From Centroscyllium fabricii (Eukaryota): a DNA stretch of 64,000 bases. The translations under genes were made by a program, and so were the position numbers. Under the pieces are notes generated by a model. That model worked only from the letters and a program-made list of their open reading frames with translations, was not told the DNA's origin and did no database searches. The stretch is taken from contig JBNRSN020000014.1 in NCBI GenBank assembly GCA_051313645.2, forward strand, positions 138,012,001 through 138,076,000, written 5' to 3'. Shown here one piece after another: positions 1-64,000 of this stretch; position 1 is the first letter of the stretch; every line of letters starts with the position of its first letter.

Positions 1-887
1 TCACTCCCAATACCACTCTCAACATCATTCCTGATACCACTCCCGATATCAATCCCAATACCACACCCGATATCCCTCTCGATATCACACCCACTATCAC
101 ACCCAATATCACTACTGACATCACACCCAACACCACTTCCAACATCACACCCGACATCACTCCTGATATCACTCCTGATACCACTCCCGATATCACTCCC
201 GACATCACACCTGACACCACTCCCAATACCACTCCCGAAATCACTCCCGATATCACACCCGACATCACACCCAAAAATACTCCCGATATCACTCCCAATA
301 CGACTCCCAACATCATTCCTGGTACCACTCCCGATATCAACACCAAATCCACTCCCGATATCCCTCCTGATATCACACCCACTATCATTACCGATATCAA
401 TCCTGACATTACACCCATTATGACACCCAACATCACTCCCGACATCACACCCAACATCACTCCCGATATCACATCCAATATCACACCCGACATCACTCCC
501 GATATCACATCCAATATCACACCCGACATCACTCCTGATATCAATCCCGATAACACTCCTGATTTCATTCCCAATACCACTCCTGATATCCCTCCCGATA
601 TCACACCGGATATCACTCCCAATATCAATCCTGATACCACACCCAATATCACTCCCAATACCACTCCCGATAACACTCCTGATTTCACTCCCAATACCAC
701 TCCCAACATCACTCCCAATACCACTCCCAATATCACACCTGACATTCCCGACATCACACCTGCTACCACACCAGTTATCACACCCGATATCACTTCAGAT
801 ATCACACCCAGTATCACTCCTGCTATCACACCAGTTATCATACCCAATATCACTTCCATTCTCACACCCATTATCACGCCTGATATC
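1..887. repeat. Satellite array, 12-bp unit (ATATCAC[A/T]CCCG)
   Basis: Continuous degenerate tandem copies; the 12-bp period gives an in-frame (ITPD)n pseudo-ORF at 420-893. Confidence 0.97.
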
Positions 888-2160
888 AAATGAATTCTTT
901 TACATCTGTGTTCACTATGGAGAAGGACGATGCAGACATAGAAATCAGGCAGGGGGACAGTGATATACTTGAACATATTAGCATCGATAAGGAGGAGGTA
1001 CTCGCGGTTTTAGCAGGCTTAAAAGTGGATAAATCCCCAGGCCTGGACGAGATGTATCCCAGGCTGCTGTGTGAGGCAAAGGAGGAGATTACAGGGGCCC
1101 TGACACAAATTTTCAGAACCTCTCTGGCCACAGGGGATGTGCCAGAGGACTGGAGAACAGCTAACGTAGTACCATTATTCAAGAAGGGTAGTCGGGATAA
1201 ACCAGGGAATTACAGACCAGTGAGCCTGACATCAGTGGTGGGGAAATTATTGGAAAAAATTCTGAGGGACAGAATTAGTCTCCACTTGGAGAGGCAAGGA
1301 TTAATCAAGGATAGTCAGCATGGCTTTGTCAGGGGGAGATCATGTCTGACCAATTTGATTGAATTTTGAGAGGGGTGACTAGGTGTGTGGATGAGGTAGT
1401 GCAGTGGATGTGGTATACATGGATTTCAGTAAGGCTTTTGATAAAGTCCCGCATAGGAGACTGGTCAAGAAGGTAAGAGCCCATGGGATCCAGGGCGTCT
1501 TGGCACATTGGATCCAAAACTGGATTAGTGGCAGAAGGCAGAGGGTGATGGTCGAAGGTTGTTTTTGTGACTGGAAGCCTGTGTCCAGTGGAGTACCGCA
1601 GGGAGGATCGGTGCTGGGTCCCTTGCTGTTTGTAGTCTATATTAATGATTTGGATGTGAATGTAAAAGGTATGATCAGTAAGTTTGCAGATGACACAAAA
1701 ATTGGTGAGATGGTAAATAGTGAGGAGGGAAGCCTCAGCCTGCAGGACGATATAGATGGGTTGGTCAGATGAGCGGAACAGTGGCAAATGAAATTGAACC
1801 CTGAAAAGTGTGAGGTGATGCATTTTGGAGGGACTAACAAGGCAAGAGAATACACAATGAATGGTAAGACCCTAGGAAAGACAAAGGATCAGAGGGACCT
1901 TGGTGTGCATGTACATAGATCCCTGAAGGCAGCAGAACAGGTGAATAAGGTGGTTAAAAAGGCATAAGGGATACTTGCCTTCATTAGCCGAGACATAGAA
2001 TATAAGAGCAGGGAGGTTATGATGGAGCTGTACAAAATACTGGTGAGGCCACAGCTGGAGTACTGTGTGCAGTTCTGGTCGCCACACTATAGGAAGGATG
2101 TGATTGCTTTGAAGAGGGTGCAGAGGAGATTCACCAGGATGTTACCTGGGCTGGAGCGCT
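888..2160 (+). mobile_element. CR1-clade LINE, 5'-truncated ORF2 (RT) fragment, frameshifted
   Basis: ORFs 890-1369 and 1404-1772 carry CR1 RT motifs KSPGLD, NYRPVSLTS, QHGF, DFSKAFDKV, GVPQG, KFADD and RPQLEYCVQFWSP. Closely similar to the copy at 49772-51396. Confidence 0.95.
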
Positions 2161-3100
2161 CCATCATAAGGTCAGAAGTGGGGATGTTTGCTGATGATTG
2201 CACACTGTTCAGCACCATTTGAGACTCATCAGATACTGACGCAGTCTGTGTCCATATGCAGCAAGACCTGGACAACATTCAGACTTGGGCTGACAAGTGG
2301 CAAGTAACATTCACACCACACAAGTGCCAGGCAATGACCATCTCCAACAAACGAGACTCTAACCATCTCCCCTTGACATTCAATGTCATTATCATCGCTG
2401 AATCCCCCACTATCAACATCCTGGGGGTTACCATTGATCGGAAACTGAACTGGACAAGCCATATAAATACTGTGGCTACAAGAGCAGGACAGAGGCTGGG
2501 AATTCTGCGGCGAGTGTCTCACCTCCTCACTCCCCAGAGCCTTTCCACCATCTCCAAGGCACAAGTCAGGAGTGTGATGGAATACTCTCCACTTGCCTGG
2601 ATGAGTGCAGTTCCAACAACACTCAAGAAGCTTGACACCATTCAGGATAAAGCAGGCCGCTTGATTGGCACTCCATCCACCACCTTCAACATTCACTCCC
2701 TCCACCATCGGCGCACTGTGGCTGCAATGTGTACCATCTACAAGATGCACTGCAGCAACTTGCCAAAGCTCCTTCAACAGCACCTTCCAAACCCGCGACC
2801 TCTACCACTTTGAAGGACGAGGGCAGCAGACGCATGGGAACAGCACCACCTACAAGTTCCCCACCAAGCCACACACCATCCTGACTTGGACCTGTATCGC
2901 CGCTCCTTCACTGTCGCTGGGCCAAAATCCTGGAACTCCCTTCCTAACAACATTGTGGGTGTACCTACACCATATGGACTGTAGCGGTTCAAGAAGGTGG
3001 CTCACCACCATCTTCTCAAGGGCAATTAGAGATGGGCACTAAATGCAGGTCTAGCCAGTCAGCGATGCCCACATCCCATCAATGAATATAAAAATAAAAA
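2161..3100 (+). mobile_element. Second LINE (L2/CR1-group, different family), 3' part with A-rich end
   Basis: MFADDCT followed by ORF 2256-2813 (QQDLDNIQTWADKWQVTF...LGVTIDRKLNW...VRSVMEY), then a 3' UTR ending aatgaatataaaaataaaaa. Clade assignment is inferred. Confidence 0.85.
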
Positions 3101-3138
3101 TGGGCCAAAGGGCCTCTTTCTGTGCTGTAAAACTCTAT
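3101..3138 (+). mobile_element. CR1 3' terminal remnant (tail)
   Basis: tgggccaaagggcctctttctgtgctgtaaaactctat matches the CR1 end at 51359-51396. Confidence 0.85.
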
Positions 3139-3717
3139 GGCCGCGAAATTGGCACTTTAGCGCCGGCCCATTAGTGCCAAAAATCGGCGCTAATGGGCCA
3201 GCGCCGACGTAGCACCCAAATTAGCGCCGGGCGCTAAATTTGCCTAGTGGTTAGCGTCGGCGCTAACTGCTTGCGCGCGCTAATTTCAACGCCTGATTCC
3301 TAGCCATGATCCTCGTGCAACACCCGCACAGTCACCTGCGCCACATATTCGTCCGCGGCCGCCGATTTAGCGCCTGCCTCTAACAGCGCCAGCTTTTTCT
3401 CGTGCAGCTGAGTCCATTTGGGGCTGTTTGGACGGTATTTAAAGGGACACACTTCCTGCATTTGGGCCGGCAGCCATTTTGCGTGAGGGAGCCAGGACAG
3501 AGAGAGACATATATCCAGAGACCTGAAAAGCTTTCACAGCTCAGGGAAACCTTGAACCTACCTGCTGCTTCTGCTAAACTCAGAACTTTAAATGTACCAG
3601 CTGCTTTGCTGAGGCTGCAAAGGCTGGCGTTTCAAGTAAACTGCACAAAGTTTCAAAAAGCTTCAAAAAGTTTCAACCTCCACTTTGGCCCTTCAGCCCT
3701 GTGGCTGAGTTGTAAGG

Positions 3718-5306
3718 ATGGGAGCTGTCCTTGGCGGAGATGTTGGTTTGCTGCAGTACGTTGCCATGCAACGGAGAGAACAGCAGAGACGCAGAGCTAG
3801 AAGGCGAGAGCCGGCACCTGTGATTAGCAGAGGCAGGCGGGCACAGAGAGATGTACGCAGGCGACCTTACGGCCAAAGGGTGTTTGGCCAGCAGTATTCC
3901 TACCTCAACATGTCGGAGGAGCAGTGTGTGCGCCGTCTGCGGTTCCGCAAAGAGCCGGTGGAGGAGATCTGCCAGCTGCTTGAGGCCGACCTACAGCCTC
4001 ACCAGAGGACCAGGACCTCTCTGTCAGTTGCAGCCAAGGTGACTGTGGCTCTGAACTTTTATACCACTGGCTCCTTCCAGGCAGGTACCGGGGACATTGC
4101 CAACATTTCCCAGCATGCTGCACATTGCTACATCCGTCAGGTGACAGAGGCACTCTACAGGAGAAGGCGCCAATACATCACCTTCCCCATGGATGGCGAG
4201 CAGCAGAAGCAATGCCATGAGGGGTTTGCGGCCATCCATGGCTTCCCCATGGTGCACGGTGTCATTGATTGCACTCATGTGGCATTGCGGGCGCCTTATC
4301 AGCATACCGCAACAGGAAGGGCTTTCATTCCCTTAACGTCCAACTGGTCTCATCATGGCAGTCAATGCTCATTACCCAGGGAGCACTGCTGCATGATGCA
4401 TTCATCGGGCGGCACGGTGGCACAGTGATTAGCACTGTTGTCTCACAGCACTGGAGACCCGGGTTCAAATCCGGCCTCGGGTCCTATCTGTGTGGAGTTT
4501 GCACATTCTCCCCATGTCTGCGTGGGTTTCCTCCGGCTGCTCCGGTTTCCTCCCACAGTCCAAAGATGTGCGGGTTAGGTTGATTGGCCATGGTAAATTG
4601 ACCCTTAGTGTTTAGGGGGATTGAATATGTGGGGTTACGGGGATAGGGTGGGATATGTGTCGATGCAGGCTCGATAGGGATCGAGCGATATGGGGGGGGC
4701 AGGGGCGGGGTACTGGGTTTGGCTGATCAGCCATGATCTCATTGAATGGCGGAGCAGGCTCGAAGGGCCGAATGGCCTACTTCTGCTCCTAGTTTCTATG
4801 TTTCTATTCTGCGACAGAGCACTGTCAACGACCTGTTTGAGGGACCCAATCACCCAGATGGATGGCTTCTGGGGGACAAGGGGTATGGTGTCACCCCCTG
4901 GCTCATGACACCGCTCCGTGCACCCCACACACCTGCTGAGGAGCGCTACAACATCAGCCATCAGATGACCAGGACCATCATTGAACAGACCATTGGCATC
5001 CTAAAAATGCTGTTCCGCTGTTTGGACCACTCCAGAGGTGCCCTCCAATACGCGCCTGACCGCATTTCACGCTTTGTGGTGGTGTGCTGCATACTGCACA
5101 ACCTGGCAATCCTCAGGACACAGCCACTACTGCCAGATCTTGTAACAGCAGAGGAGGAGGAGGAGGAAGATGCGGAGGATGAGGAGGAGAAAGATGAGGT
5201 GTATGAGGAGGAGGAAGATGAGGTTCATCAACAGCAGCCCCAGCAGAGGAGGCTCCCGCAAACTGGAAGGGCTGTGCGTCAAAGGCTAGTGGACAGCCGC
5301 TTCTAG
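3718..5306 (+). pseudogene. HARBI1-like DDE transposase, frameshifted and split by a SINE
   Basis: CVRRLRFRKE, ALNFYTTGSFQ, GFPMVHGVIDCTHVAL, YRNRKGFHSLNVQLV, HDAFI|LRQS (rejoined across the SINE), [37 protein letters not shown], acidic tail. Confidence 0.93.
4407..4808 (+). mobile_element. tRNA-derived V-SINE (HE1-like) with CR1/HER1-type tail
   Basis: tRNA-like head with A box (tggcacagtgattag) and B box (ggttcaaatcc); V-domain gtgtggagtttgcacattctcccc...ggtttcctcccacag; tail gatcagccatgatctcattgaatggcggagcagg...(tttctatg)n. Confidence 0.92.
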
Positions 5307-5520
5307 GCACCTGCTAATGGGATGAGGATGGAAGGAGGTGTGGCCTTCACCGACACCTGTCCATGTCTTTTCAGTAACTTTACTCCTTATTTCTGTTATT
5401 GTCAATAAATGCACAGTGAGGTTGCAGAAAATAAATGTTTAATACATAACAAATCCCTCCCCCCCCCCCCACAAATCATAAATGAAAAAGCCAACAGGCA
5501 GAATCTGATACCCCCACACC

Positions 5521-7612
5521 CTACTTCTTTTTTTTCTGTGGGGAGCTGGTGGCCTTTCTTCGTTCCCCCCTCCCAACCCTCATGCTCCTTCTCAAAGGCT
5601 CCCCAGTGGGTGCAGCAATGGCACTGGAAGGCTGCGCAGTGGCCGAACTGGACACTGCCGCAACCTTTGGAGGTCGGCCTCGAGCGGTTCTGGGCTTGGA
5701 GGGCCCAGCTTCAGGCTGCTGCACCTGCAAATCTGCAGCAGTCTGCTGAACGGGCGGGGCCAGCAGCAGTGAGGATGTTCGGCTACTGGCACCAGCTATG
5801 CTGCCCTGGTAAGAGAGGCTCCCACCTGCCTCCTCTTCCAATGCAGCCTCACACAATGAGGACCGCTCCTCCTCCTCCCCAGCAATCTGCTGGACCACAG
5901 ATTGCTCGGTGGATGGGGCGCATCCGTCATGGTACCCGGTGCCCGCATGACTCCAGTGAGCGCACGTATGGCGTCACCAATTGGCTGTACTGACTGGAGT
6001 GCAGCAGCCACCGTGTGCAAACCAGCGGTAATGCCGCGGCCAACAGACCCCAGCTCATGGAGGTCAGACCTGATGCCACGGCCAACTACCGCCAGCTCCT
6101 GCAAGCCATCGGGCACTCTCCCCAGCACTGCCAGCATCTCGGTGTGGCGCTGCCCCGCCTGTTTCTCGATTTGCAAGAGCAGCTGCTGCTGCTCCCCACT
6201 CACGCCATCAGGAGTCGATGACCCACTGTCCCTCCGGCCAGCTCGCTGTGGAGCTGCCCCTACCTCCGTGCATTGCTGCACCCCACTGGGGCTTTCCCCA
6301 CAGTCGAGGTGCCACCACTCATCCTCGTCCGACTCCTCTCCTCCCTCTGCACCAGCATCCCCTTCCATTCTCACCTCCTGCTGGTCCTGGCCCATGGGGC
6401 TGCAGTGCTGGGTTGTGGCTTCGGGCGGGTCCTCATCTGCGGAGTCTGCTTCTGAAACGACAGATGCGACACATGAGCACGAGAGCATTTAGCTTCACGA
6501 CAAGGTGGCATGGGAGGCCAAGGTGGTAAGGGAGGTATGATGGACTCAGTGTAGGTACCGACTTCTTTGGATGGATAGTGGCAAAGGCTGCTGCTCTCAG
6601 GAGCAAGAGGAAGCAGAGAGGAGAGGATGGTGAGCAACTCACCACTGTCACCCACGGCGGGGTCGGCATCTCCTGAGGCCACAGGGGTGCTGAGGTGCGC
6701 GCCCATGATGCACTGCAGCTGCTCCTCCATGTGGCTCAGCTGCTGAATCCTGGGAGAGCCCCCCCCCACCCCCCCGTGCGGCCATGCTCCCATCGGTTGG
6801 ATGCCAGCTTGCGCTGCAAGGAACAGGAGAGAATGTGAGGTATAGAAACATAGAAGATAGGAGCAGGAGTAGGCCATTCGGCCCTTCGAGCCTGCTCCGC
6901 CATTCAATGAGATCATGGCTGATCATCCAAACCCAGTACCCCGCCCCTGCCCTCTCCCCATATCGCTTGATCCCTATCGAGCCTACACATATCCCACCCT
7001 ATCCCCCGTAACCCCACATACTCAATCCCCCTAACAGTAAGGGTCAATTTCTCATGGCCAATCAACCTAACCCGCACATCTTTGGACTGTGGGAGGAAAC
7101 CCACGCAGACACGGGGAGAATGTGCAAACTCCACACAGATAGTACCCAAGGCTGGATTTGAACCCTGGTCTCTAGTGCTGTAAGGCAACGGTGCTAACCA
7201 CTATGCCACCGTGCCACCCTACAAAGGAAGTCATGTGTAATAACAGGCTACCATGCATCACCAAGTCCTTCAAGCATAGCACTCAACTACACAAGGCAAC
7301 ATCATTCCTTAATGCAACAGGCTGATGAACAACACAGCCTGAGGGCAATGAGGCTGTGTGGAGGGGAGCTGTAGAACCATGCAGCCAAGCATTTTGCCTC
7401 AGGTGCAAAGAAGCACAGAGTGACACCTGGTTGTACTCACCCTGAGAGCCCTGCATAGGTCGTTGAATTTTTTCCGGCATTGTTCCAAGCTCCTAGGGAC
7501 AATGCTGCTGCTGCTGACCTGCTGGGCAACTTGTAGCCAGTCTGTGGCCCTGATTCAACGTCGGTTTGTGGCCACTGCACGGGTACATCGCTTCCCTGCA
7601 CTCCTCAACAGG
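5521..7612 (-). pseudogene. Harbinger Myb/SANT-like DNA-binding partner gene (spliced, 5'-truncated)
   Basis: Minus strand reads WLQVAQQVSSSSIVPRSLEQCRKKFNDLCRALR then a gtgagt donor (~7440). After the acceptor ttccttgcag (~6814) it reads RKLASNRWEHGRTGGG, then low-complexity/coiled-coil ORFs 5796-6488 and 5521-5898 ending in a basic tail. Inner exon limits are approximate. Confidence 0.82.
6841..7219 (-). mobile_element. HE1-like V-SINE in the intron of the Myb-like gene
   Basis: Reverse complement of the 4407-4808 SINE (tail, V-domain, tRNA head). Confidence 0.92.
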
Positions 7613-7616
7613 CCGA

Positions 7617-10600
7617 ATATCGCTCCTGATATCACTCCCATTATCACACCCAATATTACTCCTGATGTGGAGGTGCCGGTGTTGGACTGGGGTGGACAAA
7701 TGCAAGAAGTCACACAGCACCAGGTTATAGTCCAACAGTTTTATTTTAAAGCTTGTGATTTAAAATAAAACTGTTGGACTATAACCTGGTGTTGTGTGAC
7801 TTCTTGAATATAACTCCTGATATCACTCCTGTTATCAAACCCCGATATCACTCATAGTATCACACCCAATATCATTCCCGAAATCGCTGCTGCTATCACA
7901 GCCGATATCACACCCAATATCACTCTGGATATCACTCCCAACAACACTTCTGAAATTAGCCCCAACATCACACCCGACATCACCTCAGACATCACAACTG
8001 ATTTATGTCCAGAATTCACGCCTAATAAAACACACCCAAGATCAAAACCCAATATCAATCCCAGCATCACAGCTGATATCATATCATTCCCGATTCCACT
8101 CCCGATATCACTCCCGATCTCATATCCAATCTCACACCCGATAGCACTCCCGAGGTTACTTCCATTTTAATACCTAATATCACTCCTGATATCACTTCCG
8201 TTATCACACCGAATATAACTCCTGATATCACTCCCATTATCAAACGCAATATCACTCATGGCATCACACCCAATATCATTCCCAAAATTGCTGCTGATAT
8301 CACACTCAATATCACACCCAACATCACTCTGGATATCGCTACCAACAACACTTCTGAAATTACCCCCAACATCACACCCGACATCACAGGCGATATCACA
8401 CCTGACATCACCTCAGACATCACAACTGATTTATGTCCAGAATTCATGCCTAATACCACACCCCAACATTGCACCCAATACCATACCCCGATATCACACC
8501 CTCTATCACTCCCAATATCACACCCAAGATCAAAACCGACATCAATCCTGACATTACACCCGATGTCACTCCCAACATCACACCCGATATCACACCCGAT
8601 ACCATTGCAGATATCACTCCTGATATCACTAACAATATCACACCAGATATCACTCCTGTTATCACACCCAATATCACTCCTAACATCACACCCGATATCA
8701 CACCCGATATCACTCCTGCTATCACTCCCAAGATCAAAACCGACATCACTCCTGACATCACACCCGATAACTTACTCGATACCACTCCTAATATCACCCC
8801 CGATATCACACCAGATACAGCCCAGATATAATTCCCAATATCACACTTGATCTCATTCCTGTTATCACACCTGATATCCATCCCAATATCACACCCAAAA
8901 TCAATCCTGACACCACACCCAATATTACACTCCCGATTTCACTCCTCATATCACACCCGATATCACACCTGATATCACACCCAAAATCCCTCCCGATATC
9001 ACACCTGCTTTCCCTCTCAATATCACACCCAATGTAACTCATGATATCACTCCCGTTATCACACCCAATATCACTCATGGCATCACACCCAATATCATTC
9101 TCAATGTCACTCCCGGCATCACACCCGATATCATACTTGATACTACTCCAGATATCACTCCCGATGTCACTAATAATATCACACCAGATATCACTCCAGA
9201 CATAGCACCGAACATCACATGTGACATCACACCCGACATTAGACTCAAAATCACACCCGACGTTACTCCAGAAATCATTCCTGATTTCGCTCCCAACAAC
9301 ACACCCAATATAAATCAGGATATCGCTGCCAATATCACACCCGATATCAATCCCGATATAACTCCCAATATCAATCCCGACATCATAGGTGATATCACTC
9401 CCGATGTCACCCCAGACATCACAATTGATGTAAGTCCAGATATCATTCCTGACATCTATACCGATATCACTCCTGACATCACACCAATACCACATCCCAA
9501 TATCACTCACGATATCATTCCTGATATCACACCCAATATCTCTCCCAATATCACACCTGATATCACACCCGATATCACATCCAATATCACTCCCGATATC
9601 TATTCCGATTCCACTCCTGACATCACACCCAATTTCAATCCCGGCATCACAGCTGATATCACATCTGATACCAGTCCTGATATCAATCCTGATCTCACAC
9701 CCGATCTCACACACGATATCACTCCCAATATAATTCCCGAGGTCACTTCCAATATCACACCCAATGTCACTCCTGATATCACTTCTGTTATCACACCCAA
9801 TACCACTCTGGATATCACTCCCGACATCACTTCTGAAATCGCACCTGTGTCACCTCAGACATCACAACTGATGCATGTCCAGACATCATGCCCAATACCA
9901 CACCCCAACATCACACCTGATATCACACACAATATCACACCCCGATACCATATCCTGATATCATTCCCAATATCACACCCTGTCTCACTCCTGATATTAC
10001 TCCCATTATCACACCCCAATATCACACCACAATATCACACCCGATATCACACCCCAATAACACGCCCATATAACACACTTCGATATCACACCCTGATATC
10101 ACACCCCGATATCACACGCCAATATCACTCCCAATATAATTCCAGAGGCCACTACCATTATCACACCCGATATCACTCCTGATATCAATCCCGTAATCAC
10201 AGCCAATATCATTCCCGATATTGCTGTGGATACAACACCCAATATCACACCCAATGCCACTCTGGATGTCACTACCGATATCACTTCTGAAATTACTTCC
10301 AAAATCATAGGTGATATCACACCTGTGTCACCTCAGACATCACAAATGATGCAAGTCCAGACATCATGCCCAATACCACACCCCAACATCACACCCGATA
10401 TCACTCCCGATATCACAGCCTGATACCACACCCTGATATCATTCCTGATAGCAACCCCGATATCACTCCCGATATCACTCCCGCTATCACACCCCGATAC
10501 CACTCTGAATATCACTTCCGACAACATTTCTGAAATTACTTCCGACATCACTGGCAATAGCATACTTGTGTCACCTCAGACATCACAACTGATGCATGTC

Positions 10601-13162
10601 CAGACACCATGCCTAATAACACACCCCAACATCACACCCTGATGTCACACCCCAATATCACACCCTGATGTCACTCCCAATATCACTCCCGATATCACAC
10701 CCAATATCACATTCTCATACCACACCCAGATATCACACCCCAATATCATACCCCGATATCACGCCAGATATCACTCCCAATATTACACCTTGATATCACA
10801 CCCCGAAATTACGACCCAAGATCACACCTGATATCGTTCCTGATATCACACCTCAATATCACACCCTGATATAACACCCTGATATCAAACCCTGATATCA
10901 CACCCCGATAACACTCCTGATATCACTCCCGATATCATTCTCAAAATCACACCCTGACATCACCCCCGGATAACACACACTGATATCAGTTCCAATATCA
11001 CACCTGATATCACACCTCGATATCACACCTCAATGTCACACCTGCTATCACGCCCTGATATCACACCCGGATATAACTCCTGATATCACAGCCCAATACT
11101 GCACCCTGATATCACACTCCAATAATCAGACCCTGATATCGCACCCCAATATCACACCCCGATATCACACTTCGATATCTCACCTTGATATCACACCCCA
11201 ATGTCACACCCCAATATCACACCCCGATTTCACACCCCGATATCACTCCTGATATCACACTCCGATATCAAACCCCAATATCACACCGCGATATCACACC
11301 CGACATCACACCTGATATCACACCTCGATATCACAACCCAATATCTCACCTGATATCGAACCACAATATCACACCCCAATATCACTCCTGATATTACACC
11401 CCGATACCACAACCTGATATCACACCCTGATATCACACACCTAAATACCACGCCTCATTATCACACCCTGATAATCACACACTGATATCACACCCCGATA
11501 TCACACCCCAATATCACAACTCAAGATCTCACCTCGATATCACACCCTGATGTCACACCACAATATCACACCCTGATATTACTCCTGATATCACACCCCG
11601 ATACCACACCCAATATCACACCCCGATATCACAACCGATATCACACCTGATATCACATGACAATATCGCAACCATTGTCACACCCTGATATCACATCGCA
11701 ATATCACACCCCAATATCACACCCCGATATCACACCCAATTACATACCCTGATGTCACAACCAATATTACACCCTGATCTCACATCCCAATATCACACCC
11801 TGATATCACACCCAGATATAAGAGCCCGATACCACCAACCAACATCACACCCCGATATCACACATACAGATATGACACCTCGATATCACCATCCGATATC
11901 ACAACACAATATCACACCCGATAACACACCCTAATATCACACCCTGATATCACATAGATAGCGCACCCCAATATCACACCCTGAAATCACAACCCGATAT
12001 CACACCTTGATATCACACCATGATGTCACACCCTGATACCAAAACTGATGTCACACCTGATATCACACCCCAGTATCACACCCCAGTTGCACTCCCAATA
12101 TCACACCTCAATATCACAACCTGATATCACACCACAATGTCACACCCTGATAACACACCCTGATATCACACCACAACATCACATGATATCACACCCCGAT
12201 ATCACACCTGATATCACACCTGATATCACACCTGATATCACACCCTGATATCACACCCTGATATCACACCGATATCACTCCCTACATCACACCTGATATC
12301 ACACCCGATATCACTCCTGATATCACACCGATATCACTCCCTACATCACACCTGATATCACACCCGATATCACTCCTGATATACACCCCGATATCACACC
12401 CTGATATCACACCTCAATATCACTCTCGATATCACACTTCAATATCACACCTCGATATCACACCCTGATATCACACCCCAAACCACACCAAGATATCGCA
12501 CCCTGATATCACACCCCAGTATCACACCTTGATATCACACCCCAATATCACCCCACCCCCCGATATAATTCCAGAGGTCACTGCAGATATCACACCCATA
12601 CCACTCTGGATATCTCTCCGAATCTCACACCCGATATCTCACCCCGATATCACTCCCGCTATCACACCCGATATCACACTCGATATTGCACCCCGATATC
12701 ACTCGCAATATCACACCCCAATATCACACCTGAATATCACACACCCCTATCACACCTTGATATTACACCCCGATGTCACACACGTTATCACACCCGATAA
12801 CACACCCGGATATCACACCCAAATATCACACCCCGATAACACACCCGAGATTACACCTGACATCACACCCCGATAACACAGCCAATATCACACCCCGATA
12901 TCACACCACAATATCAAACCCGATATCATAATACCCCGACATCACACCCGACATTACACCCGATATCACATCCCAATATCACACCTCAATATCACACCCT
13001 GATATCACTCCCGATATCACAACCCGATATCACACCACAATATTACACCTCAATATCACACCCTGATATCACACACCAATATCACACCCCGACATTACAC
13101 CCCGATATCACACCCAATATCACATCCCAATATCATACCCCATTATCACACCCCGATAATAC
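7617..13162. repeat. Satellite array; 12-bp units changing to mixed 12/13-bp units near 10 kb
   Basis: Tandem ATATCACACCC(C)G variants; ~400-bp duplication between ~7810 and ~8215. Confidence 0.97.
7665..7806. mobile_element. Fold-back remnant, probably Penelope-like element termini
   Basis: 48-bp inverted arms 7703-7750 and 7759-7806 with 1 mismatch. Penelope assignment is from recollection of shark PLE ends and is not verified. Confidence 0.6.
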
Positions 13163-13337
13163 AGAGGCAGGAACCCTATCAACATTCAAGAAGCATGCAG
13201 ATGAGCACTTGAAATGCCATAGCATACAAGGCTATGGACCAAATGCTGGAAAATGGGATTAGAATAGACTTGATGGCTGGTGCAGAGGCAATGGGCTGTA
13301 GGACCTCTTTCTGTGCTGTATCGCTCCATGAATCTAT
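13163..13337 (+). mobile_element. CR1 3' end fragment (tail resumes at 14181-14198)
   Basis: agaggcaggaaccctatcaacattcaagaagc...gacctctttctgtgctgta aligns with 51226-51396; tatgtctctatgactcta follows the MITE. Confidence 0.9.
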
Positions 13338-14180
13338 GGCCGAAAAAATGGCACTCTAACGCCGACCGATTAGCGCCCGAAAATGGGCGCTAGAGGTTTT
13401 AGTGCCGGCGCCAAAAGATTTGCGCTGTGCCGAAAATTCGGCAAGCGATTAGCGCTGGTGCTAACTGTTAGTGCGCGCTATTTGGTGCGCCTGAATCCTT
13501 GCTGATATCCTGGTGCAACGCCCGCCCCCAGGGCTGCACCCGAAATTGATGAGTGGCCGCCTAACTAACGCCCAGCGCGGCCCGCGGCAGCTTTCACAAA
13601 CGCAGCTGAGGTGATGTGGGGCCGCTGGGGCGTTCTTTAAAGGGAGACACTTCATCCCTTTCATGCGGTGGCCATTTTGTGGGCGATCGGAGACAGACAG
13701 AGGGATGTTAGGAGAGATACAGAGAGAGACAGAGGGAGGTGAGGGGAGATCGGTGACAGACAGAGGGAGGTTGGGATAGTTGCAGAGAGAGACAGAGTGA
13801 GGTGACGGGAGATCGGAGACAGACAGAGGGAGATGAGGAGAGCTACAGAGAGAGAGAGGCAGGTGAGGAGAGATACAGAGAGCGAGAGAGAGAGGTAAGG
13901 AGACATCATATACTGTTTCCCCTCCCCCTTTAAGAGCTGACCGGCAGCGCCAGCATTGCTGGGAAGGCCAGGAGTGGCAGATGGAGCACTGTGCCTGTGC
14001 TCGCCACTTAGCGCCTGAATATTAGCCGTTTGCACCTGTGCAATGCTTGATTTAGTGCTGTAACCTGCAAGGCCGACGCTAAAGCGAATATCGGGGGCTC
14101 CGGCAGATATTTGCACCTGGCACTAATTTTAGTGTGCCGAGGTTAGCGCCCCAATCCGTGCGCTGACCAATTTCTTGGCC
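13338..14180 (+). mobile_element. Non-autonomous Harbinger (MITE), subfamily A
   Basis: Termini ggccgaaaaaatgg ... ccaatttcttggcc, flanked by TAT on both sides; ends homologous to the 3139 element; internal GA-rich minisatellite ~13686-13900. Confidence 0.9.
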
Positions 14181-14478
14181 TATGTCTCTATGACTCTACC
14201 AGATCCTAATATCACACCCTGATATCACACCCTTATATCATACTCCAATATCACCCCTGATATCACACCCCGATATCACTCCCTGGTATCAATCCTGATA
14301 TCACACCCAATATCACTCCCGATATCACACCCCAATATTACACTCTGATATCACACCTCGATATCACTCCCGCTAACACACTCTGATATCACACATGGAT
14401 ATCACACCCGATAGCACACCCGGATATCACATTCTGATCTCGCTCCCAATATCACACCTTGAAAACACACCTCAATAT

Positions 14479-14890
14479 CATAGAAACATAGAAACATAGA
14501 AACTAGGAGCAGGAGTAGGCCATTCGGCCCTTCGAGCCTGCTCCGCCATTCAATGAGATCATGGCTGATCATCCAAACCCAGTACCCCGCCCCTGCCCTC
14601 TCCCCATATCCCTCGATCGCTATAGAGCCTCCATCAACACATATCCCACCCTATCCCCGTAACCCCACCTATTTAATCCCCCTAACACTAAGGGTCAATT
14701 TATCATGGCCAATCAACCTAACCCCGCACATCTTTGGACTGTGGGAGGAAACCGGAGCACCCGGAAGAAACCCACGCAGACACGGGGAGAATGTGCAAAC
14801 TCCACACAGATAGGACCCGAGGCTGGATTTGAACCCGGGTCTCCAGTGCTGTGAGGCAACAGTGCTATCCGCTGTGCCACCGTGCCGCCC
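14479..14890 (-). mobile_element. HE1-like V-SINE, full length
   Basis: (catagaaa)n tail, V-domain and tRNA head ending gtgccgccc on the plus strand. Confidence 0.93.
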
Positions 14891-17800
14891 TCAAAATATC
14901 ACACCTCAAAATCACACCCCGATATCACACCTCAATAACACACCTCGATATCACACCCTATTATCACACCTCAACATCTCACCCCAACTTCACACCCCAA
15001 TATCACACCCAGATAGTACACCCAATATCACACCCCAATATCACACCCAGATAGCACACCATGATATCACTCCTGATAACTCAATCAATATCACACCCAA
15101 AATCATACCCGCTATCACACACCGATATCACTACTGATATTACTGCAGATATCACAGCTGACGTCACACCCCGAATTCACCCCAAAATAACACCCTGAAA
15201 TCACACCCCAATAGCACACCTCGATATCTCTTCCAATATCACACCTCGATATCACTCCCGATATCACACCCGATATCACAACCCGATATCACTCCCGGTA
15301 TCACACACTGAAATCACACACCGATGTCACACCTCGATATCACTTCCGATATCACACCCGATATCACACTCCAAAATCACACCCAATATCACACCCCAAT
15401 ATCACTCCTGATATCACTACCAGTATCACACGCTGATATCAAACCCTGATATCACACCCCAATATCACACCCTGATATGCCTGCCGACATCAGACACCAT
15501 AACACTCCCGATATCACACACCAATATCACACCCCAATATCACACCGCAATATCACACCTCGATATCACTCCTGATATCACATGCCCCGATACCACACTC
15601 TGATATCACAACCGAATATCACACCCCAAATTCATACCTCGATATAATCTCCGATATCACACCCCATTAGCACACCTCAATATCACACCTAATATCACAC
15701 CCTGATATCACACACAGATAGCACACTCCCGATATCACTCCCAATATCACACCCGATGTCACTCCCCGATATCACACCCCGATATCACTCCTGAGATCAC
15801 TCCTGAGATCACATGCTGATATCAAACCCTAATATCACACCCTGATATCACATCTCGATATGTCTGCCGATATCACACGCCGATATCATTCCCGATATCA
15901 AACACTGATATCACACCCCAATATCACAACCCAATATCACACCCCGATATCAAACCCCGATATCACACCTTGATGACACACCTAATATCATGCCCCAATA
16001 TAATTCCCATGGTCACTTCCGATATTGCACCCAATACCATCCGGATATCACTCCTGATATCACACCCGATAACTCACCCCAATATTATACCCGATAACAC
16101 ACCCCGCTATCACTCCCAAAATCACACCCCGATATCACACACTGATATCACACCCCATGTCACACTGGAATATCACACCTTGATATCACACGCTGATATC
16201 ACTCTCAATATCACACCACAATATCATACACCGATATCACACTGCGATATCACACTCGAATATCACACCTTGATATCACACCTGGATATCACACCCCGAA
16301 TTCACACCTCGATATAATTTGAAATATCACACCCCAATATGGATATCACTCCTGAGATCACTCCCGGTATCTCACGCTGATATCAAACCCTGATATCACA
16401 CCCTGATATCGCACCTCGATATGTCTCCTAATATCACAACCCAATATCATTCCCAATATCACACACCGATATCACACCCGATATCACAACCCAATATCAC
16501 ACCAATATCAAACCCCGATATCACACCTTGATGTCACACCCAATATCATGCCCCAATATAACTTCCACGGTCACTTCCGATATAACACCCAATACCACTC
16601 TGGATATCACTCCCGATATCACACCCGATAACTCACCCCGATATTACTCCCGATATTGCACCCAATATCACACCCCAATATCACTCCCAAAATCACACCC
16701 CGATATCACACCCCGATATCACACCCTGATATCACACCCCGATATCACACTCAAATATCACACCTTGATATCACACCCTGATATCACACCTTGATGACAC
16801 ACCCAATATCAAGCCCCATTATAATTCCCATGGTCACTTCCAATATTGCACCCAATACCATCCGGATATCACTCCTGATATCACACCCGATAACTCATCC
16901 CGATATTATACCCGATATCACACCTCGATATCACTCCCACAATCACACCCCGATATCACACACTGATATCACACACCATGTCACACTGGAATATCACACC
17001 TTGATATCACACGCTGATATCACTCTCAATATCACACACCAATATCACACCACGATATCATACACCGATATCACACTGCGATATCACACTCGAATATCAC
17101 ACTCGAATATCACACCAGAATATCACACCTCAATATCACACCCCGAATTCACACCTCGATATAATTTGAAATATCACACCCCAATATGGATATCACTCCT
17201 GAGATCACTCCCGGTATCTCAGGCTGATATCAAACCCTGATATCACACCCTGATATCACACCTCGATATGTCTCCCAATATCACAACCCAATATCATTCC
17301 CAATATCACACACCGATATCACACCCCATATCACAACCCAATATCACACCAATATCAAACCCCGATATCACACCTTGATGTCACACCCAATATCATGCCC
17401 CAATATAACTTCCACGGTCACACCCCGATATCATACCCGATAACTCACCCCAATATTACTCCCGATATTGCACCCAATATCACACCCCGATATCACTCCC
17501 AAAATCACACCCCGATATCACACCCCGATATCACACTCAAATATCACACCTGGATATCACACCCTGATATCACTCCCAATATCACACCTCAATATCACAC
17601 CACAATATCACTCCCGATATCACACCCGATATCACTCCCGATATCACACTCCAATATCACACTCTAATATCACACCTTGATAACACACCAGGATATCACA
17701 CCCGGATATCACACCCGGATATCACACCCGGATATCACACCCCAAATTTACACCTCAATATCATTTGCGATATCACACTCCAATATCACACCCCGATATC

Positions 17801-20800
17801 ACACCCTGATAACACAACGCAATGTCACACCCCAATATCAAACCCCGATATCACTCCCAAAATCACACCCCGATATCACACACTGATATCACACCCCGTG
17901 TCACACTGGAATATCACACCTTGATATCACACGCTGATATCACTCTCAATATCACCCCCCGATATCACACCCCGATATCACACTCAAAATCACACCTTGA
18001 TATCACACCCTGATATCACACCCTGATATCACTCCCAATATCACACCTCAATATCACACCACAATATCACTCCCGATATCACACCCGGATATCACACCCC
18101 AAATTCACACCTCAATATCATTTGCGATATCACACCCCAATATCACACCCCGATATCACACCCTGATAACACAATGCAATGTCACACCCCAATATCAAAC
18201 CCCGACATCACACCTCGATATCACACCCAATATCATGTCCCAATATCATTCCCATGGTCACATCCGATGTCACACCCAATACCACTCCAGATATCACTCC
18301 TGATATCACACCCGATATCTCACCCCAATATTACTCCCAATATCACACCCCGATAACACACCCCGATATCACTCCTGATATCACTCTCGGTAGCACAACT
18401 CATATCACACCAAATATCACACCCAATATCACCTCCTGATCTCATTACTGATATCACTACAGATATCACACCCAATATCACACCCTGAAATCACATCCCA
18501 GTATCACATCCCAATAGACTCCCAATATCACACCCCAATATCACACCCCGATTTCACTCCAAATATCACACCCCGATATCGCACTCCGATATCACACACT
18601 GACATCACACCCTGATATCCCACCCTGAGGTCACACTCCAATATCACACCCAATATCACACCTGATATCACACCCAATATCACACCCCAGTATCACTCCT
18701 GATATCACTACCAGTATCACACGCTGATATCAAACACTGATATCACACCCCGATATCACACACCAATATCACTCCCGATATCACACACTGATATCACACC
18801 CCAATATCACACCTCAATATCAGTCCCGATATTACACCCCGATACCACACTCCAATATCACACCCGGATGTCACATCCCGAATGTGCACCTCGATATAAT
18901 TCACAATGTCACACACCGATATCACACACATTATCACACCCTGATATCACACACAGATAGCACACCCTGATATCACTCCCGATATTACTCCCGATATCAC
19001 ACCCGATGTCACACCCCGATATCACACCCCAATATCACTCCTGAGATCACTCCCGGTATCACATGCTGATATCAAACCCTGATATCACACCCAATATCAC
19101 ACCCCAATATCATTCCCGATATCCCACAACAATATCACACCCCATTATCATGGTCACTTCTGATATCACACCCAAAATCACTCCGGATATCACTCCTGAT
19201 ATAACACCCGATATCTCACCCCAATATTACTTCCGATATTACACCCAATATCACACCCTGATGTCTCTCCCAAACTCACACCCCAATATCACACACCGAT
19301 ATCACATGCCGATATCACTCCTGATATCACTACCAATAGCACAACTGATATCACACCCCAATAACACACCCCAATATCTTTCCAGATATCACACCTGATA
19401 TCACACCCTGATATCACTCCCGATGTCACACACTGATATCACAGCCCAATATCACACCACAATATCACATCCCGATATAACACCTCAATATCACTACTCG
19501 CTATCACACCCAATATCACACCCAGATAGCACACGCTGATATCATACTTTGATATCACTGCCGATATCATATCTCAATATCACACTCCAATATCACACTC
19601 CAATATCACACACCGATATCACTCCCGATATCACACCCAATATCACATGCCAATAACACACACGATATCACACCCCAATATCACCCCCAGACAGCATACC
19701 CCAAATTCACTCTAGGCATCACTCCTGATATCACACCCGATATCACACCCAATGTCACACCTCAATATCACACCCTGATATCACACCCGATATCACACCC
19801 TGATAACATTCCTGATATCTCACCCTGATATCACACCACGATATCACACCGCAATATCACACCCAGATATCACACCCAAAATCACATCCCGATATCACAC
19901 CCCGAAATCACACCACAATATCACGCTCTGATAACTTTCCCGATATCAGACCTGATATCGCACAATGATATCACTCTCGATATCACTCCCGATATCACAC
20001 CCTGATATCACACCATGCTATCACACCCTGATATCACAGCCTGATATCACACCTGATATCACACCCTAATATCGCAACCTGATATCACACCCTGATATCA
20101 CACCTCAATATCACATCCCTTTATAACACATGAATATCACACCTTGATACCACACTGCACTATCACACCCTGATGTCACACATTGGTATCACACCCAATA
20201 TCTCACCCTGATATCACACGATGATATCACACCCCATATCATTCCTGATATCAAACACTGATATCACACCCCGATATCACACCGCAACATCACACACCAA
20301 TATCACATTCGACATCACAACCCAATATCACACCTCAACATCACACCCCGATATCACACCCCAATATCTTTCCAGATATCACACCTGATATCACATCCTG
20401 ATATCACTCCCAATATCACACACTGATATTACAGCCCAATATCACAGCAGAATATCACATACCGATATCATTCTCCAACTCATACCTCAATATCACACCC
20501 GATATCACTCCCTAATATCACTCCTGATATCACACTCCAATTTCACACCCAGATATCACACTCCGATGTCACTCTCGATATCATACCTCGATATCACACT
20601 CTGATATCACACCCCGATATCACACCCGATATCACACACCGATATCACATTTGATATCACACCCCAATAACAAGATGCAATATAATACCCCAATATCACA
20701 CCCTGATATGACACACAATATCACACCCTGATATCACACCCAAATAGCACACCTCGATAACACTCCTGATATCACACCTGATATCACACCCGATATCACA

Positions 20801-23800
20801 CCTCGATATCACACCCAGATATCATTCCCGATATCACACCCCGATATCACACCACAATATCACACCACAATATCACACCCCGATATCACACACCGACATC
20901 GCACCCCGATACCACACCCAATATCACAACCCGATATCACACCCTGATATCACACCCCAATATCTTTCCCAATATCACACCTGATATCACACCCCGATAT
21001 CACTCCTGATATCCTACACTGATATCCTACACCCCGATATCATACCGCAACATCACACCCCGATATCACTCCCAATATCACACCCCGATATCACACCCCA
21101 ATATCTTTCCCAATATCACACCTGATATCACACCCTGACATCACTCCCGATATCAAACACTGATATCGCAGCCCGATATCACACCTGATATCACACCCTG
21201 ATATCTCACCCTAATATCACACCCCAATATCACATTCCAATATAAAACCTCAATATCACACATCGATATCACACCCCATTATCACGCCCCAATATCTCAC
21301 ACCCAATATCAAACCCAGACATCACAACTGATCTCACTCCTGATATCACACACTGATATCACAGCCCGATATCACACCTGATATCACACTCCAATTTCAC
21401 ACCCAGATATCACCCTCCGATGTCACTCTCGATATCATACCTCGATATCACACTCTGATATCACACCCCGATATCACACCCGATATCACACACCAATATC
21501 ACATTTGATATCACACCCCAATAACAAGATGCAATATAATACCCCAATATCACACCCTGATTTGACACACAATATCACACCCTGATATCACACCCAAATA
21601 GCACACCTCGATAACACTCCTGATATCACACCTGATATCACACCCAATATCACACCTCGATATCACATCCAGATATCATTCCCAATATCACACCCCAATA
21701 TCACACCACAATATCACACCACAATATCACACCCCGATATCACACACCAACATCGCACCCCGATACCACACCCAATATCACAACCCGATATCACACCCTG
21801 ATATCACACCCCAATATCTTTCCCAATATCACACCTGATATCACACCCCGATATCACTCCTGATATCCTACACTGATATCCTACACCCCGATATCACACC
21901 GCAACATCACACCCCGATATCACTCCCAATATCACACCCCAATATCACACCCCAATATCTTTCCCAATATCACACCTGACATCACACCCTGACATCACAC
22001 CCAATATCAAACCCAGACATCACAACTGATCTCACTCCTGATATCACACACTGATATCACAGCCCGATATCACACCTGATATCAAATCCCGATATCACAT
22101 CCTGATATCACAACCAACTATCACACCCCAATGTCACATCCTGATATAAAACCTCAATATCAATCCTCGATATCACACCCCACTATCACACCCTGATATC
22201 ACACCCAATAGCACACCCAGACAGCACATGCCAATATCATACTTTGATATCACTCCCGATATCATACCTTTGATATCACACCTGATATCACACCCCGATA
22301 TCACACCCGATAGCACACCCCAATAACACACATCAACATCAAACCCCCATATCAAGCTCCGATATCACACCCTGATATCACACATGATATCAAACCTTGA
22401 TATCACACCCAGACAGCACACCACAATTTCACTCCTGATATCACTCCCGATATTACACCTCGATATCACACCCGATGTCACACCCCGATATCACACCCCG
22501 ATATCACACCCCGATATCACACCCCGATATCACACCTGATCTCACTCCTGATATCACACACTGATATCACACCCCAATGTCACATCCCAATATAAAACCT
22601 CAATATCACACCCCGCTATTACCCCCTGATATCACACATCAATATCACACCCAATATCACACCTAGATAGCACATGCTGATATCATACTTTGATATCACT
22701 CCCGATATCATACCTCAATATCACACTCCGATATCACACCACGATATCACACCACGATATCACACCCGATATCACACCCGATATCACATTCGATATCATA
22801 CCCCGATATCAAGCTCCGTTATCACACCCCAATATCACACCCTGATATCACACATGATATCACACATGATATCACCCCGATATCACACCCAGACAGCACA
22901 CCCCAATTTCACTCCCGATATCACTCCCGATATCACACATCGATATCACACCCCGATATCACATGCCAATATCACACCCTGATATCATTCCTGATATCAC
23001 ACCCCGATATCACACCCCAATATCTTTCCCAATATCACACCTGATATCACACCCTGATATCACTCCCGATATCACACCCTGATATCACACCCCAATATCA
23101 CACCCCAATATCACATTCCAATATAAAACCTCAACATCACACATCGATATCACACCCCACTATCACACCCCGATATCACACACTCAATATTAAACCCAGA
23201 CATCACACCTGATCTCACTCCTGATATCATACACTGATATCACAGCCCGATATCACACCTGATATCTAATCCCGATATCACATCCTGATATCACAACCAA
23301 ATATCACACCCCATGTCACATCCTGATATAAAACCTCAATATCACACCTCGATATCACACCCCGCTATCACACCCTGATATCACACACAATATCACACCC
23401 AGACAGCACATGCCGATATCATACTTTGATATCACTCCCGATATCATACCTCAATATTACACTCTGATATCACACCCCAATATCACACCTGATATCACAC
23501 CCGATATCACATTCGACAACACACCCCAATAACACACATCAACATCAAACCCTGATATCAAGCTCCGATATCACACCCTGATATCACACACGATATCACA
23601 CCCCGATATCACACCCAGACAGCCCACCCCAATTTCACTCCTGATATCACTCCCAATATCACACCTCGATATCATACCCAATGTCACACCTTGATATCAC
23701 ACCCTGATATCACACCCCGATATCACACCTGATCTCACTCCTGATATCACGCACTGATATCACAGCCCGATATCACACCTGATATCAAATCCCAATATCA

Positions 23801-25824
23801 CATTCTGATATCACACCCTAATATCACAGCCCAATGTCACATCCCAATATAAAACCTCAATATCACACCCCGCTATTACCACCTGATATCACACATCAAT
23901 ATCACACCCAATATCACACCTAGATAGCACATGCTGATATCATACTTTGATATCACTCCCGATATCATACCTCAATATCACACTCCGATATTACACCACG
24001 CTATCACACCATGATATCACACCCGATATCACACCCGATATCACATTCGATATCACACCCCAATAACACACATCGATATCATACCCCGATATCACACCCC
24101 GATATCACACATGATATCACTCCCAATATCACACACTGATATTACAGCCCAATATCACAGCAGAATATCACATACCGATATCATTCTCCAACTCATACCT
24201 CAATATCACACCCGATATCACTCCCTAATATCACTCCTGATATCACACGTGGTTTCACACCTGAACATCACACCCGATATCACACGCTGATTTCACACCC
24301 AGATATCACACTCCAATGTCACTCCCAATATCATACTTTGATATAACACTCTGATATCACACCCCGATATCACACATGATATCACACCCCGATATCACAT
24401 TTGATGTCACACCCCAATAACAAGATGTGATATCGTTCCCGATATCACACCCTGATATCACACCGCAAAACCACACCCCGATATCACACACCGACTTCGC
24501 ACCCTGATACCACACCCGATATCACACCCCGATATCACACCAATATCACACCCCGATATCTTTCCCAATATAACACCTGATATCACACCCCAATATCACT
24601 CCCAATATCACACACTGATATTACACGCCGATATCACACCGCAACATCACACCCCGATATCACTCCCTATATCACATCACGATATCACACCCCGATATCA
24701 CACCCCGATATCTTTCCCAATATCACATCTGATATCACATGCTGATATCACTCCCAATATCATACACTGATACCACAGCACGATATCACAACTGATCTCA
24801 TATCCGGATATCACACCCTGATATCACACCCCAATGTCAGACCCCAATATCTTTCCAGATATCACACTTGATATCACACCCTGATATCACTCCCGATATC
24901 ACACACTGATATCACTCCCGATATCACACACTGATATCACACACTGATATCACAGCCCGATATCACACCCCAATATTTTTCCCAATATCACACCTGATAT
25001 CACAGCCCGATATCACACCCCAATATTTTTCCCAATATCACACACTGATATCACAGCCCGATATCACACCCCAATATTGTTCCCAATATCACACGCTGAT
25101 ACCACTCCCAATATCATACACTGATATCACAGCCCGATATCACAACTGACATCATATTCCGATATCACACCCCAATGTCACATCCCAATATCACATTCTG
25201 ATATAAAACCTCAATATCACACATCGATATCACACCCCACTATCACACCCTGATATCACAACTCAATATCAAACCCAGACAGCATATGTCGATATCATAC
25301 TTTGACATCTCTCCCAATATCATATTTCGATATCACAGTCCGATATCACACCCGATACCCCATTTGATATCACACCAAAATAATTTCAAACCCCAATATC
25401 AAGCTCCGATATTGCACCCCGATATCACACCCCGATATCACCCATGACATCACACCCCGATATCACACCTAGACAGCACACCCCAATTTCACTCCAAATA
25501 TCACTCCCAATATCAAACCCGATGTCACACCTCAATATCACACCCCGATATCACACCCCGATATCACAGCATGATATCATTCCTGATACCACACCCTGAT
25601 ATCACACCTCGATATCACACCCCAACATCACACCACGATATCAATCCCCAATATCACATCCCATTTTCACACCCCATATCAGTCCCCGATATCACAACCC
25701 AATATCACACCCGATATCACAGCCCGAGATCACAGCCGATATCACACCCCAACATCAAACCCAATATCACACCTCGATATTACACCCAGATATCGCACCC
25801 TGATATCACACCCTGATATCACAC

Positions 25825-26061
25825 TGTAGCGCTTGCACGACCCAAGAACCACACAGGAGCCGGAGAGACAGATAACACTTGTTTAATTAACACTACATAA
25901 CGAGAAAGAGACTGAACCATGAGGAGCAGGCTTATTTAAACTACCTGCCGCTCGTGACCTCATCATGCCGAGAGACGTGGTGACGTCATTGCGTCACCCG
26001 GTGGGCGGGGCTATGCCCCGCAGTGCTCCCGAGGCGATTCGCCAGCCGGCGTACCGCCACA
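25825..26061 (-). mobile_element. Solo LTR (237 bp), Gypsy family related to the 63459 element
   Basis: TG...CA termini, 4-bp TSD ACAC; reverse complement is homologous to the LTR at 63459-63703. Confidence 0.9.
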
Positions 26062-29000
26062 ACACAATGATATCATACCCGATTTCAAACCCCGATATCA
26101 CTCCCAATCACACACCCTAATATCACATCCGGATATCACACCCCTATATCACATACCGATATCACTCCCGATTCTCACATTCTCACACCCCATACCAGTC
26201 CCCGATATCACACCCCGATATCACACACAACATCACACCCCAATATCACACCCAGATAGCACACCTCGATTTCACTCCTGTTATCATACCCGATATCACA
26301 CCCAATATCACACCTTGATATCACACCCCAATATCACACCTGATATCATACCCCAATATCATTCCCGATATCACACCCCGATATCACACCATGATATCAC
26401 ACCACCATGTCACATCCCGATATCACACCCCGACATCGCACCCCAATACCACACCCGATATCATGCCCTGATATCACACCCTGATATCACGCCCCAGTAT
26501 CTTTCCCAATATCACACCTGATGTCGCACCCCGATATTACTCCTGATATCACACACTGATATCACACCCCGATATCACACCACAACATCACACCCAGATA
26601 TCACACCTGATATCACAACCCGATGTCACACCCTGATATCACACCCTGATATTGTACCCCAATATCTTTCCAGATATCACCCCTGATATCACTCCCAATA
26701 ACACACACTGATATCACAGCCCAATATCACAACACAATATCACATACCGATATCACTACCGATCTCACACCTCGATATCACACCCCGATATCACACCTGA
26801 TATCACTCCCAAATATCACTCCTGATATCACAGGTGATATCACACCCGAACATCACACCTGATATCACACTCCAATTTCACACCCAGATATCACACTCCG
26901 ATGTCACTCTCGATATCATACCTCGATATCACACTCTGATATCACACCCCGATATCACACCCGATATCACACACCGATATCACATTTGATATCACACCCC
27001 AATAACAAGATGCAATATAATACCCCAATATCACACCCTGATATGACACACAATATCACACCCTGATATCACACCCAAATAGCACACCTCGATAACACTC
27101 CTGATATCACACCTGATATCACACCCGATATCACACCTCGATATCACACCCAGATATCATGCCCGATATCACACCCCGATATCACACCACAATATCACAC
27201 CACAATATCACACCCCGATATCACACACCGACATCGCACCCCGATACCACACCCAATATCACAACCCGATATCACACCCTGATATCACACCCCAATATCT
27301 TTCCCAATATCACACCTGATATCACACTCCGATATCACTCCTGATATCCTACACTGATATCCTACACCCCGATATCATACCGCAACATCACACCACGATA
27401 TCACTCCCAATATCACACCCCGATATCACACCCCAATATCTTTCCCAATATCACACCTGATATCACACCCTGACATCACTCCCGATATCAAACACTGATA
27501 TCGCAGCCCGATATCACACCTGATATCACACCCTGATATCTCACCCTAATATCACACCCCAATATCACATTCCAATATAAAACCTCAATATCACACATCG
27601 ATATCACACCCCATTATCACGCCCCAATATCTCACACCCAATATCAAACCCAGACATCACAACTGATCTCACTCCTGATATCACACACTGATATCACAGC
27701 CCGATATCACACCTGATATCACACTCCAATTTCACACCCAGATATCACCCTCCGATGTCACTCTCGATATCATACCTCGATATCACACTCTGATATCACA
27801 CCCCGATATCACACCCGATATCACACACCAATATCACATTTGATATCACACCCCAATAACAAGATGCAATATAATACCCCAATATCACACCCTGATTTGA
27901 CACACAATATCACACCCTGATATCACACCCAAATAGCACACCTCGATAACACTCCTGATATCACACCTGATATCACACCCAATATCACACCTCGATATCA
28001 CATCCAGATATCATTCCCAATATCACACCCCGATATCACACCACAATATCACACCACAATATCACACCCCGATATCACACACCAACATCGCACCCCGATA
28101 CCACACCCAATATCACAACCCGATATCACACCCTGATATCACACCCCAATATCTTTCCCAATATCACACCTGATATCACACCCCGATATCACTCCTGATA
28201 TCCTACACTGATATCCTACACCCCGATATCACACCGCAACATCACACCCCGATATCACTCCCAATATCACACCCCAATATCACACCCCAATATCTTTCCC
28301 AATATCACACCTGACATCACACCCTGACATCACACCCAATATCAAACCCAGACATCACAACTGATCTCACTCCTGATATCACACACTGATATCAAATCCC
28401 GATATCACATCCTGATATCACAACCAACTATCACACCCCAATGTCACATCCTGATATAAAACCTCAATATCAATCCTCGATATCACACCCCACTATCACA
28501 CCCTGATATCACACCCAATAGCACACCCAGACAGCACATGCCAATATCATACTTTGATATCACTCCCGATATCATACCTTTGATATCACACCTGATATCA
28601 CACCCCGATATCACACCCGATAGCACACCCCAATAACACACATCAACATCAAACCCCCATATCAAGCTCCGATATCACACCCTGATATCACACATGATAT
28701 CAAACCATGATATCACACCCAGACAGCACACCACAATTTCACTCCTGATATCACTCCCGATATTACACCTCGATATCACACCCGATGTCACACCCCGATA
28801 TCACACCCCGATATCACACCCCGATATCACACCCCGATATCACACCCCGATATCACACCTGATCTCACTCCTGATATCACACACTGATATCACACCCCAA
28901 TGTCACATTCCAATATAAAACCTCAATATCACACCCCGCTATTACCCCCTGATATCACACATCAATATCACACCCAATATCACACCTAGATAGCACATGC

Positions 29001-32000
29001 TGATATCATACTTTGATATCACTCCCGATATCATACCTCAATATCACACTCCGATATCACACCACGATATCACACCACGATATCACACCCGATATCACAC
29101 CCGATATCACATTCGATATCATACCCCGATATCAAGCTCCGTTATCACACCCCAATATCACACCCTGATATCACACATGATATCACACATGATATCACCC
29201 CGATATCACACCCAGACAGCACACCCCAATTTCACTCCCGATATCACTCCCGATATCACACATCGATATCACACCCTGATATCACATGCCAATATCACAC
29301 CCTGATATCATTCCTGATATCACACCCCGATATCACACCCCAATATCTTTCCCAATATCACACCTGATATCGCACCCTGATATCACTCCCGATATCACAC
29401 CCTGATATCACACCCCAATATCACACCCCAATATCACATTCCAATATAAAACCTCAACATCACACATCGATATCACACCCCACTATCACACCCCGATATC
29501 ACACACTCAATATTAAACCCAGACATCACACCTGATCTCACTCCTGATATCATACACTGATATCACAGCCCGATATCACACCTGATATCTAATCCCGATA
29601 TCACATCCTGATATCACAACCAAATATCACACCCCATGTCACATCCTGATATAAAACCTCAATATCACACCTCGATATCACACCCCGCTATCACACCCTG
29701 ATATCACACACAATATCACACCCAGACAGCACATGCCGATATCATACTTTGATATCACTCCCGATATCATACCTCAATATTACACTCTGATATCACACCC
29801 CAATATCACACCTGATATCACACCCGATATCACATTCGATAACACACCCCAATAACACACATCAACATCAAACCCTGATATCAAGCTCCGATATCACACC
29901 CTGATATCACACACGATATCACACCCCGATATCACACCCAGACAGCCCACCCCAATTTCACTCCTGATATCACACACCAACATCGCACCCCGATACCACA
30001 CCCAATATCACAACCCGATATCACACCCTGATATCACACCCCAATATCTTTCCCAATATCACACCTGATATCACACCCCGATATCACTCCTGATATCCTA
30101 CACTGATATCCTACACCCCGATATCACACCGCAACATCACACCCCGATATCACTCCCAATATCACACCCCAATATCACACCCCAATATCTTTCCCAATAT
30201 CACACCTGACATCACACCCTGACATCACACCCAATATCAAACCCAGACATCACAACTGATCTCACTCCTGATATCACACACTGATATCACAGCCCGATAT
30301 CACACCTGATATCAAATCCCGATATCACATCCTGATATCACAACCAACTATCACACCCCAATGTCACATCCTGATATAAAACCTCAATATCAATCCTCGA
30401 TATCACACCCCACTATCACACCCTGATATCACACCCAATAGCACACCCAGACAGCACATGCCAATATTATACTTTGATATCACTCCCGATATCATACCTT
30501 TGATATCACACCTGATATCACACCCCGATATCACACCCGATAGCACACCCCAATAACACACATCAACATCAAACCCCCATATCAAGCTCCGATATCACAC
30601 CCTGATATCACACATGATATCAAACCATGATATCACACCCAGACAGCACACCACAATTTCACTCCTGATATCACTCCCGATATTACACCTCGATATCACA
30701 CCCGATGTCACACCCCGATATCACACCCCGATATCACACCCCGATATCACACCCCGATATCACACCCCGATATCACACCTGATCTCACTCCTGATATCAC
30801 ACACTGATATCACACCCCAATGTCACATTCCAATATAAAACCTCAATATCACACCCCGCTATTACCCCCTGATATCACACATCAATATCACACCCAATAT
30901 CACACCTAGATAGCACATGCTGATATCATACTTTGATATCACTCCCGATATCATACCTCAATATCACACTCCGATATCACACCACGATATCACACCACGA
31001 TATCACACCCGATATCACACCCGATATCACATTCGATATCATACCCCGATATCAAGCTCCGTTATCACACCCCAATATCACACCCTGATATCACACATGA
31101 TATCACACAGGATATCACCCCGATATCACACCCAGACAGCACACCCCAATTTCACTCCCGATATCACTCCCGATATCACACATCGATATCACACCCCGAT
31201 ATCACATGCCAATATCACACCCTGATATCATTCCTGATATCACACCCCGATATCACACCCCAATATCTTTCCCAATATCACACCTGATATCACACCCTGA
31301 TATCACTCCCGATATCACACCCTGATATCACACCCCAATATCACACCCCAATATCACATTCCAATATAAAACCTCAACATCACACATCGATATCACACCC
31401 CACTATCACACCCCGATATCACACACTCAATATTAAACCCAGACATCACACCTGATCTCACTCCTGATATCATACACTGATATCACAGCCCGATATCACA
31501 CCTGATATCTAATCCCGATATCACATCCTGATATCACAACCAAATATCACACCCCATGTCACATCCTGATATAAAACCTCAATATCACACCTCGATATCA
31601 CACCCCGCTATCACACCCTGATATCACACACAATATCACACCCAGACAGCACATGCCGATATCATACTTTGATATCACTCCCGATATCATACCTCAATAT
31701 TACACTCTGATATCACACCCCAATATCACACCTGATATCACACCCGATATCACATTCGATAACACACCCCAATAACACACATCAACATCAAACCCTGATA
31801 TCAAGCTCCGATATCACACCCTGATATCACACACGATATCACACCCCGATATCACACCCAGACAGCCCACCCCAATTTCACTCCTGATATCACTCCCAAT
31901 ATCACACCTCGATATCATACCCAATGTCACACCTTGATATCACACCCTGATATCACACCCCGATATCACACCTGATCTCACTCCTGATATCACGCACTGA

Positions 32001-32562
32001 TATCACAGCCCGATATCACACCTGATATCAAATCCCAATATCACATTCTGATATCACACCCTAATATCACAGCCCAATGTCACATCCCAATATAAAACCT
32101 CAATATCACACCCCGCTATTACCACCTGATATCACACATCAATATCACACCCAATATCACACCTAGATAGCACATGCTGATATCATACTTTGATATCACT
32201 CCCGATATCATACCTCAATATCACACTCCGATATTACACCACGCTATCACACCATGATATCACACCCGATATCACACCCGATATCACATTCGATATCACA
32301 CCCCAATAACACACATCGATATCATACCCCGATATCACACCCCGATATCACACATGATATCACCCTGATATCACACCCAGACAGCATACCCCAATTTCAC
32401 TCCCGCTATCACTCACGATATCACACCCCGATATCACACCCTGATATCACACCCCAATATCACACCCTGATATCATTCCTGATATCACACTCCGATATCA
32501 CACCCCAATATCTTTCCCAATATCACACCTGATAACACACCCTGATATCACTCCCGATATCA

Positions 32563-33439
32563 CACTTTCACTTTCACTTTCAAATAGCTTTATTGGCATG
32601 AATGGTATCAACCGTTGTTGCCAAAGCATTACAAAAATGGTACATCAATAACAATACAAACAAAATAAGTATAACATTTAACTGGACTTAGGTTAACATA
32701 CATAAGAATAATACATTCGTAGACGTACTACATAGAATAATACATTAGTAGCATTATTGACACCCGTACATTAGTTACGTACACATGTACATTTATACCC
32801 GCATATAGAGCTTGTATGCTCATCCTAGCTTCAATGTCAATGTTCACTGGTTGTCCCTCTGCTTATGGCAAGCTGTGACGTAGTTTGCCGCAAGTTTTAT
32901 ACATTCCTTCTGTTCCCCTAGTAGGTATGGGAGTTTCTGGTGGTCGGTCAAATTTTTGAATTCAGGGCATGCTGTTGCGAATTTTGGGAAGAAATTTCCC
33001 CTTATTCCCTGATAGTTTTCGCAGGTTGTGAGGAAGTGCAGCTCTGTCTCCACCACTCCCTGACTGCAGTGGGAGCACAGCCTTTCCTCTCTGGGCAGCC
33101 AAGTCTTTCTGTGTCTGCCTTTTTCGATGGCTAGGCTGTGCTCGCAAAGTCTGTACATTGTCAGCGTTTTTCTCAGTTTTCTATCTTTCACCATGGACAG
33201 GTAGTCTGCCATGGTGTACTGTCTGTTTAGGGCCAAGTAGCAATCTAGTTTGATTTGGGTTTTTGTCGTTTCTGTCCAGTAGTTCAGGTATTTTTCTTTT
33301 TGTTGAGTAATAATTGTGTTGGGTCGGATTCTGAGTGCTAGGGCGTCACTGTCCAGGGGCTGGTTGTTACCAATAGTGTTAGTGGTTTTTCCGCTAAGTT
33401 GGTTGTTAACAGTAGTGTTATTAGTAACTTCGCTAAGTC
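32563..33439 (-). mobile_element. RTEX-like LINE 3' fragment, (GAAAGT)n tail
   Basis: ORF 32844-33236 has YRL.EHSLAIEKGRH...LCSHC...ETELHFLTTC (C-terminal CCHC finger); near-identical to the 3' part of the 35795 copy. Clade is inferred. Confidence 0.85.
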
Positions 33440-35560
33440 ACACCCTGATATCACACCCCAATATCACACCCCAATATCACATTCCAATATAAAACCTCAA
33501 CATCACACATCGATATCACACCCCACTATCACATCCCGATATCACACACTCAATATTAAACCCAGACATCACACCTGATCTCACTCCTGATATCATACAC
33601 TGATATCACAGCCCGATATCACACCTGATATCTAGTCCCGATATCACATCCTGATATCACAACCAAATATCACACCCTAATGTCACATCCTGATATAAAA
33701 CCTCAATATCACAACTTGATATCACACCCCGCTATCACACCCTGATATCACACCCAATATCACACCCAGACAGCACATGCCGATATCATACTTTGATATC
33801 ACTCCCGATATCATACCTCGATATTACACACTGATATCACACCCCAATATCACACCTGATATCACACCCGATATCACATTCGATAACACACCCCAATAAC
33901 ACACATCAACATCAAACCCCGATATCAAGCTCCGATATCACACCCTGATATCACACACGATATCACACCCCGATATCACACCCAGACAGCACACCCCAAT
34001 TTCACTCCTGATATCACTCCCAATATCACACCTCGATATCATACCCAATGTCACACCTTGATATCACACCCTGATATCACACCCCGATATCACACCTGAT
34101 CTCACTCCTGATATCACGCACTGATATCACAGCCCGATATCACACCTGATATCAAATCCCGATATCACATTCTGATATCACACCCCAATATCACACCCCA
34201 ATGTCACATCCCAATATAAAACCTCAATATCACACCCCGATATCACACCCCACTATCATACCCTGATATCACACATCAATATCACACCCAATATCACACC
34301 TAGATAGCACATGCTGATATCATACATTGATATCACTCCCGATAGCATACCTCAATATCACACTCCGATATCACACCACGATATCACACACAATATCACA
34401 TCCCGATATCACACCCAGACAGCACACTCCAATTTCACTCCCGATATCACTCCCGATATCACACCCCGATATCACACCCGATGTCACACCTTGATAACAC
34501 ACCCCAATATCACACCCCAATATCATTCCTGATATCACACCCCGATATCACACCTCAATATCCAACCCCAACATCACACCCCGATATCAATCCACAATAT
34601 CACATCACATTCCCACACCCCGATATCACTCCGCGATATCACACCCCGATATCACAGTCAATATCACACCCCAACACCAAACCCAATATCAGACCTCGAT
34701 ATCACACCCCAATATCACACGCTGATATCACACACCGATATCAACCCCAATATCACACCCCAATATCACTCCCGATCTCAAACCCTAATATCACATCATG
34801 ATATCACACCCCTATATCATATATCGATATCACTCCGGAACTCACACTTCGATATCATACCCCGATATCACTCCCTACTGATATCACATGTGATATCACA
34901 CCCGAGCATCAGACCCGATATCACACTCCGATTTCACACCTAGATATCACACTCCGATGTCAGTCCCGATATCATACCTTGATATCACACTCTGATATCA
35001 CAGCCCAATATCACACCCGATATCACACCCCGATATCACATTCGATATCACACCCCAATAACAAGTCCTGATATAACACCTCAATATCATACCCTGATAT
35101 CACACCCAGATAGCATACCCCGATATCACTCCTGATATCACTCCCGATATCACTCCCGATATCACACCCAATATCAAAGCTGATGTCACACCTCGATTTC
35201 ACACCCCGATATCACACCCGATATCACACCCCGATATCATTCCTGATATCACACCCCGATTTCACACCTCGATATCACACCCCAACATCACACCCCGATA
35301 TCAATCCCCAATATCACATCACATTCTCACACCCCGATATCCCTCCTCAATATCACAACCCAATATCACACCCGATATCACACCCTGATATCAATCCCCA
35401 ATATCATATCCCATTGTCACACCCCAATATCATGCCTCGATATCACAGCCAATATCACAACCCTACATCAAACCCGATATCACACCTCGATATCACACCC
35501 CAACATCACACCCTGATATCAATCCCCAATATCACATCACATTCTCACACACCGATATCA

Positions 35561-38500
35561 ACATAGAATCATAGAAGATAGGAGCAGGAGTAGGCCATTC
35601 GGCCCTTCGAGCCTGCTCCGCCATTCAATGAGATCATGGCTGATCTTACACGTTCAGTACCCAGTCCCTGCCTTCTCCCCATATCCCTTAATCCCTTTAG
35701 CCTGAAGAAATATATCCAGTTCCCTCTTGAATATATTCAATGAACTGGCCTCCACCGCCCTCTGTGGCAAGGAATTACACAGGTTCACCACTCTTCACTT
35801 TTTCACTTTCAAATAGCTTTATTGGCATGAATGGTATCAACCGTTGTTGCCAAAGCATTACAAAAATGGTACATCAATAACAATACAAACAAAATAAGTA
35901 TAACATTTAACTGGACTTAGGTTAACATACATAAGAATAATACATTCGTAGACGTACTACATAGAATAATACATTAGTAGCATTATTGACACCCGTACAT
36001 TAGTTACGTACACATGTACATTTATACCCGCATATAGAGCTTGTATGCTCATCCTAGCTTCAATGTCAATGTTCACTGGTTGTCCCTCTGCTTATGGCAA
36101 GCTGTGACGTAGTTTGCCGCAAGTTTTATACATTCCTTCTGTTCCCCTAGTAGGTATGGGAGTTTCTGGTGGTCGGTCAAATTTTTGAATTCAGGGCATG
36201 CTGTTGCGAATTTTGGGAAGAAATTTCCCCTTATTCCCTGATAGTTTTCGCAGGTTGTGAGGAAGTGCAGCTCTGTCTCCACCACTCCCTGACTGCAGTG
36301 GGAGCACAGCCTTTCCTCTCTGGGCAGCCAAGTCTTTCTGTGTCTGCCTTTTTCGATGGCTAGGCTGTGCTCGCAAAGTCTGTACATTGTCAGCGTTTTT
36401 CTCAGTTTTCTATCTTTCACCATGGACAGGTAGTCTGCCATGGTGTACTGTCTGTTTAGGGCCAAGTAGCAATCTAGTTTGATTTGGGTTTTTGTCGTTT
36501 CTGCCCAGTAGTTCAGGTATTTTTCTTTTTGTTGAGTAATAATTGTGTTGGGTCGGATTCTGAGTGCTAGGGCGTCACTGTCCAGGGGCTGGTTGTTACC
36601 AATAGTGTTAGTGGTTTTTCCGCTAAGTTGGTTGTTAACAGTAGTGTTATTAGTAACTTCGCTAAGTCCTAGGACTAGTTGGTTGATGGGACTTCTTTTT
36701 ATGTTCGCTTCTTGGCATTTCAGGGCTTTGTAGTGGTAACTGTGAGGGTTGCTCAGTTTTAGGTGTTTCCAGAATTTGATTGCTCTTTTTTGGATTTTAA
36801 ATAGTAGTGGATATTGGCCTAACTCTGCCCTGCATGCATTGTTTGTGGTTTTCCTCTGAGTCCGAAGGATACTCTTACAGAACTCAGCATGCAGGGTCTC
36901 AATTGGGTGTTTGTCCCATTTTGCAAAATCTTGGTGTGATAGCAGACCCCACACCTCGCTGCCATAAAGTGCAATTGGTTCAATTACAGAGTTAAAGATT
37001 TTGATCCAGATGCCCGGTGGAATGTCTATTTGGATTGTCTTCTTAATGGCATAGAATGCCCTTCTCGCTTTCTCTTTCAGTTCGTTCACGGCCAAGTGAA
37101 AATTTCCCGTGGAGCTGATTTTTAACCCTAAGTATGTGTAGTTTGTAGTTTGTTCAATTAGTGTTGCTCCTAGTGTGTAGTTTGTTTTGGTTCCCTGATG
37201 TTTGGTTCTTTGCTGGAATACAAGAACCTTGGATTTTTTGGGGTTTATTTTCAATGCCCAATTCTGGCAGAATGACTCTAACCGATCGAGGTTCTGTTGT
37301 AGACCCTCCTCTGTCGGTGACAGTAGGACTAGATCATCTGCATACAGGAGGAATTTGACCTCGGAGTCATGTAGGTCGAGGCCCGGTGCTGTAGATTGTT
37401 CCAGTGTTTTTGCCAGTTCATTTATATAGATGTTAAAAAGAGTTGGTGAGATAGATGAGCCCTGTGCCACGCCACGTCTCTGTGGGAAGTATTTTGTTTG
37501 TTTATCTCCGATTTTAACTGCACATTTGTTTCCTGTGTGAAGAATTTCCTCCTCATCTCAGTCCTACAAGGCTTACCCCTTATCCTTAGACTATGCCCCC
37601 TGGTTCTCGACTCCCCGGCCATCGGAAACATCCTTTCTGCATCTAACCTGTCCAAGCCTGACAGAATTTTATAAGTCTCGATGAGATCCCCTCTTAATCT
37701 TCTAAACTCCAGCGAGTATAAGCCCAGACTACACAATCTCTCCTCATAAGTCATTCCTGCCATCCCAGGTATCAGCCTGGTGAATCATCGCTGTACTCCC
37801 TCCATGGCAAGAACATCCTTCCTCAGATGCGGCGACCAAAACTGCACACAATACTCAAGGTATGGCCTCACCAAGACCCTGTACAGCTGCAGCAAGACAT
37901 CCCTATTCCTATACTCAAACCCTCTTGATATAAAGGCCAACTGGTGCACAAGAACACCCAAATCTCTTTGCACTTCCCCATCTCCCAATCTATTGCCGTT
38001 CAAATAATACTCTGCCTTTCTGTTTTTGCTACCAAAGTGGATAACCTCACATTTATCCACATTATAGTGCATTTGCCATGTGTTCGCCCAATCCCCCAAT
38101 CTGTCCAGGTCGCTCTGGAGCTTCCCGACATCCTCCTCAGAGCATACTCCCCCTCCAAGCTTAGTGTCATCTGCGAATTTGGAGATGTTACATCCAATTC
38201 CCTCATCCAGGTCATTAATATATATTGTGAACAGCTGGGGTCCCAGTACCGACCCCTGTGGTACCCCACTAGTCACTGCCCGCCAATCAGAAAATGACCT
38301 GTTTATCCCAACTCTCTGTTTTCTATCTGCCAACCAGTTCTCTATCCACGCCAATACCTTGCCCCCAATCCCATGAGCCTTAATTTTGCCTGCCAATCTC
38401 CTATGAGGGACCTTGTCAAAGGCTTTCTGGAAGTCCAGATAAACCACATCTACTGGCTCTCCCCTATCTATTTTATCGGTTACATCCTCGAAGAATTCCA

Positions 38501-39330
38501 ATAGATTAGTCAAGCACGATTTACCTTTTGTAAATCCATGTTGACTGTGTCCGATCCCATCACTCTTAGTCAAGTGATCTGCTATTACGTCCTTAATAAT
38601 GGACTCTAGCATTTTGCCCACAACCGATGTAAGGCTTACCGGTCTATAATTCACCGCCTTCTCTCTACCCCCTTTTTGAATAGTGCGGTAACATTAGCTA
38701 CCCTCCAATCCCTGGGCACCATTCCAGAGTCTACTGAGTTCTGGAAAATGATCCTCAAAGCATCTGATATCTCCAGGGCCACTTCCTTAAGCACCCTAGG
38801 ATGCAGATTATTAGGCCCTGGCGATTTGTCGGCCTTTAATCCTTTCAATTTCCCGGACACCATATCCTTAGAGATATCGATTTCTTTCAGTTCCTCCCTC
38901 TCATTAGTCCCTATGTTTCCCGACATCTCTGGGAGGCTATTTGTGTCCTCCTCCGTGAAGACAGAACCAAAATATGAATTTAATTGGTCCGCCATTTCCT
39001 TGTTCCCCATTATATAATCTCCTGATTCAGACTGCAGGCGCCCGACTCTGGATTTCACCAGTCTCTTCCTTTTAATGTATCTGTAAAAGGTTTTGCAGTC
39101 AGTTTTTATGTTTGCCGCAAGCCTTCTTTCGTAATCTATTTTCCCCTTCTTAATTAATCCCTTTGTCCTCCTTTGCTGTATCCTGAATTGTTCCCAATCT
39201 TCAGGTTTGCTGCTTTTTTTGGCCAGTTGATACGCCCTTTCTTTGGTTTTTATGTTATCCCTAATTTCCCGTGTTATCCACGGTTGAGTCACCTTTTTGG
39301 TTTATTTTATTCCAAACTGGTATAAACAAG
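35561..39330 (-). mobile_element. CR1 (HER1-type tail) LINE, 5'-truncated, split by an RTEX-like insertion
   Basis: Tail 35561-35794 matches the SINE tail; RT ORFs 37785-38654 and 38651-39292 (NYRPVSLTS, DFQKAFDKV, KFADDTKL). Sequence rejoins as ttcaccactct|ctgtgtgaag across the insertion. Confidence 0.93.
35795..37532 (-). mobile_element. RTEX-like LINE, 5'-truncated, with uninterrupted 465-aa RT C-terminal frame
   Basis: ORF 36073-37470: QGSSISPTLFNIYIN, LLYADD, YTYLG, ALYGSEVWG, CRAELG, CCHC finger; aataaa and (GAAAGT)n tail. Confidence 0.9.
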
Positions 39331-41027
39331 CCTCGATATCACAACCCAATATCACACCCGATATCACACCCCGATATCAATCCCCAATATCACATCGCAT
39401 TGTCACACCCCGATATTACGCCTCGATATGACAGCCGATGTCACACCCCAACATCATGCCTGATATCACAGCTCGATATCACAGCCCGATATCACACCCT
39501 AATATCACACCCTGATATCACACACCAATATCACACCCCGATATCACATTTGATATCACACCCCAATAACAAGTCCCAATATATCACCTCAATATCACAC
39601 CCCAATATTACACCCAGATAGCACACCCCGATATCACTCCTGATATCACACCCGAAATCACACCCGATATCACACCTTGATATCGCACCCCAATATCACA
39701 CCCGATATCACACCCCAATATCATTCCCAATATCACACCCCGATACCACAGTCAATATCACACTCCAACATCAAACCCGATATCAGACCTCGATATCACA
39801 CCCCGATATCACATATCGATATCACACACTGATATCAACCCCGATATCACACCCCGATATCACTCCCGATCTCAAACCCTAATATCACATCCTGATATCA
39901 CACCCCTATATCATATAGCGATATGACTCCTGAACTCACACCTCAATATCATACCCCGATATCAAACCCGATATCACTCCCTAATATCACTACTGATATC
40001 ACAAGTGATATCACACCCGAGCATCACACCTGATATCACACTCCGATTTCACACCCAGATATCACACTCCAATGTCACTCCCGATATCATACCTTGATAT
40101 CACAGCCCAAAATCACACCCGATATCATACCTCGATATCACATTCAATATCACACCCCAATAACAAGTCCCGATATAACACCTCAATATCACACCCCGAT
40201 ATCACACCCAGATAGCACACCCTGATATCACTCCTGATATCACACCTGAAATCACACCCGATATCACACCTCGATATCACACCCCAATATCACAGCCCAA
40301 TATCATTCCCAATATCACACCCCGATATCACACCCCAATATCACAGCCCAATATCATTCCCAATATCACACCCTGATATCACACCCCAACATTGCACCCC
40401 AATACCACACCCGATATCACAGCCTGATATCATGCCCCGACATCTTTCCCAATATCACAACCGGTTATCACACCCCAATATCACACCACAATATTACACC
40501 CCAATATCACACTCGATATCACACAAAAATAACACACATCAATATCAAACCCCAATAGAAAGCTCCGATATCGCACCTCAATATCGCACCCCAATATCAC
40601 ACCCTGATATCACACCTCAATATCTTTCCAAATATCACACCCTGATAGGACTCCCGATATCACACACTGATATCACAGCCCAATATCACACCTGATATCA
40701 CATCCCAATATCACACCCTGATATCACACACCAATATCACACTCCAATATCACATCCCATTATAAAACCTCGATATCACACCTCATTATCACACCCCGCT
40801 ATCACACCCCAATATCACACATCGATATCACACCCAATATCAAACCCAGACAGCACATGCCGATATCATACTTTGATATCACTCCCAATATCATACCTCG
40901 ATATCACACTCCGATATCACACCCCGATATCACACCTGATATCACACACAATATCACATTTGATAACACACCCCAATAACACACATCAATATCAAACCCC
41001 GATATCGAGCTCCAATATCACACCCTG

Positions 41028-42113
41028 TGTCACAGATGGGAATTCCCCTTTAAGGAATCCATTTTGATTTCTATGTTTTTGTTCTCTGTTTGGTATCTTG
41101 TTTTCCTGTTAATATAGCCTGTTGAACCTCACATACCTGTGTGTTCCTCGTTCTCTATGCCTGCACCTTATTGGTTAGCACTAATCTATCCAGTTGCTTG
41201 ATCGGCTTATAAGCTGGGTGCTGAGACCAGGGAGTTGCCGGATCATTACTACTTTATACTACCAAGTAGCTTGTAACAACTTTGCAGTACTAGGACACAC
41301 AGAGGTGCTGTTCTAGATCCGTGGGAGGCAGTGAGCTGGTGGATATGGATTTCTCCTTCTGACGACTCTGGTAGAGTGAGTCCCTGCTGAAGGGCGGACT
41401 CTGGAAGTTTCCTAAATTCTACATTCTGGACACTGTTCTCGATCACCTGAACTCAGGTTTGGACATTCCATTTATACATTATGGACATTGCTCGTTATGA
41501 TCTGAACTCTGGAGCTCCGATGGAGGCTGTGTTGGTAGGGCGTTTCCCTGCTAGTGAATAATGGATTTCTCCTTCTGAAAACTCTGGTAGAGTGAGTCCC
41601 TGCTGTAGGGCGGACTCTGGGAGAGTTCCATTTCTTATTCTGGACATTGCTTTCTATTACCGGAACTCAGATATTGGACATTTCATTTCTACTGCAATGA
41701 GGTCTTTTCTGTAAGTAGGATGCTCTTTGCCGAGTGTCCTGGGAGTTTGGAATAAGGCTTGTTTCCAACTTCACAGAGGAAAACTATATCCAGGGAAGCT
41801 CTTGGCCGAGTGTCCTGGGGGTACAGTTGGACATTGTTTGCAATTACCTGTACTCAGTATTGGACTTTTCATTACTACTACATAGGAGGCCCTTTCTGTT
41901 ATTAGGATGCTCTTTCCTGAGTGTCCCGAGGGTTCAGTTTCTGTATTAAGCTTGTGCCAGTTTTCAGTGGAAGACTTGTTTTTTATGTTATATATTTTGT
42001 ATGTATGGATGTAGTTGATTATGTTTTCTGCATTTTATATTAAATAAAGGAGTTCTAGCTCTAGACAGCAGTTTTCAGTGTCTCGCATTTGGGCCCCACA
42101 CCCAAACGTTACA
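41028..42113 (+). mobile_element. Solo LTR (1086 bp)
   Basis: TGTCAC...GTTACA termini, 5-bp TSD CCCTG, aataaa at ~42043, internal ~60-bp direct repeat near 41343 and 41559. Confidence 0.9.
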
Positions 42114-42759
42114 CCCTGATATCACACACGATATCACAACCCGATATCACACCCAGACAGCACACCCCAATTTCACTCCTGATATCACTACCGATATCAC
42201 AACCCGATATCATATTCGATATCACACACCAATAACAAGTCCTGATATAACACCCCAATATCACACACCGATATCACACACAATAACACATCCTGATAAC
42301 ACACCCAGATAGCACACCCTGATTTCACTCCTGATATCACACCCGATATCATACCTGATATCACACCTCGATATCACACCCCAATATCACACCTGATATC
42401 ACACCCCAATATCATTCCCGATATCACACCCCCATATCACACCATGATATCACACCACCATGTCACACCCTGATATCACACCCCAACATCACACCCCAAT
42501 ACCACAATCAATATCACGCCCTGATATCACACCCTGATATCATGCCCTAATATCTTTCCCAATATCACACCTGATATCACACCCCAATATTACTCTCGAT
42601 ATCACACCCCAATATCACTCTCGATATCACACACTGATATGACACCCCGATATCAAACCGCAACATCACACACAGATATCACACCCGATATCAAACCCGA
42701 TATCACACCTCAATATCACACCTCGATATCACACCTCGATATCACACCCCGATATCTTT

Positions 42760-43690
42760 CCACTATTAATTAATATCCAAAAAAGAGCCATCAAATTCTG
42801 GAAACATCTAAAACTGAGCAACCCCCACAGCTATCACTACAAAGCCCTGAAATGCCAAGAAGTGAACATAAAGAGAAGTCCCCTCAGTCAACTGGTCCTG
42901 GGACTTAGCGAAGTAACTACTAACACCATTGGTAACAACCAACTTAGGGAAGTAACTACTAACACTATTGGTAACAACCAGCCCCAGGACAGTGACATCC
43001 TAGCACTCAGAATCCCACCCAACACAATTATTACTAAACAAAAAGAAAAATACTTGAATTACTGGACAGAAATGACAAAAACCCAAAACAAACTCGATTG
43101 TTATTTGGCCCTAAACAGACAGTACACCATGGCTGATTACCTGACCATGGTGAAAGATAGCAAACTGAGAAAAACTCTGACAATGTATAGACTTAGTGAG
43201 CACAGCCTAGCCATAGAAAAAGGCAGACACAGAAAGACTTGGCTGCCCAGAGAGGAAAGGCTGTGCTCCAACTGCAATCAGGGAGTGGTGGAGACAGAGC
43301 TGCATTTCCTCACAACTTGCGAAAACTATCAGGACATAAGGGGAAATTTCTACCCAAATTTTGTAACAACATGCTCTGAATTCAAAAATTTGAATGACCA
43401 CCAAAAAAAACCATATCTATTGGGGGAACAGAGGGACTGTATAAAATTAGTGGCAAACTACGTCACAGCTTGCCATAAGCAGAGGGACAACCAGTGACCA
43501 CTGAAGCTAGGAAGAGCATATGAGATCTACATGCGGGTATATATGTATGTGTCTGCATAGTTATCCATTCACTATGTCTAGTTATGCATTTGTATGTCCA
43601 ATTGTATATGTCCTTTTTCTGTGCTTTGGCAACATAAGATGTATCTTGTCATGCCAATAAAGCAATTTGAATTGAATTGAATTGAATTGA
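42760..43690 (+). mobile_element. RTEX-like LINE 3' fragment, (GAATT)n tail subfamily
   Basis: ORF 42862-43497 homologous to 36073-37470; aataaa then ttgaattgaattgaattgaattga. Confidence 0.87.
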
Positions 43691-46600
43691 TATCATTGCC
43701 AATCTCACACCTCGATATCACACCCAGATATCACACCCAGATATCACATTTGATATCATGCCCCAATAACACACACAATATCACACCCCAATATCACACC
43801 AAGACAGCATACCCCGAATTCATTTCAGATATCACTCCCGATATCACACCCAATGTCACACCTCAGTATCACACCCTGATATCACACCCGATATCCCACC
43901 CCGATATCCTTCCTGATATCCCACCACGATATCACACCACAATATCACACCCCAATATCACACCCAAAATCACAGCCCGATACCACACCACGATATCACA
44001 CCCCAATATCACACCCAAAATCACACCCCGATATCACACCCCGAATTCACACCGCGATATCACGCTCTGATAACTTTCCCGATATCACACCTGATATCGC
44101 ACCGCGATATCACTCCCGATATCACTCCCGATATCACACCCTGATATCACACCCCGATATCACACCCCGATATCACACCCCAATATCACACTCCAATATC
44201 ACACTCCAATATCTTTCCCGATATCACACCTGATATCACAACCCGATATCACACCTGATATCATACACTGATATCACAGCCCGATTTCACACCTGATATC
44301 ACACCCCGATATCGCATCCCGATATCACACCCCGATATCACACCTCAATATCACATCCCTATATAACACCTCAATATCACACCTCGATATCACACCCCAC
44401 TATCACACCCTGATATCACACATTTATATCACACCCAACATCACACCCTGATATCACACGCCGATATCATATTTTGATATCACTCCCGATATCACACTCC
44501 GATAACACACCCTGATATCACACCATGATATCACACCCCGATATCATGCTGTGATATCACACCCTGGTAACACACACCAAAATCACTCAGGATATCACAC
44601 CCCAATATAACACCCGATATCACATCCCAATATCACACCTGATATCACACCCCATGATCAATCCCAATTTCACTCCTGATATCACACCCAATATCCCAAC
44701 CCAATGTCACACCCTGATATCACACCTGATATCACACCTCGATATAAGACCCCAATATCACAGCCCAACATCACACCCTTTTATCACATCCTGAAATCAC
44801 ACCCAAACATCACTCCCCGATATCACATCCTGATATCACACCTTGATATCACAGCCCAATATCACACCCGGTATCACATGCCAATATCACACCTGATATC
44901 ACACCCCGATATCACAACCCGATATCACACTTCGACATCACGCCCAATATCACAATCTGTTTTCACACCTCAATATCACACTCCGATATCACACCCCGAT
45001 ATCATACCCGATAGCACACCTGATATAAGAGCCCGCTATCACACCTGATATCATTCCTGATATCACTCCCGATATCCCACCCTGATATCACACCCAATCT
45101 CACAATCCAATATCACACCTCGAAATCACATCCCGATATCACACCCCGATATCACACCCAATAGCACACCCGATATAACACCCCGATATCATACCTCAAT
45201 ATCAATCGTGATATCACGCCTGATATCACTCCCAATATCACACCCTGTTATCACACCCTTATATCACACCTCAATATCACACCCCGATATCACACCTGAT
45301 ATAATTCCTGATATCACACCCAATATCCCACCCCAATATCACACCCAATATCACAATGCAATATCACACCTCGATATCACATCCCAATATCACACCCAGA
45401 TATCATACCCAATAGCACACCCGATATAACACCCCGATTTCACACCCGATATCATACCTCAATATCACTTGCGATATCACACCAGATATCACACCCGATA
45501 TCACACCCTGATATCACTCCCCAATATCACACCCGATATCACTCCCAAAATCACAGTCTGATATCACCCCTTGATACCACACCCTAATATCACACATTGA
45601 TATCACTCCCAATATCACACCCCAATGTCACACCCCAATATCAAACCCCGATATCAAAGTGATATCACACCATGATATAACACGCCAATATCGCACCCCA
45701 ATATCACACCCCGATACTACACTTCGATTTCACACCTCGCTATCACACCTCAACATCACACTCCAATATTGCACACGATATCACACCCAGATACCACACT
45801 TTGATATCGCACCCCATGTCACACTCCAATATCACACCCCGATGTCACACCCCAATATCACACCCAGCTATCACACCTCAATATCACACCTTGATAGCTC
45901 ACCGCAATATCACACCCAATGACACACCTCGATATCACACCCGATATCACACCCTGATATCACACCCTGATATCACACCCAATATCACACCCTGATATCA
46001 CACCCCTATATCGCACCCCATATCACAACACGATATCACACTCTGATATTAATCCCAATATCATGCCCAGTATCACACCTGATATCACACCCCAATATCA
46101 CACCCCAATATCACACCTCGATATCACAGCCCGATACCACACCTCGATATCAGACCCGATATCACTCCCTGATATCATACCTTGATATCACTCTCGATAT
46201 CACACCCCAACGTCACACCTCAATATCACACCCTGATGTCACACCTCAATATCACACACTAACATCAAACCGCGATATCATTCCTGATAGCACACCATTA
46301 TATCACAAGCTGATATCACACTGCAATATCCCACCCCGATATCACAGCCCAATATCACACACTGACATCACACACCGATAACACTCCCGATATCACACCC
46401 TGATATCACACACAGATATCACACTCCGATATCACACCCTGATATCTTTCCCAATATCACACCCCAATATCACTTCCGGTATCACACACTGATATCACAC
46501 CCCAACATCATACCATGATATCACTCCCGATATCGAAACCCGATATCACACCCTGATATCACACCCCAATATCTTTGCCGGTATCACACCCCGATATTAC

Positions 46601-46961
46601 TCCCGATACCACAGACTGATATCACACCCCGATATCACACCCGATATCACACCTCACTATCACACCCTGATATCACACCTTGATATCGCATCCCAATATC
46701 ACATCCTGATATCAAACTTGATACCACACCCCGATATCAAACCCGATATTACTCCCGATATCACAGCCCAATCTAACCCATTGATACCACATCATGATAT
46801 CACACCTCGATATCAATCCCGATATCACATATCGATGTCACACCCCAATATCACGCCCCAATATCACACCCTGATATCAAACCCGATATCACACCATGAT
46901 ATCACACCCCAATATCGCACCCTGATATCACACCCCGATATCACACTTCGATATCACACCC

Positions 46962-47902
46962 TGTGGTGCCCCGATACCCTCTCAGTGCTCCACTGAGTTA
47001 GAAACCCACCACAATCATCATGGCGGCCGACCTTATCAGTGACGCAGACCCCTGCGGCAGGTAATTGAAGACCAATACTTTCCAAGCTATTTCTTCGACA
47101 GGTTCAGCACCATAGAAAGGGCCATGGCACAGAGGCAGAGTGGGGATTTTCCTTTCTCAGGCAGCACACCTGAATGGCATCGACCTGATTACCAAACAGC
47201 CAGAGGAAGCATGGGGAATGCGAGCTCAAGTGGGCTGCATTCCCTAATTGACACTAATCACTCTGGCAGCCTTTTTATACAGAGTGTGGTAATATTAAAC
47301 AGACTTCTGGGGGAAGACTAAGGGGTGAACTCTGTACATGTCACTTCCTGTTTTCTATTCGTATAAATACTGGAACTGCTCAGTATGGGAGAACGCTTCA
47401 CCTGGAAGCATGGTAAAACCCGACTTTGTACATAGTGATAATGTAGCGGATTAAAGCTTTGCTTTAAGTTATTGATGTATCAGACTCCATTATTACATCA
47501 CAGAGCAGAAGGACAAAGAGGGAGTACATTGGACCTCGCTACAGAGAGGATGCTGAACCTCTCCCCGGACCAGAGCCTCCTTTCCTACTCCTTGGGCGGT
47601 AAGCGGCCATTGGCCCAGAAACCTAGAATTTAATAGGAATTCTTGAAGTGAAGCTTGTGAATACTATGGAAGATTGGAATCTGTGAAATGCATGTAGAGT
47701 TGGAGGTGATTCAAGTCTCTGTCACGCCCCAACTAGAGTGCGGTAGCTCTCACCTACAGGAAGAACCTGAGTTGCCTTTTCTTCCCAACTCCTTTCCCAC
47801 ATCTTCTCGAATTAATATTTTTTTCATTGAATTTCTGACTCCAGTTGCTTTGTTTTGGTTTTGCTTTGTTGACCACACCCTCGCATAGCTGGGCAGTCTA
47901 CA
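46962..47902 (+). repeat. 5' LTR of the Gmr1-type element
   Basis: TGTGGTGCCCC...GGGCAGTCTACA; homologous to 53660-54503; TATA-like tataaat at ~47362. Confidence 0.9.
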
Positions 47903-47904
47903 TA

Positions 47905-47921
47905 TGGTGGAGAATGCTGGC
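47905..47921 (+). promoter_or_regulatory. Primer binding site, tRNA-Ala(AGC)-like
   Basis: tggtggagaatgctggc 2 nt after the LTR, complementary to the 3' end of vertebrate tRNA-Ala (...GCCC(A/G)CATTCTCCACCA) with about one mismatch. Confidence 0.8.
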
Positions 47922-47991
47922 TTTCTAACTCCACGCTATTGTGTGTTGACAAAGCAGGATAGAAACGAACAGTCAGGGGAGGAATAGTAAA

Positions 47992-49771
47992 ATGGATCCA
48001 GCAATGAAGGACCCTATCACCGCTCTCCTGCAGGCCCAGGTAACGCTGCAGACAGTGGTGGCTGAACATTGTGCTACATCACAGGCCAGGGAGAAAAAGA
48101 TGAGCCCACATGACTTGTTGACAAAGCTAACGCCCGAGGATGACGTTGAATTGTATCTGGAGCAATTTGAGAGGACGGCACTGTGGGGGAAATGGCTGAG
48201 GGGTGACTGGGGTAGCATCATAGCACCAGTTCTGACAGGGAAAGCACAAAAGGCCTGTTGAGATATGTCTGGCACTGACGCTGCCAATTATACCAAACTC
48301 AAGGCCGCCATCTTGGCCCAATATGGCTATAGTTTGCCAGCAAGAGCCCAGCGCTACCATCAATGGACCTATAACCCCAGCCTCCCTGCTCGAGCCCAAG
48401 TCACCGCCCTGAGCCAGTTGAACCGTAGCTGGCTGGTGGAAGGAGATGGTCCCTACAGAGTGGACTGACTGGTGCTCGACCGATGCACCCAAGCCCTCCC
48501 CCAAGACGCTAAGAGGTACATTGCCCAAAAGTGCCCACAAAGTTTAGAATTATTAATAGCTCTACTTGAGAATCACCAGGCCACCCAGGAGATGTTGCAT
48601 TCCACCCGGCCCGGGATCAAGAGAGTGGCCACCATGGCATCCAAGGCAGAGACAGTCCCCACCAAGTGTCACGGGGGGCCTATTCCTTTATATATGAGAA
48701 GCTGTTTTTGCTGTGTTCCCACAGCTGTTTTCAAGGAATAGGTCCCTAATTAAGTGATTATTGTTTAATTATCGTTGTTATTGTTCTTGTTGTGCTCTGT
48801 CTCAAGCCTCCCTGGATGATTGGCTATCACCCAATAGGGTACTTGCTGGGGTTAGCTTATAATCAGGAGCTTGGCTGAAGACAGATGCTGGATCATTGCA
48901 TCGTAATGCGTTATGGGACTGGACTGCCATTCCATTGTTCTTTCTTCTGGCCACTGGAAGGACGTGGTTTTCAGTTGTGCTGAGTGGAGGCCAGAGGCAG
49001 GGATTTCTGGTGCTCAGCCTGGGTTACTCAACAGGGGCATTGAGGTGGAACGCACTTCCCTCTGCCTTGACAGTGCTTCCTGCTATTGAAGACTCAGATA
49101 CGGACATTCATCTGTTTTGGTAAGGGAGTCCCCCTGCCGGTGTGATCTGGTGCGCTACTGCCAGACGTCCATGGAGTTAAGTCTCTGTGCAAGAGCTGTA
49201 GAAGTAGGACGGACCCATTTCCACTACATGGACATTTCATTTCATCACCCGAACCCTGGTTTGGACAATCGTCATCTAGAAGCATAGCTGTTCCCACTTC
49301 CTCGATGCAGAGGGTGTAAGGAGGTGTTCAGGCTCGTTGAGGAGGACTTGCTCGGTTCTCTTTGGGATTGAACTGTTATGCCAGGACTGGTACTTTGTGG
49401 GAGAATATCGCGCTTGATTGCGTGGCTTCTCTCTATTTCATTTCTCACTGTTTTTGGAAGTTTGTGCCGGTCTGTTTCTAAGACTCGTGTTGTCTGTGTT
49501 CTATATATTATTGTATGTTTAGGGTATTTAATGGGGTTTAGTAATAAAAGTTGTTTAGTTTTATAACGTTTCAGTGTCCCTGCATTTGGGCCCTGCCTTC
49601 ACTCCGATCACACCCCACCGTTACACCAAGAGAGCAACAGGATCTCCTGAGCCCCAACACCCTGGGTCCGCCCTACCCAACCCCTTGATAAACTAGGAAA
49701 ATCAATGTTATTTTGCCTGTGGGAAGGAAGGTCATCTGACTCGAGACTGCCCAGACTAAAATGTAACCATG
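47992..49771 (+). pseudogene. gag with SCAN-like capsid domain and CCHC knuckle (stops; split by a solo LTR)
   Basis: LTKLTPEDDVELYLEQFERTA...W...APVLTGKAQKA; YTKLKAAILAQYG...RYHQW; LDRCTQALP...CPQSLELLIALLE. Confidence 0.8.
48667..49625 (+). mobile_element. Solo LTR (959 bp) inserted in gag
   Basis: TGTCAC...GTTACA termini, 5-bp TSD CCAAG; 3' end (tttcagtgtc..gcatttgggccc) shared with the 41028 LTR. Confidence 0.9.
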
Positions 49772-51396
49772 CTTGAACATATTACCATTGAGCGGGAGGA
49801 GGTACTAGCGGTTTTAGCAGGCTTAAAAGTGGATAAATCCCCAGGCCCGGATGAAATGGATCCCAGGCTGCTGTGAGAGGCAAAGGAAGAGATCGCAGGG
49901 GCTCTGACACAAATTGTCAGGACCTCTCTGGTCACAGGGGATGTGCCAGAGGACTGGAGAACAACTAACATAGTACCACTATTCAATAAAGGTAGTAGGG
50001 ATAAACCAGGGAATTACAGGCCAGTGAGCCTAACCTCAGTGGTAGGGAAATTATTGGAAAAAATTCTGAGGGACAGAATTAGTATTCACTTGGAGAGGCA
50101 AGGATTAATCAAGGATAGTCAGCATGGCTTTGTCAAGGGAAGATCATGTCTGACCAACTTGATTGAATGTTTCGAGGGGGTGACTAGGTGTGTGGATGAG
50201 GGTAGTGCAGTGGATGTGGTATACATGGATTTCAGTAAGGCTTTTGATAAAGTCCCACATAGGAGACTGGTCAAGAAGGTAAGAGCCCATGGGATCCAGG
50301 GCACCTTGGCACCGTGGATCCAAAACTGGCTTAGTGGCAGAAGGCAGAGGGTGATGGTCAAAGGTTGTTTTTGTGACTGGAAGCCTGTGTTGAGCGGGGT
50401 ACCACAGGGATTGGTGCTGGGTCCCTTCCTGTTTGTAGTCTACCTTAATGAATTGGATATGAATGTAAAAGGTATGATCAGTAAGTTCGCTGAAGACACA
50501 AAAATTGGTGGGGTGGTAGATAGTGAGGAGGGAAGCCTCAGTCTGCAGGACGATATAAATGGGTTGGTCAGATGGGCAGAGCACTGGCAAATGGAATTTA
50601 ACCCTGAAAATTGCGAGGTGATGCATTTTGGAAAGACTAACAAGGCAAAGGAATACACAATGAATGGTAAGATCCTAGGAAAGACAAAGGATCAGAGGGA
50701 CCTTGGTGTGCATGTACATAGATCCCTGAAGGCAGCAGGACAGCTGATAAGGTGGTTAAAAAGGCATATGGGATACTTGCCTTCATTAGCCAAGGCATAG
50801 AATATAAGAGCAGGGAGGTTATGATGGAGCTGTACAAAATGTTGGTAAGGCCACAGCTGGAGTATTGTGTGCAGTTCTGGACGCCAAACTATAGGAACGA
50901 TGTGATTGCTTTGGAGAGGGTGCAGATGAGATTCACCAGGATGTTACCTGGGTTGGAGCGCTTCAGCTATGAAGAAAGACTGGACAGGCTGGGGTTGTTT
51001 TCCTTGGAGCAGAGAAGGCTGAGGGGGGACCTGATTGAGATGTACAAAATTATGAGGGGCATAGATAGGGTTGATAGAAAGGAACTTTTTCCCTTGATAG
51101 AGGGGTCAATAACAAGGGGGCATAGTTTCAAGGTAAGGGGCAGGAGGTTTAGAGGGGATTTGAGGAAGAACTTTTTCACCCAGAGGGTGGTTGGAATCTG
51201 GAACTCACTGCCTGAAAGGGTGGTAGAGGCAGGAACCCTCACAACATTCAAGAAGCCTTTAGATGAGCACTTGAGATGCCAAAACATACAAGGCTACGGA
51301 TCAAATGCAGGAAAATGGGTTTAGAATAGACAGGGCTTGATGGCCGGCACGGACACGATGGGCCGAAGGACCTCTTTCTGTGCTGTAAAACTCTAT
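49772..51396 (+). mobile_element. CR1 LINE, 5'-truncated, inserted at the gag/PR boundary
   Basis: ORFs 49943-50800 and 50752-51324 with CR1 RT and C-terminal motifs (FFTQRVVGIWNSLP), 3' UTR and actctat tail. Confidence 0.95.
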
Positions 51397-52325
51397 GGGC
51401 GAACAATTGGCGCCTTAGAGCTGGCCCATTAGCGGCAAATATCGGCGCTAATGGGGCAGCGCCGAAAATCGGCACTAATGGGGCAGCGCCGACGTAGCGC
51501 CCAAATTAGCGCCGGGCGCTAAATTGGACTAGTGGTTAGCGCCGGTGCTAAACCTTAGCGCTGCGCCGCCTGGTGATCAACAATCGTCATGGCAATGCGT
51601 GTGCAACGCCCGCCGGCGGGTTATGCCCGATATTGGGCTTAGCGCGGGGGTTGGTGGAAAGGCGCTATCAGCGCCAGCTTTTGCAAGCGCTGCAGTGGGT
51701 TTGAGTGGCTGCTGCAGCGCTGTTAAAAGGGCCACTCTCCCTCTTCGGTCTGAGCGCGGCCAGCTGATGGGGGGAGTTGGCCTGAGCGGCCAATTGATGA
51801 GAGAGCGGGGAGGGGGGCCGGCTCTCTGATCAGTTGCCGCTGGGGGATCGCCCGACCCCCCCGATCGGGGGGTGTTACACTGGGAAGCTGAGGGGGCTCT
51901 GACTTCCTGAAGATAAATTCAGGAAGAATGAAAACAGAACACAGCGTGATTCCTGACAGAAGACCGCAGATTCGGGGGCCGGCTCTTGGATCAGTTCCCG
52001 TTCTGGGGTTCGGGTGATCCCCCAGCGGCAACTGATCAGAGAGCGCGGAGAACAGCTGCTGCTCTGCTTCCCCTTTAAGGCCTCATCGGCTGTAGAGGCC
52101 ATGGGGAAGCAAGCAGTTAGTGAGGGAGCGCTGCGCCCAGCACGGCCATTAGCGGCAGTATATTGGCCGCCTGGAAGACGTGCAAGGCGTGAATTCATGC
52201 CAAAATTATCAAGGCCACCGCTAGCGCCAATATCGTCTGCATCGGCGCTAATTTAGCGCCGGCGCTAAATTTTAGCACATCGCCAAATTTAGCGCCCAGT
52301 CCGTGCGCTGATGAATTTTTCGGCC
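51397..52325 (+). mobile_element. Non-autonomous Harbinger (MITE), subfamily B, copy 1
   Basis: Termini gggcgaacaattgg ... gaatttttcggcc, TAT on both sides; left ~150 bp homologous to the 3139 element. Confidence 0.9.
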
Positions 52326-52336
52326 TATGACTCTAT

Positions 52337-53239
52337 GGGTGAAAAATTGGCACCTTAGAGCTGGCCCATTAGCGCTGAAAATCGGCGCTAATGGGGCAGC
52401 GCTGACGTAGCGCCCAAATTAGCGCCGGGCGCTAAATTGGACTAGTGGTTAGCGCCGACGCTAAACTTTAGCGCTGCGCTGCCTGGCGATCAACAATCAT
52501 CGTGACAATGCGTGTGCAACGCCCGCCGGCGGGTTACGCCCAGTATTGGGCATAGCGCGGGGGTTGGTGGAAAGGCGCTATCAGCGCCAGCTTTTGCAAG
52601 CGCTGCGGCGGGTTTGAGTGGCCGCTGCAGCGCTGTTAAAAGGGCCACTCTCCCTCTTCGGTCTGAGCGCGGCCAGCTGATGGGGGAAGTCGGCCTGAGC
52701 GGCCAATTGATGAGAGAGCGGGGAGGGTGGCCGGCTCTCTGATCAGTTGCCACTGGGGGATCGCCCAACCCCCCGATCGGAGGGTGTTACACTGGGAAGC
52801 TGAGGGGGCTCTGACTTCCTGAAGATAAATTCTGGAAGACTGAAAACGGAACACAGCGTGATTCCTGACAGAAGACCGCAGATTCAGGGGCCGGCTCTCT
52901 GATCAGTTCTCGATCGGTGGGTCGGGCGCTTCCCCCAGCGGCAACTGACCAGAGAGCACGGAGAACAGCTGCTGCTCTCCGTCCCCTTTAAGGCCTCATC
53001 GACTGCAGAGGCCATGGGGAAGCAAGCATTTAGTGAGGGAGCGCTGCGCCCGGCAACGGCCATTAGTGGCAGCATATTGGCCACCTGGAAGACGTGCAAG
53101 GCGTGAATTCGCGCCAAAATTATCAAGGCCACCACTAGCGCCAATATCGGCCGTGTCAGTGTTAATTTAGCACCTGCGCTAAATTTTAGCCCATCGCCAA
53201 ATTTAGCGCCCAATCCGTGCGCTGATGAATTTTTTGGCC
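52337..53239 (+). mobile_element. Non-autonomous Harbinger (MITE), subfamily B, copy 2
   Basis: Diverged direct repeat of copy 1, separated by tatgactctat and followed by a degenerate tail unit tttgacacta. Confidence 0.9.
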
Positions 53240-53249
53240 TTTGACACTA

Positions 53250-53659
53250 AGACCGCAGTCACGTCAGATCCTCTGGGATTCCTCTGCAGGTACCTCACCA
53301 CGTGTTGGGCCCATGAGGGACCAAGTGCACCCAAGTTCCACATCAAAGTGGCAGGACGGGATACTGAGGCCTTACTCGATTCGGGGAGCATGGTCAACCT
53401 GATCTGGCCCGAGTTTGCCGGGACCACCCTAGGTGAGGAAATTACAGTTTTGTGTATTTGTGGTGACACTAAGCGGTATCCGACCGCAGATGTTGTCATG
53501 TTAACCCCCCGAGGCCAGGCTACAGTGCGAGCAGGTGTGCTGGAACAACTGCCGGTCCCTGTGCTGGTGGGGCGGGATTGCCCCCTGTTTATCAAGTATT
53601 GGATGGAGGGTCCGGAGAGCGTGAAGAAAAGGGTTGGGCGAAGTATCCGGAAAATACGT
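53250..53659 (+). pseudogene. Retrotransposon aspartic protease region
   Basis: IKVAGRDTEALLDSGSMVNLI...VLCICGD...YP...VPVLVGRDCP. Confidence 0.88.
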
Positions 53660-54503
53660 TGTGGTGCCCCGATCGCCTCTTGGTGCTCCACCGCGTTAGA
53701 AAGCCACCGCAACCATCATGGCGGCCGACCATATCGGCGACGCAGACCCCTGGGGCAGGTAATTGAAGACCAATACCCTCCAAGCTATCTCGTCGACAGG
53801 TTCAGCACCATGGAGAGGGCCATGGTAACTCGGCGAACTACTGGCTACTTCAGCACCATGGACCGGGCCGTGGCACAGAGGCAGAGTGGGGATTTTACAT
53901 TCTCAGGCAACACACCTGAATGGCATCGACCTGATTACCAAACAGCCAGAGGCAGCATGGGGAATGCGAGCACAGGTGGGCCACATTCTCTAATTGACAC
54001 TAATCACTCTGGCAGCCTTTTTATACAGAGCACAAAGACAAAAGGGAGAGAGTGCGTTGGACCTCGCTCCAGCGAGGGTGCCGAACCTCTCCCCGGACCA
54101 GAGTCTCCTCTCCTGAGCCTTGGGTGGTAAGCGGACATTGGCCCAGAAACCTAGAATTTAAAAGGAATTCTTGAAGTGAACCTTGTGAATACTATAGAAG
54201 ATTGAAATCTGTGAAATGCATAGAAGACTGGAACCTGTGAAGGGCCTGTAGAGTTGGGGGTTTTTAAAGTCTCTGTCACCCCCCAGCTAGAGTGCGGCAG
54301 CTCTCACCTACCGGAAGGACCAAACGGATTCGACTAAGGACTGGACACCCCGAGTGAAGCCCTGACCAGGAAGAACCTGAGTTGCCTTTTCTCCCCAACA
54401 CCTTTTCAAAAATAAATCTTTTCTTTGTGGAATTTCTGACTCTGGCTGCTTTGTTTCGGTTTTGCTTTGTCGACCACACCCTCGCATAGCTGGGCAGTCT
54501 GCA
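53660..54503 (+). mobile_element. Solo LTR of the same Gmr1-type family inserted in pol
   Basis: Homologous to 46962-47902; TG...CA termini; 4-bp TSD ACGT; no PBS downstream. Confidence 0.92.
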
Positions 54504-54747
54504 ACGTTCAAAGAGACCTCTTGACGCCCATCCAGCCTATGCAGGCCTCTCGGGGGTAGACATACCTAGGACGGCCGACTCTGCAGCAGAGATGAGAGGT
54601 CGAACTCTCCCATCCGAGTCCACCGCCACCGCTTCGGAAGCAGGAGTGAGGACCCGGTCAGCCCTCGAGGAGGTTGACACAGGAGAGGCCTTCTCCGAGT
54701 TATCCCAACGCCAGTGGGGGCAGCCATGAAGCACCAGCCACTATGGG

Positions 54748-56082
54748 ATGGCGCAACTACAAGACCCCAACCTGGCTCAGGTGTGGCGTGATGTCCAGGA
54801 GATTGAGGGGCAGATACAAGAGGGGGTAAGAGAAACTACAAATCCACATTTTATGGTTGAACAGCGGTTACTGTATCGAGTGTGTAAGGCTGGCGAAGAA
54901 GTCTGCAAACAGTTGTTGGTTCCTACGTCTTACATTTCTAAGGTCCTGTATCTGGCCCACTCTCACCTCCTGGGAGCACACCTGGGAGCAGAGAAGACGT
55001 ATGACCGTATCCTCTCCCGGTTCTACTGGCCCGGTGTGAAGAGGGCCATCAAGGAGTATTGCCGCCACTGCACTAAGTGTCAACTCCACAGCCCCAAGGT
55101 AACCTACAAGAATCCTCTAATCCCTCTGCCCATCATAGAGGTTCCCTTCAGCCGCATCGCCTTGGACATAGTGGGCCCCCTCCCAAAGTCCAGCCGTGGC
55201 CACAAATACATCCTGGTTATCATGGATTACGCCACCCAGTTCCCCGAGGCCATTCCATTGCGGACCGCCACTGGGAGAGCAATGGCAAAGGAACTGTTCA
55301 GCCGGGTGGGTATTGCCGATAAAATACTCACTGACCAAGGGTCATGTTTTATGTCCACCGTGATGAAGGCAATGTGTCGGCTGCTGAAGGTAAACCAGCT
55401 GAGGACCTCAGTCTATCACCCCCTAATGGATGACCTGGTAGAAAGGTTCAACCGCACCCTGAAACAGATGATGCGGTAGATGATCGAAACGGATGGTAAG
55501 GACTGGGACCAGCTCTTACCATACTTGCTCTTCTCTGTCCGGGAGGTTCCCCAGGGGTCCACTGGATTTTCCCCACTCGAGCTGCTGTATGGACGGCGAT
55601 CCCGCGGGGTGCTTGACCTGGCCAGAGAAACTTGGGAGCAGCAACCCTCCCATCACAGCACCGTCATCGACCATGTGGTGCAGATGCACCAACGGATGGC
55701 CCGAGTCTGGCCCATGGTCCGGGAACACATGCAACAGGCACCGCTGGCCCAGGCTCGGATCTACAACCACAGAGCCCAGGTTAGAGAATTCCGGCCTGGC
55801 GATAAGGTGATGGTCCTCGTTCCCACACATGAGTGCAAATTCTTGACTGACATGGACCATATGAGATAATCAAAAAGACGGGGCCTGTGAACTACCAGGT
55901 GATACAGCAGCGGCATCTCAGAGCCACCCAGATTTATCATACTAACCTGTTGAAACGATGGCATGAACCTGTGCAACCGTCGGCACAGGCTCCATCTGCT
56001 CATGTCACCCACCAGGCCGCATCGGAAGTACAACTGGAAAAACAGCTGACAACCCACCAGGTTCAGGACCTGAGAGAGCTCT
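54748..56082 (+). pseudogene. Integrase (HHCC zinc finger, DDE core, C-terminal region), disrupted
   Basis: HSHLLGAHLG...RFYWPG...CRHCTKCQ; DIVGPLP...DYAT; TDQG; ERFNRTLK; TGFSPLELLYGR; in-frame stop at 55479. Confidence 0.93.
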
Positions 56083-57231
56083 GATATCAAATCTCAACAT
56101 AACATCCCGATACCACACCCCAATATCACATACCGATATCACTCCCGATCTCGCACCTCAATATCATACCACGAACATCACACCCCGATATCATACCTCC
56201 ATATCACACCCCGATAACACTCCCAATATCAGACTCCGATATCACACCCCGATTTATCGCACCCGATTTCACACTTCAATATCATACCAGATATCACACT
56301 TCAATATCACACCCTAACATCTCACCCCGATATCAAATCCCGATATCACACCCCAAAATCAAACCCGAATCACACCCCGATCTCACACCCTAATATCACA
56401 TCCCGATATCACACCCCAATATCACATACCGATATCACTCCCGATCTCACACCTCAATATCACACCGGATATCACTCCCTAATATCACACTCCGATATCA
56501 CACCACAATAACACACACCGATATCACTCCCCAATATCAGACCCCAATATCACTCCCGATATCGCACCCAATATCATGGCCGATATATCACCCCAATACC
56601 AGACCTCGATATAATATCCCAGTATCACAATCCGATATCACACCCCGATATCTCACCCTGATAGCACACCCTGATATCACACCCCGATATCATACCTCAA
56701 TATCACAACCCGTTATCACACCCCAATATCACTCCCGATATCACCCCCGAAAGCACACCCGATTTCACACACCGATATCACACCCAATATCACACCCTGA
56801 CCTCACACCCCAACATCTCACCCCGATATCAAATCCTGATATCACACCCCGATATCACATCCCAATATCACATACCAATATCACTCCCGATCTCACACCT
56901 CGATCACACCGGATATCACTCCCTAATATCACACCCGAACATCACATCCCGATATCACACCCTGATATTACACCCCAATATCAATCTCGATATCACACAC
57001 TTTTAGCACATCCTGTTATCACACCCCGATATCACTCCCAATATCACACCGGATGTCACACCTCGATAGCACACCCTGATATCACAACCGATAACACACC
57101 CCGATATCATTCCTGATACCACACCCCGATATCACACCACAACATCACACCTGGTATCTTTCCCGATATCACTCCCAATATCAGACACCGATATCACACC
57201 CCAACATCACACCCCGATATCACCCCCGATA
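56083..57231. repeat. Satellite array (12/13-bp units)
   Basis: Tandem ATATCACACCCCG variants. Confidence 0.96.
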
Positions 57232-58699
57232 TCAATTCAATTCAATTCAAATTGCTTTATTGGCATGGCAAGATATATCTTATGTTGCCAAAGCACAGAA
57301 AAAGGACATAGACAATTGAACATACAAATGCAGATCTAGATATACAGGGAATAGATAACTATGCAAACGTGTATATATATATATATATATACCCACATAT
57401 AAATCTCATATACTCTTCTTAGCTTCAGTGGTCACTAGTTGTCCCTCTGCTTATGGCAATCTGTGATGTAGTTTGCTGCTAATTTTATACAGTCCCTCTG
57501 TTCCCCCAATAGATATGGGAGTTTTTGGTGGTCGTTCAAATTTTTGATTTCAGGGCATGTTTTTACAAATTCTGGGTAGAAATTCCCCCTTCTGTCCTGA
57601 TAGTTTTCATAAGTTGTGAGGAAATGCAGCGCTGTCTCCACCACTCCCTGACTGCCGTGAGAGCACAGCCTTTCCTCTCTGGGCAGCCAAGTCTGTCTGT
57701 GTCTGCCTTTTTCGATGGCTAGGCTGTGCTCACTAAGTCTGTCCATTGTCAGGGTTTTTCTCAGTTTGCTATCTTTCACCATAGTCAGGTAATCAGCAAT
57801 GGTGTACGGTCTGTTTAGGGCCAAATAACAATCTTGTTTGTTTTGGGTTTTTGTCATTTCTGTCCAGTAGGACAAATATTTTCTCTTTGTTTAGTAATAA
57901 TTGTTTTGGGTTGAATTCTGTGTGCTAGGATTACACTGTCCTGGGGCTGGTTGTTACCAGTAGTGTTAGTAGTTACTTCGCTGAGTCCCAGGACCAGTTG
58001 GCTGAGGGGACTTTTCTTTATGTTCGCTTCTTGGCATTTCAGGGCTTTGTAGTGATAGCTGTGGGGGTTGCTCAATTTTAGATGTTTCCAAAATTTGATG
58101 GCTCTTTTTTGTATATTAATTAATAGTGGATATTGGCCTAACTCTGCCCTGCATGCATTGTTTGTGGTTTTCCCCTGAGTCCGGAGGATACTTTTACAGA
58201 ACTCAGCATGTAGGGTCTCAATTGGGTGTTTGTCCCATTTTGCAAATTCGTGGTGTGTTAGCGGACCCCACACCTCACTGCCATAAAGTGCGATTGTTTC
58301 AATTACTGATTTAAATATTTTGATCCAAATGCCAATTGGAATTTCTATTTGGATTGACCTTTTAATGGCATAGAAAGCCCTCTTTGCTTTCTCTTTCAGT
58401 TCATTCACAGCCAAGTGAAAATTTCCCGTGGAACTGATTTTTAAGCCTAAGTGTGTAATTTGTAGTTTGTTCAATTTTAGTTGCTCCTCGTGTAAAGTTT
58501 GTTTTGGTTCCCTGATGTCTGGATCTTTGCTGGAACACAAGAACTTTAGTTTTTTGGGGTTTATTGTCAAGGCCCAGTTCTGGCAGAATGACTCTAGCCG
58601 ATCAAGGTTCTGCTGTAGACCCTCTTCTGTTGGTGACAGCAGAACCAGGTCATCTGCATATAGGAGAAATTTAACCTTGGAGCCATATAGGGCAATACC
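57232..58699 (-). mobile_element. RTEX-like LINE fragment, (GAATT)n tail, frameshifted
   Basis: ORFs 57854-58804 (LLYADD onward) and 57435-57875; tail reads tcaattcaattcaattcaa on the plus strand; (TA)n in the 3' UTR. Confidence 0.88.
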
Positions 58700-59497
58700 A
58701 ATATCACTCCCAATCTCACACCTCGATATCACTCCCAATACCACACCCATTATCACTCCCGGCATCATTCCCAATATCACACCTGCTTTCACTCCAGATA
58801 TCACACCTGATATCCCTCACGATAGCATAACTGACATCACTCCCATTACCACTCCCACGATCACACCCGATATCACTCCCGATTGCATTGCTGACATCAC
58901 TCCTGACATCACTCCTGATATCATTCCTGTTATCACACCTGATATCAAACCCGATATCACACCTGATATCAAACCCGATATCATTCTCAATATCACACCT
59001 GACATTACTCCGGAAATCACTCCCAATATCAAACCCGATATCACACCAATAACAGTCCCGACATCACACCCACCATCACACCCGATATCACACCCGATAT
59101 CACTCCCGACATCACTCCCGACATCACTCCCGACATCACTCCCGATATCACTGCCTTTATCACACCCGCTGTCACACCATCTATCACTCCCGACATCACT
59201 CCCGACATCACTCCCGACATCACTCCCGACATCACTCCCGACATCACTCCCGACATCACACCCGATATCAGTTGCAAAATCACAGCCAATGGCGCTCCCG
59301 ATATCATTCCCGATATCACACCTACTTTCACACCTGCCATCACTCCCACTATCCCACCTGCTATCACTCCCGATAGCACACCTGATATCCCACCGATATC
59401 GCCCTCGATATCACAACTGACATCACTCCTGATATCAATCCCGTTATCAATCGCAATATCACTCCTGACATCACTCCTGACATCACTCCCCATATCA
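58700..59497. repeat. Satellite array, 12-bp unit
   Basis: Includes perfect runs of (ACATCACTCCCG)n at ~59100-59135 and ~59185-59258. Confidence 0.96.
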
Positions 59498-59662
59498 TTT
59501 AAGAACATAAGAAATAGGAGCAGGAATAGGCCACTTGGCCCCTCGAGCCTGCTCCGCCATGCAATAAGATCACGGCTGATCTTGGGCTCAAAGCCACTTC
59601 CCTGCCCGCTCCCCATAACCCTTCACTCCCTTATCTTGCAAAAATTTGTCTATCTCCACCTC

Positions 59663-60040
59663 GGACGACACGGTGGTGCAGTGGTTAGCACTGCTGCCTC
59701 GCAATAAGGAGCTCCTGGGTTCGAATCCTGCTTGGCCCGGGACCTCTCTGCGTGGAGTTTGCATGTTCTCCCCATGTTCATGTGGGTTTCCTCCGGGTAC
59801 TCCGGGTTCCTCCCACCACCCAAAGACATGCAGGTTAGGTGAACTGGAGATACTAAAAAAAAAAGTTGCCCATGAGTATGTGTGTGAGATATAGTTCTTA
59901 GAGTTGGGGGTGTCGGGGGATATGGGGAGAGGGTAGAAGGGGGGTGCTGGGTTTGGATGATCAGCCATGATCTCATCAAAAATGGTGGAGCAGGCTCGAA
60001 GGGCCGGATAGCCTGCCCCTATCTTCTGTGTTTCTGTGTT
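59663..60040 (+). mobile_element. V-SINE, divergent subfamily
   Basis: tRNA head ggtggtgcagtggttagcact...gggttcgaatcc, V-domain, CR1-type tail (tttctgtg)n. Confidence 0.88.
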
Positions 60041-60984
60041 TAAATATATTTAATGACCCAACCTCCACTGCTCTCTGGGGCAGAGAATTCCACAGATTTA
60101 CAACCCTCTGAGAGAAGAAGTTCCTCCTCATCTCAGTTTTAAAAGGGCGAACATTTATTCTGAGACTGTGCCCCTGAGTTCTAGATTTCCCCACGAGGGG
60201 GAAACATCCTCTCTGCATCTACCCTGTCGAGCCCCCTCAGTATCTTATATGTTTTGATAAGATCACCTCTCATTCTTCTAAATTCCAATGAGTTTCGGCC
60301 CAGCCTGCTCAACCTTTCCTCATAAGTCAAACCCCTCATCTCTGGAATTAACCGAGTGAATCGTCTCTGAACTGCCTCCAAAGCAAGTATATCCTTCTTT
60401 AAATAAGGAGACCAAAACTGTACGCAGTACTCCAGGTGTGGTCTCACCAATACCCTGTACAGTTGTAGCAGGACTTCCCTGCTTTTATACTCTAACCCCC
60501 TTGAAATAAAGACCAACATTCCATTTGCCTTTTTGATCACTTGCTGTACCTGCTGCTAACTTTTTGTGTTTCATGCATAAGGACCCCCAGGTCCTTCTGA
60601 ACTGTAGCATTTTGTAATCTCTCTCCATTTAAATAATAATTTGCTTTTTTATTTTTCCTGCCAAAGTGGATAACCTCACACTTTCCCACATTATACTCCA
60701 TCTGCCAAATGTTTGCCCGCTCACCTAGCCTGTCTATATCCCTTTGCAGATTCTTTGAGTCCTCTGCATAACTTGCTTTCCCGCCCATCTTTGTATCATC
60801 TGCAAACTTGGCTACATTACCCTCGATCCCTTCATCCAAGTCATTAATGTAGATTGTAATTAGTTAGGGCCCCAGCACCGAGCCTTGTGACACCCCACTA
60901 GTTACTGTTTGCCAACCAGCAAATGATCCATTTATCACAACTCTCTGCTTTCTGTTAGTTAGCCAATTCTCTATCCATGCTAAT

Positions 60985-61811
60985 GGGCCCTGTTTTCCTG
61001 TGCTCCAGAGGAGCTGCACCCCCACGAAGGGGGGTCAGAAATGCCTCGTGGGGGTGCAGCATGGGGGATGCCCACGAACGGGAATTTCCTGTGCTGATGG
61101 GCAAGGCCCTTCAGCTCCCAACGCAGGAAGACCTTGCACTGACGATTTCCTGTCAGAACGGGTGATTTTTAGAGAGTAATTCCGTGTGCAACTGGCTCAC
61201 AAGCTGCCCACGAAAAAACCAGGAGTAAGAGGGAGAAGATTTAGTTTTTGAAGCAGGTAAGTTAATTTTTTTACTTTAATTTTAAGTTTTTACAGTTTTG
61301 GGGAGTAGTGTGGCCAGATCGGTAGCGTTAAAGTTTTTTTTTTAAATTAACAAATCTGATTTTAAGTTAATTTACCTGTTTCAAATCGCTAATTTTTAAA
61401 GTTACATTTCTGAAATTTTTAACTCTCTAGCTAATTTAAAAAATTTAAAAATCTAAGAGGAAAAGATGGTTGACTTACCTTCCGTTTCTTCCTCTGAGAA
61501 GCTGCTGTGCCCCCGCGCTGCTCCCCGCGAGTCTGTTGTGCAGCTCCGCACTTCCCTGCTCTCACTAAGGTCCGACTCGGGATCTCGTCATTTAAATTAG
61601 GGATCTGGGGGGCGTTTCTTATTTAAATTTGGGATCTGTGGGGGCGTGGCTGGACACGCACCAACAAAAGCCAGACCCCTACGCAGCACCTGAAGACGTT
61701 TTTTTAAACAGGAAATTGACGTTCTGTTTTCTGAAAAAAGTTGGTGCGTGCGATTAGGCATCCCCAGGGTCCTAGCGCACGCACTAACCGGCACACAGGA
61801 AAACAGGGCCC
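60985..61811. mobile_element. Harbinger-type MITE, unrelated family
   Basis: Perfect 18-bp TIR gggccctgttttcctgtg, 3-bp TSD AAT; CR1 sequence rejoins across it. Confidence 0.9.
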
Positions 61812-63458
61812 AATATATTACCCCAACTCCATGAGCTCTTATCTTATGCAACAACCTTTTATGTGGCACCTTATCGAATACCTTCTGGAAATCCAAATAC
61901 ACCACATCCACTGGCTCACCCTTGTCCACACTGCTTGTTGCATCCACAAAGAACTCCAGCAAATTGGTTAAACATGATTTCCCTTTCCTAAAACTATGCT
62001 AACTCTGTTTGACTGCAGTATGTTTTTCAAAAAATGCCCTGCTACTGCTTCCTTAATGAAGGACTCCAGCATTTTCCCAACGACAGATGTTAGGCTAACT
62101 GGTCTATAGTTTCCTGCTTTCTGTCTCCCTCCATTCTTAAATGGGGGTGTTACATTAGCCGTTTTCCAATCCGCCAGGACCTCTCCAGAGTCCATGGAAT
62201 TTTGGTAGACTGCAACCAATGCATCCACTATCTCTGCAGCCACTTCTTTTAAAACCCTGGGATGCAGGCTAACTGGTCATGGGGACTTGTTGTCTTTTTA
62301 GTCCCATTATTTTACCGAGTACTATTTCCTTAGTGATCGTTATCGTCTTTAGTTCCCCCCTCCCTGTGGTCCCTTGATTATCCATTATTGGGATGTTGTT
62401 AGTGTCTCTACAGTGAAGACAGATACAAAATAAATGTTCAGACTCTCTGCCATTTCCCCGTTCCTCATTATTAATTTCCCAGTCTCATCCTCTAAGGGAC
62501 CAACGTTTAATTTAGCTACCCTCTTCCTTTTTATATACTTGTAGAAGCTCTTACTATCTGTTTTAATGTTTCTTGCCAGCTTTCTCTCTCAATTCATCTT
62601 CTCTCTCTTGATTATTTTTTTAGTCAACCTTTTGCTGGTTTTTAAAACATTTCCCAATCCTCTGGTCTCCCACCAATCTTGGCAACATTGTATGCCTTCA
62701 TTTTCAATTTGATACCATCCTTTACTTCCTCAGTTAGCCACGGATGGTGCTCCCTTCTCCTAAAATCTTTCTTTCTCACTGGAATATATTTTTGTTGAGA
62801 GTTATGAAATATATCCTTAAATGTCCACCACTGCACTTCAACTTTCTTACCCTTTAATTTTTTTTCCAGTCCACTTTAGCCAGTTCTGCCCTCATGCCAT
62901 TATAATTGCCTTTGTTTAAGATCAGGACACTGGTTTGCGATACAACTTTCTCACCCTCCAACTGAATTTGAAATTCAAACATGCTATGATTACTCTTTCC
63001 TAGAGGATCCTTTACTATGAGATCATTTATTAATTCTGTCTCATTACATAGTACCAGATCCAAGATAACCTGCTCCCTGGTTGGTTCCATTACATACTGT
63101 TCTGGGAAAACATCCTGGATGCCCTCTATGAACTCCTCCTCTCGGCTGCCATGGCCAGTTTGATTTGTCCAATCAATATAGAGATTAAAATCACCCATGA
63201 TTATTACCGTATGTTTTTACAGGCCTCCATTATTTGTAGATTTATACTCTGTCCAACAGCATTGCTAATGTTCAGGGGCCTGTAGACTATGCCCACCAGA
63301 GGCTTTTTCCCCTTATTATTTTTTATCTCCACCCAAACTGATTCTATATCTTGATCTTCTGAGCCAATATCACTTCTCACCACTGCACTGAACCCATCCT
63401 TTACCAACAAAGCCACCTTTCCTTTCTTTCTATCATTCCGAATTATCATATACCCTAG

Positions 63459-64000
63459 TGTGGCGGCACGCCCACTGGTACATCGAATCCGCCATGGGAA
63501 CTCCACGGAGCAAAGCCCCGCTCATCCGGGTGACGCGACGACGTCACCACGTTGGCTGAAGCGATGACGTCACCAACCGCGGGACTGTTTAAATACGCTT
63601 GTTGCGAGTGGTTCACTCTCTTTCTTGTTTTGTTTAGTATATTAAAGCTGTGTTTTCTCTAGCTCTGGCTCACGTGTGGTTCCTAGGCCCTGCCGGCGCT
63701 ACAGTGGTGACCCCGAATTGGAACGACTTCCAAAGAAGAAAAGCTGCCGCAGGATCTGGGACCACCAGCCAAAGAACTTTTTAAATAAAAAACATTTGTA
63801 ACCCAAGGAACCAAGCTCCACGAACGCAAGGACTTGGCCAGAACGTCGGACGTGGACTAACTCTATCCGAGTTCTGGGAGCAACGGCCAGCGGCCTGGTT
63901 TATGTGCATCAAGACCAGCTGCCGCACACATGGCATCCAGGGGGACGACCAATACGACCTGGTCTTCTCAGCCCTACCGCAGTCGACGATCGATCGGATG
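63459..64000 (+). mobile_element. Gypsy LTR element 5' end: LTR 63459-63703, tRNA-Trp-like PBS, start of decayed gag
   Basis: TG...CA LTR homologous to the 25825 solo LTR; tggtgaccccga at 63705; LSEFWEQRPAAWF gag-like motif at ~63863. Confidence 0.85.

Follow-up and report, generated by a model that had tools for sequence, protein, structure and literature searches.

A PIF/Harbinger transposon family of Centroscyllium fabricii inserts frequently into CR1 LINE tails, probably because they resemble its short symmetric target motif

Why do four members of one DNA transposon family, in a single stretch of the Centroscyllium fabricii genome, all begin in the 3' tail of a LINE? The window, i.e. the whole analysed stretch of 64,000 nucleotides, holds exactly three copies of the anchor sequence CTTTCTGTGCTG (at 3116, 13307 and 51374, all on the + strand), and the left ends of the four Harbinger-family members, at 3139, 13338, 51397 and 52337, each abut the ...CTAT of a CR1 3' end. 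An earlier note had described this arrangement as a target-specific, oriented system. Its account of the window itself was confirmed: the left ends follow directly on the CR1-tail ...TCTAT, the hosts are three separate CR1 copies, all four members share one orientation within the window, the coding element and MITE B1 sit at tail unit 1 whereas MITE A and MITE B2 sit at unit 2, and TAT is duplicated at the surviving right ends, once as TTT. The features are as follows.

3100..3138, + strand: 39-nt remnant of a CR1 3' end with tail unit 1 (AAACTC-TAT) as its last part, used as target by the coding element (97% to the 3' terminus of a long CR1 copy)
3139..7608, + strand: decayed coding Harbinger copy with its left TIR at 3139, followed by satellite (BLAST, 90-92% to full-length copy L175 over element positions 8-3933)
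3718..5306, + strand: transposase gene, interrupted by a SINE insertion and by a frameshift, with motifs VIDCTH, LLGDKGY and IIEQTIG (ORFs; DDE_Tnp_4 E=2e-18 in the 3' part)
4406..4805, + strand: SINE with a (GTTTCTAT)n tail, interrupting the transposase gene (gap against L175 in the alignment)
6849..7222, - strand: second SINE, in the intron region of the Myb gene (gap against L175; inverted match to the first SINE)
7432..7608, - strand: what is left of exon 1 of the Myb/SANT gene (ORF1), which converges on the transposase gene (translation; matching L175 exon)
13164..13337, + strand: diverged CR1 3' fragment with a decayed two-unit tail, MITE A sitting at unit 2 (81% to a long CR1 copy)
13338..14180, + strand: MITE A of 843 bp, its TIRs beginning with GGCC; the second copy of TAT lies at 14181-14183, after which the tail resumes (68-70% to the L175 element ends)
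49869..51396, + strand: 3' part of a CR1-type LINE with reverse transcriptase, 3' UTR and tail unit 1 (RVT_1 E=5e-31; 91.6% to L183)
51397..52325, + strand: MITE B1 of 929 bp, occupying tail unit 1, with the second copy of TAT at 52326-52328 (sequence)
52326..52336, + strand: leftover tail separating MITE B1 from B2, TAT-GACTC-TAT (the sole GACTCTAT of the window, at 52329)
52337..53239, + strand: MITE B2 of 903 bp, occupying tail unit 2; TTT, a degenerate TSD, comes next at 53240-53242 (sequence; 7.3% from B1)

The host LINE shows features of the CR1 clade: a reverse transcriptase (RVT_1), varied 5' ends indicating 5' truncation and an 8-bp 3' microsatellite tail, (GACTCTAT)n. We take it to be CR1 from features of its tail and 3' UTR. 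The copy at 49869..51396 may extend further in the 5' direction. The inserted elements are Harbingers, as had been proposed, by virtue of their DDE_Tnp_4 transposase, Myb/SANT protein and 3-bp TSD. L175 (4,358 bp), used as the reference for the window coding element, carries an intact transposase ORF of 422 aa (DDE_Tnp_4, PF13359, E=1.6e-32) and a Myb/SANT exon (Myb_DNA-bind_5, PF13873, E=7.4e-9); the right ~425 bp are lost from the window element, and with them the end at which its TSD would be read. TIRs of approximately 12-14 bp, GGSYGAAAAATT, starting with G, were found at both ends of the MITEs and of L175. The HARBI1-type DDE transposase, the second Myb/SANT gene, the G-starting TIRs and a 3-bp TSD within an extended target place the family in the PIF/Harbinger superfamily (PHIS), and 85 HARBI1-type homologs were identified. 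The MITEs of the family measure 700-1,100 bp. Nearest copy pairs differ by at least 5.7%, so the insertions are likely fixed. The divergence between B1 and B2 equals the lower end of that between B1 and its nearest unlinked copies (7.3-8.0%), which is compatible with two insertions; an old tandem duplication is also possible.

The placement in CR1 tails extends far beyond the window. Genome-wide, GG directly follows the exact CR1 3' end in 3,922 of 14,793 cases (26.5%). Inspection of 30 such ends revealed foreign sequence in all of them and a Harbinger-like start, from many families, in 29; as mutated tails accounted for 0/30, GG after the anchor is a valid proxy for insertion into the GACTC tail. 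The frequency is uneven, with 15 of the first 30 anchors on contig C1 carrying GG. The terminus of the family studied here lies at 1,659 of the 14,793 CR1 ends (11.2%) against 172 of 232,246 SINE-type tails, so the placement is far beyond chance, as claimed, and throughout the genome the CR1 (GACTCTAT)n tail stands out as a very strong hot spot. In 30 tails, unit 1 was used 16 times and unit 2 twice. Within the window, the shared junction would also fit a single ancestral CR1-Harbinger chimera copied as a unit. Yet the CR1 5' ends among occupied tails range from 81 to >1,500 nt, the inserts at 50 loci form 18 sequence clusters and lie in both orientations, and beyond the element the tail continues, its flanks differing between loci. 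The junctions are thus independent, and a single chimeric origin, rejected on CR1 truncation points, orientations and family diversity, is extremely improbable.

The proposed orientation and exclusivity did not hold up. Among 50 tail insertions, 16 left ends and 20 right ends adjoin the CR1 body (14 unassigned, p=0.62), and the TSDs in 90 left flanks comprise TAT 29, ATA 27, ATT 8, AAT 6, TAA 5 and TTA 2 times. The TWA type of the narrow PIF/Harbinger group was thus present in only 7 of these 90 flanks, and the CWG type of NuwaI and Harbinger3_DR in none. At 80 two-ended sites the 3-bp flanks were identical in 53 cases, with one mismatch in 17 and more in 10. When 57 insertions were taken in order of position, 12 (21%) were in the GACTC CR1 tail, 27 in any tail or tail-like site and 30 elsewhere; a single position in an unrelated repeat was hit on three occasions (L102, L116, L147). 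Hence the concentration in CR1 tails stands, but the family is not confined to them, and numerous other families insert into this tail as well. Neither a majority of copies in one repeat, as in transposons of the Dada or Pokey type, nor the fixed orientation proposed in the earlier note was observed. An element recognising the CR1 3' end itself, as Dada does small RNA genes, would accord with the ~15,000-fold enrichment, the four of four members in the window and a residual preference over other tails. Both orientations and the non-tail majority speak against it, as does the finding that CR1 stubs only 39-86 nt long suffice and that a one-base motif change shifts occupancy as predicted from non-tail sites. 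Such recognition is very unlikely, its orientation and exclusivity parts being largely refuted.

We then derived a target profile from non-tail sites alone (78 half-sites, 39 loci). It describes a symmetric target of approximately AAASWC-TAT-GWSTTT, with half-site positions -6 to -1 of A.56, A/G.72, A.66, C/G/T, A/T.86 and C.73, information extending out to position -6 and TAAAGAC as the best non-tail half-site. At these sites TAT or ATA make up 42 of 78 TSD copies, and TCTATG is common to all tail types observed. As a check for circularity, 5 of the 39 loci that were tail-like or element-adjacent were dropped: the motif held, predictions fell by about one third and the A/T variant ratio was retained. 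For unit 1, the 39-locus profile predicts an 11,900-fold enrichment for the T variant and a 30,300-fold one for the A variant; with the reduced profile the values are 7,600 and 20,800, respectively. Overall, the predicted tail enrichment of roughly 11,000-17,000-fold compares with ~15,000 observed, a rough figure obtained as 11.2% occupancy over 3 close background copies in 400 kb and, with so few copies (5 with two more distant matches), good to a factor of ~5. The preference for unit 1 over unit 2 agrees with the profile scores.

The natural one-base tail variants provide an out-of-sample comparison. The A variant makes up 4,236 of 14,793 tails overall and 23 of 45 family-occupied tails, an odds ratio of 2.6 (1.4-4.9, p=0.0015), where the profile predicted 2.5-2.7; family occupancy thus depends on a single tail base. 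Across all GG elements the ratio is only 1.5 (0.99-2.3), and by divergence the A variant, at 9.5%, slightly predates the T variant, at 8.5%. Although the profile comes from a small sample, treats positions as independent and has lost sharpness through decay, the tail enrichment is largely explained by a short symmetric motif that was derived with all tail sites left out. Insertions might instead have spread more evenly, those in CR1 tails being retained and others purged, and the difference between the start of contig C1 (15/30) and the genome as a whole would fit this. Selection, however, cannot create a 100-fold gap between tail types that are all equally neutral, or one of 2.6-fold between one-base variants of a single tail, nor can it fill a quarter of the sites; such survival bias is most unlikely.

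Other tail types are used less than the motif alone would imply. Relative to the T variant of the GACTC CR1 tail, occupancy is ~100-fold lower at SINE-type tails and ~125-fold lower in GATTCTAT CR1, which has a GATTC tail. In the latter, GG follows at 499 of 31,745 ends, a count that is an upper bound only, since 26 of 30 inspected loci were tail variants or unrelated sequence and 4 were elements. The profile places other tails 12-14-fold below the T variant (bootstrap up to ~100) and so under-predicts their avoidance. Age accounts for this in part at most: pairwise divergence is 6.9% in the younger GATTC-tail CR1 and 9.1% in the GACTC-tail CR1, and the SINE sample is mixed in age (12.4%, IQR 6.9-16%). 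This raises the possibility that a chondrichthyan Harbinger lineage shifted to a TAT centre and tuned its flanks to exploit CR1 tails as a safe harbour, a renewable and harmless target. Consistent with such co-adaptation are the prevalence of TAT/ATA even outside tails, the TCTATG shared by tails, the very high occupancy and a preference for the GACTC tail beyond the profile's point estimate. Furthermore, Harbinger-like ends in the background are flanked by AAT/ATT, so the TSD centre varies among families, and TAT is absent from the TSD types (TWA, AT, ANT, CWG, TNA) in the available parts of a PHIS survey (PMC4482050). Conversely, the best non-tail half-site, AAAGAC, equals the zebrafish Harbinger3_DR flank and not the tail's AAACTC/TAGAGTC, position -2 favours A (.48-.51) over the tail's T (.36-.38), half of the insertions lie outside tails, and the younger CR1 and SINE tails are scarcely used. 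We regard co-adaptation as rather unlikely; if true, a DNA-transposon guild would live on a LINE 3' microsatellite, with the target motif and the tail changing in step through time.

Judged from sequence, the most probable explanation is that a large PIF/Harbinger family, now decayed, possesses, together with its MITEs, the known extended target preference with a TAT centre, and hit the CR1 tail so often, likely because the tail's first repeat unit matches the motif almost perfectly. The elements would insert in both orientations, mostly with TAT as the 3-bp centre of a symmetric ~15-bp motif, and we infer a symmetric transposase complex that reads two DNA half-sites, approximately AAASWC on each side. 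Since GACTC is almost identical to its reverse complement, every unit of (GACTCTAT)n presents GACTC-TAT-GACTC; unit 1 would be the best site, as AA precedes GACTC there. Further TAT units would stay free after each insertion, so that tails would be filled by chains of elements. The site is presumably shared by related Harbinger families that have this preference too, and recognition of CR1 as such would be unnecessary.

Although the mechanism, an extended Harbinger target preference, is already known, the TAT centre supplied ready-made by an abundant LINE tail turns these tails into landing strips. One transposon class thereby determines where another lands, and at least a quarter of the LINE family's tails are filled, often in chains. 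This shapes repeat nesting in the 7.2-Gb genome and can confuse repeat annotation through false CR1-MITE chimeras. Moreover, the landing sites, tens of thousands in number and almost identical apart from natural one-base variants, amount to an in vivo test of Harbinger target reading. The flanks are conserved but the centre is CWG in zebrafish and TAT in this genome, which makes it testable what part of the target each protein reads; this might be useful for site-biased gene delivery.

A search of the literature, in which most matches were judged from listings, found no description of Harbingers in CR1 tails. The closest database relatives are chondrichthyan proteins of sharks and rays (up to 63% identity), named automatically as 'putative nuclease HARBI1' and without a described target site. 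The PHIS groups, as far as the available parts of the survey extend, share the DDE transposase, Myb/SANT partner and 3-bp TSD, and are distinguished by TSD: PIF/Harbinger TWA, Pangu ANT, NuwaI CWG and NuwaII C|TNA|G (PMC4482050). Our family resembles NuwaII in that a conserved C precedes and a conserved G follows the TSD, but C|TAT|G is not among the types named there. Like plant PIF/Pong/mPing and Tourist MITEs, for which the sections available give a TTA/TAA centre and a 9-bp target preference, it combines ORF1 (Myb) and transposase with MITE offspring and a preference beyond the 3-bp TSD; it differs in its longer motif, TAT centre, LINE-tail hot spot and MITEs of 700-1,100 bp (PMC2836001). 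Target-specific DNA transposons such as Dada (small RNA genes), Pokey (28S rDNA) and CryptonV (microsatellites) likewise concentrate in a multicopy repeat through primary-sequence recognition (PMC8869645). In contrast to these, about half of the copies of our family lie elsewhere, orientation is not fixed and the target is another transposon's tail. A close parallel in target is zebrafish Harbinger3_DR, whose site is given as AAACAC-CWG-GTCTTT in papers that cite it (PMC3016246, PMC2836001): both have two genes, a palindromic ~15-bp target and a 3-bp TSD, and our best non-tail half-site is its right flank read outward. Compared at the level of the target, they differ in the centre, which is CWG in Harbinger3_DR and TAT/ATA, also AAT/ATT, in our family, and in that here a LINE tail supplies the target in tens of thousands of copies.

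In the window, left ends of the Harbinger family lie at 3139, 13338, 51397 and 52337, each abutting ...CTAT of a CR1 3' end and all in one shared orientation, which confirms the four CR1-tail junctions described in the earlier note; the CR1 anchor itself occurs three times. TAT is duplicated at MITE A (13338) and MITE B1 (51397), and MITE B2 (52337) terminates on TTT. The coding copy at 3139 has lost ~425 bp at its right end and contains two inserted SINEs. It is 90-92% identical to the full-length 4,358-bp element of locus L175, whose 422-aa DDE_Tnp_4 transposase is unbroken and faces a convergent Myb/SANT exon. The nearest database relatives of the L175 protein are chondrichthyan HARBI1-type proteins (identity up to 63%), and proteins, TIRs and TSD length place the family in the PIF/Harbinger superfamily, as had been proposed. 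The family is large and old: an exact 25-nt left terminus has 1,590 matches in the 7.2 Gb genome, at least 150 coding copies besides the window's own share 87-93% amino-acid identity, and the closest pairs among the compared copies differ by at least 5.7%. The host LINE encodes a reverse transcriptase, and from its 3' features we take it to be a CR1.

A CR1 body fragment at 1065-2163, 91% identical to the same CR1 family, lies ~940 bp upstream of the 39-nt CR1 stub that precedes the coding copy, with another LINE-like piece in between, and fragment and stub may be one disrupted copy. Behind MITE B2, the sequence at 53243-53800 resembles the internal region of an LTR retrotransposon (protease-like motif, by eye) and may have truncated the tail. 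Most of the window (1-1000 and about 7620-49000) consists of a satellite of 12-13-bp units (GATATCACACCC-like) that shows higher-order duplications. It follows the coding Harbinger at its broken end, and CR1 tails remain the few good local targets. A perfect-looking 51-bp hairpin element, with arms of 96% complementarity around an 8-nt loop, lies at 7700-7809, and a further repeat is present in four copies.

Copies of the further ~750-bp repeat (two orientations, about 90% identity)
32837-33442, first copy
36066-36811, second copy
42759-43685, third copy
57232-58130, fourth copy

Genome-wide, the exact 28-nt CR1 3' anchor occurs 14,793 times and is followed by the family terminus pattern in 1,659 cases (11.2%) and by GG, our proxy for a transposon insert, in 3,922 (26.5%). 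All 30 inspected anchor+GG loci hold non-tail sequence and 29 begin like a TIR element; in 18 cases the opposite end, bordered by a TAT-like duplication, lies within 1.5 kb, and in 5 of these 18 a further element sits immediately behind or in a later unit. At L316 and L322 a second element starts right at the TAT that the first had duplicated, thus an element's own TSD is reusable as a target. The first 30 anchors on contig C1 bear an insert in 18 cases (16 in tail unit 1, 2 in unit 2), the CR1 copies being between 81 and more than 1,500 nt long. The inserts of 50 distinct occupied tails form 18 sequence clusters; the end seen is a left one in 16, a right one in 20 and that of another family in 14. 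Given the varied CR1 lengths, both end orientations and 18 clusters, the insertions are independent, unoriented and from many families; lengths and clusters alike argue against descent from one ancestral CR1+element chimera. The other families are probably Harbingers, judging by their G-rich TIRs and TAT duplications. Occupancy is uneven, since in C1 1-42 Mb (L181-L210) 15 of 30 anchors are followed by GG vs 26.5% genome-wide, placing this region above average.

Other tails are rarely occupied. The family terminus follows 172 of 232,246 SINE-type tail anchors (0.074%), and none of 30 inspected loci had an element at the first unit of this tail. A second CR1, whose tail is GATTCTAT, was counted 31,745 times, with GG following in 499 cases; only 4 of 30 inspected GG cases are elements, hence an occupancy of about 0.2%. 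In an evenly spaced 400-kb background sample a single pattern matched 47 tails, all types together, and one of these was of GACTC type. The sample also contained one GACTC tail carrying an element, as well as five family copies, 3 of them close and 2 more distant.

Insertion sites were also collected from the element side. Left flanks of 90 loci (the first 92 listed terminus matches on C1 minus L005 and L023) had TAT at their end in 29 cases and ATA in 27; the element therefore inserts in both directions, and the fixed orientation claimed earlier does not hold, neither here nor in tails (16 left vs 20 right ends). The right end lay within 1.5 kb in 49 of the 90, and among 30 further loci from 476 right-end pattern matches 13 were two-ended, 8 of them new. 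Counting two-ended loci only, the 57 position-ordered sites comprised 30 non-tail sites, 12 GACTC CR1 tails, 9 GTTTC SINE-type tails, 4 GATTC CR1 tails and 2 tail-like sites, so the family is not target-specific as had been suggested. With 15 of 29 best-hit and 8 of 20 coding loci included, the total rose to 80 sites (39, 20, 14, 5 and 2, respectively), 53 with identical 3-bp flanks on both sides. The family entered one unrelated repeat (…AAAGAAATCTC-TAT) three times at the same position (L102, L116 and L147; the L116 junction is at position 1500 in element orientation); with these independent insertions the repeat is a second hot spot besides the CR1 tails. At L123, L130, L135, L136, L148, L156 and L159 a different abundant TIR family, with GGSCCAGAAWTT ends, sits at AAT/ATT, not TAT, thus target centres vary among the Harbinger-like families of this genome.

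A symmetric profile built from the 39 non-tail sites only reads A, A/G, A, C/G/T, A/T, C toward the TAT centre, with TAAAGAC as best half-site. Extended target preference is established for the superfamily (9 bp in plants, 15 bp in vertebrates; PMC2836001, in part), and Harbinger3_DR prefers AAACACCWGGTCTTT (PMC3016246, in part). Since GACTC is nearly self-complementary, tail unit 1 (AAACTC-TAT-GACTCT or TAACTC-TAT-GACTCT) comes close to the motif on either side. The family would probably pick a short symmetric motif, mostly TAT-centred, that CR1 tail unit 1 happens to fit. Normalised to background, the profile predicts an enrichment of 11,900 (3,600-27,700) for the T variant of the tail and 30,300 (9,400-66,700) for the A variant, or 7,600 and 20,800 without five doubtful loci; about 15,000 was observed (0.112 divided by 3 per 400 kb), a value good to within roughly a factor of 5. 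The one-base variant is a sharper test of the motif than overall enrichment: A makes up 28.6% of anchors, but on C1 up to 245 Mb it is present in 23 of the 45 tails that the family occupies, an odds ratio of 2.6 (1.4-4.9) where the profile predicts 2.5-2.7. The pattern is real and strong, and is explained mostly by the known extended target preference of Harbingers.

That the TAT centre became co-adapted to CR1 tails appears unlikely. Against the motif reading, however, the profile under-predicts the avoidance of SINE-type and GATTC tails, observed about 100-125-fold below the T variant and predicted only 12-14-fold below it (bootstrap up to 92-104). Tail age may contribute to this avoidance, as pairwise divergence for the GATTC CR1 was 6.9% vs 9.1% and SINEs inserted twice into the window coding element, but the SINE sample is of mixed age. 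A decayed training set also makes a profile flatter. Tails with A are slightly older than those with T, and the odds ratio of A over all GG elements is 1.5. Together with the under-predicted avoidance, this leaves room for sharper or co-adapted specificity.

No paper on Harbingers in CR1 tails was found in the literature searched. C-TAT-G is not among the TSD types named in the part of PMC4482050 consulted, and a whole-word search of the text of its three supplements returned neither TAT nor ATA. The family falls outside both the narrow PIF/Harbinger group, defined by a TWA TSD, and NuwaI, defined by CWG. Dada, Pokey and CryptonV likewise pile into a repeat (PMC8869645, in part), a loose likeness, since these elements are target-specific in a sense in which the Harbinger family studied here is not.
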